Assembly: GCA_026770705.1 (NCBI GenBank)
Contig: JANJGN010000002.1
Coordinates: 53,010,001-53,074,000, forward strand
Direction: 5' to 3'
From: Isurus oxyrinchus
Taxonomy: Eukaryota
DNA: 64,000 nucleotides
Shown here: in pieces, positions 1 through 64,000 of the stretch
Position numbering within the stretch: the stretch's first letter is position 1
How the letters are laid out: every line of letters starts with the position of its first letter
The notes under the pieces: model-generated
What the model was told of the DNA's origin: nothing
Seen by the model: the letters and a program-made list of their open reading frames with translations, nothing else
Databases searched by the model: none
Translations under genes and position numbers: made by a program

Positions 1-1859
1 CCCTGACTTCAATTGGCTCCCTGCCCCCAATGCAATGAATTCAAAATCATTGTCTTCATTCAGAAATCTCTTCAAGACCCTGACCCACCATATCTTGCAA
101 TTCCTCCAGGGCATGTCCTTCAGTCATCTAATTGTGGCTTCCCTCACTCATCACAGTCCGGCCCTTTATAACTCTTCCCCTAAACCTTTCTGCCTAACTA
201 TTGCATTTGCCTCCACCTTAAAACCATCCTCAAAGCTTCTCCAAAGCCTTTTTATTACTGATGCTATTTCCTCCCCCAACATATCTAATGCTTATTTCCT
301 TCCAAGCTTTTGGAATAATGCTCCAGACTTTGATATGTCTACGAATCATTCTTGTAAATTAATCACCACCAGTCCTTGCCCAAGTACTTTTCATACTTTT
401 ATACTTTATTTTAGCTCTAATTTAAAATGATGTTTTTGCTAGGATATGGAATTCAGAACAGGCTTGATTTGCCTAACTGCCAGCAAGTCTGCTAAAATTA
501 ATCTGTAAGTCAGCGAATGGAAACAACATATCATCATTGGTAACCATGGTATTGCACTCTCTCTCTCTGAACAATACAGCCTCTGAAGAACTGAAAATTA
601 CACATTACATACAGAAGACATTAAGTAGTTAAAAAAATGCTCAATCTCCCCTAAGTTGTTTTTCCAGCAGTTCAACATAACATTTAAAATAAATAAGCTT
701 TAAAATAATTAAAGCTTTACAATATTGAAAAGAAAATGAAATAAACCTTGTCCTTTCAGGTAATGCATAATTTTTCTGTCTTGTCCTATCTTTAACCAAA
801 TTACATTTTAGGAATTCCAGATGGTCTTTATGATGCTCATATAACAAAACTGATGACTTGAAGAAGCAACCGAGCACCATTAACATTCACAGGGTGAATG
901 GTTGTGATGGACAGTTTACTTGTTAAATACAAAATAATTAGGGTTTCGGTTCATCACTGATTCATATTTCAATACTGCAATCAAAATGGGTGTAACTAGG
1001 TTTTAATCATTATCATGTCAATTATGTGATAATGTCATTAACCAGTTAGTGATCTGCAGATTAGTCCAAATTAGCAGAAAGGACAGCAATAAAATATAAA
1101 TAATTATTACAATGATTTAGATTTATGTTACAGATATCAACATAAACAACAGGAAGTGATGAACATTCTAATATTATACTGTACATTTCAGGGCAAAGGG
1201 AAAAGCAGAATCTACATGTTACCTATTATGCAAACTTACATATATTGCACAGATATACAGGCTAATGCCCCTTTTGATTAATCTTCCATGTCTCCTGTGA
1301 CAAATTTAAGTAAACTATTCATTGCACAATGTCTTCTACTCATTAGAGTCTCAAATTCATGAAGATAAGAAAGCTCAAGAGATAGCGAGAGTGAAAAAAA
1401 TAATTCCTAAGTATATTTTAACCCTGGATTTAAAAAAAATTCTGTTGCATACAAGTAACAACAAACCAAAAAAATAGAAATGGTAATTCGGTTCTTTAGT
1501 CACATCCAGGCTACACAGCAACGTTGCCTCTCTTCCAAGCTGCATCCTAACTCTCCAAATCTCCGTCACATGCATGCTATCTGGTACTAAGTCCTATTTC
1601 TCTCTTATCCTTGTCCTTGAATTTCTATTGGCTCCCCATCCCCAAAGCACGGACTTCAAAGCCCACTCCGTGCCTTTGTCCCACCCTATCCACGAAACAC
1701 TCGAACACTATATCTTAGCTTGCATTCTCCGCTCTCCCAATGATAGCAACATTGTTCTCCCTTTCCTTTCTCTTCATCACAGCTGACCGAGCCTTCAACC
1801 ATCACATTCTAACATTTTGGAAGTTTCTTCTCCAAACTCTCCAGTTTGCTATTATCTCA

Positions 1860-3161
1860 TCTTACAACTGCAAATATCTGCTTTCATAATTCAGACATTA
1901 TAGGAATAACATTTTAGCTGAGAAATTGAATCTTAAATGTAGATAAAGTGAAACACTCGGTTGAGAAACTGGTTAACAGGCCTGGGGCAAATGCAATTCA
2001 AAGAGTAACCTGTGTTTAGTTAATAAGGTCAGGGCTGGAAGTGAGAAAACTTAAACTAAGGGTGACCCATCTCAGAGCTTGGTAGGGACATGAGTTCTAC
2101 AGTTATTTCAATAAGGGATTTAAATTATTCATGTAGCTCCCAGATCAAAGAACTCTAAAGAAGAGGGTTTCTTGGGGGAACAAGCAAGTTTGGAATGAGG
2201 GTCATTAGCTCCACTGGAGCTATAAATTATTCACATGAGACCAAATCAACAGGTTGTTTTGAAGATAAAAGATAATTGATTTAAATTTCTATTTGGAATA
2301 TGCTAGGTGTGCCACATCGCCGTGGAGATAGATAGGTTGCCAGGAACTACTCTTTTGTGTTTCGGGTTTATCCGTGTTTTTGCTCACAGCAACAAGCAGT
2401 TCAGCTTGGAACAGAAGGTCGAGGGAGCAAAATACGTAAATATGTTAGCCAAGCCTGCACCTTAAGCAGACAAAGTAATAACTTTATTATTCACTGTGTG
2501 GAAACTCTCACTCATCTGGTGACTGAATTTGTGAGGAGGAAGAAAGGCTGGAAGATTTCTTGAGCTTGGAGCTGGGGGAAGAAATCTACAGTAACCCTCA
2601 TAATAAAAGGCATTTATACTGGGAGAGAGGGGTCTGTGCCAGTCCAAAGCCAGGACAAGGAGCAAAGAGGCCTTTAGGAACCACGGGTATTCCTGATTTT
2701 TAAAATTACTAAGCAAGAATGCAATGAGACCCAAGTTCGAGCTGAGGAGTTCACAATTGTGAGATTTGAAGGAAAAGTTGGAGATTAACTTAGCCAAAAG
2801 CTAATGGAAGGATCCTCATGAAATTTCATACCTCAAAGAATAGCTGGAACACTGAGGAGAAACCAAAGTGGATTCCAGAGAGATGAAGCATATATGGTTT
2901 GATCCCAGGAGATGTAAATCAGCCCTCAAGATCTTGCAATATCCAGTGGAATTAGGAAGTAATGGGGGAATGAAATTTATACTCCAAGTCCTGACAAGCT
3001 GTAGGGTTAATTTAGTTGTGGTTGTTCTATTTACTTTTAACATACAGTAAGATTATGGTTTTGTTTAAAAACATGAAATCCCGCGACATTGCTCTTTCAG
3101 CTAATCACTGGGTGTTTGAATTTCTCTTTAAACATTAACGTTCTCTACAGAGATACTAACA
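1860..3161. mobile_element. Probable solo LTR inserted in an L2 3' tail
   Basis: Ends in ...TAACA with a degenerate left end (tcttaca). The L2-like tail is split: ctctccagtttgct on the left, ccttcaaagac...aaaacctac on the right. Confidence 0.45.
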
Positions 3162-4176
3162 TTACCTTCAAAGACTTTGTGAAAACCTACTTCCTCGGCT
3201 TTTCCTTCAGTCATCCCTTCCTCCCCAGTTCCTCTCCTAACTCTTGCTTATTGTTCATTTGCAATTCTTCCCCTACCATGAAGCACTTTGTGATGTTTTG
3301 CCAATTTAAAAAGGTGCCATATAACTTGCAGTTAAACAGCTTCATTCCTTCCATTATTATCCTATGATAGGCCTTCCATACTGGAAAGATATTTAAGTAA
3401 GTGTACACAAAACATTTAACTGTGATAAGCAAATACTGAGATGCATGTTTTTTTTTGGTGAAGAGGTTCCTCTTTCAATTAGAAAGATACAGGTGTGAAG
3501 AATGGTTGGACTAGGGTTTGGTCTTCAAAGTTTGTGCTTTAGTGGTAAACAATTGATTGCGGTTTGGTACTGAGCAAACTGAAGCTAAACAATGAGATCA
3601 CTCCAGAAGGGTCCCTCACAGCACTCCAAGCTCAGACTGGTGAACTCAGTACCGAATGAAATCAACATTTCAAGAGACCGCCAGTGGCCTTTGAATAGGA
3701 TGCTTTGATAATAGGAGGGTATGGATTCAGAATAAACAGCCAGGAAAGTAAAGCACTGCACGTCCACAGCATAAAACACTGAACTCTTCACTTCACTTAG
3801 ATGCTGAGCAGTCAAAGATGATTCTGCTCTATAACAGGGTCTACTGATTATACATAACTGCCAATGCTTACTGTCAGGTCACTAATTCAAGTATACCTAC
3901 AGCCTAAATGAGAACCCTCGGGGCCTAGTTCCTATCTCTAGTCATTCTCTTATTTAAAAATTCCAGCAGACCTCCTATGGAGTTGTTCATGTTAAATCAA
4001 TGGACAGTTTTATAATAGGAGCATTATGCCACATAACCTACAAGATGTTATTCTGTAACTGTGCCTGTGAAAGGTCATGAGGTCTAATTGATGTCTCATC
4101 ACATTCTGAGATCAGTTAAAGGATAAATGTGGATAGGCAGCTTGCCGACAAAGGAAAGCAATTTCTGACATCTTAC

Positions 4177-4236
4177 CTCCACATTCCGATTGACTACTAA
4201 TAGTGACATCATCAATGCTACTCAAGTCTTTTCGAG
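4177..4236 (-). CDS. RPS6KC1: Probable RPS6KC1 60-nt exon (phase 1/phase 1, possibly cassette)
   Basis: Strong polypyrimidine tract and acceptor (ttttttttgtattccttctag|), donor G|gtaaga. Open in frame with exon 5: (A)RKDLSSIDDVTISSQSECG(G). Confidence 0.8.
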
Positions 4237-7200
4237 CTAGAAGGAATACAAAAAAAAAGGGCAGTTTACTTAAATACAAATCTTACCAACCATGAAATTT
4301 CAAATATTTTTAGACTATTAGTAGCTAAACATTTCATGATTTATTCTCATTTCCCTCTTCCTCCGTTTTCTAAAAAGGTCTTCATTCACATTCTGTACTC
4401 CTCCAAGGCATGAATAACCTGCCTGATCTCAGGCATCTGCTGCTCTTGAACCAGTCACCTTACTACCATTTGAGACTTCCAAATCCTCCAAATATCAAGA
4501 GATTTCAACAGCTTGATAAGGCAAACAAATCTCAAACACAATTCCACCATTCTTCAGTTCAAGGTTTTAATACACAATTATCCTACAATAGTGAGCTACA
4601 GATGATGTACTGTCATTATTAACAAAGTCTTATTAACAAAATTTACAGTCCAATCCCAAAGAAATTAGGGACCTCTGCTACTCCAAAGCGCTAGTAGGCA
4701 GATATTCATTATATGAAAGACATATTAAGCAGAGTAATAATATCTGGTAAGAAAAACCATCTTTGTTATTCACTTTATTCTCATTTTTCCTGGTTTTTCT
4801 CCCCTTCCCAAACCAATTGGGGCCTTACATCATCTACATCCTCCAACTGGGCAAGTGATATGGCCCAGGTTAAGCACATAGCAGCAATAAAACAAGGGGA
4901 TAAGGTTAAATACAGGATCCATATTAGTTCACTGACTGTGCTAAAATCTCTCTTGGAACTGAAATCACTCTCAAGCAAAGTTTTCTCAAATTTTTGGCCC
5001 ACATATTAAACTGAACGTAAAGCTATTAAAGGCATTTTTAAATGCCTGAGTTTTGATTTGAACCATCTATTTGAGGTGTACCCAACATTACAAGTATGGG
5101 TAGGTTGGCAAGGGGAGAGAAAAATCCACAGGCAATGAACTCTACATCTTAAATGCAATGGGTCTTGAAAGTAATATTGGAAAGCTGCCTTTAATTTGGT
5201 TGGTTTGCACATTTCTATTTCTTAGTTGCAGAGATAATCATGTCTATTATTAGGGAAACAACACTATCAGTAACCTGGAGTGGCACTGAGCTGAATAGGA
5301 TGTGAGCCACCGACATTTGTTTAATTAAAACCTGCACTGTTAACTGGTCTCAGCTGGAATTCCACTGGACAAGGGAAGTAATCAGCCAGCAACTCCATTC
5401 CTGATCATCATCCTGTGGCCCTTCCTAGAAAGAGCTGATGTTATACACAGACAATCTTTGGATTCCCCATGGTTAAGGGATCAGGTAGACACTAACCACA
5501 ACCCAAGTTTATACATTACAATTATGACCCCTTGGGCAGCGTACATAAATGCTGTTGGAATCTATGCAATTACACTACAACAATGAATCACTGGCAAATT
5601 GGAAAAGAATCAACATGGTCGGCCATGCATGGTTACACAATATATTGGGTATTTTGGATCCTGCCTGCGATACCATGCACTGTGAATTCTCATTCACAAC
5701 TGCCTTGCTATGGAAAAAGGATTTCCTCTCCTCACCAACACAAACAAGGAGGGGGAGAAATGCTGGGATAACTGACACTGCTTATTCTCACCTGTGTCTG
5801 GCTGGTCAGTTTAAATTGACATTGTTAGAAGTCATTTAAACAGATTGCCCAGCCACTTAACTGCATTTGCTATGAGCCCTGGGAAGTCTGTGTAAATGAA
5901 CTTGAGAAAGACAGGTACAATTTTTTTGTGGAATTACATACAAATTTTATTTACTGTTTCCAAAACAGTAGGACATTTTTTCAGTTCTTTAGAGTAACTT
6001 CAACTCTCCACTAGAACATAAAAAAGCCTAAAATTCATATAGGGATGAAGTTGTAATGCTTTGCCCACTGCAATGAGAGCATGGAGAGTGTGTAAACTCA
6101 AGAAGTTTATGAACATATTGCGAAACCATCAAAGGACTGGATAAAGGTTGAATGGTAAGTGGAGGAGGTCATTGCTGTTATGAAGCAGCAAAGTAGGAGA
6201 GAGAATAAATCGATCACAAATCAACAAATTAATGGAAAAAAAAAGATTCTGATAAAGCCACACAAGAAGATATTTAATAGCCACTAAACAAAGACTTGGT
6301 GAGAAATCATACAATGAAAATGTCTTTAGAAATGAATGGTACTAAGCCCCATCAAAAATTTGGAAATGCCCAAGTCAGTGAAAAATGATTCACCAAAGTG
6401 TTCAAGAATAGGTTTCCAGAGGTACAGAAAGTAGGCAACAAGGAGCAGAATGGAACAAGTATGCTGAAATCACACTAGAGATTTTCCAGAGATGCATAAT
6501 TAGAGTTAAAAGTAGCTCCCATCACTTTACAAAGTACCAAAGCAAGGTCAATAAAATGATCACTTGAAGAGAAAAAACAATTAATTATCTTAAGGTTAAA
6601 ATGAATGCAAGCAAATTTCCAAGAAGCTCTGGGTTAGGAGTAAGAAATATGAGTATGATGAAAGTGATGCCATTAGGCCCTCTCGCTGGCGTCCAGAGTC
6701 CAAAAAACTTGGCACAATAAAGCTTCATTTTCACCATTTTGAAACAACAGAATGGAAGAATAGAGCAAGATTGTTTAACAGGATCATCAAGATTAGTGTG
6801 AGAAATAAAGGTCAGCACTGCTTTTTAGAATAGTTTGCAACAGGAGAAATACAGGCAAGTCAGTTTTACTTGAAATTATGTTTGTATACAGCCAATTTAT
6901 TTGCAAACTCGCCTAACTTATTATAAAATATTACAGGAAGCCTAAACCACTGCTTTGCTTTTTGTAATTTACACCAGGAGGGGATAATCATCCCTCGATT
7001 CCACATTTAGCCAATCTTTATACTGCTGCAGCAAAATTCTCTCTCTCTTCCACACGAGGGCAGTAAAGTCCTTTGCCTGTGAATCTAGCTGTAAAGCTAC
7101 AAAAATTCACAGGGAATCTACATTTTTGTACAGGAAAGTGTCTTTTTAACAATGGGGGTGAATTTGTTAGTTTATCACATTAATAGAGAATTAGATTTTT

Positions 7201-7479
7201 TCCCCCATTATTGCATCAGGTGTCAGTGTCAAGAGTCTCTATTTAGCATAGATTGAAACACTGTGCTCTGCCGCTAGTTGCATCTTATCCCTTTTTGCAC
7301 CAATTCAAAAATTTAATCTCTCATCCCGATTTGAAATAACCATTTAGTGCCAATTCATGCACAGTTTTATGCTGTTCCTCGAATAGTAATTGGTAGCAAG
7401 TCTGACGAAATGTCCGCCTCAGAAATGATAACTCATCTGCTTGCTCCAAAGATGCTGAATGGTCTGGAGTGTTTCAACA

Positions 7480-8560
7480 ACAATTTGGAATAATATAGCA
7501 CCCTTCAAGGAATAACACATTCCAAGACTCTTCACAGGTGTGTTATTAAACAAAATTTGACACCAAGTCACATAAGGAGATATTAGGACACAGAGAAGAA
7601 GAAAGGCAGAGAGGTTTAGGGGGAAATTACAGAGCCTGGAACCTACACGGCCGCCAATGGTGGAGCAAAGAAAATGGAGGATGTGCAAGAGGCCAGAATA
7701 GATGCTGCACAAGTATTTGGGAGGGTTGTAGGTGGTTAGAGTTAGGGTGGGGCAGGGTCATGAAGGGATTTGAAACAAGAATAAAAATTTTAAAATACAG
7801 CCATTGCTGGACCGGCAGCCAATGTAGGTCAGCGAGCAGAGGGGTGATGGGTGAACAGGAGTTTGTGTGATTTAGCACACAGGCAGCAGAGCTTTGGGGG
7901 AGCTCAATTTACAGAGAGCCAGAGGAATGAGTCAGGCCCGGAAAGCTTTAGATAGAGTCTGGAGATAACAAAGGCATGGATGAGGGTTTCAACAGTAAAT
8001 GATTTGAGGCAGGGCAGAGACAGGCAACATAGGAAGGTGCAAGTAGGCAGTCTTGGTGATGGAGTGGATATGGTATTGGAAGTAAATCCCAGGGTTAAAT
8101 AAGATGCCAAGATTGCAACCAGGCTAACTTAGCCTCAGTGGCCAGGTAATTAAATGGCTTCAGTCTTCCCAATATTTAACTAGAGAAAATTCCTGCTTAC
8201 CCAATACTGGATATTGGACAAGCAACATGATAAATCAAAGGCTGTGGAGGAGTCAAAAGAGATAGTGGGGAGGTAAAGCTAAGTGTCATCAGCATAAATG
8301 TAGAACCTAACATTGCAATTTCAGATTACATTTCCAAATGGTAGAATGTGGCTGAGAAAAAGATGGAAGCCAAAGATAGATCCTTGAGCAACTCCAGAGC
8401 TAATGGTGTGCATGCAGGAATTCATTACAAGTAATTCTCTGGCTACGACTGGGTAGGTAGGAATGGAACCAGTTGATGGCAGTCCCACTCAGCTGGGCAA
8501 TGGGAGGAGGAGCATTAAAAGAGGATGGTCTAGACAACTGTGCAAACTGCCATGGACAGT
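7480..8560 (-). mobile_element. L2 LINE fragment (RT C-terminus plus 3' tail)
   Basis: Minus-strand peptides VETLIHAFVISRL, PITPLLADLHWLPVQQWLYFKI and GTAINWFHSYL are typical of L2 ORF2; frameshifted. Confidence 0.85.
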
Positions 8561-8924
8561 TTGTTTTTATTTCAAATTTCCAACATGTGCAATGTTCATT
8601 TTCATTAAAATAAACTTCATTCTGGGTCCTCACAGTCAGCAGACAGAAGACTTAATCCCATTAGACAGAGTTTGAAATACAGTCAGAGGTAAAACTACAG
8701 CTAAATTTTAGCTGTCATTCTGCATTCTCCAGAATTGGCTACGCAAGGTTCACATGATGTGATTTTCACATGGGTCTCGAAAAAAGTGGCCAGAACTCCC
8801 ACCAAAAACAAGTAGCAGCCTAAAGACTTAAGCAAATTGGGGTCCTATACCAGTTGCAGAACCCCATTTGCAATTTTCAGTGCCAATGATTGGACTGCAC
8901 AGTCCATCCAGTGGGATTGGGGGA

Positions 8925-9110
8925 GATGAAGGTGTAATAATAATGTCACTAGGCTAGTCCAGGGCCCAGGCTAATGCTCTGGCAACATGGGTTCAAATCT
9001 CACCACTGCAGCTGGTTGAATTTGATTAATAAATCTGGAATAGAAAGCTAATCCCAGTAATTGTGCCAGGAAGCTAATGTCGATAGTCATTAAAAAATCC
9101 ATCCAGTGGG
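8925..9110 (+). mobile_element. tRNA-like head of a SINE/LINE family
   Basis: A-box-like ggtgtaataataatgtcact and B-box-like GGTTCAAATCT followed by a repeat body. Confidence 0.5.
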
Positions 9111-9322
9111 ACTAGGAGTGGAGTTGTCTAACCAGTGATCATTAAAGGAAGCATTGCAGACTGCTCAAAAACAGGTACGTTTCAGGTGCAAAAGTGATTT
9201 TTAACAAAGAGAGTGCAAGTTAAAACTTCTAACATTTTTTTTTAAAAAACACAAGTATGAATCTAACAAAAGTTCCACTTTTTAATGTGCACGTATTGTC
9301 TTAGCTTTTGAGTGGTTCTCAC

Positions 9323-9416
9323 CTTCAGTACTGCCATCTGACAAACTATCAATCAGGGACTCTGAACAGGGATCTACTGGCCCGATGAGCTCTGATCCAT
9401 CGTAAACTTCACCATC
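9323..9416 (-). CDS. RPS6KC1: RPS6KC1 coding exon 5
   Basis: ttgcag|GAT...GAA G|gtgaga; 94 nt; DGEVYDGSELIGPVDPCSESLIDSLSDGSTE, resembling human DSSELIGPAEAHSDSLIDTFPECSTE. Confidence 0.93.
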
Positions 9417-10290
9417 CTGCAAAATAAACTTTAAAATGTAACATGGCAAAATAAAAATCCCCTTATTTTCATACAAAAGGTTTTTTTTTTAAAAGAACAG
9501 CCGGGAAGCTATTTTAGATCCTTGAATACAATGCTCTCTAGCCAAGAGGGCAGGATCTCCATCAGTGCTCTTCTTGAACTGGCTGGGGGACCAACATGTC
9601 TTCTGAATGACTGAAAATCAAAAATCTGTTTGGTAGGAAAACAGCTCTATTCTATTGGATTGATTAGAGCCAATCTTAATACCTATAATAAATTTTCAAC
9701 TATTTTACTGTTACTCACATTGTTTAAAAGAAATTCCTTTGCTGAAAGTGTTCACAGAAGCTTGGGTCATGTTGGCACAGGTGCCCTTCAATACCTCGCC
9801 CACATGGCAAATGTTCATGTTTGACAGTAGACACTGAATATTGGGAGGTATTCCACAAGACCTCTTTAGTTTCATTTAAAAATAAACTTCCCCTTCGTGC
9901 AATTGACAGATGCAAACCATTGTAACTTCCACTTCAGGCCAGCTTGGGGTCGAAGTTTATAATTAATGCTGTGCTGTGGCAGCATTAGTATCCCTTTTGC
10001 ATCTGTACTTGCAAGTCACTCTCCACCCCAATTTCACTGTCCACCCCAATTTCAGCAACACAAATTGCTTGAACAATCTTTGAACGTTAATATTTACAAA
10101 GAAAGCGCAAATAATGGAACTGTTGACACTGCAAAAGAGGTGAGAAATCAGGAAAGGAAATTTATCCCTTGCCTCTGGAAAGTAACTTGTAGATGGAACT
10201 GGATTCCCACAAGGATGACGCAACCTGATTTCACATGTTAAGACTTCTACTGTAACAAGAAAAATAGGAGCAACATTGTCTAAACACTAT

Positions 10291-10970
10291 GGGTAGAATT
10301 TTCTGGCTGGCGTGCGGGTAGCGGAGCCCGCATGCTAGCACTTAAAATGTCGCACACTGACGTCGCATGAGCGTCCCGACGTCAGCGCGCAGCATCACGA
10401 TATTTCAGTCGGCAGATGCTCACCCGCCTTTAATTAAAGGCCTCATTAAGGACCTTAACTTGCCAATCGTTGATGATTTTGAGGGGCCCGTGCGAACTTC
10501 GGCTCGGCGCACGGGCCCAATGGGCAGGCTGGTAGGTGATTTTTTTACAAACCTCATCCAGTGGTGGGATGACATTTGATAGCGGTTTTAAAAATGTTTA
10601 ATAAAGTTTTTGTTTATTTCATTAACATGTCCCATCTCGTGTGACATTTTCACAAGGGGGATTTATTAATTTTTTATTGTTCTATTTTTTATATTTGCCA
10701 GCCTTTCAGCGCTCTCCCTGAGGCAGCACTTAGTCTCAGGGAGATGTGCACTCTTTTGCGCATATGTGCGAAAGAGCACACTCTGACAGTTGGGGAATTC
10801 CCCCCACCCCCCCACACAGGAAGCGCTCCATCGAGCAGCCCGCTGGGCGGGCCTTAATTGACCCGCCCACTTAAAATGGCGGCAGGGCCCGTTTCGGCAG
10901 CGGCGCTTGGCTGCCCACCCGCCGCCGAGCTGGTGAGGCCTGCCCGCCCATCAAGGGCAAAATTCTGCCC
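10291..10970. mobile_element. PIF/Harbinger-type MITE
   Basis: TIRs GGGTAGAATTTT / AAAATTCTGCCC with 3-bp TSD TAT/TAT; CpG-rich ends and AT-rich centre; similar to the copies at 23964 and 29768. Confidence 0.85.
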
Positions 10971-11597
10971 TATTTGTGTGGACAACTTATACTTTAAAGT
11001 GCTGAACAAACTTTCCCATTTTATTTTTTAACACAACCGAAAATCCCAGTTCACAATTTATGCTTTACACAGTCCCTTAGGTGGGCATTCAATCCAAAGT
11101 GATTCTTGGCTTGAGGGCTTTCTTTTGTTCTCTTCCTTTCCCAGTCTGGTCATTTTCAACCCCAGAGCTGTCTTTCATGGCAAAGGGTTTTCCCTCTAGT
11201 GCAAGCTAGCTGAATCTTCCAGCCTTGTTTTAAATACTCATGACCTTGGTCTTTTCAATTCAAGCACGAGCTCCCACCCACATTCCTGCATGGTGAACCA
11301 TACAGACTCAAGCTGCTCCCTCTCTCTCAGATTCTGGCAAACAGACTGTGTCTTTGAGTTTTCAGGGATATCTTAGAAACTTTTTCTTTCTCAAAGCCCA
11401 TCTCAATGGCAACATGAATCACAGGGACCTTGTATCCAGATAGAAATACTGACTAGCTATTCTCAAGATCCCAATTCTCTTTTATCTTGGAAATAAATGG
11501 ACAGTTTAAAGCATAACTGTTTACAATCCTATATTCTCAACACCTCCTCGGGACTTTGGAGGCTAGAAGTATAACTACTGTAAACACAGATACTGCA

Positions 11598-11727
11598 GCA
11601 AAAACAAAAATACTGCCGATGCTGGAAATCTGAAATAAGAAAAAAAATTGCTGAAAAAGTTCAGGTCAGGCAGCATGTGTGAAGAGAAAGAGCTAATCTT
11701 TCAGATCGATGACCTTTCATCAGAACT
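11598..11727 (-). mobile_element. Penelope 3'-terminal unit with hammerhead-like motif
   Basis: Homologous to 42025-42161; minus strand reads AGTT CTGATGA A AGGTC atc GATCT GAAAG ATT AGCT. Confidence 0.7.
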
Positions 11728-12237
11728 CAGATGCTTCTGCCATTGTCTCCAAGTGTGAACACCTTACACATTCTTTCCAGCAAAACAACCAACGTTTCCC
11801 TTTAATCTTTACCACATCACCTAGGCCTGTTGTTATGCAGACTTCAGATGAGGTGACATAACCCCCTTCATTTATCCTATTTTAAAGACACAGTCCCGAA
11901 ACATAATAATCTTATACATCTCATACTTGTAATAATAAATTGACTATTAACCTGTTTTAGAACACTATTCAGTAAACGTCACTAAAACTTTAGTCCCTGC
12001 AATAATTTTCCTAGTCACCTGGTGGCACTCAAGTATTTTCCATCGACCAGGCAGAGGTGACAGAAGCACAGCATTTGGCTTGAAACTTATCTGACCTATT
12101 CACCAGCAAGATCAGCCAGCTATATGAAAAGATTGTTTCTCAGTATATGGTCTTCCATAGGGCTAAAATGGTTAAAATAGCTCAACTATCACTATGTGTT
12201 AAATTGCCATCTTGATGTACAATGAAGGCAATTTTAA

Positions 12238-12340
12238 ACGAAACCAGAAAATGCTGGAAAAGCCCAGCAGGTCTGGCGGCATCTGTGGAGAAAGATAGGG
12301 AGTTAATGTTCAGAGTCTAATATGACTCTTCTTTGGAACT
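12238..12340 (-). mobile_element. Short Penelope-derived unit with 9-bp TSD
   Basis: CAATTTTAA flanks both sides (12229-12237 and 12341-12349). Inserted in the left end of an older palindromic MITE (about 12227-12523, centre ccattgaaatcaat, right end gtcaaaattacccc). Confidence 0.75.
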
Positions 12341-13464
12341 CAATTTTAATTTTAGTCACTTCAGCGATAACAAAAACATGCAACAAGGAACTGGCAACCC
12401 GTTTTATATCCCTTTCTATTTTTGCTGAATTCCATTGAAATCAATACAAATTAAAAGTTAAGATGTGAAACGGATTGCTAATTAGCTATCACCATTTTAC
12501 ACTACTGCAGTCAAAATTACCCCTGATTAGTCATTCATGTGTGTTAATTCAATTCCCTCAATAAATCAATGGATTTTCTGTCATATTCTGTCATATTCCA
12601 GAAGTCCAGCACGCATTCCAAATATAAACAGATGCATTCATTTATATAAAAAGGCCAGCCAGTCTAACAAGGAGGAACAAAGAACATAAAAATAATTAGA
12701 TGCAACTGTTCTTTTTTGAGCAGTGTTAGTGATAAGTAGACTTGTCCTCCCCAGCGCTTCAAAAATTATGTACCGTTCTTACAATGTCACAGTTAGCAAG
12801 TAACATACAAAGAAGCAATCATCTTGGTCAATAGTGCAGAGCATACAGTACACACGTAAAAACCACCTTATCACTCTCAAAATCTTAAGTTTATCACATT
12901 TAACAGGTTTTTTCCAAAATAACTTATTCAGTTTCCGTGGCATTATTTAAAAAAAAGGCATGAATGAGGCAACAATGCAACAGTCTGATGTCTCACAAGA
13001 AATTTTAGCAAACAGAGGGTTACAAAGAAAGAACACAGGCCGTGTCATCTACAACTTGATAATACAGCATATACAATGAATGTTAGAGGGGTCAACCAGA
13101 AACTTGAGCAGAAAATCTAGGCTGACGTCAATGCAGTGCTGAGGGAATGCTGCACTGTTGATGTTAAACCAATGCTCTACTTAATGTCATGTAATCCTTT
13201 TATACCCAAGAAATTATCAGAAGATTAGCAGGAGAGTTTCCCCACAGTGACGAGGTAGGGATTACTATTAGGATTGCTAAAATCTAATTGCTGGGTGATT
13301 GCTGGTAGACGATTAAACTGAGATTCATCTGGCCCCGATGAGACTAGATGAAGCAGAACAGGGGAACTGTCTTGGTACCCCACCTGACTTTTATCCTTTA
13401 AACACTGCCACCAGAAACATATCATCTGGTCGTTGAGTTTATTGATTTTTGTGGGATTATTAAA

Positions 13465-13990
13465 AAAAATTGAAGGGATGTTGGCATCGCTGGCTAGGCC
13501 AGCATTTATTGCCCATCCCTTGGAACGGTGATATATTTCTAAGTCAGGACAATGAGTGGCTTGGTGGGGGACTTCCAGTGCTGGTGTTCCCATGTGTTTG
13601 TTGCCCTCGTCCTTCCAGGCAATAGCAGATGTGGGTTTGGAAGATGCTGTCTAAGCAGCCTTGATGGGTTCTTGCAGTACATCTTGTAGATGCTACACAC
13701 AACTGCCACCTTTCATCAGTGGTGATGGGAGTGAATGTTTATGGATGGAGTCCCAATCAAGTGGGTGGCTTTGTCCTGGATGGTGTCAAGTTTCTCAAGT
13801 GTTGGAGCTGCACTCATCCAGGCAAGTGGAGAGTTTTCCATCACACTCCTGACTTGTGCCTTGTAGATGGTGGACAGCTTTGAGGCGTCAGGTGTGTTAC
13901 TCATCAAAGGATTCCTAGCCTCTGACCTGCTCTCATAGCCACAGTATTTATACAGCTAGTCCAGTTCAATTTCTGGTCAATGGTAATCTA
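13465..13990 (-). mobile_element. 3' fragment of second LINE family (same as 54290-55780)
   Basis: Peptide LSTIYKAQVRSVMENSPLAWMSAAPT; 3' tail gggatgggcaataaatgctggcctagccag shared with 55716-55745. Confidence 0.8.
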
Positions 13991-16067
13991 TACAATAAGG
14001 TAATAGATCATGAAGCCAGCAACAAATTCGTCCCCACCTATACCTTGAAATGACGAGCATTACTAAGTCAAACAATATTGTTCTTTCACTGCTAGGACCA
14101 TTTCTATATTCCAGCTAGAGTGCAACAGCATTAATTTTTGCAGCAGATCACATCCTCCTCCTTCCTACAATGTAAAATAGCTTTGGATATGATCTACCCA
14201 AGGTTAATTCTGAATGCAAATTTATGAATCTCCCCAAGGTCATCATAAAACTGAATCCTTTCAATCAAAGTTGAAACATGCACAAAAACAACTTGGATAT
14301 AACTGGCACAATGTATAGTAATAGTAACCTCAAGAATTAGAAGTACAAAGACTGATCAATACATCTCCCTCATAACCAGCTCCGCAGATTGAGGGACTAC
14401 AATATTTATGCTTTCTTACTCAGAACCATAGCTGCATACAAATGAGAATAGGAAAAAAATACTTTCATTATATAGTGTCTTCAGTGAGTATTGGTCTTGC
14501 AACCTTGAAAGAATCCATCTAAACAGCTGGCCTTCAGTCCCAGTGTTAGGTAGAAAGAAAGCATTTTCTGACTCCAGTCTACCAAAGTTAGAGCATTCCT
14601 TCCCTGGACCTGCTAGCAAATTGACCACCAGTAAGGTACAGCTTTGACTAAAATGTTTCTGCAGCCACTTGTTTGCATTCTACTTCTTATTTCAAAGTTT
14701 CTTAATTTGAATTTTGCAGATTGAAGTTGAAATCTTCCTCCCGTATTATTTAATTAAAACTGAACAATGGAACTTTGCCAAACACAAAAAACTGCTTTGA
14801 ATTAAGAGGAATCTGGGCTATTCTAAAATCCTAGAAAGTGGATTGGCAGGAGGAATAATGCTGCAGGTTCAGCAGGCAATGTCTGGATTTTCACATTTCC
14901 AAAGTGAGTTTCAGTGCTCAAAATTATGGTCCAAATTAATATTGACCTTTAAATACATACGTTAATAGTTGCTGCAGACTCTCCTATTTAAAAATAGAGA
15001 AAACAATTAGGAATTAAAATCCATTCAAAATGCATCATATCTACATTCTTTTCAAAATAACAGCTCCAAGTTTACTTCCTGCAATCAAAGATCGAGGAAG
15101 GCTTCCAGAGACGCTGGAGTCTACAAATATAATGTGGTCTTTAAGGTGAACAGCTATATGGAAAAAGGTTAAAGGAACAGCAAAACATTGTTCTAAACTT
15201 GCATGACTTGAACTGACCTCTTGCTGATGTCACCACTTTAACACCAAAAGGAAGGGGGTTTGGTGCCAAAAATGACAGCTAAATATTAATAAAAGCCCAA
15301 ACCATTCTACAGCTTTCATTGTCAGTAGCATGGTTTACCTTTACTGAAACTGAAGTTGTCACACAGCTGCTAAGTCTCAGCCTGCATAACCCTACAGAAA
15401 CACAGGACACACATGATCTGCACATAAACTAAACAAACAGATGGTTTGCTTTCCTGATTTTCTGTACACTGACCTCTTGATCAAAGGCTGGAGTGCAAGT
15501 AGCACAGAAATAAATTGGACCACTTTAAAATCAAGATCAAACACCTATTCTAACATCCAAAATGAAAAACTAGATTTAAAATTGCCATTTTCATTTATGG
15601 CAATATTTCTCTAAGGTGATGTCGAACACAACAGAACAATCGCAAGGGTGAGAGCTGTCATTTTAGACACCTGTTACAAGATGTTAGTAACTGCCCTTCA
15701 TGATAGATATAGCTGATGGTTCTCAATGACCATCATCACATTGTACACCTTGGTGATCCATACAACAGATTACTACAGTCCTACAACCACACTCAACAAC
15801 ACACTCTGACTCAGGTCTTTTGGACACCTCTTGTCCTCCATCACCATTTCTTTCACCTTACCACTGACCACCATGCCATCAGTCAGCTTGGACCTATTCT
15901 CTAGAATTCCCTTACCTCTTCATTTCATCTCTCTCCTTTCAGATCCTCCTTAAAACTCACCTCCAAGATTTCTCTCCCATTATCAACTACATTTTTACAA
16001 AATGTTTCAGATTGTTTTCTCTTTACCAAAATTACTTTTACAAAAACGAGGCATCAACAGTATATAC

Positions 16068-16183
16068 CTTAAAGAAATCTTCAAGCGGTTTGCTGTTATA
16101 CAAGGCTGGGATATTAGCAGAGAACTGTAGGAGGTCTTCAGCACATTGTCTTCTTTCTTCAATCACAGTCTCATCAAAACGAC
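16068..16183 (-). CDS. RPS6KC1: RPS6KC1 coding exon 4 (PX domain end)
   Basis: ttgcag|GT CGT...AAG|gtatat; 116 nt; (G)RFDETVIEERRQCAEDLLQFSANIPALYNSKPLEDFFK; phase matches exon 3. Confidence 0.95.
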
Positions 16184-16287
16184 CTGCAACCAAATATGTA
16201 GTTATCATATTTTTTCCTAGTTTTATTTCACCTATAATTATAATGACTGCCCATTTTCCTCTCATAGCATCAAACATTCAACAGAAA

Positions 16288-17023
16288 GGGCAGGGTTTTT
16301 CAGGTGGCGGGGTTTCCCACCCCGGCACTCAGAGTCGACAGAGAACACATCCCTGCCAATACTTGCTGTCCCACAGTCATTTTAAGGCTTGTCAAAGCAT
16401 TAATTGGCTAAGGGCAAGACATCCGGCCCCATCTGGGAAGGAAATCCTAATTTTGGAGAGCTATCCAATTGGCCAGCAGCTCTGTAGTCCCAGTAGCACC
16501 TGGTTTGACTGGTGGCCGCTACTTGGACTGCAGGCAGTCCCCAAAGAAGAAGAGGTGTTTATGGAGGCCTGGCTTCAGGCAAGTCCGGGGTATCAGCCCA
16601 GCAACAGGGAGCGAGGGGGAGGGGGGATGCAAGTTGGGTGTGGGAGCTAAATTTGAGAGCCGGGGGGGGAAGATTGACAAGGGCACATGTCCTTTTTAGG
16701 GCTGCATCCAATGGGCACAGGGGCCTCCCAAATGAGTTGATCACCCTCTTGCCCGACATCTGCTCGTGCAGTAAAAGCCGCTGTGCTACTCCCACCTGGC
16801 GAGGGTCTCCACCTGCCACTTTAAAATAGCAGCTGGGGTAGGCTGAGGCACTTAAGTCGCCACTAAATTGACCTCAAGGGCCAGCCCACTGCCTCCACTG
16901 ACCCCGATAAATTGGGACATAGGTCAGGGCAGGCAGATAGACAATGGATAGACCATGCGTTCTATTTTACAAGCCTCCATCCTGCCTTCAAACTTCCTGG
17001 CAGTGGACTGTAAAATTCTGCCC
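16288..17023. mobile_element. PIF/Harbinger-type MITE
   Basis: TIRs GGGCAGGGTTTT / AAAATTCTGCCC with TSD AAA/AAA; about 100 bp from the exon 4 acceptor. Confidence 0.8.
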
Positions 17024-17989
17024 AAAGCTTGTTTTTTAAATAAATCAGCACACACTTTACAGAGCACATCCTTAAATACAAACTTGAGTGAAATGATTCA
17101 AATCCATTCATTGATTTTATTTGGACTAGATTTATTAGTCACAGGCTCTGCTGTGCTTTAGTCCAGTCAGCACAAACATAAAATATCATCAATTGACACA
17201 GGCCACCATATTCGGAAAGAAATGGCTGGTTTACATGACTAAATAGTACATCAACCTCAATATTAATTCTATTGTTGCAGTAGACTGCAAGCTGTGGATA
17301 GTGCACAGCAAATCACAACAATCATATAAATTTTTAAAAATCATTATAATCCCAACATAATGAGACAAATCAAAATGGGTTACGTTACATTATTTTCTTC
17401 ATGCTGACTACTATTATTTAGTTGAGACATATAACCTACTACCAAAATAAGTTGCATACCTCATAGCCCTGAAGGGATGATGGGGCGAGTTTATTTGAGA
17501 AGGGGTAAATGGGAAAACTCTGAAGCTAATCTTTACAATAGCGCATAGAAAGTCTTTATCAATTAGTGGGGCAAGCAAATGGAATATTAGTTTTGCATCT
17601 TATTCACTGAAAGCACATTTCCCCCACCCCCAGACACCAACATGGAATGTCCTAACTGTTCCGAGGACAGGTACACTGGTCCCTGGATAGGCCACAAGAC
17701 AAGACACTTTCAACAAGTGAACTGAAAAACAAGACTGTAAAACATAGTCAAAGAATACCAGAATTATTCAATTCTCCACAGCAATTGCAAAAAGATTAAA
17801 GACAGGTCCTGATGTACTCATTGTCAAAAGTATCCCAGTGTCTGACGTGGAAGTCACTTAGAATACTAACAAAAATAAATGATAAACAAATTGTCAGAAA
17901 ATGATTGACATGCTCGTGAATAAACAGAAACAGTTTGCAACTTTTTAAAGTTTCTAAGTTATTCACTTTCATGAGTTGCATTCGTGAGT

Positions 17990-18160
17990 GCATAACTCCA
18001 TTATTGAGTATACTCAAGGCTGAGAAAGGCAGATTTTTGATCCCTCAAGGGATAGGAGACCAGGTGGGAAACTGGAAATTTGGCGGAACATCAGCAATGA
18101 TCGTACTAAAGAGTAGAGCAGGCTTGAGGGACCGTATGGTCTACTATTTCTTATGTTCTG
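17990..18160 (+). mobile_element. CR1 3' UTR fragment
   Basis: attgagtatactcaaggctgag...cagatttttg matches the tail of the CR1 at 23500-23670. Confidence 0.65.
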
Positions 18161-18453
18161 AGTCAGATGGCTAAAGGTTCAAGTCCTACTCCAGGTATTG
18201 AGCACACAACCTAAGCTAACACCTCAGCGCAATACCGAGGGAGCACCGCACTGCTGAAGATATGGCCTTTCAAAAATCATGGCCCTGCCCTTGGCACTAC
18301 TTGAAGAACAGCAAGTCAGTTCTAATGGTGTCACGAACAATTATCCCTCAATCAACACCCCATTTAAAAATAATTAACTGGTCATTATCTGAGTGTTATT
18401 TGCTTGTTGTTGGGACTTTGCTGTAGAAAACTAGCTGACACAACAGAGACTAC

Positions 18454-19129
18454 AGGCAGAATCTTGCCCGGTCACATGGAGGTGAGGAGGAGCGTAGGAC
18501 ATCAGGTAATTGGGACAAGTTTCCGCCTGTGGCCAATACTGCTGGAAACTGGATAGAAGGGGCAAAGGACTACCCACCCAGTCACAGCAGTTAGCCAATC
18601 TGCACATGTATTTAAGTGCCCAATTGTAGGCAGATTGGGGACCCGGATGGGATTTTCCCGGTGGCAAAGGGGGCCTCCACTGGAGGCAGCTTACAGATAG
18701 ATGGCCTGCAAGGCCTCTGACACCTCCACCCACCCTCTCCACCCCCCACATGGTTCTGCATGGTTCAGCAGGCCGCAGTTGCAGGTCATCCTGTGGAGGG
18801 GTTCCTCCACACAGATGGTGGCCTGGGTAACTGTGGTCCATAGGTAATTTTTATAAAATTGTGAAGTCTTCAGAGGGCACCTCAAGATGGAGGCGCCCAA
18901 GTGGTCCACCTCCTACAGCGTCAGCACCCACCTCTGCCAGTGGGGCTGCAATCTGCCTTCTGATTGGAGGGCCTGAGGCCTCAGGAACCCGTCTGCCATC
19001 TCCAAACTGGATTGGGGATGCCACTTCCTGGAAGATCGTGCAAGAGGGTGCAATACCAGCAAGCGTGGGGTGGGGACTCGAGAATGGTTTCAACCTGTGA
19101 TCATCTTTAAAGCAGTAAAGATTCCACCC
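18454..19129. mobile_element. PIF/Harbinger-type MITE nested in a SINE
   Basis: TIRs AGGCAGAATCTT / AAGATTCCACCC with TSD TAC/TAC. It splits a tRNA-derived SINE (about 18160-18453 and 19130-19210). Confidence 0.8.
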
Positions 19130-19634
19130 TACCCTTTAGAAGTAAACCATTGACTCTAAAGCTGCTGAGGACATCCTGAGGACATGAAAAGTTGCATGTA
19201 AGTTTTGCTTCTCTAACAAAGACCTCTTTATCTATTCCCCTCACCCACACCAAACTGTTTTGTCTGTTGTATTTTCTCATATGGTCATATCCTTAGGAAC
19301 CACACAGCTTACCTGCTGTATGTGTCAGCATATAAAGAGTCATTGCCATCTGTTGCTCTATATCCAAACATCTAGCTACTGAATCTGTTCATCACACTTT
19401 AATTTTCCCTCTTTCTAGGTCTGATCTCTTTGCCCCCACCCCACCCCCCCCTCACCAACTAAAACCTTGGTTAATTTCTCCCCCCATTACCTAGCTACCT
19501 TACCTAGATGGATATTGATATCAGTTCAATTCAAATGAAGTCTCTTCCTTTTGTACCACTTCTTCCGGCTCTAGATTGTGCCCTAAAGACCGAAGAACGT
19601 GAAGCCTTCCTTTCTACACCATCTTTCCAGGAGG

Positions 19635-20008
19635 GTGTCAGCCTCTTTCAGCAGTACCATGGTCGCCTGAGTGAAGGATGTGGATTCAAGTACCACTTCA
19701 GAGACTTGAACACAAATTCGAGACTGACACTGGAGTGTAGCATTGACAGAGTTCTGTGTTGTCAAAGGTGCAACGTGTTGGTTAAGATAATAAATCCCCT
19801 GTTCGCGCTCTCAGTTGGGTGTACAAAATCCAATGACACAGTTTGAACAGAAACAAGGGAATTTGGCTTGATGTCCCTGCCAATATTTACCCCTCAATCA
19901 ACATCACTAAAACAGATTATTTAGTCATTACATAATGCTGGTTATGGAGCTTGCTGTGCATATAATGGCTGCCCCATTCCCTATATTACAGTTGCAGTTA
20001 CTATACTG
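19635..20008 (+). mobile_element. tRNA-derived SINE (DeuSINE-like)
   Basis: B-box-like ggattcaagtacc; body ccctcaatcaacatcactaaaacagattat and cttgctgtgc...atggctgcc. Related copies at about 13100-13460, 18160-18450, 31670-32750 (minus) and 41380-41550. Confidence 0.65.
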
Positions 20009-20288
20009 AAATTCAGAGAAAGTTCACTAGGCTGATTCCTGGGATGGAGGAGTTTCTATTATGAGGAAAGGTTGAACAGGTTGGGCCTGTACTCATTGGA
20101 GTTCAGAAGAATGAGAGGTGGTCTCATTGAAACGTACAAGATACTCAGGGGGATCAACAGCATGGATGTTGAGAGGATGTTTCCTCTCATGGGGAAATCA
20201 AGAACTAGGGGGAACTGTTTTAAAATAAGGGGTCTCTCATTTAATACAAGATGAGGAGGAATTTCCTTTCTCAGAGGCTTGTTAAAGT

Positions 20289-20440
20289 GAGGATGACCAA
20301 CTCTGGGAGAAAGAAGGAAGGGACTCTTGTTCAGGGGACAGGGGGAGTTATGCTGAAGAAAAACCGGAGAAATGGAAGAGATGCTGATGAGATGCAGGGT
20401 GGGTGGGCAGAGTGGTGAAAAGACCAGAGGAATGGTGGGT

Positions 20441-20472
<32 letters not shown>

Positions 20473-21116
20473 CGGGGGCGTTGTTGGCTGAAGATCACCA
20501 GCCCCAACAACCCTCCCTCTCAGGCATGGGCATGCCTACCCCCACCAACCCCTCTGGAGAGGTGACCGAAGCCCTCCAGCCCCCCAACCCGCTCACAGGA
20601 CTGCCCAGAGCCGCCACTTACATCTGTCCAGAGCTCTCCACCACCCCAAACCCTCAGGCCTGCCTGGAGCCCTCCACCCAACCTTCAGGCCTGCCAAACA
20701 CCTCTATCCTCCTCTCAGGTCTGCTGACAGCCCATCACCTCCCAACTCCCCCCTCCCGACTCCCACCCGCCGCAGGCCTGCCCAGATTCAACTCTTCTCA
20801 GGCCAGCTGGAAACCCCTGGGCCTGTTACAGACTCAACCCCTGGACTCGAGGCTCAGAGTGCTGCCACCGCTGGAACCCCCCCACTATCAGGAACCCCCC
20901 AATCACACCTGCCCAAAGCCAGGAAACTGTCAGAAAGAAGAGCGCCGGTCAGTACTGTTGCTCACTCGTGGCTGGCTCTGGAGACACACAGTCTCTTCAC
21001 TTGCTGCCAAAGGAATCCTGGAAAAATTCTGCCCCCAGAAGGCAATGCCCAGGATGCAGGACAGGAAGCCAAATTCCAGGACAATCTTGGAAAATCCAGG
21101 ATTGTTAGTCACCCTG
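20289..21116. mobile_element. hAT (Blackjack-like) non-autonomous element
   Basis: Degenerate TIRs GAGGATGACCAAC / GTTAGTCACCCTG (consensus-like CAGGGTGACCA); 8-bp TSD gttaaagt/gttactgt (6/8 match). Confidence 0.65.
20441..20472 (+). repeat. Poly-G homopolymer (32 nt)
   Basis: Read directly from the sequence. Confidence 0.9.
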
Positions 21117-21732
21117 GTTACTGTTTGAAATTCTCTTCCCCAAAGAGCAATGAAGGCTTGGTCATTGAATATACTCAAGGCTGAGATGGGCAGATTTTTG
21201 ATCTACAAGGGAGTCAAATGTTATAGGGGGGGCATGGAGGAAAATAGAGTTAAGGTTACAGTCAAATCAGCCATTATCTTATTGAATGGTGCAGCAGGCT
21301 CGAGGGGCTGAATGATTTATTAAGAACATCAATGATAGGAAGTCAATTACAGTACTTTAAAAAGTATTTAAATGACTGCAAAGCATCTGGACTTCTCAAG
21401 GGCAATGAAAGGTCATATATAAATGCAGGTTATTTAACTCTTTTTGCATGCTGCCACATCTAATTTATTTCTCTCACATATCCAGTACATGACAACAGGG
21501 CTAATACGATCCTTGTAGTCTTGCATTTTAGTCTAGAGCCTAACTCAACAAACTGTCTCTCTAAAAAGTCTACATTTCTCTTACAAAGTCTCTTTCCCAC
21601 CCAAGTGTATCCTTCCTAAACTACAACTACTTGTTGGTATCCCTCCCTTCTTGAGAAACTCATTCAAGTGTTTCACTCCATCCTTTATGCTAGCACTTTG
21701 GAGATGCCTTTAGGGATCCCTAGTCAAGCCCA

Positions 21733-23670
21733 GTGGGAAACCAGGGGATTGGGAAGCCTACAAAGACCAATAGAGGACAACTAAAAAAGAAATAAGGAGG
21801 GAGGAGATTAGATATGAGGGTAAACTAGCCAGTAATATAAAAGAAGATTGCAAGATTTTTTTAGATATATAAAGGGTAAGAGAGAGGCAAAAGTGGACAT
21901 TGGGCTGCTGGAAAATGACGCTGGAGAAGTAATAGTGGGGAACAAAGAAATGGCGGAGGAACTGAATAGGTACTTTGCGTCAGTCTTCACAGTGGAAGAC
22001 ACGAGTGACATCCCCAAAGTTCAAGAGAGTCGGGGGGCAGAGGTGAGTATGGTGGCCATTACCAAGGAGAAGGTGCTAGGAAAACTGAAAGGTCTGAAGG
22101 TGCATAAATCACCTGGACCAGATGGATTACACCCCACAGTTCTGAAGGAGATAGCTGAAGAGGTAGTGGAGGCGTTAGTGGTGATCTTTCAGGAATCACT
22201 GGAGTCAGGGAGAGTCCCAGAGGACTGGAAAATTGCTAATGTAACCCCCATGTTTAAGAAGGGAGTGAAGCAAAAGACGGGAAATTACAGGCCGATTAGC
22301 TTGACCTCGGTCGTTGGTAGGATTTTAGAGTCCATTATTAAGGATCAGAATACTTGGAAGTGCATGGTAAAATCGGGCAAAGTCAGCATGGTTTCATCAA
22401 GGGGAGGTCATGCCTGACAAACCTGTTAGAATTCTTTGAGGAGGTAATGAGTAGGTTAGACAAAGGAGAGCCAATGGATGTTATTTACTTGGACTTTCAG
22501 AAGGCCTTTGACAAGGTGCCGCACAGGAGGCTGCTCAGTAAGATAAAAGCCCATGGTGTTAGAGGCAAGGTACAAGCATGGATAGAAGATTGGCTGCCTG
22601 GCAGGAGGCAGAGAGTGGGGATAAGGGGGTCCTTCTAAGGTTGGCGGCCGGTGACTGGTGGAGTTCCGCAGGGGTCAGTGTTGGGACCACAACTTTCCAC
22701 TTTATACATTAATGATCTAGATGAAGGAACTGAGGGCATCCTGGCTAAGCTTGCAGATGATACAAAGATAGGTGGAGGGACAGGTAGTATTAAGGAGGCA
22801 GGGAGGCTGCAGAAGGATTTGGACAGGGTAGGAGAATGGGCAAAGAAGTGACAGATGCAATACAATGTGGGGAAGTGTGAGGTCATGCACTTTGGTAGGA
22901 AGAATAGAGGCATAGACTATTTTCTAAATGGGGAGAGAATTCAGAAATCTGGAGTGCAAAGGGCCTTGGGAGTCCTATTCCAGGATTCTCTTAAGGTTAA
23001 CTTGCAAGTTGAGTCAGTAGTTAGGAAGGCAAATGCAATGTTGGCATTTATTTCACGAGGACTAGAATATAAAAGCAGGGATGTGCTGCTGATGCTTTAT
23101 AAGGCTCTAGTCAGACCACATTTAGAATATTGTGAGCAATTTTGGGCCCCGTATCTCAGGAAGGATGTGCTGGCCCTGGAGAGGGTCCAGAGGTGGTTCA
23201 CGAGAAGGATCCCAGGAATGAAAGGCTTAACATAAGAGGAACGTTTGAGGACTCTGGGTCTATACTCGATGGAGTTTAGAAGGATGAGGGGGGATCTGAT
23301 TGAAACTTACAGAATACTGAAAGGCCTGGATACAGTGGATATGGGGAAGATGTTTCCATTAGTAGGAGAGACAAGGACCCGAGGGCACAGCCTCAGAGTA
23401 AAGGGAAGACCTTTTAGAACAGAGATGGAGAAACCTCTTTAGCCAGAGAGTGGTGAATCTATGGAATTCATTGCCACAGAAGGCTGTGGAGGCCAGGTCA
23501 TTGAGTGTATTTAAGACCGAGATAGATAGGTTCTTGATTGGTAAGGGGATCAAAGGTTACGGGGAGAAGGCGGGAGAATGGGGTTGAGAAACTTATCAGC
23601 CATGATTGAATGGCACAGCAGACTCAATGGGCTGATTGGCCTAATTTTTGCTCCTATGTCTTATGGTCAT
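21733..23670 (+). mobile_element. 5'-truncated CR1 LINE, ORF2 reverse transcriptase (disrupted)
   Basis: KSPGPDGLHP, NYRPISLTS, SQHGFIKGRSCLTNL, YLDFQKAFDKVPH, GVPQGSVLGP, LADDTK, VRPHLEYC; several stops and frameshifts; CR1 tail gctcctatgtcttatgg. Confidence 0.95.
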
Positions 23671-23963
23671 AGCAGCAAATAGTCCATCTACACCCCTAAT
23701 TATAGAATTGTTCACAACTACAGTTCTCCTATTCCATTTGCTGTCTTTATTTGTCCCTCATAGGTAACCCCTCATGATACAATGGTGTTAATCTTGGTTC
23801 ATTTCACTGTATCTCCATGCTTGTGCTCATGACAGAGAACTAAAGATGGAAGGACTGAAGAGGGGATACCTGTTCAACAATTCCAAACTGATCAGAGTTT
23901 TCTGTAAAGCCCTCCTGTCCCCTCCTCCTCCAGTGTCATTCATTTTACTTCCTCTGTTTCACT

Positions 23964-24517
23964 GGATAGAAGTTTCTCCCTTCGAGGGGGTTGTGCAGGG
24001 GTGGTCACGGACACCATCGGGTCCACGCTGCCATTTTATGTGATGCTTGCCCAGAAGCGCTGTGTGCTCCCTGTGTGGGCGGGCGGGAGTTCCCTGAGTC
24101 GTGAGTGCACAGAGGTACCTCAGGGAGATTAGTTTTAAGTTTTAACAGTTCAATAAAGTGTTGTATAAATTTCTATGACATGTCCCCTCATGTGAAACTG
24201 TCACATGAGCTGGGACATGTGCATTAATTTTAATAATTTTTTCTGAAAATTTTAAATCATTCATGAAATCTCATCCCACCCATGGATGAGGTTCCATGAA
24301 AAATGCGAAAGCCGCCCAGGCCCTTCGTCTGCCCGCCAACCTTAAGGACGGGCAGCTTTCTCAATAGGCTTAATTAGTTCATTAATGCTGCGCGCTGGCC
24401 GAACTGAAAATCTAAATGATGCGCGGTGATGTCGAGACACACCTGACATCACTCTGCATCATTTTAAGCCTTGGCGATCTGGCTCCGCCTCCACTCACCG
24501 AGCCAAAGATTCAGCCC
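23964..24517. mobile_element. PIF/Harbinger-type MITE
   Basis: TIRs GGATAGAAGTTT / AAGATTCAGCCC with TSD ACT/ACT; internal similarity to 29768-30410. Confidence 0.8.
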
Positions 24518-26957
24518 ACTATTTCTATTTGTGGGTTCAACACCTTCTGGAATGGGTCTTTCAGAAATCTTTCCTCCCCACATATGTTTCAAATGTAGCC
24601 AACTGGTCCTCAAGCTCAGTTATTCCCTTGCTCAAAGAACACAACTTTTCAATGCTTCACGTGTGAACATTCATTCTGGAATTTCAACAGGTTCAGGATA
24701 TTTCAAATCTTACTTGTCACACAAATCATAAGAGCACCACTTGCTCGTCATTACTAAACTCAGTTTCTTTCCTCTCTAGATTTAAAATTAAAGAATTAAT
24801 TCTCACATATCTGCCTGGTCTTGCACTTGGTCTCAGTGCTTAACTTCTGTTCTCTCATGCAAAGCTCACAATCAGCACCTTACACAGTTGGCTTCTCACA
24901 ACTAACAGGTTTGTTACATAAAATAGATTTCTCATGGCAAATGGCTCAATGTTTGTGTTTGAACTGATGCTGACGTTCAATCTCGTTACAAGTCTAAGTG
25001 TGGTGCAAATCATACAATACTCCAACCAGGAAAGGAAAAAATTGGCAAAAATTAATTATATGCATTAAAGAAGGAATTGTTTGACTACTTGGATCCTAAC
25101 TGTTTCCATCAGCAACAGGAATTTCCCCCCAAAACGGTTTATGAACTATGGCCAATTATGGCCAACAGTTGACTGCTGGAAATTCAGAACCCACAAAGGC
25201 ATTGCTGGCAATTTTAGGGGCAGTCAACTCAAATGAAATCATTACTGTAAATCAATAATCAAATTGGTTGTTCTGGAATCAAATCACTGATTCCAACAAT
25301 GACATATAGCTCCTTTAATCCTTGAGGGACTGCATTTGGGTCACAAATGCAGTCGTTTAAAAAAAGGTTTGGAATTAGTCACAACTGATTGTGTGTTATT
25401 CACAATATTGCCCTTAAATTTTCTCAGTCAGGATACCACATTCAACTGAATATATGAAGCAGCACTATACTCAAATCTCAAAACTGGAGATATAAAATAT
25501 GGTCACAAACAACATTTATTAAAAGCTAAAGCTATCTTGTCAAGGCACATAATGTACTGAGCTTCTTAAAAACAAAAGCTGTGTATCATGGCAAATAAGC
25601 CAACCCAACATACAAGACAACCCTATTTTCACAGCCCCAGAAATTATATTTTTCATGTACTCAGCATATATGGCACACCTGCTTTCAGCTACAACATGCT
25701 ATACTCAGCAGTCAGTTTCAATTTTTCACTCCACAATTGCATGTTTTACTTACCTTATAACTGGGTGAAAGGATCAAGCAGGCGATAAGGGCTGTGTTGC
25801 AAAGCATTTGTTGCTATGGGGAATTTTGCATCAGATGCTAATGACTTTTCAAAATGGCAACCACTACACCCACACCGATGGTTCACTTTTATACTTGGCA
25901 TATAAGTCGACCCTGGTTTTTGAAGGGATTTTGGGGCTTCAAAGGTCGACATATGCCAACATTCATCCCAATAATAGGTTTTTCATCCATTCAGCCAAGC
26001 TCATCAATATCAGATAACGTTAATCAGTTTTTACACTAACCTGAAATGTGTCAATTTTTAAAACTGGCATTCTGCGGGTGAACAAATACGTTAAAGCAAT
26101 TTTAACTCGTAATTTCGCTGCATCAGTACATTATATTTAGTACAAAACAGAAGATGTGAACTGTGATAAATTGCTTTGTTCATTAATAAAGTTGCTTTGC
26201 AAGTTTTCTAATGATTATTCATTTCTGGAATTGGAATCACTATTGATTTATCAAAAGGAGAAAAGCATAAACCATCTCACTTAAGTAGGCTGTTGCACCC
26301 TTAAACCATAAATGAAGTATACTAAGATTTGATTATCATAGGATGCTGATTAATGATAATGCAGGCATACCAGTTACTGGGTCAAAGTGGGAAGACATTA
26401 GATTGAATGCAGCGCTGCAGCTTTCAAGTACAGTTCTCTCAAAGCACTGACACAATTGCAACAAACCACAAACTAGCAAAAGGGTGTTGAACCTGCAAGC
26501 AATGGTTATTTATCCTTCAAGTGGAAAAAATTAATGGGCAGATTAGATAAGAGAAAACATTACACCAAAACCGTAGTGTACTTCAAATTGTTACTTGGAA
26601 CCATTTCTACCTTACAACACTTTACCTTCGTTTAGGAAAATAGGTTTAAGTCAAGAATTCAAAACAATTAACAGCTATTCAAAAATCTTTATTTAAATTA
26701 GAAAGACGGAGGGGGAAAAAAGGAAGTTACAATGTGACTTTGAACAGTACAACTTACACAATCCTTTATTTAAGCACAAAACTATTTTTTATAATGGATA
26801 CATACAGTGTCTTGGAACACTATGTATGGCCTCATTCATTCTATTGGTTTATTATTGAACACTATGATCGCATTGATCTGACTTTAATTAAATTTTCAGA
26901 CCAAGCAAGTGGGAATTGATTTTTGTATCTTAAACATTAGCAGTCATTACAACGATG

Positions 26958-27560
26958 ATAAAAACAAAAAACTGCGGATGCTGGAAATCCAAAACAAAAA
27001 CAGAATTACCTGGAAAAACTCAGCAGGCCTGGCAGCATCGGCGGAGAAGAATCAAGTTGACTTTTTGAGTCCTCATGACCCTTCAACAGAACTAAGTAAA
27101 AATAGGAGAGGGGTGAAATATAAGCTGGATTAAGGTGGTGGGGGGGAGGTGGGGGGAGAGAAGTTGGGGGGGTGGTTGTAGGGACAAGCAAGCAGTGTTG
27201 GGGGAAGATAATCAAAAGATGTCACAGACAAAAGAACAAAGAGGTGTTGAAGGTGGTGATATTATCTAAAAGAATGCTAATTAAGAATGGATTGCAGGAC
27301 ACGCAAGGTACAGCTCTAGTGGGAGTGGGATGAAATAAGACTAAAAGGGCATAAAAGGTATAGATTTAAAAATAAAGGAAATAGGTGGGAAAAGAAAAAT
27401 CTATATAAATTATTGGAAAAAACAAAAGGGAGGGGGAAGAAACGGAAAGGGGGTGGGGATGGAGGAGGGAGTTCAAGGTCTAAAGTTGTTGAACTCAATA
27501 TTCAGTCTGGAAAGCTGTAAAGTGCCTAGTCAGAAGATGAGGTGCTGTTCCTCCAGTTGG
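26958..27560 (-). mobile_element. Penelope-like element 3' fragment
   Basis: End of GIY-YIG ORF (EEQHLIF...LGTLQ...LNIEFNNFR-like, about 27478-27558), 3' UTR and degenerate hammerhead at about 27052-27093; parallels 42025-42640. Confidence 0.85.
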
Positions 27561-29767
27561 ATGATGGTGGAGGAGCAATTGAAAGACTAAAGATCACCTT
27601 GAATAAAGCTGCTATTACCATTTTTGTTACTGACAAAAACATTCATCAGAATTTCTGCATATATAGCAGACTACTCAGCAAGGCGAAAAAAGCAGATTTC
27701 AAGCATGATGGAGACAAAGTGGACGAAACAAACACAAACAACAGAAGCAAGAAATATAAAGAAATATAGAAAATAAAGGCAAGTTGGAGGTAAAGGAAAT
27801 TTTATAAGTCATTAAAAAGAAACAGAACATCACTTACTTTAGTCTCATAAATTAATACAGCTCTACCATTAAGCAATTAGAGGTCTATTTTAAAGCATAA
27901 GAAAGCTAGCATTCAGCCCATCTACAGTTTCTTTCACAAACAATGAATTTTTTTTTAAAGTAGGTTCTCAGGATGTGGGCATCAATACCAAAACAAACAT
28001 ATATCGCCCATCCTTCTCAGTGATCTGCCCCATAATTACAGTGATGTTGTTTCATTATGTATTTTACATTTATTTTGTCTCAGCAACAAGCTAATCAATT
28101 TGTGAGAGCTGAAACAAACACAAAGTATAAACAGCCATACATTGGGAGCTTGCTGGCTATATTTGGCCAGTGGCTGGTCTTGATTGAATAAGTCACTGGC
28201 CACCAGTGATTACAGTGCCAAAGAGAGACGAATGCCTTCAAAGAAATGACAAGCAAACTCTCAAGAAACACCAAGCTCTCAGTCATGAAATTTGCTCAGC
28301 AAGCCACCTCTCACTTGATCGTCTTAGCCTTTAAGGGGGAATATAGCAGCATGACCAAGCTTTGAGAACTTTTATTAAAATTTTACATTAAATACAAATA
28401 AGCAAGAAGCCTGTCTGCCACACGTTATAACATTATAAAGATGCCTTGTTACAAATGTTGAATGGCCAAAAAGTATATGACAAACAGCACTGGAGCCATT
28501 ACACAACACTGCTTGCTGCCACTGGTGACAGGAAAGACATCTGATAAGGGACCATTCTGCATCACGCTAGCTATCATGTCATTATGAAATGAATGGATGA
28601 CCCTGGTCATCTTTTCAGGGCAGCCATATTTGTACAGGCCTTTGTTTTACTGTAGCAAAGGCCTGCATGTCAATGAACACCATGTCAAGGTCCTTGTTCT
28701 GTTTGCGGGACTGAGAGTGACAATTGTAAGAATTCTTCCCACTGAGGAGAGAAGTGAAATAGCACAATAATTTCTCAATAGACTTGCTTCCTTTTTGCTT
28801 GTACGGTTCAGAACAGACAACAATCTCTTCAATCTGCAAAAGCTGAAGGCTTGCACAAAGATCACAGAACAGTTATTAAGTGAACTCTTGTTTGCTGAAT
28901 ACCGTCTTCTCAATAGCACGTATACCAGAGGACATTGAGCTGCTCATTGACTGCTTTGCCCAAGCCTCAGAATACGTCTTATGCTCTGAGGCTTGGGCAA
29001 GGCAGTCAATGAGCAATAAGTCTGAAAATGACAAAGATTTTGTACCAATCAGTCCCTGACCACAAAACGCCAACAACCCATAGTCATAATCAACAATGCA
29101 CCTTGCAGCTAACTTCAGAATTTCTGCTATCTCCTGGGAGTATCCTTTCCAACAACACCACGTTGGATGATTAAATTGTCCATCATCTGGCAAAAGCAAG
29201 CTTAGGATTCAGCAGGCTCAACCACGGGGTTTGAAGCGAGCATGGAGCTTTAATCTCAAAAAACAAAGATCAAATTCTACCAGGCAGTGGTTCACACATC
29301 ATTTCTCTACGGTTGTGAGGAAGAGATAACCTACATCGGTATCACAAAGCAACTAGATGCATTCCAACTTCGCTGCTTAAGATTCATCTGCAACATCAAG
29401 TGGCAGGGTTGCAATGTGTTGCAGACCTGGTATTGAGAGCATGCTCGTTAGAGCTCAGCTTCACTGGGTCAGCCATGTGGTTCACATGGAGGATTTCAGC
29501 ATACCAAAGGCGGTGTCATGAAGAGATATTAATGCCTATAATGTTATTGGAAATTATTTTTAAATTGGACTTGTGGTTGGGTCTGTGTCTGTGTGTGTGT
29601 TTGCATGTGGTTTAACTGGATTAAAGCCAGCTAGGCTGGGTGCTGTGAAGCATAGTAGTTTTGAGATGTTAGATAAACAAAGGAGAAAAAGATAAAGTGT
29701 ACATTGCATTTGTTGAATAAAGCATTCAAGAGTGGGAGTAAAATTTAGCTGGGAGTCACTAAGCAAT

Positions 29768-30410
29768 GAGCTGAATTTTCCATTCGTTGGGTGGGCGGAG
29801 CTGACCCAATCGCAGGCCGCGCCGCCATTTTGCGCAGGTGAGCCAATTATGGCCCACCCAACGTGACGTCCGCAGGGAAGCACTATGCACTCCCTGTGCG
29901 GGTCGGGGTGGGGTAATCCCTAAAAATCAAGAGTACGCTCTTTCACGCATGCACATGAGTGCAGCCTCAGGGAGATCACCTTGACTTTTAAAAATATTAA
30001 AAATAAAGAAAAAAAATCCCTTTCATGTCCCCTCATGTGACAATGTCACATGAGTTGGGACATGTTCATAATTTCCATAACAACTTTATTAAAAATGTTT
30101 AAACTCTACATGAAACCTCATCCTTCCAGTGGATGAGGTTTCATGTTTTTTCTAGTTGCTGCCGGGTCTCCTGGCCTGTCCGCCAACCTTAAGGTTGGAT
30201 GGGCAGGTCCTTTAATTGCTTAAGTGAACCTGTCCATGGCCTCAATTGGCCATTGACAGGTCGGCAGGCATGCAGCTGATTTTACTGTGCCCCCGCCTTC
30301 CTGAAAATTTAAATGGGGCAGGGTGACCTCGGGGGTTCCGCCCAACGCCAACCCACGTCATTTTATACGTCGGCAAGTGGGCCCCGTCTGCCGACAGTAA
30401 AATCCTGTCT
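29768..30410. mobile_element. PIF/Harbinger-type MITE nested in LTR
   Basis: TIRs GAGCTGAATTTT / AAAATCCTGTCT with TSD AAT/AAT. Confidence 0.8.
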
Positions 30411-30537
30411 AATGTGTTTATATTACTAATAAAATTGGTGGAATGAAAAGATTACGGATAGGTGAGATAAAATTTAAAAACCTAGTAATACAACGGAAAA
30501 TTTACATTCAAAGGGAAAGCTGGGTACAAACTGAAAG

Positions 30538-30544
<7 letters not shown>

Positions 30545-30584
<40 letters not shown>

Positions 30585-30603
30585 CGAACGTGCGCGCGCG
30601 CGC
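30545..30603. repeat. (TG)n microsatellite followed by (CG)n-like tract
   Basis: Read directly from the sequence. Confidence 0.9.
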
Positions 30604-31954
30604 AGGGCAAAGGCACTTAATGTCTAACCAGCCTGTAAGCCTACAACTGTGTGCAAAGGAACCAAATTGCAAGAGACCTCGTTTTGAATTCGTAAGGTCA
30701 AATATGCTTTGTCTATTTAAAGTGCTGCCTTGGTGAAGATTTACCTGGGAATGATTAATTTGAGAATTTGTTTAAAAATTATTACGGTAGTAATTTGTAG
30801 ACGTGTGTGTGTTTAATTTCTTGTTAAATTAATAAATGTTTAATTTAGTTTTATATAAAAAAAACCTCTTGAGGCTTAGTGGTCTTATTACTGAATTCAG
30901 AGCTGCATCTCAAACTTACCAATTGAAAATATAGGTTATGACAGTTGTTCAAGTTTTCCTCTGGGATTTAAACAACTCAGCCTTTCATAGCTGCTGTGTC
31001 ATAACACCAGCTGAGCATGGGAACCCGCACCATAGGATGTCCCAAATCCAGGTACAAAAACAAACACAAACAATCTCAGAGCCTGTAAGTTGGATCCCAA
31101 TACAAAGCAAAAGAACAACCCCAGACAGATCCAAATGGTCTATGTCATCAAACAGTCTGAACATTTGACAATAGCAGAGTCAGGTGCCTGCAGGGCAAGT
31201 GATCACACTACAAAACCAGTACCTCTACCCACCCCTCCAACATTGATTCCACATGTAATAGTTGTAATCACAAATCAATATTTGGTTTAACATCACATGA
31301 GGCAACACCAACATAGACAGTGAACAATTCAGTCTCCTTGCTGAACATTCATCTGTCGAAGTGACGTGAGAATCTATCATCTCCTCACTGGCCCTCTTAA
31401 ATGAATTACCGTTAATTTAATTAAACATTTAAATGAATTGCAAGAGCCTGGAATGATTTATTTAAGCATAGTGCTGGCTCACTAAAGCCGACATGTTGTA
31501 TTCTTTTTGTCAATTAACGTGTTAAGACCTTTATACAAATGCTTTTGTCTAGGTGTGAGTACAAGCCAATGATGTTCCAAAGTCTTTTTCACCACATCAG
31601 GTGCCAGAGCTCAAACACTTTTAGGTGATAATATGGCTAACTATTTTCTACTTTAATTTTTGTTTTAAATAGAAAGAACATTTATTTATACAACACATTT
31701 CACTGCCTCAGCACATCCCAAAGGGCTTCAAAGCCAAATTAAATGCTTTTGAAGTTGGTCACTGTTATAATGTGAGAAACACAGAGCATGGTCCCACAGA
31801 TAGTCGTACAATAACGGGCCAGATGAATTATAAACAACAGTGGCCCCAACAGTGACATTGGCTGAGGGATAAATGCTGACCAGGATCCAGAACATCCCTG
31901 CGTTTTTCACAGTGTTATGGAATCTTATATATCCACCCTAAAGGAAAGATAGGG

Positions 31955-32605
31955 TGTTAGGGAAAAATTAAAAATGCTAAAAGAGAACACTAAGAATTTA
32001 CTGAAAAATCCTAAAATCTCCAGGCAGACATGGCTGCTAAATATATTAAGAGTTGAAGATTACCAGATGAACATTGCATAGCCTTGAGAGTCAGACTGGA
32101 AGACACAAGCAGGACACAAATTAGATTAGGTGTACTCCCCTCTCACATAGGGAAGGGGCAGACAGTTTTAGCTTAGATATGGGAAGACATACAATGGACA
32201 AAGAGGGGGCTTTGATGAAACACAGTCTTGAGTTGTGAGAACCAAGGTCGTTGCATATGTGTTTTAATTTTGATTGCATAATATAATTATGTATACATCC
32301 TTTAGAATAATTGGTTAGCAAAAATCACATGTTAACGTACTCAATAGGATAGAGTTAGCATGGGACCGGTGTGTCGGTTACCGATTGGATGTATTCAAAT
32401 GTACTCAAATGTATTGTAATAAGAAAAAGTACAAAAGTAATGAAACGTAATCAATCTGGAAGTTTAGGGTCCCTTGCATATGCTTGAATAAAACTGGTTA
32501 AAGGAATCCTGAGTCTCTGCGGTCGCTGTGTGATCGGGGATTGTAATTTCTCCTCTTCAACTGGCTTATGTGGTAGTTGCTGGATTGGAGGGAGTACCGT
32601 CTTCA
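31955..32605 (+). mobile_element. Solo LTR, 651 bp, perfect 5-bp TSD
   Basis: TG...CA termini flanked by TAGGG at 31950-31954 and 32606-32610; AATAAA near 32487; interrupts a minus-strand SINE. Confidence 0.85.
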
Positions 32606-33639
32606 TAGGGTCTCAGTTGAAAGTCTCATCTGGAAAATGGCACCACCAATAGTGCAGCATTTCTCTACTGAACTGAAACGTCAGCCTAGATTATGTGCTT
32701 AGATCTTGAGTGAAACTTGAATCCGTGAGCTTCTGATGTAAAAAGTGAGAATATGCAAGGGAGTTTCATCAAACTAATTTAAATATTTAATGATCAACTT
32801 GATTTCAGCCTCTAATGCGAAGGAATTGATACATAACCCATTATTCCTCTAGTACCTTTCAAACAGTTCCTCCCATTTTGAAACTTTTGCCACTAGTAAT
32901 ATGATTCTCTCCCAAAGTGAAATGTCAAATAATTGTAAAAAAAGTATAATTCAGCACCTTTTCCAATCCATTAAATCACAGAATTTTAACGGTACAGAAA
33001 GAGTCCATTCAGCCTATCATGTCTGCACTGGCTCTCCAAATGAGCATTATGACCTAGTGCCATTGCCCTGCCTTTTCCCTGTACCCCTGCACATTGTTTC
33101 TATTCAAATAATTATCTAATGCCCTCTTGAATGCCTCGATTGAACCTGCCTCCACCATACTTCTGGGCAGTGCATTCCAGACCTGGACCACTCACGGTGT
33201 GAAAAAGTTTTGTAAGAATTATATAATTTGTACACAGGTTTGCATTACTGGGTTCAACAGATTGTCAATGTAATAATTTCACAATTTGGAAATACAAGGG
33301 AAATCTCAAAATTAAGTTTCTGGAATTTTGTCCTTCAAGTCCAAGATGGCTTCTTGCAAAAAGAGCCAAATTGAACCCACTGCCTCATGTGGCAATTCTC
33401 AGAATCTTTGCTGATACATTTCAACAACAGAAGGATGTGGATACCCATTAGGTTCCTTTAGAAAAAATAATACCTTGCATGATTTGTACGAGAAAACAAG
33501 CATGAAGTCATCTTTCGCAGTGAGCTCAAGTCACTGGAATGTGGTTTTAGTCTATTTTTAAGAAAAAATTCAATTAGGGGTTTCCAGCCAGTAGATTCAA
33601 AAATCATTTTTGACATAAAGCAGGTTTTCATGACAGACA

Positions 33640-34630
33640 ATATGCAGCTCTACCTCACCTCCACCTATTTTATTCCCTCCAGTCTCACATCTAAATTTAC
33701 TCCAGCTAAATATTGGAAAGAAGGCAGCCATTGTCTTTGGTTCCTGTTACAAACTGAGTTTCCTTGATACTAACTCCATCCCTCTCCCTGACAACCACCT
33801 GAACCAAACTGCTATATTTGAAACAAAAACAGAAAATGCTGGAAATATTCAGCAAGTCTGACAGCATCTGTGGAGAGAGAAACAGAGTTAACGTTTTGAT
33901 TCTGTATGACCCTTCCCTTCTGAAGAACGGTCATACAGACTTGAAATGTTAACCCTGTTTCTCACTCCACAGATGCTGCTAGACCTGCTGAGTTTTTGCA
34001 GCATTTTCTGTTTTTGTTTCAGATTTCCAGCATCTGCAGTATTTTGCTTTTATCTTTGCTCTATTTGGCCCCAAGATGAGCTCCAGCTACACAAACCACA
34101 CTAAAATGACCTATTTCCACCTCCATAACACCACACAGCTTTGCCTTGCCTCAGCTTTTCTGCCGCTGAATCCCTCGTTCATGTCTTTGACTATTCCAAC
34201 ACATTTGGCCTCCATAGTTCTACACTCCACAAACTGGAGGTCAAAGTGTGAATGACTCTGTGCCAATAATAAACTTTTTGGGTTTCCAAGTTCAGGAAAC
34301 TCCAAAGAATGGGAGCCTGATCCCTCTGCATTCTGGTTTCAGCTCAAGCACTAGCTCTGGATTCCACACTTATAGCCCCAGCTGAGATCTTTGCGCTCTG
34401 CCAATTCTGGCCTCTTTAGCATTCTGATTTTAATTGCATCACCATGGGTAGCCATTGCCAAGGCCCTAAACTCTGAAATTCCCTTCCTAAATCTTTCCAG
34501 TTCTCTCTCTTTCCTCCTTCAGGATGCTCCTTAATATCTACCTCTTTGCCCAAGATTTTGGTCATCTGGCTGAATATTTGTTTATGCAATTCAGTGTTAA
34601 ATTTTGTTTCATACTGCAGTATTTATATAG
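33640..34630 (+). mobile_element. L2 LINE fragment
   Basis: cagctctacctc, cagctaaatattggaaag, tatttccacctccataac and an L2 3' tail (aagattttggtcatctg); split by the Penelope hairpin. Confidence 0.75.
33821..34056. mobile_element. Inverted pair of Penelope terminal units (about 200-bp hairpin)
   Basis: 33821-33915 is the imperfect reverse complement of 33925-34020; flanked by tgctatatttg / tgctctatttg (TSD-like). Confidence 0.85.
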
Positions 34631-35284
34631 CACCTTTAACGTGACTACAAGTTGTTCCTAATTCAAGAGTAGAAAGAGGACTACCCATATAGTGACAGCA
34701 TAATTAAAAACTGCCCATATAGATTTAGAAGCGGGAGATCCTGCATCATAAAATTCAACGTCTTTTGTTTTGTTTGTTTTTTTTTGATCCGTCACCAGAA
34801 TGAAGAGGGATTCAGACTCCCATTCTTTGGAGTTTTTTGAACTTTGAAACCCAAAAGGTTTGGCATTGACATGGAGTTAATCACACTATGAAAGGACACT
34901 ATACTTGTTGTATGAACATCCCATCGTGACACCAAAACCAATTTGAATTCTGGGATAGAACAAGGAATAAAAATAGGAAACAATGAGCACTTTTGAGAGA
35001 TATAGGGCCAAATTTTCACTCCTGAGTCAGTTGCGCAGAATCGGAATATAATCCCTCTGCTCTCCGGTCCCACTGCTTTCTAAATCCTCAACCTGAATAC
35101 AGGGACTTGGTTTTGACTCTCCACATGCAATGTCACAAGTGAAGAACCAGTTCCTTAATTTATTTTTTTAAATGTAACAGGACATCAAAAAAAAATCCTA
35201 TTGTTTATGCTATTTTTGTGTCTTATGATGTGAAGCCATTCATTATTGAGATTTTAAATTAACATCTGTTCAACAGAAAGAAAA

Positions 35285-35750
35285 CCATAGATCCACAGAA
35301 AAGTTACAGTGCAGAAAGAGGCCTTTCAGCCCATCATGTCTGCACCAGCCAAAAAAAAGAGAAAAAAAGAAAAATACTGCAGATGCTAGAAATCGGAAAT
35401 AGAAACAGAAAATGATGGAAACACTGAGCAGGACTAATAGCAGCCAATGGAGAGAGAAACAGAGTTAACGTTCCAAGCCTGTATGATTCTTCTTCAGAGC
35501 ACAGAGCACTAGCAGCTCATTTTAATCCCACCTTCCAACACCTGGTCCGTGGCCTTGCAGGTTACAACACTTCAGGTGCAGATCCAGGTACCTTTTAAAT
35601 GAGTTGAGCATTTCAACCTCAACCATCAATTAAGACAGTGAATTCCAGACGCCCACCACCCTCTGGGTGAAAAAGTTTTTTCCTCATGTCCCCTCTAATC
35701 CTCCTATCAATCATCTTAAATCTGTGACCCTTGGTAACTGACTCCTCATG
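35285..35750 (-). mobile_element. CR1-type 3' fragment interrupted by a Penelope terminal unit (about 35370-35500)
   Basis: gaattccagacgcccaccaccctctgggtgaaaaag matches the CR1 tail; a similar fragment lies at about 32975-33210. Confidence 0.7.
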
Positions 35751-37039
35751 ATCCAGGATCCCACCCCGATTGAGGCTCCATACACAGTCTTAATGTATAA
35801 AGATGGCAACACTACCAGATAATGTTGTGAATAATTACAAAATCAGGTGTTTTTTCAGGCAGGTTAAATAAACAATGCAATTTTTTTTAGTTATATTACC
35901 CAAAGTATAAGACTATAGATCAGTTTTGCCACCTTTGTTGTTAAATTGCTAAAACTGTAAGTATATATCTTCAACAAAACTTCTGAGAGCTGTCCAGGAA
36001 GCACCATACGCAGTGCATGAAGCATTTAACCCATATGGGTAGAGGGTAATTCAGGATGGATAAGCAATGTAAAAACAAAAAGGGTGTAAAATCCTTAATT
36101 CATTATGCAAGCCCACATTTAACATTTATGACATGCATAAGTACACTCTTTCTTCTTGACTGAAGTTATTAAAAAAAAACTTGAGCAGCACTCAAACATT
36201 ACCTATGAATTTTAAAAGAAACTATTTAAGAATCTTTCAAAAGGAAGTCAAAAATCAGAGAAGGAATTATCGATTAGAAATTGAGCAGCTTTATGTAAAA
36301 TTCACTTGGAGCTTTTCTGCTGTTAACAAATAAACAGTAAAAAGGAACTGGGGCAAACTGGGGCTTTCCGCCACAGTTTTTTCAACCTGAGAGCTCAAGA
36401 TACAAATCATATCTAAACAAAAGGGTTGAAGACACCAGCTTCTCTGATGGTGTATGGGTCCCAGCTGAACTGCGTTTGAACAATTTTTACCTAGTTTCTG
36501 GTAAACACAGGTTACAAAACCAAGCTACTGTAATTCTGCCTAATAAGCAAACCCAAACAAGCCATAATTACCACAGAATGAGTACTGCAAGACATTAAAA
36601 TCCACACACTAGTGCAAGAGACAATGGTTTTCTTGAAAATGGAGTCAAGGTACAGGTAGTTTTTGGAGAGATCAATTCTGCATACATCAATGCTATATCT
36701 GAATCCTGCCTGAACTAGGTGTTAGCACTGAAATAAAAACTAATAGAATGGTCTTAAAATAACATTTTCCAGCTTTATTGGTGCCCTAAGTAATGCATAA
36801 TTCTCAGATCAAAATGGATATTGTTGCTAGGCCAGTCTTCAGCTGCCCACTAGGAATAGCATGAGAGCAATCTAGGGTGACTTATCTTCTTACTTTTCTT
36901 CTCTCTGGGGGGATCTAATTTGCATTTGATGACTCCTCTCAATGGCATAAGGAATGCCATTGGTTAGGAATGCCAGACACAAATTCAATCCTGCAACTTC
37001 TGTCACTCAATTCTCAAGTATCAGTACACTACACTACAC

Positions 37040-38200
37040 AGAACAAAATAGAAATTACAGAACTGAAATAGGCCATTCAGCACAATTGGTTTATTCCAGT
37101 TTGTATGCTGTACTTAAGCCTGGCCCAAACCTACTACATCTAGCCGCACAAGCAGATCCTTCTATTTCTTCCTTCCCCATGTACTTTTTTAGCTTCCTCT
37201 CAAACACATCTATGCTATTTGTCTCAACTACTCCATGTGATAGTAAGTTCAACATAAATACTCTTATTATAAAGCAGTTTCTCCTGAATTTTTTTTTGAA
37301 TTTATATTTCTGACGCCTAGTTTAAAACTTCTACATCTAACCTATCAAACCCCTTCATAATTTTAAAGACATCTATTAGGTCACCCCTGGCCTGAAGAAA
37401 ATAGCCCCACCTTGTCCAGTCTTTCATGATAGTTATAATCTCTCAGTTCTCGTGTCATCTTGTGAATATTTTATACAACTTCACCAATGTCTCTATATCT
37501 GTTTTATAACATGGAGAACAGAAATGTGCACAGTATTCCAAAGGTTATCTAACCAAGGTTCTATATAAATTTAATATAATTTTTCTGCTTTTGAATTCTA
37601 TAACTCTAGCAATGAGCCACAGGGCTTTGCTTGCAATTTTTATAGCTTTGTTAACCTGCATTGCTACTTTAACAACTTGTGAATTTGTATACTTGGATTC
37701 CTTTGTCCTCTACCCCATATAAATTCCAATTTTCCTAGGAGTTTGAGGCCTCCTTATTCTTCCAACTAAGTTGCACCACCTCACACTTGTCAATATTAAA
37801 ATTTGTTTTGTCGAAGTTCTGTCAAAGGGTCATGAGGACTCGAAATGTCAACTCTTTTCTTCTCCACCAATGCTGCCAGACCTGCTGAGTTTTTCCAGGT
37901 AATTCTGTTTTTGTTTTTGTTTTAAAATTTGTTTGTCAATTACACAACCAATCTTCATGGTTATTAATGTCTTGTATTTTGTTGCAGTCTTCCTCAGTAT
38001 TAACCATACCCCTCAACCTAGTGTAACCTGCAAATTTTGAAATTAGATTTGATTCCAGAGTCAGATTCTTTATATATATATATATACATATAAGGTGAAC
38101 AATGGCATTGATTCCTGTAGAATACCATTTCCCATGTTCTACCAGTCTAAGTGACTAACTTTGTTTTGTAGCCTGCTTTCTATCCGTTCTGCTACTGTGT
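37040..38200 (-). mobile_element. Old degenerate CR1 fragment
   Basis: gaaatgtgcacagtattccaaaggttatctaaccaagg (LVRPHLEYCAQF-like on minus) and gtgtaacctgcaaat (FADDT-like). Confidence 0.65.
37813..37922 (+). mobile_element. Short Penelope-derived unit with about 15-bp TSD
   Basis: taaaatttgttttgtc (37797-37812) / taaaatttgtttgtc (37923-37937); starts at the hammerhead-like motif. Confidence 0.8.
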
Positions 38201-38460
38201 ATCCCGACTCCACACCCTCTGACTTTACAGTGCTGCATTTCCATAGCACACAAAACAAATTTTCAAAAACTCAAAAGCACATGCAGTGGTTTATCTGTAA
38301 GTCAAGATTAATGTACTTTATGCATACACAGCAACACATTCCCTAAAATTATAAACTGAAGTCACTCAAACTGGTACTGTAAATTTTGCAGCAAAAGCAG
38401 AAACAGAATTCTGGCACTGCATTTTTGCAAACAGTTAGAAATAAAACATAACTGCCTTAC

Positions 38461-38581
38461 CAAAAACTTTTCCTTTAGCAAAAGGTGGAAATAATTCTGG
38501 ATGCCTGTATAAAGATTTATGAAGCTGCCAGAGCTCTTTGTGAAGTTTCTTAAAATCACTGTAACGTTTCCAAACTACTAT
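38461..38581 (-). CDS. RPS6KC1: RPS6KC1 coding exon 3 (PX domain core)
   Basis: tttcag|ATA...TTT G|gtaagg; 121 nt; IVVWKRYSDFKKLHKELWQLHKSLYRHPELFPPFAKGKVF(G), containing the PX RYSDF motif. Confidence 0.95.
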
Positions 38582-38699
38582 CTGAAACAAGGGGGGAGAG
38601 TCAGTTATTAGCAAACCAATATGGCTATTTGCACCTTAACACAGTAAATTAAAGTAGCTACATTGACAGAGAGAAAAAAAAACCTTAACACAAGGTTCT

Positions 38700-39020
38700 G
38701 GAGTTGCCCTAACAGTGGCTGAGTGCGCCAGACAATATAGTACTATGCCATAGTTTGTGTCATTTAATCATGAACAGGCTAGCAGCTACAATTGGCCTTA
38801 GTTCCCTGAGTGTAGGGGAAAAAATCAGCCAAAAGAACCAGAAATCCTGGCTAGCAGTGACCCCTGTCAACAAGTTCATGTGTGAAGGTCCGGTGAACAC
38901 AGAAAGAGACTTGGCGGAGATCATCTCCAAGATCAAATAGTCAGCTGGCATTCAGCATCTCAGTTCATTTAACTGGCCAGTAGAGCCCATTGAACCACAC
39001 CCCAAAATTAATGTCTTCAG
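38700..39020 (+). mobile_element. Old SINE-like repeat (related copy at about 5270-5540)
   Basis: Shared motifs aatcagcca and gtg(a/g)ccc in similar spacing; heavily diverged. Confidence 0.4.
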
Positions 39021-40344
39021 GACAGAAATGACAAAATTGAGGCAACGTTTTCTTCCCTCCAAACCTGTAAATAGAGCACTATGTTGCTGGTAACTCAACA
39101 ATTTGTGCTATCAGAATAAAAATGAAAATCAAACTGAAAAAAAATCGTAGTGCAAAAATTAATACTGCAGCCAACAGAACAGCTTCAGTGCAAACAGCCG
39201 GTCTGTTTTTCCAAACTTACTGTTTCCAGCCTATAAACCTCTGTATGACAAAAGAATTCCTTGGTGATGAATATTTTAGAATATAAGTTATTTTGCTTAA
39301 CAAATCAACTAAAAACTGTGCGTAAGTCTTTGCCTTGTAACAACATAAACCAGTGATTTCAATATGCAATACCTGGTGTGTGAAAAATATCAGAATTAGC
39401 AGGATTTATAAATAATGTAAAGGAAAATTGAAGCATATGGGAAAATATTAAATTCCAAAATGTTTTGTACTATACATATGATTTTAAGTAAGCAAAGCAG
39501 TTCATTATCAGATTGCAAGATATACACTAGCAAACAATGCAACTTTAACTTCCAGCGTGTTAATTAAATGAACCTTGAGCACCATAGTTTGAGGACAAGT
39601 ACAAAGGCAATTGCATTAAATGGTGGTTTCAGATTTAGGGTGAATTACAGATATGATTTGGCCATCAGTTCCTTTGAAATAATCTAATAAATATTGTAAT
39701 ATGTTCTCAAGGACAATATTTTTGCATGAAACATTTTAAGAAACCTAAATTTTAGCAACTGAAAACAGAAAGTACTGCTTAAATTTCATGCATAAAATAT
39801 GTACAATGCTGCCACAGTGCATTGGATCAGGTGCATTGGGTCAGTACAACCATAATCAGCTAGGTTTTTTTTTCCCCATCAAGCTGGGTTTCTGATTTCA
39901 GCCAGATCTTTTAAGAAACAAAACCAAACATAAGCCAGCACTTAGTCACAAGCAGACACAGGAAAATAGTATGCAATAGAGCACATGGACTCTCCATCAC
40001 CTCCTGTTGGCTGGTTGCAAAGTTGTATAAGAGACTATCATCCAAACATTCCCTCAACCAAAGAATCATTAGAGAAACTCAAATTTGTAGGCTAATAAAT
40101 TTTGTATTTGAGGATTCCTTCACTCTATTTAAAAAATAATAGCAGTTATCCCAACAGGACTGTCCTAAGTCATCCAATCAGGAAGGATCAATAGCACCAA
40201 CCCTATCAGAGAATCCAGCAGTTTTTTGAATAATTACAAAGTGCACACCACCATCACTCATGGAAGCCAATTCCAAGAGTTCATCAGCCTCTGAAAGAAC
40301 ATCGTGATTTATCTTTATTATTGTGGGTTACTAATACTGCGTTA

Positions 40345-40830
40345 AAGGGGTTATCTTATGAAGAAAGGTTAGGTCTGTATCCACTGGAGTTTAGAATGAG
40401 GGGCAATCTTATTGAAACATACAAAACCCCTTTTTTATATTCATTCATGAGATATGGGTATAGCTGGTTGGTCAGCATTTATTGCCCAGCCCTAACTGCC
40501 CTTGAGAAGGTCTTGAGTGGACTTGACAGGATGGATGCTGAAAGGGTGTTTCCCCTTTCTGGAGAGACTAGAACTAGGAGGGACACAGTTTAAAAATACA
40601 TTTAAGACAGAGATAAGGAGAATTTTTTTTCTCCTAGCGGGATGAGAGTCTGTGAAACTCTCTTCCCCATAGAGCAGCGCAGGCAGGGCCACTGAACATT
40701 TTTAAGGTAGGGTTAGATTGATTCCCCTGTTCATGAAGAATCTAAGGGTACGAGGGTAGGCAGGAAAGGAGGCTACAATCAGATCAGCCATGATCTTAAC
40801 AGCTCGAGGGCAATCCTGCTCCTAATTCAC
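40345..40830 (+). mobile_element. CR1 3' fragment with an inserted reverse LINE tail (about 40430-40511)
   Basis: KGLSYEERLGLYPLEFRMRGNLIETYK, then cagcatttattgccc...gcccttgagaagg, then GLDRMDAERVFPL. Confidence 0.8.
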
Positions 40831-42024
40831 ATGTCCGCTTAATAGTGACTACATTAAGTGATGAATAAGCCTAAATTTATTCTTTTAACGCCATTGATGA
40901 ACATGTACAACCCCATTTTTTCTTCTATTGTACATTACTTTAGATTAAATTTTACACAGAAATATATCACGAGAAACTCACCTACATATTTTTAGATCTT
41001 TGACCACCTCCATGGATTCAACTTACACCTCCCCATTCCCCCACAATCCCTTAACCATGATTAAGCCCCAATGATTTATAAAGCTTACAATTTTTATGGA
41101 ACAGGAAAATTCCTGATAAAAGTCTGAGTGAAGTCTGACAAACAGCCACAGAGGATCTTAGATCCGAAGCTATATTATTGAACATATAAATTATATTTTT
41201 CAACAAGATGAGACTAACTGTCAAGGAATAAGGCTCATTGGAATTGGGACAGCAAAATGCAGTCAGAATAATTTTATTGGTCCTTCAGGACCCAGTTAAA
41301 GTCCCACAATGATGATGCTTCTTACACCAATGCCTGGGATCGTGTGAAAGCTTTATCTGCTCAACTAGTGGAAACCTAAAGAATGCTGGTCATCATCACA
41401 TTGCTGTTTTGAATTTTTGCTGAGCACAAATTAGCCGCCTTCCTTCCTACATTACAACAGAGACTATACTTCAAAAAGTACTTTGCTGGCTGCAAAGCAC
41501 GTCAAGATGACCGGCGGTCATGAAAAGCGCTATATAAATGCAATTCTTTCTTTTAATATTCAAATTGATCATAAATTGGTCAAGTTTAAAGAAAATGGAT
41601 GAAGATTGTACGGATATATACAAGTTGATCAGAGACAATTAATTTCAGCAAATATATTAGGAGTTTCATCTATCTTGTAATCAAATTTATAAATAACTGG
41701 AAATTAGGGACATGCTGACTTTTCTTTGCAGAAGTCAGCAACCATTCAATTTCACAGAATTATGGAAATAAACTCTAATTTCTTAGAAAGAGCATACGAG
41801 GTGCCCAATACATCAGAGATGAATTAAGGGGTACAAAGAACATAGATGATTTGAGAACAAAATTTCCAGAATTTAAGTAAAATGCAGTACAATTATCTAA
41901 CAATATAATGACTTGAACAAGTCATCTTAATATAATGCGCCAACATTATGCCCAAGTAGGCTGGCAAGAATGAAATACCGGAAGAGAGGATAACATTTAA
42001 GGCTTGATGTGAACAGGAATTTGA

Positions 42025-43022
42025 TAAAAGCAAAATACTGCAGATGCTGGAAATATGAAACAAAAACAAAAATTGCTGGAAAAACTCAGCTGGTCTGACA
42101 GCATCTGTGGAGAGAAAGACAGAGTTAACGTTTCAAGTTCGTATGACTCTTCTTCAGAACTAAAGAGAAGTAAAAATGTGGTGAAATATATACTGTTGGG
42201 GGGGGGGGGGTACGACAGGTGAAGCTGGATAGAAGGCCAGCGATAGGTGGAAGCAAAGGAGAGTTTGCGAAAAATGTCATAAAGGTCAAAGGGGTGTTGA
42301 TGGTGTGATACTGGCGGTGCTAATGGCGACATTAATAGTAGAAAGCAGGATGAGCAAGTGACAGATGGGGGTGGGGTGGGGGGGAGGGGACGGTGTGGAA
42401 GAAAAGATCAAAATAGGCTAAAAGGTGGGGATAAAACAATGAATGGAAATAAATTTTTAAAATAATCATAGAAATAGGTGAGAAAAAAACACATGTAAGA
42501 ATTTAAAAATCAATATTTGAAAAAAGGGGATCAAAAAGGGCCAAGGATGGAGGAGAGAGTTCATGATCTGAAGTTGTTGAACTCAATATTAAGTCCGGAA
42601 GGCTGTAAAGTGCCTAGTCGGAAGATGAAGTGTTGTTCCTCCAGTTTGCGTTGAGCTTCACTGGAACATTGCTGCAGGCCAAGGACGGACATGTGGGAAT
42701 GAGAGCAGGGTGGTATGTTGAAATGGCAAGTGACAGGAAGGGCTGGGTCATGCTTGCGGACAGACCGAAGATGTTCAGCAAAATGGTCATCCAATCTGTG
42801 TTTAGTCTCTCCAATGTAGAGGAGGCTACATTTGGAGCAGCGAATGCAGTGGATCAAATTGAGGAAAGTGCAAGTGAAACGTTGCTTCACTTGAAAGGAG
42901 TGTTTGGGCCCTTTTGAGGGGGGGGTAAAGGGGCAGGTGTTGCACCTTCTGCGATTACATGGGAAGGTGCCATGGAAGGGGATTGAGGTGTTGGGGGTGA
43001 TGGAGGAGTGACCAGGTTGTCC
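42025..43022 (-). mobile_element. Penelope-like element 3' part with GIY-YIG endonuclease ORF
   Basis: ORF 42561-42890 NLIHCIRCSKCSLLYIGETKHRL..HFAEH...HFN...EEQHFIFRLGTLQPSGLN is the PLE-type GIY-YIG domain. Confidence 0.92.
42122..42161 (-). ncRNA. Minimal hammerhead ribozyme motif (PLE type)
   Basis: Minus strand AGUU-CUGAAGA-A-GAGUC auac GAACUU-GAAAC-GUU-AACU: stem I AGUU/AACU, both conserved core boxes, imperfect stem II, loopless palindromic stem III. Confidence 0.7.
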
Positions 43023-44287
43023 CCTTTGGTATTCTCTTAGGCAGTCTCCCTTTTGGAAAGCAGTAACAAATGCAATGGCCCAGAGTTTGCAGTAATAATG
43101 AGGTCAAAGCTGTCAGCCTTCGTCATCATTACTCCTCTGAAACTGACAGCAACACTGGAGTCCCTACATGTGTACCATCAGCGAATCTACAATTCTCCAT
43201 TGTGTGCTACTGAAATCTCTGCAGACTGTCACCAATTAGAAATCACTGAACTGATGAGCACCCGCTCTTTTATGTTATTTGTCTTGCTCATTGAATGATA
43301 TGTAACTGGGTTTTTAAGTTCATAATTACTGTGGAAGAACATCTCTGGGCCCAAAAAATTAATTTTATATTTGTGCACTATCAAATTTCTCCTTGTAATA
43401 AAAAATAAACATTTTTTTCTTAAATTACAATGTTTCAGCTTCTAGCTTAAACTATGTGTATGCCCCATTTATTTCAGTCTTTGCAAAATTTAATTCAAAG
43501 TGAAAGATAATCTGGACATTTTGCTTCCATCCTCCTGCTGTTAGAATACTTCAATGTGATTGGCTGTTTGCCCTGCTTGATGATATCACTCTTGCTTGGC
43601 ACAAAGAGATCCCCTTAGCACCAAATTCAAACAAATGCAAGGAAAGGGGAAATCCATGCCACAGAGATGGCCTTGGTAGCTTTCTTCGAGCTCAGCAGCA
43701 AGTGCCTTTGCTTCACCGACCTCATATCAAGGGCTACAGCAAGAAGAAACATGGATACAAAAGTATGTATTCAGTGCCAAATCTACTGAATGTTCTGGAA
43801 ATGTCACGTACTCACAGAATGAGTTGGTACATGTTTGTGCCAGTATATGACATGCTGCTACTGAGAATCATTACATTGTTAACTGCTTCTTAGTGGGAAA
43901 ATACATTAGAAAATAATCATTTTGAACAATTGTTTTTCACAGGCAAGAAGAAACTAAATGTACTACACCAAATTTGGGGAGGGCTCATGAAATCCCTTGT
44001 TGTCTGGTAAATTATGGTCCTTTGTACTGTAAACTAGAGGAGACAGTTGTTATTCTCCTTCCAGCTGCACACACAAAATACCAAATTGCCATGGTCCCAA
44101 GTTTTCATTATTCCCACCCCCAAATACAATCAAAATTATTCTTAGTTTGTTCATATATCAAAATCAATTGTTATTTCTAATCTTATGTGCAGAATCATTC
44201 CAGAAAATAAGCCACATTAGATGTTTAAAATACTATCAGCTACAATATCTAACTCAGCAGCACAGTCAATGTTCGATAGCTCATTAC

Positions 44288-44323
44288 CTCCTGGACCTCC
44301 TCTGGATTTCTTCTTGAAACAAC
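44288..44323 (-). CDS. RPS6KC1: RPS6KC1 coding exon 2 (36-nt microexon)
   Basis: ctag|GTT...GAG|gtaatg; encodes VVSRRNPEEVQE (human VVSRRNPEDVQE). Too short for the ORF track. Confidence 0.95.
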
Positions 44324-44640
44324 CTAGTTTAAAAAAAAACATATTAATGAATCTGAAAGACGTCATATATCCAGTAAATTACTAAATATCAATTAAGAAC
44401 ATCCAATTACAAATCACACGTTGTTCAAAATACATTATTAGTCTCACAACATGGTGCATTACAGCACCACCTCATCTGGGTGAACATGTTCAATTGCAGA
44501 CAGACAAAATTCATTTTAACCCAGCTGCAGGAATTAAACAAGCATCTTCTGGATTGAAGCATTGTGAATGACGTAATGCTGTAATACAGTGACACGGAAA
44601 GGCCAATGCAAAGTAACCAATATACTAGGCAGCACCAAGT

Positions 44641-44740
44641 GCTCTGAAGAAGGGTCATAAAGACTCGAAACGCTAACTCTGTTTCTCTCTCCACAGATGT
44701 TGTCAGACCTGCTGAGTTGTTCCAGCGTTTTCTGTTTTTA
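44641..44740 (+). mobile_element. Penelope terminal unit with hammerhead-like motif in RPS6KC1 intron 1
   Basis: CTGAAGA A GGGTC ataaa GACTC GAAAC GCT AACTC; the cleavage triplet is mutated (GCU). Confidence 0.75.
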
Positions 44741-44899
44741 TTAATGCTTATCACAACAGTTTGAAATACACCGAACCTCTAGCACCTGATACTACCAATT
44801 GTTGGAACAATAAACTAGTGGATCGCGTAACTTCCATGAGTAATTTGACAGATTTTTTTTTGTGTGGGGCAGTAATATGACATGCTTGTCTACTGACAG

Positions 44900-45390
44900 T
44901 GGCTGGGCTGCTGTTCGCTCTCACTCTTACAGCTTGCAAGATGCACGCTCTCCCAGGGCCCGTGTTGTAATTGTCCCGGGCGCGTTCTCTTTTGGAACCC
45001 GGGTAAGCCCAGCGGTGCCTGGCCCGGCTCGAGCCCAGCCCAGCCCAGCCCAGGCACCCTGCCGGGTTGTCTCAACTGCAAACATCTTTCCACGCACACA
45101 CAAAGCACCAAGACAGCTGGCTGCACTGGAACCCCTTCCATCCCTATGCTCAAAGGATGGACTCACCCGTGCCGTCACTTTATAAACCGTGTAGCCTTTC
45201 CTGTGTCTCTTCGGATCGGTTATCGTGTAAAAGCGAGCCAGCTCCCCTTTGTTTCTCTGTGATAACATGATCTGTCAACCCCTAACCGCAGCGTCTGTAT
45301 TTAAGGTACTGTCTCCCTTTTTACATCATTTCCTCATTCACTTATCCCCGCCACCTACTTCCTGTACGTCTGTTCTGAGGTCTTCCCCCT
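44900..45390 (-). promoter_or_regulatory. CpG-rich promoter/first-exon region of RPS6KC1
   Basis: Locally high GC and CpG around exon 1; GC box CCCCGCC near 45346 and ETS-like ACTTCCTG near 45357 upstream of the ATG; (GCCCA)4 tract at about 45032-45053 in intron 1. Confidence 0.6.
45167..45268 (-). CDS. RPS6KC1: RPS6KC1 coding exon 1 (start of PX domain)
   Basis: ATG at 45268 gives MLSQRNKGELARFYTITDPKRHRKGYTVYKVTAR, closely resembling the vertebrate RPS6KC1 N-terminus (LARFYTVTEPQRHPRGYTVYKVTAR). 102 nt, phase-0 donor CGG|gtgagt, in CpG-rich sequence. Confidence 0.95.
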
Positions 45391-45985
45391 TGTCCTTTGA
45401 TTTCATGTAGAGAGGAGTTTGCATTATTATTGTTCCATGTGGTGTGTAAAATGGCTACTCCTCTCCCCCCAACCTTTAATTATATAAAATTACATCAGAG
45501 GTCACATGAATATGGCAAGCCACAATATACAAAGGTATTCATCCAAACATCCTACTTTTCACAAAAAGATAAAATATATCATGCTCTATCGTTTGCAAGT
45601 TAGTCAACATGCATAGACCATAAAGAAAATTATGACACATGAACAAAAAACTGTTTGCTCTTTCTAATCTGTTCCAATTTCATCTGCCCCTACACATGCA
45701 TTGCACAATTGGGGCAGAATTTTCTGTTCTGGAGACTAAGGGCAGTGGTGGGCAGAATAATCAGCTTGTTTCCCGCTAGGCAGTGGGGCAATTCTCGCTC
45801 TCGATTGTAAGCTTGGAACCTCATTAAGTATACACTGGCAAGCCGCTCTCCGAATCACATGGCAGGGCGTGCACTGATTCATCCGCCCAACCTTAAGGAC
45901 CTGAAGGTATTGGTGACATATATGAATGCCACCCAGACACATATATTCACTCTCTGCAGCACAACTGTGTGGTGTCCACTCACTA

Positions 45986-46580
45986 TGATGGCCCCTAGGA
46001 GAAGGAAGCCCTGCATCCCAACATTCAGCCATGACTCCTTGGTGGCTCTACTGAATGCCGTCCACAAACGTCGTGATGTCCTATTCCTGAGGGATGAAAC
46101 CAGGAGGTCCACCACCCTCACCTCGCCAGCCTGGCAGTATGTCGCCATGGAGGTCAATGCCATTAGGACGCAAAAAGAAATGCTCCGTCAGGGTAAGTCA
46201 ACCTTCTGCTCACTCTGGACTCACTCTCACAATGGTATCAGGCACTCTAAGGGTTAAACTCCACAGGCATCTCACACACTTATAGCGGATGGGACTTCAG
46301 CACTGAATGTCTCACACACACTTTAACATCACCACCATCTCATGTGATATCCTGCGCAAACGGCATCTTCAGCCCTTAATGGAGAGGGCTCAGCACACAC
46401 AGCAGGCATGCATGCTTCCCAACTTCTCCAACTATTCACATCACATTCCATCCATCTTTCTTCATGCAGGCCAAGCTACCCCACAACAGGCAGGAGAGAT
46501 CCCAGACAGGAAGAGGGACGCCTGAAATCCAGAAGCTCACTCCCTTTGAGGAGAATGCTGCCGAATTGGCAGAGATCGCT
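45986..46580 (+). pseudogene. Harbinger Myb/SANT-like (MSANTD/NAIF1-type) ORF relic, two exons
   Basis: PTFSHDSLVALLNAVHKRRDVLF...AWQYVAMEVNA, donor gtaagt at 46193, acceptor catgcag| at 46469, then AKLPHNRQERSQTGRGTPEIQKLTPFEENAAELA. The exon phases disagree, implying a deletion. Confidence 0.75.
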
Positions 46581-46974
46581 CTTGTGGCAAAGGCATGATC
46601 AGCCTCCCCCATCAACCCTGTACAGATGAGCCACGCCACCTTGAAGCTTCCCTCCCAGCATGTCATCACCCTGACTTGGACATGTCCTGGAGTTCAAACA
46701 CTGCGCCCAGGTGCAGCTCCTCCAGGTTGCCCCCAAACCAGTCATGTGGCACTCAGTGTAACACATGCTGCGGAAGCAAAACACATCTCTTCATCACCCT
46801 CTCAGGCTGACCTTAGCATAGGCAATATCTGCTGGCCCACCCAGCAAAGGACAAATGCCGTCAATGATTCAACGCAGTCACTACACTCAGGCTTGTAGGG
46901 TGGGGGGGTGGTGGCAGGTGGCAGCAGGGGGGTAAGCCGAGCTGCTGGGTTAAATGACCAATGCTGACATGGGT

Positions 46975-47483
46975 GCTCATCCTGCCAGAGCACAACAAGT
47001 CATTGAAGCACTTGTGACACTGGAGCCAGGTGCGCCGCACCACGTCGCGGGAGCTCACCACCTCCGCTACCTCCTCCCAGGCATATGTCGTCATGTGGGG
47101 GGGCCTCCTACTCCCATCCTGGGGAACCAGCAGCTCCCACCGTGCTGGTGGCAGCAAGGCATTCATCCAAAAAACAAGGGGCACATGCCCCCCACCCTAC
47201 CTTCCAGCCTGGCCTGTCCCGCTGCCCTAGCCTCCGGACTGGCCTGCTCACCAAATGCCCTCTGGTGAGCCCTTTCACTTGCTATTGTGAGCAGCCTTGC
47301 AAAGGCTGCCAGTGCTTCATATAAACAGGCTGCCGAGTCGCCAATGGACCTGGCGGACAGTGCACTCCTGCCACCGCCCGCCCACTTCTGCTATCCTCAG
47401 GATAGCACTACGCTGGGTGGGTCATAATTGGCCCGCCCACGTTAAATGGTGATGCGGACCCGCCAACCAGAAAATTCAGCCCC
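46975..47483 (-). mobile_element. Second Harbinger 5' end with Myb/SANT ORF fragment
   Basis: TIR (reverse complement GGGGCTGAATTTTCTG) ends at 47483; peptide AWEEVAEVVSSRDVVRRTWLQCHKCFNDL is a classic Myb/SANT-trihelix motif. Confidence 0.8.
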
Positions 47484-50400
47484 TAGATTAAGCTCGGGGT
47501 CATTTTCTGACGAGCACCTCACTGACATGTCTCTGTGACAGTCAGACGCAGTCACTGACAGCCCAGGTCTCCGGCACTCAGAGGACTGCTGGAGAACAGG
47601 CACCTTCTGAGTCCAAGTAAGATGATGAGCCTCTGAAAACGGCTGTTGCTAACATGCTGGAAATGCAAAGACAAGCGGTGGAACATCAGGCAGAACGCGA
47701 GAGGCAGTCAACAGACTAGAACAAAGCATAAAGGAGTCTGATTGTGTTCTTTCTGATGTCATGGCTCTGACATGTGAACGCCTCAAAGTCACCATGGGAA
47801 GGGTGGTGGCTGCCTTGGAGACCCTGATCCAGCAGGTTCTGCCAGATTTGCACTTGGGCCTGCACACCACCACTCTAGGCATAGGTGGGATACATCAGTG
47901 TCTAGGCGAGATGGGTCGGGGCATCTCAAACTTCTTCGAGGTTTGCTTTCTCCTCAAGAAGTCAGGTAGGGGCCCTCGAGCACCCAGATGGAGGAGGACC
48001 ATCAGCTGGATACCCAGGTCCACCTACCCAGCAGACTCCAAGAATGTCCAGCTGCTCCCAATTCCTTCAATCTGTGACCCCATCAGCTCCAGCTGCACAG
48101 GCCGAGGAGGGTTAGAAAAATTAAGTACTGAGAACACAATAGTGGCTTGGGCATTCACTCACCGTGTATATCATGCACCTTTGTAAAAACAGTTTGATTT
48201 CATGATAATGGTTTCAGCATGTGAATGCCTCTTGCATATAAATTGATGTGCCTTCTTATTGCAAGGATGGCTCAGCTCCCACTCCACAATTGCTTCCTTT
48301 TGAATCCCTCGGATCCATGATGTTTTGCAGACTCATGTCAGTCACTCGCCCCTTAAATCATGTAAGAGAGTGTCGAGCCATATCCTGAAAGTGAATGTAC
48401 ATTGAGATTTGATCCTTTAAACCTTGCAACACATGTGTGCTCATGTGTCTTGGAGAGTTAAATCTAATGTTGTGTCATTAACAGTGAGCAGTGTTTGTTG
48501 TGAGTGTGAAAGCACATGCCCTGTAGCCATTATGGTCTCTGAAATTGTCTCCTTCAGGTGTCAATGACTGCAATATGTGAAGTTGATGCAGAGTGCGTGT
48601 TGGTGTGCTGTCTTTCACCTCACACACCAGCTATAAGCAGCTTTGGGTGCTGACCTTTCCAAGAACAATCCTTGAGGATTACAAGTCCAAGGCCGAATGC
48701 TGACCTTGCTTCCAATGTCACTACTTGTATAGGCCTTTCCGATCAATGGCATTGTGCTAAGGGACTGGAGAAATGTGCTTGGGTCCCCTTGACTGGACCT
48801 AACTCCTGTTTGAACCTTGAGGCTATCAGTATATCATGGGCACATCTTCCCCATCATGTCACTGCGATTTCATCCTTCCATGGAAGCTGACCATCATCGC
48901 CCTCCTCAGGTTCCTGCCCTTCCAAGTCCTCATCAACATCGGGCCCTTCTTCTCCTCCTCAGTGTGAGCACTGCCATCAAGAAGGTAACATTGACCACAA
49001 CCTCCAGTCTGCAATCCTCCTTCTTCCTGTGGACGGATAGATCAAAGGCATGAATGTAGCTTACCGTACAATTACAGACCTCCCACTCCAAGCCAGAAAG
49101 CCAATGTCATGACCTTAGGCTGTGGTTGCACTACCTGCCTTTCCCTGTTCCACCCTTATAGATGAGGCACTCCCTCACTGATCGTAGGTACCCCAACAAA
49201 TTGACATCTCAATCTCATATAGGATGGAAGAGGATTGAGCACAGCCATGTAATCTTGAGCCTCACTAAAGGCACTCATATAATGCCTGATTTGGAATTGA
49301 GGTTACCCCTGCCTTGCATCTTTAGAATGATTGGAAGCCTTGTGCCCTCTGACCTATGTCACATGGACAATGCAGTTTGCAGGGTTTGATGGAGCTTCTT
49401 GCATACATCCAGCAGCTGTGCTCCCTTAATGATTGGCCGCCTCTCCCCTTCTCACATTCCTCTGATGGTGAAATGCTCAGTGAGACCACCTCTAATGTGA
49501 TCCCATTGCATAGTGTAGTCTCATGTAAAAGTGCACCATGAGTTACTGGTTCCAACTCTAACATTTCAATAAAGTCTTATATGAGATTGCCCCTTGAAAG
49601 GGTCCCACAGTCCAGCCATGGACTCCTCCCATCCCTCATTTTTTAACTCCATCAGTGATTCAGGTCCTCAACATGGTGGTGCTGCATTTCTACTTCCAGA
49701 CCATGTTCAACCCTCCCCCTGTCACCATTCACATCCCTCTGATCCTCCTGGAACCCCACGATGTGTAGGTAGACCTCCCTCCAGTCACTCTCCAGCCTCC
49801 ACTAGTAACCATGGAGCCTATTGTGATTGCTGCGGACATTCTTGCCCTGCCCACTGAACTCATCACTGTGGATATCCCCAAGTCCCATGTGAACCTCACC
49901 CCTCCCCATCTTGAGGCCACCTGAATGGTCATCTTCAGAGACACACCCCTCCTCCCCGTCACCACCAGAGTTTTGAAGCACCCCACCACCTCCACCCCAC
50001 CCCGAACACCCACTTTGTTACATTTTCTCTATTTAGAGGCTGCAGATGCTGCCTTGGACCATGATTATTCCATCTGTTGCCTAGTATTGAGCTAACCACT
50101 CCCAGGACCACCAAGTGTGAGACAATGACCACACCTGCATACCAAGCTGTGCTTGACCCCCAGGTCTTGCTCCTCCCTGGACCAGGACCACACTGTACGT
50201 GCAATGAATAACCCTGCAGCATGGCCCACAAAGCCCCAGGACTGCCTTTAATCTGTTGCCACGAGCATTTGGTCTCAGCCCCAGGACTATGACACTGATA
50301 CTTATTCCCCACTTCCTTCAGAACTGCCCCACACCCCAGTCTGGAATCTGCGTGCACCCCCTCGATGTCATGCTCCAGCTCTCCCACCCCCGTCACCTCA

Positions 50401-51146
50401 CTGTCTGCCATTCCACACCCCTTATTCCTAGTACCCCCCCCAGCACCTCCTCTGCCCCAGTCATCCCTCTGCCTGCCCTCCCCCCCTCCCTCCCATGTTC
50501 CCTTCACTCTCCTTTGTGCCTATTCCCACACCCCGCACCCCTACTTCCCCATTCTCATTCTGGTCTTTGCTGGTAGACTGCAGCCCTGCCTGTGCCCTGC
50601 AGCACCCAATATGTGCAGTCCTGCCTGCGCCTCACAGCACAACAGAGAACTATTTAGTGCAGTCAAAGACCACGTTGATGGAATGGTTGATAGTTAAATG
50701 CTGCAGAAAGCTCTGACAGCATAACTGTCTCCAACAAAAGAGAATCTAACCATTGCCCCTTGACATTCAATGGCATTACCATTGCTAAATCCCCTGCTAT
50801 CAACATCCTGGGGGTTACCATTGACCAGAAACTGAACTGGACTAGCCATATAAATACTGTGGCTACAAGAGCAGGTCAGAGGTAGGAATCCTGTGGCGAG
50901 TAAGTCACCGCCTGATTCCCCAAAGCCTGTCTACCATCTACAAGGCACAGGTAAGAGTATGATGGAATATATGGTGCTCCACAGCACCACTACTGACTGA
51001 GCTGGCCAAGTCCTAAAGGACATAGCTGCTAGACTGGGTCTGTGGCAGGTGGCAAGGGAAAAACATACTTGACCTCATTCTCACCAACCTGCCGGTAGGA
51101 GTGACCACTGCTAAGTCCTTGTGGAGACAAAGTCCCATCTTCACAT

Positions 51147-52556
51147 TGTTTTGATCCCTGATGAGGCTACTCCTGGACAAGCCTGATCCCAAAGTGGAAC
51201 CCAGCCTGATAGATCCTAACTTTTAATTTGTTTGTTTAGATACGTGGAAAGTGGCTACTGAACAGAGTCACCAGAGTCAGCTAATGAACTTTTAATGAAA
51301 GAATAAAACATTATTAAATAAGAGAAAGATGAACTATATTACAATACTTCTTCACCCACAACTATACTTTTACAGATATATACTGATTTGTAAGGAAAAC
51401 ACAAGTTACAAAAGCTATCTTATACTTTAACGTTCACAGTAAATACACAGTCCATGTAAACTAATAGGCACAGACATACCACATGCTGAAACTATGTTAC
51501 AGATGCCACCTCAACCAGATGCTATGGAATTCCCCTCAGCTCCCACTCCACAGACACTTGTCACACCATGAGCCAACCGGTCTCACTGAACTCCATCTTT
51601 CACATGAGAGCTTCCAATCTCCATTTTCCAAGAACTCGCCTTGAAATCTTCTCCCAAACTGACACTTTCTCACAGATACCTTTCGCAAGGGTTCATCTCC
51701 AGGGTTTCGAACTCTCCTTCCGATGTTCCTCTTTCTGGGTCGCCAATTCAGCCATCAACAATACCATTGCCCTTTACATGCCCAGAGCAAAGAGTTACAG
51801 ACCTTCAGTTGTCTCTTTGGACCTTCTTATCTCTTGCAAACTGTTCTCACTTTAAATCTGCTTTCTGCAGCTTGGAGCTTTAAATCTGAAGCTTGAAGCC
51901 TTTCTATTTGCCCTCACTATTAACTTTAGCAGGACCTTTTCCAGGTTCCTATCCTTCCTTTTGTCCAAAGGTCTGCTTGGGACTTCCTTCTGTTCCACTC
52001 CCATAGATTTTGGGGTCTTTTCATTAGCTTGGGACTGGCTATCTATCCCCTTTTAGGCTGCTTCTCTGGCAGCTATCTTCAAAATCTGCTGAACTCCAAC
52101 AGCTTTCAAAACAAACTGCTGTTTCTAGCTTTTCTGTGTGTGTGTCTGTGGGAGAGACCTGCCCCTCAGGACCCCATTGCTAGGCAACAGCCCAATTCTT
52201 CTGAAGAAGAGTCAAACGGACTCGAAACATTAATTCCATCTTTGTCACTGCAGATGCTGTCAGACCTGCTGAGTTTTTCCAGCAATTTTTGTTTTTGTTT
52301 ATGATTTCCAGCATCCACAGTATTTTGCTTTTAGCCCAAGTCTTCTAATCTTGTTTGTCTACCTTAGCTGCAACAGCCATAAAAAACCTCATCAGAAATG
52401 TAGGCACTTTTTGAAAGTGAAACTAAAACTCAATTTGACCTTTCTTAACACAATGATACAGAAATACAAATCAAACCTAAACTTTAAAACTAAAATTAAT
52501 TCCTAACGCCTACAAATACCGATGTAACTTATTTAAACTATATCTATTTCTTAACA
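51147..52556. mobile_element. Solo LTR (about 1.4 kb)
   Basis: TGTT...AACA termini; 4-bp TSD acat/acac; removing it restores LINE continuity (tcacat-tgaggatacc). Confidence 0.8.
52196..52332 (+). mobile_element. Short Penelope-derived unit with TSD, nested in LTR
   Basis: agcccaa flanks both sides (52189-52195 and 52333-52339), extendable to agcccaa(t/g)tcttct; CTGAAGA A GAGTC aaacg GACTC GAAAC ATT. Confidence 0.8.
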
Positions 52557-53146
52557 ACACTGAGGATACCCTCCATCGTGTTGTGTGGCACGATCACTGT
52601 TCTAAGTGGAATAGATTTCGAACAGATCTAGCAACTCAATACTGGGCAACCATGAGGCGCTGTGTGCTCTACCTTTACCACCAATCCTGGTTCAATGAAG
52701 AGTGCAGGAGGGCATGCCAGGAGCAGCACCAGGCATATCTAAAAATGAGGTGTCAACCTGGCGAAGCTGCAACCCAGGACTACTTGCATGCCAAACAGCA
52801 TAAGCAGCAAGTGATAGAAAGAGCCAAGGTCGTCCCTGGGGCGTGCGGGAGCCCGGGGCAAATCACACTGTGTGGGCCCCTGTAACAGTTTTAGACAAGT
52901 TTCCTCCAATGGCTGGGGCCTGAGCATGTATGTGAAAAGGAGCACCAGGAGCGTCCCAACTACTGAGCACTCAGTTACAAGCGCGTACTGTGCTATTGAC
53001 TGTGAAAACTGTGCCACACATAAAATTACACCTTGCTTTCAAGGCTGAACATAATTGTTAGCTCTCCTTTTTTAAAGAGAAATCCATGATCTGTATGGGA
53101 TTCCATTATAACATTTTTACTAACACAACGCACACCCCAAACTTTA

Positions 53147-53256
53147 AGGCCGGAATTTTCCAGCCCCTCACGCCAGCGGGATCTTCCAGTCCCACCGTGA
53201 ATGGAGATTTCAATGGCTCACTGGCCTCGTCATGGTGGAGCTGGAAAATCCTGTCA
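53147..53256. mobile_element. Very short Harbinger-type MITE (about 110 bp)
   Basis: Inverted ends ggaattttccagc / gctggaaaatcc. Confidence 0.55.
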
Positions 53257-53759
53257 TCACTGCAATCAACATTTTTCTTAAATATGAGGAACAAAATGTT
53301 ATTCTTGCCTTTCCAGCCTGGAAGTTCTACTTTGACATGGGGATGGAAAACAAAACAGGGTAGATTGTTGACTTGTCCACCTGCGGGGGTGGGGGTGTGG
53401 GGCTAGTAATCTGATGAAGCTGGTCATCTCATTTATGGAATCCACTCTGCTCTCAATCCTGCTCCAGATGAAAAGTCAGGCTGTTTCAACAGCAAACAAA
53501 CAATCCGCTGTGTTAGGTTATGGAAGACAATAACCTACACTCACCTCTCTAGCCGGTGTCCCTTCCCTCCATTCAGTGAAGCTGCTGTTCCATCCTCCTC
53601 AATGACATTTCTCACCTTTGCAATGTAATCAATAATCCGACTTTTTTTTTAAATGGCTTTCCACCTTCCAACATTAAGCAAATGTTAGTTTCAAATGCGT
53701 ACTGGAACAAAAATAAAATAAGAAGCAGAGGGTTTCAATTGCCCAGGACCAAAAATAAA

Positions 53760-54015
53760 CACAGTAAGTGAATGACTTACCCCGCAGGTCGGACGCTATG
53801 CGCTATATGCCCACTTTAAAAACATTAATTGATATGGAAATTTCATCTTTCCCCTCTGTGGTGAATGAGAGTTGGAATAAAAGCCATCCTGCCGCTGCCA
53901 CTGAGGTCAGCGCTACCGTATCTGAGGGTGACGGATGGTGCTGAGCCAACACCATGCTTCCGGTCGTCCAAACTGCTGTCTTGGCAGTGATTTATCCCAG
54001 TTCATATGGTATTAA
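53760..54015. promoter_or_regulatory. Second CpG-enriched, non-repetitive island; candidate promoter/first exon of a neighbouring gene
   Basis: CpG cluster, ETS core CTTCCGG at 53957-53963, Kozak-like caccATG at 53954, possible donor G|gtatta near 54009. No downstream exons identified. Confidence 0.35.
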
Positions 54016-54289
54016 TCTGCTTTCTCTTCTACCTTTTTATCAGTTTTGAAGAGGGATACGTGCTTCATTTATTCTCTTATTTCCACCAGTAAACACCCAT
54101 TTTGAGTTTAGAGTGCAAGAGACAATGAATTAGCTGGTATGTACTACAGGTTGTATTACATCTTACACTGATGTGATGTCCAAGCACGGGACCCCCCAAA
54201 GAGCAGGGCTCAGGGCGGTCACCCGATTCGCCGTACCCTAGGGACAGGTCTGGACAGAACAAAGCAATTCCACACTCAACAAATCAGGT

Positions 54290-55779
54290 CTAAGCTTTGC
54301 AGTCCTGCCACATCCAGTCATGAATGTGATGGACAATTAAACAACTCACTGGAGGAGGAGGGTCCACAAATATCCCCATCCTCAATGATGGGGGAACCCA
54401 GCACATCAGTGCAATAGATAAGGCTGAAGCATTCGCAATAATCTTCAGCCAGAAGTGCCATGTGAATGATCCATCTTGGCCTTCTCCAGAGGTCCCCACC
54501 ATCACAGATGCCAGTCTCAGCCAATTTGATTCACTCTATGTGATATCAAGAAACAGCAGAAGGCATTGGATACTGCAAAAGCTATGGACCCTGACAATAT
54601 TTCGGCAATAGTCCTGAGGACTTGTGCTCCAGAACTTGCTGTGCTCCTAGCCAAGCTGTTCCAGTACAGCTAAAAAAACAGGCATCTACCTGGCAATGCA
54701 GAAGTTGCCCAGGTATGTCCTGTACACAAAAAGCAGGGCAAATCCAATCTGGCCAATTAACACCCCATCAGTCTACTCTCAATCATCAGTAAAGTGATGT
54801 AAGGCGTCATCAACAGTGCTATACAGCAGCACTTGCTTAGCAATAACCTGCTCACTGATGCTCAGTTTGAGTTCCGTCAGGGCCACTCAGCTCCTGACCT
54901 CATTACAGCCTTGGTTCAAACATGGACAAAAGAGCTGAATTCCAGAGGTGAGGTGAGAGTGACTGCCTTTGACATCAAGGCAGCATTTGACCGAGTGTGG
55001 CATCGAGGAGCCCTGGCAAAAATTGAGTCAATAGGAATTAGGGGGAAAACTCTCCACTGGTTAGAGTCATATCTAGCACAAATGAAGATAGTTGTGATTA
55101 TTGGAGGTCAATCATCTCAGTTCCAGGACATTACTGCAGTAGTTCCTCAGGGTCGTGTCCGAGGCCCAACAATCTTCAACTGCTTCATCATAAGCACCTT
55201 CCTTCCATCATAAGGTCAGAAGTGAGGATGTTTGATGATTGCATGATGTTCAGTACCATTTGCGGCTCCTCAAATACTGAAGCAGTCCATGTCCAAATGC
55301 AGCAAAACCTGGACAATATCCAGGCTTCGGCTGACAACTAGCAAATAACATTTGCACCACACATGTGCCAGGTAGTGACCACCTCCAACAAGAGAGAATC
55401 TAATTATCACCTCCTTGACATTCAATGACATTATCATCGCTGAATTACCTACTATCAACATACTGGGGGTTACCATTGACCGGGAACTAAACTGGAATAG
55501 CCATATAAATACCATGGCTATAAGAGCAGGTCAGAGGCTAGCAATCCTGTGGCGGATAACTCACCTCCTGACTTGGAAATATATTGCCATTTCTTTGCTG
55601 TTGCTGGGTCAAAACCCTGGAACTCCCTCCCTAATAGCATTGTGTGTGTACCTACACCACAGCGACTGCAGCAGTTCAACAAGGCAGCTCACCACCACCT
55701 TCTCAAAGGCAGTTAGGGATGGGCAATAAATGCTGGCCTAGCCAGTAACGTCCACATTCCATAAGTGAGTAAAAAAAAC
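54290..55779 (+). mobile_element. 5'-truncated LINE (CR1/L2-group) RT fragment with 3' tail
   Basis: LTDAQFEFRQGHSAPD, AFDIKAAFDRVWH, VPQG..GPT, INILGVTIDRELNW; ends in an A-run at about 55771-55778. Confidence 0.9.
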
Positions 55780-56927
55780 TTATACCTGGTCGTAAATCAG
55801 ATTGGTCTAATGTTCCACTGGCATGGCATGTAATTAGGAGGGAGAACGTGATTCTGGTGAGTTGCGTTTTTAATGAGCATTAATGATATATTCATGTATG
55901 CAAATTTGTTTCCCAACATGGGTCAATGGGAAAGTCGACCCGCGATTAGGCTGTCATGAAAGCGCTGAGGGGAAGATTCAGACTTATTTTCCTGCCGGCA
56001 GAAATCCAAATTTGGCCTAGTCTAAATTTCCTGCTCCCACTTGCCAAAATTCTGGCAGGATTGGAAAATTCCATCCTTAATCTTTAAAGCATTCAGGTCT
56101 TCTAATGGTACCCGTTTGATTTGTTGTTGGCTGTTCACCTGGTGCTTCCTGATTCCTGGGATGACATTGCCACTCTGGGGAATTTTGCTGCCCTAATGTT
56201 GCTGCTGTGCTAATTGTTGCTGCTGATCGTTGCATTTGTTGGGGAACTGTTGACCTCTGGGACTGAAGCTCATTCATTCCTTGTTAAGTTGGCAAAATCA
56301 AATCTGCCTGATCATCTGTCTGCTGTGAAGGAGCAGATTCTCCAGTTGTACACAGATGAATGCAACAACAGATCTGGTTGTTCACTTTCATTGTGTACAA
56401 TCGAGGTGACAACTTCTGTACCAAGTTGCCATGTTGGCTGATTTTTGTTGAGTGCATTGAATAGTTGCACTCTGACTGGCTCTCCAACTCACAGTTTTAG
56501 CAACAGTTTGGCAGCTTTATCAAAGTGAAATTTGGCTTTCTGTCACTTTGTTTTAATCTTGTCACTCACTCCTGTTACTACTTCTAGCTTCAATAGTTTT
56601 GCAGCTGTTGGAAGAGTGTTCTGGAAGCAGCATGACATTAGTCGCTGGAGTGGGCTACTTTCCATTTCTTCAGCAGCTGTGTTTCGCTATTCTAAGACAT
56701 CTGTGCTGGATCTAATCAATTTTTTGATGATCTCTTTGACAATTTTCACCAATGCCTTAGCTTTTCCATTTGACTGGAGATAGTGTGGAGATGATGGCTC
56801 GTGCTGAATTTCCCAATCATTCAAGGAGTGCCTGCATTCTCCGTTCACGAACTGAGGGCTATTGTTGCTCATCACAATGTCATGAATGCCATGGCGACTG
56901 AAGTGTGTTTTCAGGCATTCTATGATC

Positions 56928-58054
56928 TGTTTCAGACAGGGAACAAGATAAGATGGTTCCCCTTTTTTCTACCTCTCCACTAACTGCAACAAGATGTGCT
57001 TTAAAGAAGTATTTAACCCCTTGAGTACTATGACTTTCAAGAACAGACACAAGTCAGGCTTTCTCATAGGTTTTCTCATAGATTTAAATTAAAAGAAAGA
57101 ACAAACATTTATTTTTTCAATACCCAAAATGTGATCATAACAGCACATACTCACTTATTCACACAAGACACACTCACACAATAAAAGATGATTACAAAAG
57201 ATGAAGATTTTTAAAGAATCCAAAAAGTCACTTTTACTATTAGCTCTTGAGATAGTAGCTAGAAATATTGCAGGCCTGAGGATACTCTCTTGGTTCACTG
57301 AAGGCAATGGAGTTTGTAAGTTTTCTGGCAATTAATTCATAATGGCTTACTCTATGCAACAACAGGTTTCTGGCTTTGCTCCAGTCAAAGTTGTATACAA
57401 GCCCCATTAGTGAAGATGCAGTCTGCAGGTAAAGAATAGCCCACATTTCTGCCTACGGTGAATTTCTAGGCAGGGTTCTTCCATTTTTGGGCTTAATCTC
57501 TTCCCTCTGTGGTCTCTTTGTCTCCGAGACTAAACGACCCCAACTGTTCAAAATGTGAATTAATAAGGTGTTTCTTACCGTAAACTGGTCTCTATCATGT
57601 GACTACATTATCAGTGTTCCCATTGTCCACACAAATGGTTCCTGACGACATTAGCATTGACAAATATTTGGGTTTGAATGTCAGCCACTTGCACCTTCTT
57701 GTGATAAAGTGGTTTTCTTCACACCAACTTTGTGGAATTTCAGTTTGCAGCCATTATGCATTAGTTTCTGTTTACAATAGTAGCTGTCCCAAGTATGCAG
57801 GAGAAAGCTGGTGAATTTCTAATCGCCTGACAAGAGAATGTCCAAAAGTTCATTACATTTTAATATCCTGACCATACAAGCAAGCTACTTCCAGCCTCAG
57901 GCAATTTCATGTGTTTGCAGACAAGGGGGAATGTTACCTGACCCCCTGAAATCCATCTTGTGTCAAGGTAAATTATCAATTATCATTCTGCTTTTTAAAA
58001 GTAAAATGTCCATTATTTTTCAAAAATTCTCAGTCATAATATGAGGGCATAACA
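56928..58054. mobile_element. Solo LTR inserted in the Gypsy integrase
   Basis: TGTTT...TAACA termini, TSD gatc/gata; the integrase reading frame is continuous across the insertion (NTSVI|IECLKTHF). Confidence 0.8.
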
Positions 58055-58238
58055 GATAACACTGGTATTTGTTGATGCCAGCTGGTCTAACTCCCAGTAG
58101 TCTGAACATTAATCAACTGTGACAAGATAATAAGTTCCTGTGAAAGTGATGAGGTCTACTCCAAACTTCATCCATGGTCTGTCTAGAATGTCATGAGTCA
58201 TGAGCGGTTCTTTAGCTTGCTTAGTTTGATGTTTATTA

Positions 58239-59104
58239 CATAGAAACATAAAAGCATAAAAAATAGGAGCAGGAGTAGGCCATTCGGCCCCTCAAGCCTG
58301 CTCCACCATTCGTCATGATCATAGCTGATCACCCAACTCAATAATCTGCTCCTGCTTTCTCCCCATATCCTTTGATCCCTTTCGGCCCAAGAGCTATATC
58401 TAACTCCTTGAAAACATACAATGTTTTGACCTCTACTACTTTCTGTGGTAGCGAATTCTACAGGCTCACCACTCTCTGGGTGAAGAAATTTCTCCTCATC
58501 TCAGCCCTAAATGGTCTAGCCCATATCCTTAGACTGTGACCCCTGGTTCTGGACTCCCTCACCATCGGGAACATCCTTCCTGCATCTACCCTGTCTAGTC
58601 CTGTTAGAATTTTATAGGTTTCTATGAGATCCCCCCTCATTCTTCTGAACTCCAACGAATATAATCCTAACCAGCTCAATCTCTCCTCATATGTCAGTCC
58701 CGCCATCCCAGGAATCAGTCTGGTAAACCTTCACTGCACTCCCTCTATAGCAAGAACATCCTTCCTCAAATAAGGAGACCAAAACTGCACACAATATTCC
58801 AGGTGTGGTCTCACCAAGGCCCTGTATAATTGCAGCAAGACATTCCCGCTCCTGTACTCAAATCCTCTCGTTATGAAGGCCAACATACCATTTGCCTTCT
58901 TTACCACCTGCTGCACCTGCATACTTACCTTCAGCGACTGGTATACGAGGACACCCAGGTCTCGTTGCACATTCTCCTCTCTCAATTTATAGCTATTCAA
59001 ATAATAATCTGCCTTCCTGTTTTTGCTACCAAAGTGGATAACCTCACATTTATCCACATTATACTGCATCTGCCAGGCATTTGCCCACTCACACAGATTG
59101 TCCA
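58239..59104 (-). mobile_element. CR1 3' fragment inserted in the Gypsy integrase
   Basis: WQMQYNVDKCEVIHFG, VRPHLEYCVQFWSP, LGLYSLEFRRMRGDLIE; 3' microsatellite-like tail at 58239-58260. Confidence 0.95.
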
Positions 59105-59904
59105 TGCACTGCAGTGGCTGATGTGGTCCTTAATTTCATTTCTCATGGCCAGTAGAGCATTTCTTTTGCTTTCCACAGCCTGGTTTCGATTCCTTGATGG
59201 CTTGCATAAATGCACTTCAGCATCTCTTTTCCTGCCTCTTAAGGAACAATGACTCTAGTTCCTTTGTACAGGAGACCATCTTGGGCAATCCAACATCATC
59301 TCTGATGCCCAATTCTCTCTCATAGCAATAGATGTGTTCTTGATAGTTTCAGGCCAATTGCATCTTGTTGAGTAGTTTGCTTCATCTGAGCAAGACACTT
59401 GTCTGCCAGAATCTGCTCAGCAGTCAATGGCCTGGTGTCATACGAAACACGACAAATCTCTTTTGGTGAGGAGTATTACCAGTCTAAGCTTTTGGCGTTT
59501 TTGAAGGGATTTCATTTAGTGTTCAATATCTGGAATTACAGATCTTTTTTCTTCCTGTTGTTTTGGACCCTCAGATAGTTTGTCCTCTTGGGGTGAGCAT
59601 CCTGCCAACATAAAGCCTTTACCATTGAGTGCTTCATTTTGGTTCATTATCTTAAGAAACTTCACACAAGTCTGCTGAGCTCATAATGTTGCATGTTGCA
59701 CCAGTGTCTATCTGACACTTCACATTCACTTGATGCTCTTCTTTACTCGTCATTCCAACAGGCACAAACCAATTTGATTTTGAAAGTTGGCAGTGCCTGC
59801 CTGTTCTAGGGTATAGAGTTACTCTTCAGAATCATTGTCTGACATCTCTCCAGCAGCCATCTTTATGGGCTTGCTTTCTTCTTTCTAGCAAAATACTTGT
59901 TTGA

Positions 59905-62043
59905 AAAGAAGGTATGCCAGGCTGATTGGCTCAATTTATTGTGGAGAAACTAGGAACACTTTCTCATTGGTCAAAAGTTGCAAATATCTGATTAAGAAGT
60001 TGTTAGTTCCGTTGAACAAGTGCACCACAAGCATGTTGCAGAGTTACTTCCAAAAAGGGGAAAAATAGGGGTGCATTACTAAGATCTTTGCACTTGCTTA
60101 GGGAATAGCACTTGTCACAAAAGACTTGCTTAGGGACATTTGTCAGGAGAGTCAAAGTTAAGCACTTGCTAGGGAGTTAGCAATTGCACAGGACATTGTC
60201 AATCGAGTAATTCTGGTGTCGATGTAAAAGGTTCTTTACGTGACTATTGCTCACTAGGGACTGGCTGATGGCAATTGTGAGATAGGAGAACCTTATGTGA
60301 ATTGATTTTGCACAAGGACCCGTCTGTCAATGAGCCCCTCCTGCACGGGAACAGCCCTGGGTACGTAGCCATGCCTCCCAGCTGCTGTACCATTGGCAGC
60401 CTCCTCATCCTCTTTTGTTTGGGAATCAGCAGAATGGATGAGGGCATTCTCATCCTCTTCATCGTCTTAATCCTCCTTCTCCTCAGAGGTTGGAGCTCTG
60501 GAGCGGCAGATTTAATTGATTTCTAGGCTGCTCCATGGCACAATGTCGTGCAGAATACAACACATCACGACTATTCTTGATACCCTTGCTAGTGCATACT
60601 GAAAGGCACCACCAGGGAGATCAAGGCACTGAATCTCATTTTTAAAATGCCAATGGCCTGGCTGGATTGTATCCCTTGTGACAACATGGCTGCTGTTGTA
60701 GTTGCACTCTGCCTCAGTTTGAGGGGTACTGAAGGGGGTCATTAGCCAGGTTCTTAGGGGGTAGCCCTTGTCCCCCTAGGAGGGAACCATAGACCTGTGA
60801 GGGTGGCTGAAATAGCCGAGGGAGTTGGTATCTCCTTAGTGCGAAGGATTCTACCAGGGAACCATGCACACACTTGAAGGAAGACCTTGTTGTGGGCACA
60901 AGCCCCCTGGACATTAATGATTGGAAAGACATTCGGTTGATGAAGGTGTCTGATTTATGAGTTGGAGCCTTTATGTCAACATGGGTGCAATCAATAACAC
61001 CCTGCACCTGAGGGCAGCCTGCTGACTGACCAAAGGCTGTGGCTCTTTGCATCTGAGATGCTAAATCTACAGAGAAATTAATGAGGTTTCCGCACACATG
61101 CAAACAGGGCACTAGTTATAGCCTTGATGTAGCTGTGTGCTGCTGACTGGGATATACCAAACAGGTCTCCTGATGATCCCTGGAAAGAGCCTGAGGCATA
61201 AAGATTGAGAGCAACTGTTCTCTTCACAGCCACAGGCAGGGTGTGGGGTCAATGGTGTGTAACTTGAGTTATTGCTGGACATGTGACATATGTCTGTCAC
61301 CACCTCACAACTTAGCCTCAATTACTTTCAATACCGGTTCTCCGTCATATTGAGGTGTGATGTCCTAGGTCTGTACACCCTTCCCATAGGGTATCACCTG
61401 ATTGTCCTGCCTCTCCGCCTCCTCCTTCCTGTTGCATGTAGCGCTGCCTCTTACTCCTGACCTTCTGCCCCCACCCTGGCCTCTGGCTGCTAAAGTTGAT
61501 TGGTTTCTATGTGCAAGGGTGCCATATCCATCTTGTCTCTTCCTTCCCACAAAGCGCAATGCACACTTCTCAAGCACAGCGTTCTTCCTGGGACCTGGGT
61601 GCATGAGTCAGTAGGGACAAAAAAAATCTGCCCTGCGAGTTCAGGAGAGCCACCTTCCTACACCCTTGGGTAAAGCAAAACAGTTTGAATTGAGTTTTTG
61701 TCAATTTTGGGGCAGTTAAGACAAGCTTAAAGCAAACTCCACAAGGGTACCTGCACCTCTCCAAAATGGTATCCTGGTTATCCAAAGAAATGAGCAAAGT
61801 TCAGACCTGCTCCTACCAGGTCTACTCTGCGCATGTCACTTTTCAGACACCTGTGAGTGGAGATGGCTACTAATTTATATGAGCAGCTTCCTCCATAAAA
61901 TGCACCTGCACAAACCCCAACTCAGGTACATTCCCACGTGAACCTGGTAGGTGCCCTGTTTGGGAGCAGGACTTCTGATTTCCAGGCCGTCCACCATTTT
62001 CGCTACAACAGAGACCCCCTCTGCCATTGTGAAAATTCAGACC
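59905..62043 (-). mobile_element. Harbinger element with HARBI1-like transposase pseudogene, inserted in Gypsy gag
   Basis: TIR GGTCTGAATTTT ending at 62043; YPMGRVYRPR..LNMTE, QVQGVIDCTHVDIKAP, FINR, GDKGYP (60758-60775), MTP, CCILHD and an acidic tail; multiple frameshifts. Left end unclear. Confidence 0.85.
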
Positions 62044-62454
62044 ATAGCGTCCATAAATAACATTAATAGAGGGCTCAAACTGGGTCTTCAAGGCCTCCAA
62101 AATTTCACAAGTCAAGCTTTTCTGCTCGTCAGTGAAATCTCAGATGCAATAGAACTTGTAGCACTCTTTCTCCACCACTAATAACAGAGTTGCTACTCCT
62201 ATTTGTTCAGGTGCCTTGCTTAACTCTGTGGCAACCTAATAATACTGCTATTGAGACTGGAAGAATTTCTAATTCACTCTCAAATCCCCCTTCATCTCAC
62301 AGGAGCAGGTACTGAAATATTTGAAAACATAATGACTCACCCAGCTGTTGATTCCCTATACAAAGTTGCAGATTGAAGTTTTAATTATTCCCTGTTGTTA
62401 TCACAGCTGCAGTATCTTTTACAGCTATCAAAATCCATTGAATCCCAGCTACAT

Positions 62455-62467
62455 ATTTCTGACACCA
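62455..62467 (-). promoter_or_regulatory. Primer-binding site (tRNA-Leu-like) of the Gypsy element
   Basis: ...ACA TGGTGTCAGAAAT, complementary to a tRNA 3' end UUCUGACACCA. Confidence 0.75.
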
Positions 62468-63114
62468 TGTTCCACGTTGTGTGTAAAATGATTACTGCCC
62501 AAAACCTTTATTTATAAAAAATGACGTCACATGAGCATGCCAAAACAAAGTGTACAATGGTATTTACCCAAACAATTATAAATTTTCATTATTCTCCCTC
62601 AGTTCACCAGGTGCTCATCTTTAACTTGGATAGGTCAGATTTTAAAATTTATAGTACAGATGTTTATAGTTCACAATTTAGATTTTCAGCTATTATTGTA
62701 TGTAGAGGAGAATGGTTTTGACCTGGCCACAGGCAAGTAGCAAGGGCAGTACATCCATAAAGTTGCTCAAATATTGATTGAATGTTACAGTCCATATAGT
62801 ACTTTGATGTCTAGGTTCACAGTGGTGCCAGATTCTCAAATGCAGAGCTTTCTACTGGCGATGCTTTTCTAGGCATTTCACCAAGGGATATCTCTGCAAA
62901 CAACTAAGGCAAGCAGTTGGGTGTGCAAGAGCAGCAAATACAGGAAATCCCTCCGTGCATAATAAAATGGCACAGAGGTAATTTCTAAGAGAGTGCATAA
63001 ATTGTGTGGCAAAGATTACTGAAGAAAGTTTTGCACCAATGAACAGCTCTATTCAAATGGGATTAAGATCAAACAAACTGTTCCATGATCTTGTACCATC
63101 AGAGCAATTAGAAA

Positions 63115-63550
63115 ATAGAATCACAGAATCACAGATTCACACAGTGCAGAAGAGGCCCTTCGGCCCATTGAGTCTGCACCGACACATGAGAAACACCTGA
63201 CCTACCTACCTAATCCCATTTACCAGCGCTTGGCCCGTAGTCTTGAATGTTACGATGCAGGGTCAACACTGATTTATGAAAGGGAAATCTGTTGGTTTTT
63301 TGAAATTGTAACTAGCAGGTTAGAGAACGGGGAAATCCGTGGATCTGTGTATATGGATTTTCGAAAATCTTTTGATAAGGTACCACATAATAGGCTATTA
63401 CAAAAAATTAGGGCTCATGGAATTGGGTGTAATATATTAGCATGGATTGAGGATTAGTTAACAGATGGAATACAGAAAGTAGGAATAAACAGATCATTTC
63501 CAGGTTGGCAGTCTGTAACTAGCCAAGGTACCACAAGGATCAGTGCTTGG
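63115..63550. mobile_element. Reverse CR1-tail SINE end followed by plus-strand CR1 RT fragment
   Basis: (agaatcac) repeats and ggcccttcggccc; VYMDFRKSFDKVPHNRLLQKIRAHGI and ggtaccacaaggatcagtgct (GVPQGSVL). Confidence 0.8.
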
Positions 63551-64000
63551 TGTTACGATCCCCATTGAGACCAATAACCTGAAAAGAAACACTGACTAAT
63601 TATTTTAATACATATTTAATTAAAGTTAGATCTTTGTGATCTTTGACGAAAAGAATCAATCGACAAGATTTCACTTCTTAAAACTTTTACTATAACAGGC
63701 AAACCCAAAATTGAGCATGCAATAACAGACAAGTGGTATTTCACTTGAAAAGAAGGATTTCACTTTAAAAAGCCAGTACAACAAAGATACATATTATGAA
63801 ATTACAAGTACTCACATTGTATTATGATGGTTTCTCATCCAAGTTAGACAGTATGAATTTCAAAGTGTCAAATGATAACACAGGATGTGTAATCAACACC
63901 CCACTTTACTTTGACAATTTTTGAACTTGTACAAGTCACATGATGAGCTCAACCATGTTTCTGTCTGTTTTTAAAAACAGCAAAAGCTGCTTGCAGAGAG
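63551..64000. mobile_element. Probable LTR start, running off the window
   Basis: Abrupt TGTTACGATCCC start interrupting the CR1; resembles the start of the 51147 LTR (TGTTTTGATCCC). Confidence 0.5.

Follow-up and report, generated by a model that had tools for sequence, protein, structure and literature searches.

Do the hammerhead motifs that recur along a protein-coding gene of the shark Isurus oxyrinchus cut the RNA of that gene, or do they belong to the biology of the retrotransposon that left them there? The question is raised by a stretch of 64,000 nucleotides (the window), in which an earlier note, made from the letters alone, had recognised about nine minimal hammerheads, placed them at the 3' ends of Penelope-like elements (PLEs) and proposed that self-cleaving motifs had been spread densely through the gene. 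We consider it probable that the motifs are minimal hammerheads of the pLTR leader of a single PLE lineage, carried by insertions that are decaying and likely leave the host RNA uncut, with the mechanism of insertion and the core change A6U as set out below.

Results

Copies in the window and their host gene

All nine loci are copies of one repeat, on the strands originally given (Table 1), and nhmmer finds 11 copies in the 64-kb window and 0 in reversed controls. The motif as first written was an idealisation, since the repeat is present at the nine loci but CTGANGA...GAAAC is exact in only three. All 11 invariant core bases are kept in four of the nine copies, stem II retains four or five of its five pairs in every one, and stem I has 4/4 pairs in five copies and 2/4 in the other four; the CG palindrome accompanies a full core solely in the 42122 copy, which alone passes the strict min-HHR descriptor. 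The U at position 6 of the 27052 and 37815 copies does not reflect decay, being the state found in the master of their subfamily. The window copies are 100-140-nt leader pieces of one PLE lineage: PLE body sequence lies upstream of two (27052 and 42122) and the other seven begin at the hammerhead; the placement at 3' ends was half right, most copies being stand-alone 5'-leader pieces.

Table 1. Features of the window, with the hammerhead intervals of the earlier note.
Feature	Position	Strand	Interval first given	Details
Weak, very old eleventh copy	7400..7481	+		nhmmer E 5e-4; unlisted in the earlier note
Solo PLE leader, oldest subfamily C	11598..11729	-	11690-11727(-)	11 core bases intact; stem II AGGUC/GACCU type, 3-nt loop; stem III palindrome lost
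Solo leader, subfamily A	12223..12343	-	12300-12340(-)	4 core changes; 9-nt target-site duplication
5'-truncated PLE, U6 (B) branch	26950..27566	-	27052-27093(-)	hammerhead 27055-27093; inherited A6U + G12A; aligns to reference copy in separate pieces
Tenth copy	33814..33916	-		unlisted in the earlier note; starts inside hammerhead, without CUGA; inverted partner of 33917..34054
Leader piece, subfamily A	33917..34054	+	33918-33955(+)	head-to-head with 33814..33916; core intact; 15.2/16.2 = UG; stem I 2/4
Solo leader, subfamily A	35365..35501	-	35462-35500(-)	A13G
Solo leader, U6 (B) branch	37813..37925	+	37815-37854(+)	inherited A6U + G8A; target-site duplication ~13-15 nt
5'-truncated PLE, subfamily A	42020..43023	-	42122-42161(-)	GIY-YIG endonuclease frame end (stop-to-stop 42561-43103), 3' UTR, TATA-like box, hammerhead 42123-42161, full tail
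Solo leader, subfamily A	44640..44753	+	44641-44679(+)	host intron 1, antisense; U16.1C
Solo leader, subfamily A	52197..52333	+	52197-52237(+)	core intact, palindrome lost; target-site duplication 13 nt, 1 mismatch
Candidate further host exon	4177..4236	-		strong splice sites
Host exon, PX profile 44-82	16068..16183	-		bounds approximate; best PDB match sorting nexin-15, E 7e-10
Host exon, PX profile 7-38	38461..38581	-		bounds approximate; best PDB match sorting nexin-15, E 6e-12
Likely host first coding exon, PX-domain gene	45167..45268	-		inferred exon; ATG 45268, GT donor after 34 codons

Rfam searches returned no hammerhead match in the window (E<=5) nor at four loci with intact motifs (E<=10); because the intact-motif loci also go unmatched, this covariance-model test is blind to the minimal form. 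The miRNA-like Rfam matches proved to be inverted repeats. Tandem Repeats Finder detected no head-to-tail hammerhead array in the window, and no intact dimer partner was found in it. The nine motifs are decayed remnants that would probably not cut the RNA of the host gene, and the window finding by itself is ordinary: a known motif in dead copies.

The location of the motifs within a protein-coding gene was confirmed, eight of the nine being intronic and that at 52197 lying upstream of the first coding exon. The gene is of the SNX15/RPS6KC1 type, its PX exons having been found by a Pfam search that covered 345 of the 365 frames in the list (low-complexity or previously scanned frames excluded); a splice-site scan missed both of them. 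Five of the eight intronic copies are sense and three antisense (6 and 3 when the tenth copy is included and the weak eleventh excluded), and no depletion of sense copies was found in the host introns. A dense spread of self-cleaving motifs through the gene was not supported: the 11 copies compare with 7.4 expected (P=0.13), a density (11 per 64-kb window; 116 per Mb in a genome sample) equal to the genome average, on which local enrichment in the host gene was rejected, and, in addition, the core decays as fast as the tail in old copies and one motif in nine is intact.

The element

The recognition of a minimal type-I PLE hammerhead with an extra A and a loopless palindromic stem III, the form reported by Cervera and De la Pena (2014), proved sound. 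The extra A after A9 and the CG palindrome at 15.2/16.2 occur in all subfamily patterns, and the canonical core CUGANGA / GAAA / UH is represented in subfamilies C and A by 105, 3,672 and 637 exact matches, with 0 in controls. Intact tandem units measure 3.35 kb, are identical at 3338 of 3339 aligned bases and hold one hammerhead each, between frames; it follows the preceding unit's stop codon by 420 nt and precedes the next frame start by 170 nt, which is the pLTR location; an AUG lies at +13, in loop II, 5' of the cut site. The single 918-aa frame at locus L191 combines reverse transcriptase (RVT_1, E 7e-8) with a C-terminal GIY-YIG endonuclease as in EN+ PLEs, the GIY-YIG match (E 9e-4) being below the Pfam cut-off and homologs carrying the same families; among named homologs the closest comes from a Chiloscyllium shark (69%). 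Other traits expected of EN+ PLEs are present as well, namely partial tandems, inverted 5' copies and an optional tail of 30-40 nt. The protein also has a CX4CX2C linker, which may correspond to the CX2-5CXXC that precedes the endonuclease in the Neptune/Nematis type (PMC8557442).

Copy ends and insertion

Across the genome, the majority of copies are pieces of 100-140 nt. They start at the 5' edge of the motif and end at either of two tail sites ~35 nt apart, their 3' ends clustering near +93..+104 and +130..+138 from C3, and each has target-site duplications on its flanks or is fused head-to-head with another copy. The 5' ends lie at -11..+3 in 25 of 41 short copies from an unbiased Mb and in 51 of 97 non-central copies from other loci, and at the cut site (+29..+33) in 0 and 1 of these, respectively (1/138 overall); the edge is a spread that tails inward, not one base. 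That short copies start at the motif edge, with cut-site starts all but absent, points to uncut leaders as their likely templates; the pile-up lends genomic support to internal priming on uncut RNA and suggests that transcription begins with the hammerhead. In subfamilies A, B0 and B, TATAAAT/TATATTT precedes the A of AGYU by 28-32 nt, and no TATA-like match was found at that distance in the oldest subfamily, C. Target-site duplications of at least 8 nt were found for 16 of 38 solo copies, compared with 8 of 295 mismatched pairs. Of 109 short B-branch copies, 71 have an inverted partner no more than 130 nt away.

Hammerhead-plus-tail sequence is abundant in RNA-like assemblies (RNA status guessed for three of four runs). 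RNA contigs on L191:5480-6300, a stretch that begins 80 nt upstream, contain the leader sequence and no splice joint; being contigs, they give neither starts nor expression level. We infer that transcription would begin from a TATA-like promoter near the outermost bases of the 5' strand of stem I, that the element's protein may prime reverse transcription at internal tail sites, for which the anole PLE offers an in vitro precedent, and that priming at the 5' tail copy would run off the uncut RNA end to give hammerhead-plus-tail inserts, which would then decay without detectable selection. Cut RNAs might, as a counterpoint, be destroyed and hence leave no copies.

A subfamily ladder and the A6U core

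A tree built without the hammerhead orders the subfamilies as a ladder, C, A(CUGAAGA), A(CUGAUGA), B0(CUGUUGA) and B(CUGUCGA), along which mean divergence falls from 9.7% in A(CUGAAGA) through 7.1 and 5.2 to 1.7% in B; on a clean tree of 41 of 180 loci, with family C absent, a single clade of U6 rows goes as far as not being rejected (p-AU 0.40). The core of the master line passed from CUGAUGA to CUGUUGA to CUGUCGA, that is, through A6U, with the other core positions and the stems nearly fixed, so that the youngest branch (B0, B) departs from the canonical CUGANGA with U6 as its master state, a non-canonical core that the plain CUGANGA of the earlier note had missed. Exact 35-mers with U6 number 57,585, and the A6 form occurs in that context 112 times; two-box matches number 112,147 for CUGUNGA against 17,524 canonical ones, and canonical descriptors would overlook roughly six of every seven two-box copies in the genome. 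Signs of activity in the A6U master line are its intact frame and its near-identical tandem units.

Between B0 and B, 62 of 295 positions of the 3' UTR changed (21%) and 1 of 30 in core and stems, which was pair-preserving (p=0.015); tolerant positions changed at 4 of 8 (p=0.004), the hits being in loop II, N7 and H17, and the triplet shifted from GUU to GUC after A6U. The 12 core positions taken alone show no change after A6U (0/12), which is not significant (p=0.13), and conservation of the tail matches that of the hammerhead (3/44 vs 1/30, p=0.64). A burst caused by A6U was not shown: among 107 motif-bearing copies (28 of 135 hits having been dropped for gaps), 57 belong to the B branch, 36 to A and 14 to C, and amplification therefore ran both before and after A6U. 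A possible U4C subfamily, suggested by the 12300 copy and three similar ones, has 136 matches across several backgrounds, which would be compatible with sporadic transitions, and a U3-A8 descriptor gave 0 matches in the sampled Mb.

Decay, covariation and predicted folds

In old family A, non-CpG changes are as frequent in the core (39/334) as in the tail (181/1797; p=0.38), all 13 bases of core and stem III survive in 3 of 36 copies, and selection on inserted copies was not found in this family; young B copies have slightly fewer changes in the core (7/487 vs 80/2849), a borderline difference (p=0.09). In alignment A1, 10 of whose 19 rows were picked by stem-II-forcing patterns, stem II is 96.8% paired and stem I 80.3%, with one two-sided pair change, and 11 of 500 shuffles attained the observed covariation score. 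Families C and A differ by an exchange of two adjacent stem II pairs (one event), and part of family A has a C-A mismatch in stem I. In predicted folds an inactive helix forms between the core and the stem III strand, and downstream sequence mostly abolishes stem I; predicted dimer folds did not give the active form.

Discussion

The lineage is more useful than the window finding itself. Our tentative reading is that an uncompensated A6U became fixed in the invariant CUGA turn of a vertebrate retrotransposon's hammerhead, which then produced more than 100,000 copies while selection kept the remaining fold at the 5' end of its mRNA, the motif being either a protein-assisted A6U ribozyme or one that is turning into a non-catalytic leader structure. 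A6U is predicted to weaken cleavage, and the element would transpose on because cutting is weak, regulated or dispensable, with the fold still in use. Position-6 changes give low activity in known hammerheads (PMC3088659, PMC9901934).

It is possible, if somewhat doubtful, that the U6 motif still works as a ribozyme, either dimeric or assisted by the PLE protein, A6U being tolerated and tuning the rate; cutting would then remove a capped 35-nt 5' end, in which the upstream AUG of loop II is included by its position 5' of the cut site, or free unit-length RNA. Favourable to this are the changes that followed A6U in the motif, all at tolerant positions or pair-keeping, the triplet shift, the anole PLE hammerhead, which cuts only with protein present (PMC11167929), and a natural A6C hammerhead of low yet detectable activity (PMC3088659); against it count the near absence of copies that start at the cut site, the low activity of single CUGA-turn mutants in a saturation screen (PMC9901934) and the predicted folds, with their inactive helix and mostly lost stem I.

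Equally possible, and as doubtful, is that the hammerhead is dead in the young branch, its sequence kept only through overlap with a promoter or protein-binding leader, perhaps as an alternative core-to-stem-III helix. In favour of this, the tail is equally conserved, two changes of the youngest family (U7C and U17C) each convert a G-U pair of the predicted alternative helix to G-C, Naiad PLEs have multiplied although they lack canonical hammerheads (PMC8557442), and the promoter of the D. virilis Penelope is internal (PMC2377424). Yet the changes avoid the positions that a hammerhead requires, hitting the tolerant ones, and the case for the alternative helix hangs on two changes.

Improbable is the reading in which the 5' edge of the short copies reflects splicing, at a 3' splice site, or some other processing and not a transcription start: a pyrimidine tract and AG do precede stem I in all subfamilies, and the D. 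virilis Penelope intron ends, with its 3' splice site, at helix I, but the short copies share no upstream exon, many keep the AG plus up to ~10 more bases, the RNA contigs described above lack a splice joint, and the distance to the TATA-like box is preserved across a spacer of diverging sequence. Hardly credible is the proposal of the earlier note that intronic copies are active self-cleaving RNAs acting on the host transcript, for despite the intronic, largely sense positions, the intact core and palindrome of the sense copy 42122 and the RNA-like assemblies, the density is average, decay in family A is neutral, no intact dimer partner lies in the window and sense copies are not depleted.

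Should the tentative reading be true, a protein-assisted A6U ribozyme would rank with the most abundant variants of the hammerhead known from any genome. What PLE hammerheads are for is described as an open question in PMC8557442, and the dated subfamily ladder supplies matched A6 and U6 forms with which to ask what they do; because the master line passed from the canonical core to A6U and stayed active, both states can be compared in one background.

Comparison with known systems

The min-HHRs (PMC4209133) resemble the shark motifs in being type I, with CUGANGA and one extra base, a palindromic 15.2/16.2 (CG), a GUU or GUC triplet and a short stem I, and in occurring mainly as dispersed single copies with some opposite-strand pairs; they share G10.1-C11.1 with shark subfamilies A and B, whereas subfamily C closes stem II with A-U. 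Neither a shark row nor a U6 core was found in a portion of the supplementary alignment of that work or by term search. The shark counts given above, canonical and U6, far exceed the ~9,000 descriptor matches in Xenopus, the criteria being different. Natural core variants (Perreault et al. 2011, PMC3088659: A6C of phage Bcep176, U3-A8, U15.1-A16.1) likewise include a position-6 change in an otherwise complete core, but the shark change is A6U rather than A6C, is known from sequence alone, and was fixed in a master element and amplified more than 100,000 times.

The Penelope pLTRs of Adineta vaga (PMC3846280), solo or inverted, offer parallels in their TATA and initiator-like sequence, 31-bp tail and 8-9-bp target-site duplications; several of the solo pLTRs there lack duplications, unlike the 16 of 38 solo shark pieces that have them and are therefore direct insertions. 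Non-LTR retrozymes (bioRxiv 10.64898/2026.07.22.740005) are also short, non-coding, hammerhead-bearing PLE derivatives of vertebrates, but the shark copies are solo or head-to-head rather than head-to-tail and track the subfamilies of the autonomous element. A further parallel is the Anolis Poseidon element PAc (Frangieh et al. 2024, PMC11167929), whose hammerhead also sits at the pLTR-ORF junction, with two tail end-points ~35 nt apart and nothing to indicate that copies end where the ribozyme would cut. Its frame starts inside stem II, whereas that of the shark starts 170 nt after C3, and the shark element differs further in its CX4CX2C linker (putatively of the Neptune/Nematis type by PMC8557442) and its young A6U core. 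In the anole element priming is internal, uncut RNA is the dominant template, core mutants still insert and cutting is unnecessary in vitro (PMC11167929).

Copies in the window and their host gene

The repeat is present on the reported strand at all nine sites listed in the earlier note, but the copies have decayed, the string CTGANGA...GAAAC being exact in three of them. A profile search returned 11 copies in the window and 0 in the reversed sequence, and among the nine listed copies (named by hammerhead start) all 11 invariant core bases are retained in four. Copy 42122 alone combines the CG palindrome with the full core, and it also passes the strict descriptor; the U6 branch (subfamilies B0 and B) is represented by copies 27052 and 37815, and target-site duplications of 9-15 nt flank copies 12300, 37815 and 52197. 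A comparison with Rfam hammerhead models yielded no matching model for the window copies, nor did any match four loci with intact motifs.

The minus strand of the window encodes a PX-domain gene whose best PDB match is sorting nexin-15 and which is probably of the SNX15/RPS6KC1 type. Copy 52197 lies upstream of the first coding exon, and introns hold the other eight, five in sense and three in antisense orientation. Sampling 100 evenly spaced 10-kb pieces from contigs C1-C28 of the 4.98-Gb assembly yielded 116 copies, a density of 0.92-1.45 per 10 kb by bootstrap, which extrapolates to ~0.5-0.7 million copies genome-wide; the 11 copies in the window (G000:C2:53010001-53074000) against 7.4 expected are unremarkable (P=0.13). 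The proposal that active self-cleaving ribozymes have spread through this gene is not supported, given ordinary density, decayed copies and family A cores that decay like tails.

Coordinates of features in the window and at other genomic loci carrying copies (L-prefixed)
Position	Strand	Feature
7400-7481		weak old copy, beyond the nine
12300-12340	-	copy with core CCAAAGA, shared with copies at L079, L123 and L135
near 16068-16183	-	PX-gene exon, PX domain
20437-20478		G run, 42 nt
21836-23235	+	broken reverse-transcriptase frame
28941-29015		near-perfect inverted repeat, 75 nt, with sub-threshold miRNA-family matches; probably a small transposon remnant
30545-30580		TG repeat, 18 copies
33814-33916	-	inverted partner, beyond the nine
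near 38461-38581	-	PX-gene exon, PX domain
near 45167-45268	-	PX-gene exon, likely the first coding exon
45811-46257	+	Myb/SANT-like frame, E 3e-4, ~550 nt 5' of the gene's first coding exon
54803-55213	+	broken reverse-transcriptase frame
56690-56968	-	weak integrase-core (rve) match, E 0.005, under cut-off; possible LTR-element remnant
58731-59129	-	broken reverse-transcriptase frame
60515-61115	-	DDE_Tnp_4 frame, E 9e-7
L057:1779-2630	+	284-aa open frame adjoining a hammerhead copy
L163:362-570		perfect palindrome, 200 nt
L191:5530-5560		GGACTCGAAA and CAACTCTTT, directly upstream of a youngest-family hammerhead
L191:5563-5733		young-family leader

The broken reverse-transcriptase frames belong to other LINE-type elements, presumably CR1/L2, with an RVT_1 match at two of the three; the Myb/SANT-like and DDE_Tnp_4 frames are likely remnants of Harbinger-type DNA transposons.

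An altered core in the youngest branch

An alignment of 135 profile matches, together with trees built without the hammerhead, resolves the lineage into a ladder of subfamilies for which reversed-pattern controls gave 0 exact matches throughout.

Subfamilies of the lineage
Subfamily	Core	Further features	Matches
C	CUGAUGA	stem II AGGUC/GACCU, 3-nt loop	105 exact
A	CUGAAGA then CUGAUGA	stem II GAGUC or GGGUC/GACUC	3,672 and 637 exact
B0	CUGUUGA	GUU	6,297 exact
B	CUGUCGA	GUC	57,585 identical 35-mers

Judged from sequence, an uncompensated A6U core (CUGA to CUGU) is fixed in the youngest and best-preserved branch of the lineage, mean divergence from the group column majority falling from A to B as 9.7, 7.1, 5.2 and 1.7% (36 rows). 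A6 occurs in B context in only 112 copies, of which the ones examined fall inside groups of U6 rows, so U6 is the master state. A single clade for U6 rows is not rejected in the clean tree (p-AU 0.40; 41 of 180 loci, family C lost), where their basal branches show no clear order. A loose two-box pattern finds 112,147 U6 matches (control 1,188) and, in the same form, 17,524 with A6 (control 733); the strict descriptor finds 28 U6 and 0 canonical motifs in the sampled Mb. C at position 4 has 136 matches genome-wide, spread over several backgrounds, which may reflect sporadic transitions or possibly a small U4C subfamily.

Covariation is thin, the two stem II pairs exchanged between C and A amounting to a single event. 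In alignment A1, where 10 of 19 rows were pattern-selected, stem II is 96.8% and stem I 80.3% paired, and 11 of 500 shuffles reach the pair-count score, a result that relatedness by itself can produce; part of family A carries a C-A mismatch in stem I. Folding of isolated motifs from six loci predicts a firm stem II (P 0.86-1.0), whereas support for stem I is weak (0.0-0.68). In many of the predictions an inactive helix joins the core to the stem III strand, and no dimer energy minimum adopts the active form.

Once copies have inserted, core and tail change at similar rates in family A (non-CpG changes 39/334 vs 181/1797, p=0.38; 3/36 copies intact), and B-branch copies show 7/487 core vs 80/2849 tail changes (p=0.09; 35/56 intact), counts for which 28 of the 135 matches were dropped for gaps. 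Along the master line from A to B, 99/265 sites changed in the 3' UTR vs 3/31 in core plus stems (p=0.001). From B0 to B, following A6U, the UTR changed at 62/295 sites, the remaining core at 0/12 and the stems at 1/18 (A-U to G-U); core plus stems differ from the UTR (p=0.015), and tolerant positions changed at 4/8 (p=0.004). Conservation of the core by itself falls short of significance (p=0.13), and the tail, with 3/44 changes, is as well conserved as the hammerhead.

Parent element and copying of short pieces

The parent is a Penelope-like element. A truncated element that retains a GIY-YIG frame ends in copy 42122, and intact tandem units of 3,340-3,353 nt (3338/3339 aligned bases identical) encode a 918-aa frame with RT, GIY-YIG and a CX4CX2C linker, the closest named homolog being a Chiloscyllium shark protein (69% identity), which makes a shark the likely host. 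The hammerhead lies 420 nt past one stop codon and 170 nt ahead of the next start. GGACTCGAAA and CAACTCTTT duplicate parts of its 3' half and, in read-through RNA, might act as competing partners for the strands of stem II or stem I. Two short upstream frames open in the young-family leader, one with its AUG at +13 in loop II and the other at +51, and the leader also has a donor-like CAG/GTAATT site acquired in the B branch. The C-terminal cysteines of the L057 frame look TGF-beta-family-like by eye, and the L163 palindrome is probably a fold-back junction between two inverted element copies.

Counting from C3 as 0, so that the cut follows +30, copies sharing 90% or more identity with a reference begin at -11..+3 in 25/41 short unbiased and 51/97 non-central cases, and at the cut site (+29..+33) in 0/41 and 1/97. 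This pattern, read from genomic copies, supports copying from uncut leaders: the RNA would start at stem I and mostly be copied before any cut, and short hammerhead-plus-tail pieces would arise where priming takes place at its 5' tail. Long copies belonging to A, B0 and B carry TATAAAT or TATATTT 28-32 nt ahead of the A of AGYU, across a diverged spacer; family C has no such match at that spacing. Possibly the 5' edge of short copies is instead a splice acceptor; contigs from four runs (RNA status a guess for three) contain the leader, with no alternative letter at position 6 and no splice joint, and such contigs cannot reveal starts. Among short B-branch copies pooled over all loci, 71/109 have an inverted partner at most 130 nt away, and duplications of at least 8 nt flank 16/38 solo copies vs 8/295 controls. 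Short-copy 3' ends form two clusters ~35 nt apart.

Comparison with known systems

The class itself is already known: subfamilies C and A match the minimal hammerheads of Penelope-like elements in Cervera and De la Pena 2014 (PMC4209133), according to which single motifs do not cleave and dimers do so at a low level. The sections of text and supplementary alignment consulted from that work contain no shark row or U6 core, and at title and abstract level we found no published record of a shark Penelope-like hammerhead or of A6U, which Luense et al. 2017, Repbase/Dfam or the supplements of bioRxiv 10.64898/2026.07.22.740005 (one chondrichthyan sampled) may hold. As far as the sections consulted go, A6C has low activity (PMC3088659), and saturation screening likewise gave low values for every other single mutant of CUGA (PMC9901934). 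The parent is likely of Neptune or Nematis type, going by its CX4CX2C linker and the definition in PMC8557442. The two 3'-end clusters resemble the Penelope-like tail that PMC11167929, in the part covered, ties to two internal priming sites, and there are precedents for TATA plus initiator, tail and solo leader repeats (PMC3846280) and for an internal promoter (PMC2377424).

What the first reader, a model, noticed from the sequence alone, without database searches (positions are those of the whole stretch)
12229..52339. 100-140 bp hammerhead-headed units with their own TSDs: a possible mini-retrozyme or PLE-dependent SINE
Seen in sequence: several short copies begin within a few nt of the 5' arm of hammerhead stem I, end in a T-rich tail and are flanked by direct repeats. 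Examples are CAATTTTAA (12238-12340), taaaatttgtt(t)tgtc (37813-37922), agcccaa (52196-52332) and tgct(a/c)tatttg (33821-34056). Random 5' truncation would not favour one start point, and this start lies about 35 nt upstream of the predicted cleavage site. Inference: the unit may be a discrete mobile RNA (pseudo-LTR transcript or non-autonomous element) mobilised by the Penelope RT/GIY-YIG, whose remains are at 42025-43022 and 26958-27560.
Basis: partly seen in the sequence, partly recalled or inferred. Interest (0 to 1): 0.8.

Follow-up and report, generated by a model that had tools for sequence, protein, structure and literature searches.

The report
Solo Penelope ends with fixed start
These short repeats are the lone end-pieces of a known kind of jumping gene, but nearly all of them start at the same spot, which hints at how that gene copies itself, a step that is still not understood.

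Summary
The window has 10 clear copies (9 insertions) of a 100-140 bp unit headed by a minimal hammerhead. Seven of 9 insertions start within a few nt of helix I, about 35 nt before the cleavage site (p<=3e-4 under 12 truncation nulls). The 4 cited target duplications beat AT-matched nulls; the other three short insertions do not. The label fails: no tandem array, no start at the cleavage site, no tRNA head, and short copies are not one family (short U7 pairs with long U3; AU p=0.00016). The units are solo pseudo-LTRs of a Neptune/Nematis-type Penelope-like element, probably of a shark, with the known optional ~33-nt tail and one inverted pair. The new point is the fixed start. Both long remnants carry a TATA-like box 29-31 nt upstream of an initiator-like A, exactly where the best-resolved short copies begin. 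Best reading (inferred): the start is the RNA's 5' end, and the units are run-off cDNAs from internal priming in the 5' pseudo-LTR, mostly dead ends without a promoter. Rivals are solo formation by recombination, a splice boundary and SINE-like re-amplification. Only one window could be examined.

The parts
11598..11727 (-). U1, solo unit with tail, most diverged subfamily; starts at C3-4; decayed 13-bp TSD (11728-11740 / 11587-11599, 10 of 13)
   Evidence: TSD p 0.05-0.065
12238..12340 (-). U2, solo unit without tail; starts at C3-4; 9-bp TSD 12229-12237 / 12341-12349; hammerhead core decayed
26957..27561 (-). U3, 5'-truncated long copy (end of EN ORF, 3' UTR, unit 26957-27093 with tail), subfamily B; possible 6-bp TSD (not tested against a null)
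27117..27122 (-). TATA-like box of U3, 29 nt upstream of the initiator-like A at 27093
33820..33913 (-). U4, tail-less inverted partner of U5, starts a few nt inside the hammerhead core
33918..34054 (+). U5, unit with tail, starts at C3-2; U4+U5 form a head-to-head pair under one 11-bp TSD (33810-33820 / 34057-34067)
35365..35498 (-). U6, solo unit with tail, inserted in the 3' end of another repeat; no significant TSD
37813..37921 (+). U7, solo unit without tail, subfamily B (90% to U3); element bases from C3-4 (37815) plus 2 extra nt; TSD 37796-37812 / 37922-37937
42023..43067 (-). U8, 5'-truncated long copy: linker Zn-finger plus GIY-YIG ORF remnant (to stop at 42561), about 400-nt 3' UTR, unit 42023-42161 with tail; no TSD found
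42187..42192 (-). TATA-like box of U8, 31 nt upstream of the initiator-like A at 42161; the only TATAWW in the last 541 nt
42123..42161 (-). minimal type I hammerhead of U8 (helix I 4 bp, helix II 5 bp, palindromic helix III); predicted cut between 42127 and 42126
   Evidence: consensus from PMC4209133 supplement
44643..44742 (+). U9, solo unit without tail; no significant TSD
52199..52332 (+). U10, solo unit with tail; TSD 52189-52195 / 52333-52339, with further microhomology into the unit's start; hammerhead core intact
7399..7483 (+). W11, weak old copy that also begins at the hammerhead (E 1e-4); no TSD; not counted in the statistics on starts
8556..8596 (+). W12, weak 41-nt match to the 3' part only (E 6e-3); a possible ordinary short truncation; not counted

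Best explanation
The units are solo pseudo-LTRs (pLTRs) of an endonuclease-bearing Penelope-like element (PLE) of the Neptune/Nematis type (identity shown; about 0.9). [quoted passage not shown] Steps: (1) a TATA-like box in the 3' UTR of an upstream partial copy drives Pol II transcription from the A four bases before the hammerhead core; (2) the element's protein nicks AT-rich DNA and starts reverse transcription inside the RNA at one of two sites about 100 and 133 nt downstream, giving tail-less and tailed ends; (3) when it starts in the 5' pLTR it runs off the RNA's 5' end after 100-140 nt, like strong-stop DNA of an LTR element; (4) the short cDNA is joined to the target, often by 2-4 nt of microhomology, giving a solo unit with a TSD, or snaps back on itself, giving the head-to-head pair U4/U5; (5) longer copies arise from priming at a downstream pLTR or from a template jump. 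Hammerhead cleavage is not what sets the boundary. The solos lack the TATA box and are probably dead ends.
For: Unit is the 3' end of both EN-bearing remnants. Two 3' ends 33 nt apart, 6 of 10 copies tailed, and an inverted pair with a tail on one side only, the published PLE signature (PMC8557442 passages). In the Anolis Poseidon PLE, RT starts internally at two sites near the start of the ORF, the template needs ORF nt up to +172, and hammerhead mutants still insert (PMC11167929 main text). 7 of 9 starts clustered, p<=2.8e-4. TATA-like hexamer 31 and 29 nt upstream of the -4 A in 2 of 2 long copies, inside an 11-nt exact match in a UTR that is 62% identical; chance of a TATAWW within 6 given positions 0.011. 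U2 and U7, and probably U1, begin at that A. Short copies come from at least two subfamilies: U7 with U3, support 99.6/100, AU p=0.00016 against separating short from long. PLE promoters lie in the pLTR region and a partial tandem is needed for transcription (PMC2377424 results and discussion); a TATA plus Inr was noted in a rotifer pLTR (PMC3846280 passage).
Against: One window, 9 insertions, no RNA data, no full-length copy and no RT. The TATA/Inr match was found after the fact, the two long copies are homologous and not independent, YYANWYY occurs 12 times in each UTR stretch, and other exact-match blocks of 7-11 nt exist in the UTR. The same bases read as branch point, pyrimidine tract and AG acceptor at C3-2, and in D. 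virilis the intron ends at helix I while transcription starts about 125 nt upstream. U6 and U9 have no significant TSD and share a different 5-nt lead-in. The in-vitro work is on a different clade. That the unit encodes the ORF start is weak: match to the N-terminus of 1 of 10 full-length relatives, no third-position excess (19/27/23), a second frame just as open, and a stop shared by U3 and U7. Recombination between two pLTRs would give the same product.
Confidence: 0.55

Rival explanations
1. Solo pLTRs left by recombination or single-strand annealing between the 5' and 3' pLTR of full-length insertions, as with solo LTRs. The fixed start would still be the 5' end of full-length copies.
For: Gives a solo unit inside one TSD; would turn the common 'inverted pLTR + pLTR + ORF + pLTR' layout (PMC3846280) into U4/U5; that paper invokes recombination or deletion for solo pLTRs; copies are old (66-90% pairwise).
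Against: Needs 7 of 9 insertions to have been full-length and all reduced, while the two long copies present are 5'-truncated at 0.6 and 1.0 kb and PLE insertions are mostly truncated; 100-140 bp is short homology (my knowledge).
Confidence: 0.15
2. The boundary is a 3' splice site: the template is spliced RNA, homology to the long copies ends at the acceptor, and the first exon is very short or lost.
For: Pyrimidine tract plus AG directly before C3-2 in 2 of 2 long copies; U5 and U10 can start at -2; the D. virilis intron ends at the 5' end of helix I (PMC4209133).
Against: U2 and U7 keep the AG and carry at most 2 extra nt before the TSD; no GT[AG]A donor in U8's last 541 nt and one upstream in U3; acceptor-like sites are common on this T/C-rich strand, 4 in U8 and 2 in U3; PLEs tend to keep introns.
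Confidence: 0.12
3. The units are self-propagating non-autonomous elements (SINE-like), transcribed from an internal initiator and re-copied in trans by the PLE enzyme.
For: 7 short insertions against 2 long; U1, U2 and U7 keep the initiator-like bases; tailed copies hold a full predicted 3' hairpin; non-autonomous PLE derivatives exist (PMC8557442 section 10; bioRxiv 10.64898/2026.07.22.740005).
Against: Short copies are not one lineage; no tRNA gene or Rfam family; TATA-like box lies outside the unit; tail-less copies lack the hairpin's 3' arm; in Anolis the required RNA extends past the priming site. Several independent SINE-like families are not excluded with 10 copies.
Confidence: 0.1
4. 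Monomers of a retrozyme that spreads through a hammerhead-cut circular RNA.
For: Type I hammerhead; retrozyme monomers are reported as dispersed copies, related to pLTRs, and in one chondrichthyan (bioRxiv 10.64898/2026.07.22.740005).
Against: No tandem copies; no circular permutation and no start at the cleavage site among 15 hits; minimal rather than canonical hammerhead, which PMC7229834 assigns to PLEs; core broken in 6 of 10.
Confidence: 0.04
5. Ordinary 5' truncation with a local hot spot (RT stalling or AT-rich microhomology), no RNA end involved.
For: Microhomology of 2-4 nt at several 5' junctions; W12 may be a shorter truncation.
Against: Smooth nulls rejected; ends lie on the far side of the hammerhead helices, where RT has already unwound them (inference).
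Confidence: 0.04

Closest known systems
Pseudo-LTR of EN+ Penelope-like elements, Neptune/Nematis type (PMC8557442, PMC3846280, PMC4209133)
   Same: Minimal hammerhead at the pLTR, optional 30-40 nt tail, head-to-head inverted pLTR with palindromic junction, TSDs of about 7-17 bp, solo pLTRs, C-terminal GIY-YIG with CX2-5CxxC linker.
   Different: pLTRs are described as variably 5'-truncated upstream copies; here solos are the majority class and share one start next to a TATA/Inr-like pair.
Poseidon_Ac (PAc) of Anolis, in vitro (PMC11167929)
   Same: Two 3' ends downstream of the hammerhead at similar distance, AT-rich targets, hammerhead cleavage apparently dispensable.
   Different: Different clade; in the parts of the paper I read, short run-off insertions with a fixed 5' end are not described.
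Non-LTR retrozymes (PMC7229834; bioRxiv 10.64898/2026.07.22.740005)
   Same: Short, non-coding, type I hammerhead, related to PLE pLTRs, dispersed monomers.
   Different: Defined by head-to-tail tandems and circular RNA from double self-cleavage, mostly with canonical hammerheads; none seen here.
Minus-strand strong-stop DNA and solo LTRs of LTR elements (recalled, no call)
   Same: Internal priming near the RNA's 5' end gives a short fixed-length cDNA; a lone terminal repeat within a TSD.
   Different: Here priming is at a nicked target, with no tRNA primer or integrase, so the short cDNA itself can be inserted.

Membership tests
EN+ PLE pseudo-LTR (Neptune/Nematis type) | Repeat forms the 3' end of copies with a C-terminal GIY-YIG ORF | tested here: met
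   U8 matches the EN end of RT+GIY-YIG protein P0001 (E 6e-50), U3 its last 27 aa; P0001 domains. The U8 piece alone scores only E 0.17 to Pfam GIY-YIG.
EN+ PLE pseudo-LTR (Neptune/Nematis type) | Minimal type I hammerhead in the repeat | tested here: met
   Fits the consensus in PMC4209133 Fig. S3 by inspection; 86.5% of cells paired against 13-49% when slid, but not above column shuffles (133 of 500); Rfam negative.
EN+ PLE pseudo-LTR (Neptune/Nematis type) | Optional 30-40 nt 3' tail; inverted pLTR with tail on one side | tested here: met
   6 of 10 copies tailed (about 33 nt); U4/U5.
EN+ PLE pseudo-LTR (Neptune/Nematis type) | CX2-5CxxC linker before GIY-YIG | tested here: met
   C-x4-C-xx-C in the U8 translation; diagnostic per PMC8557442.
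EN+ PLE pseudo-LTR (Neptune/Nematis type) | Clade placement by RT phylogeny | not tested
   No RT of this element in the window; no reference clade set was available.
EN+ PLE pseudo-LTR (Neptune/Nematis type) | pLTR plus tail duplicates the first codons of the ORF | tested here: inconclusive
   27-aa frame aligns start-to-start with 1 of 10 relatives (P0135, shuffle p 0-0.03); no codon-position signal.
Non-LTR retrozyme | Head-to-tail tandem of at least two hammerhead units | tested here: not met
   None in this window; the rest of the genome was not available.
Non-LTR retrozyme | Canonical self-cleaving hammerhead; unit delimited by cleavage sites | tested here: not met
   Minimal motif; core intact in 4 of 10; starts 30-35 nt before the cut.
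Non-LTR retrozyme | Expressed as circular RNA | not testable with these tools
   No RNA data.
SINE (definition in PMC8969392) | tRNA- or 5S-derived head with Pol III promoter | tested here: not met
   0 tRNA genes, 0 Rfam matches at gathering score; A/B boxes were not scanned separately.
SINE (definition in PMC8969392) | Copies descend from their own master, apart from the autonomous partner | tested here: not met
   AU p=0.00016 against splitting short from long copies; most other nodes are unresolved.
SINE (definition in PMC8969392) | Transcribed and re-mobilised as a unit | not testable with these tools
   Needs RNA and genome-wide subfamily data.

The most novel reading that the evidence does not exclude
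Penelope-like elements make an LTR-like strong-stop cDNA: target-primed synthesis normally starts in the 5' pLTR, runs off at the capped start site and must jump to the 3' pLTR (or a tandem copy) to go on. Failed jumps are inserted as solo pLTRs, snap-backs as head-to-head pairs. This would explain in one scheme the pLTR, the inverted pLTR, the need for a partial tandem to regain the promoter, and the thousands of lone minimal hammerheads in animal genomes.
Probability: 0.3. Interest if true: 0.72.

Novelty: new variant of a known kind. Interest (0 to 1): 0.45.

Why it matters
[quoted passage not shown] If the fixed start is the RNA's 5' end, the most common insertions record an intermediate of that cycle and can be counted genome-wide and tested in vitro. 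It would also caution against filing lone hammerhead monomers as retrozyme offspring or SINEs. The parts themselves (solo pLTRs, lone minimal hammerheads, tails, TSDs) are known, which limits the surprise.

Tried and rejected
Rfam: 0 matches at gathering score in the window, no hammerhead among 5 matches at E<=10 in 42000-53000. Covariation of the hammerhead not above shuffles. Folding of 6 units not better than shuffles (z -1.8 to +1.9); 3' hairpin of 6 tailed copies has 2 of 17 pairs with a two-sided change, so it is only suggestive. Empty site for U6 from two paralogous repeat ends: too divergent to fix the TSD. Unit peptides against 122 and then 270 fetched PLE proteins: nothing significant. 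No TSD for U8. Marginal hits at 13642, 7768 and 25174 left out as probable chance; W11 and W12 left out of the start statistics; U4 not counted as an independent insertion. Literature: 8 completed searches; none listed a description of this shark family or a PLE paper using 'strong-stop' together with pLTR; two further searches timed out. The library lacks most subscription papers, and Repbase and Dfam could not be checked. Supplements of the bioRxiv retrozyme paper (family tables, including a chondrichthyan) were not seen, and Fig. S2 of PMC11167929 gave no text; both may bear on novelty. No host genome was available, so copy histogram and empty sites are unchecked; the metagenome and viral collections were not searched, and the prokaryotic genome collection was not used as irrelevant.
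Full report
Observation. The four repeat pairs cited are present at their coordinates. Self-comparison and profile searches find 10 strong copies of one 100-140 bp unit, 2 weak and 3 marginal hits, and nothing in a reversed decoy. I call the strong copies U1-U10. U3 (26957-27561) and U8 (42023-43067) continue upstream through a 3' UTR into an ORF end. U4 and U5 form one head-to-head insertion. That leaves 9 insertions, 7 of them short.

The start is fixed. Relative to hammerhead C3, element-derived bases begin at -4 in U2 and U7, probably -4 in U1, -2 in U5, -2 to +2 in U10 and about -1 in U6 and U9. The 40 nt further upstream are 38-60% pyrimidine in the short copies against 72% and 78% in U8 and U3, so the short copies do not hide a diverged UTR. 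Seven of 9 starts within 10 nt has p<=2.8e-4 under 12 length distributions, including ones centred on 130 nt. No hit starts at the predicted cleavage site, 35 nt downstream of -4.

Target duplications are real for the cited cases only. Against AT-matched flanks the gapped test gives p=0.016, 0.003, 0.0007 and 0.013 for U2, U7, U10 and U4/5, and 0.065, 0.52 and 0.69 for U1, U6 and U9. Several 5' junctions show 2-4 nt of microhomology, which blurs the exact start.

What the element is. The U8 ORF remnant matches the C-terminus of an RT plus GIY-YIG protein from whale shark (59% identity; tblastn E 6e-50; domains). It has the C-x4-C-xx-C linker that PMC8557442 gives for Neptune and Nematis PLEs (passages and section 10 read). 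The named close hits are sharks and rays, and the unit's own reading frame turns up in gene models of three shark genera, so the host is probably a shark and the family is old. The head of the unit fits the minimal hammerhead consensus of PMC4209133 (first half of main text and supplement parts 1-2 read). Rfam misses it and covariation does not exceed shuffles. The core is intact in U1, U5, U8 and U10; U3 and U7 share a substitution at A6. Six copies carry a further 33-nt tail and four do not; in U4/U5 only one arm has it. That is the published PLE anatomy, and solo pLTRs, palindromic inverted junctions and 8-10 bp TSDs are reported in PMC3846280 (passages and discussion read). So the units are solo pLTRs.

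Not one SINE family, not a retrozyme. Short U7 is 90% identical and sister to long U3 (99.6/100), while U5 and U10 are 87-88% identical to long U8; forcing the two long copies together is rejected (AU p=0.00016). The rest of the tree is unresolved. The same boundary is therefore produced by at least two subfamilies. There is no tRNA gene and no tandem array of the unit. Retrozymes are defined by tandems with mostly canonical hammerheads (PMC7229834 passages; bioRxiv 10.64898/2026.07.22.740005, first three of five parts read).

What sets the boundary. In both long copies a TATA-like hexamer lies 31 (U8) and 29 (U3) nt upstream of the A at -4, which sits in an initiator-like context. It is the only TATAWW in U8's last 541 nt and one of two in U3's last 520; it lies in an 11-nt exact match within a UTR of 62% identity; the window-wide chance for such a hexamer in 6 given positions is 0.011. 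The 28-33 nt spacing of TATA and start site is recalled knowledge. Limits: this was found after the fact, the two copies are homologous, the initiator pattern occurs 12 times in each stretch, and the same bases read as a 3' splice site at -2. In D. virilis the intron ends at helix I and transcription starts about 125 nt earlier (start 371, intron 416-491, C3 at 496; PMC2377424 parts 2-3 of 4 read). Against the splice reading, U2 and U7 keep the AG and have at most 2 extra nt before the TSD.

Mechanism (inferred). PMC11167929 (first half of the text read) shows for an Anolis PLE that RT starts internally at two sites that define the tail, that the RNA must extend past them, that AT-rich DNA is cut, and that hammerhead mutants still insert. 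On an RNA that begins at -4, priming in the 5' pLTR must run off after about 100 or 133 nt. Joining that cDNA to the target gives a solo with a TSD. A fold-back of its 3' end gives a head-to-head pair; the U4/U5 junction is a near-perfect palindrome centred on the hammerhead's first bases, with a short duplication, and the arms are 86% complementary, in line with the family's age. Such products lack the TATA-like box, which fits the finding that PLEs need a partial tandem to be transcribed. Supporting details are weak: the unit's frame aligns start-to-start with 1 of 10 full-length relatives but shows no codon-position signal, and the 3' hairpin completed by the tail has little covariation. 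Recombination between the two pLTRs of a full-length copy gives the same sequence and cannot be excluded from one window.

Novelty and verdict. Every component is known; lone minimal hammerheads are reported by the thousand in animal genomes. I found no statement of a fixed solo start at a promoter-like position or of a strong-stop-like product in 8 searches of an incomplete library; Repbase and Dfam were not available. From the listings I also read passages of PMC6155905 and PMC8969392; other listed papers were seen as listings only. Verdict: a real feature, a new variant of a known kind, interest 0.45, because it offers a direct test of an open step in PLE transposition but rests on 9 insertions and no RNA data.

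Noticed in passing
window 27009 and 37899 region (C3+80 in U3 and U7): Subfamily B has a strong 5' splice donor-like site that also puts a stop in the unit's ATG frame; an intron spanning the pLTR/body boundary is described for a Chlamys PLE.
   Followed up: partly
window 27089 and 37819 (U3, U7 hammerhead core): Both subfamily B copies share a substitution at conserved A6, suggesting a lineage that spread with an impaired ribozyme.
   Followed up: partly
window 35498-35510 and 44636-44643: U6 and U9 share the same 5-nt non-consensus lead-in before the hammerhead core, tandemly duplicated in U6; unexplained, possibly a subfamily variant or chance.
   Followed up: partly
proteins P0271-P0273: The unit's reading frame is absorbed into predicted shark proteins (RNF14 isoform N-terminus, GFOD1 isoform C-terminus, a hypothetical protein): exonisation or annotation artefact.
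   Followed up: no
window 34241-34347 and 34784-34891: Inverted arms of about 100 bp, 82-84% complementary, 450-490 nt apart; looks like a non-autonomous DNA transposon next to U5.
   Followed up: no
window 21836-23665, 54803-55213, 58255-59129: LINE-type reverse transcriptase remnants (Pfam RVT_1 E 1e-17 for 54803-55210); U6 sits in a matching repeat 3' end with paralogues at 32977-33028 and 63141-63253. The label CR1-like is recalled.
   Followed up: partly
window 45811-46257 and 60714-61115: A Myb/SANT-like ORF remnant (E 3e-4) and an ORF remnant with no Pfam match that resembles a Harbinger-type transposase (recalled).
   Followed up: no
window 10549-10730, 24138-24298, 29958-30145; 13836-13986, 50729-50967, 55383-55571: Two other dispersed repeat families of 150-240 bp, unidentified.
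   Followed up: no
window 20437-20478 and 30545-30580: A 42-nt G run and an 18-copy TG microsatellite.
   Followed up: no
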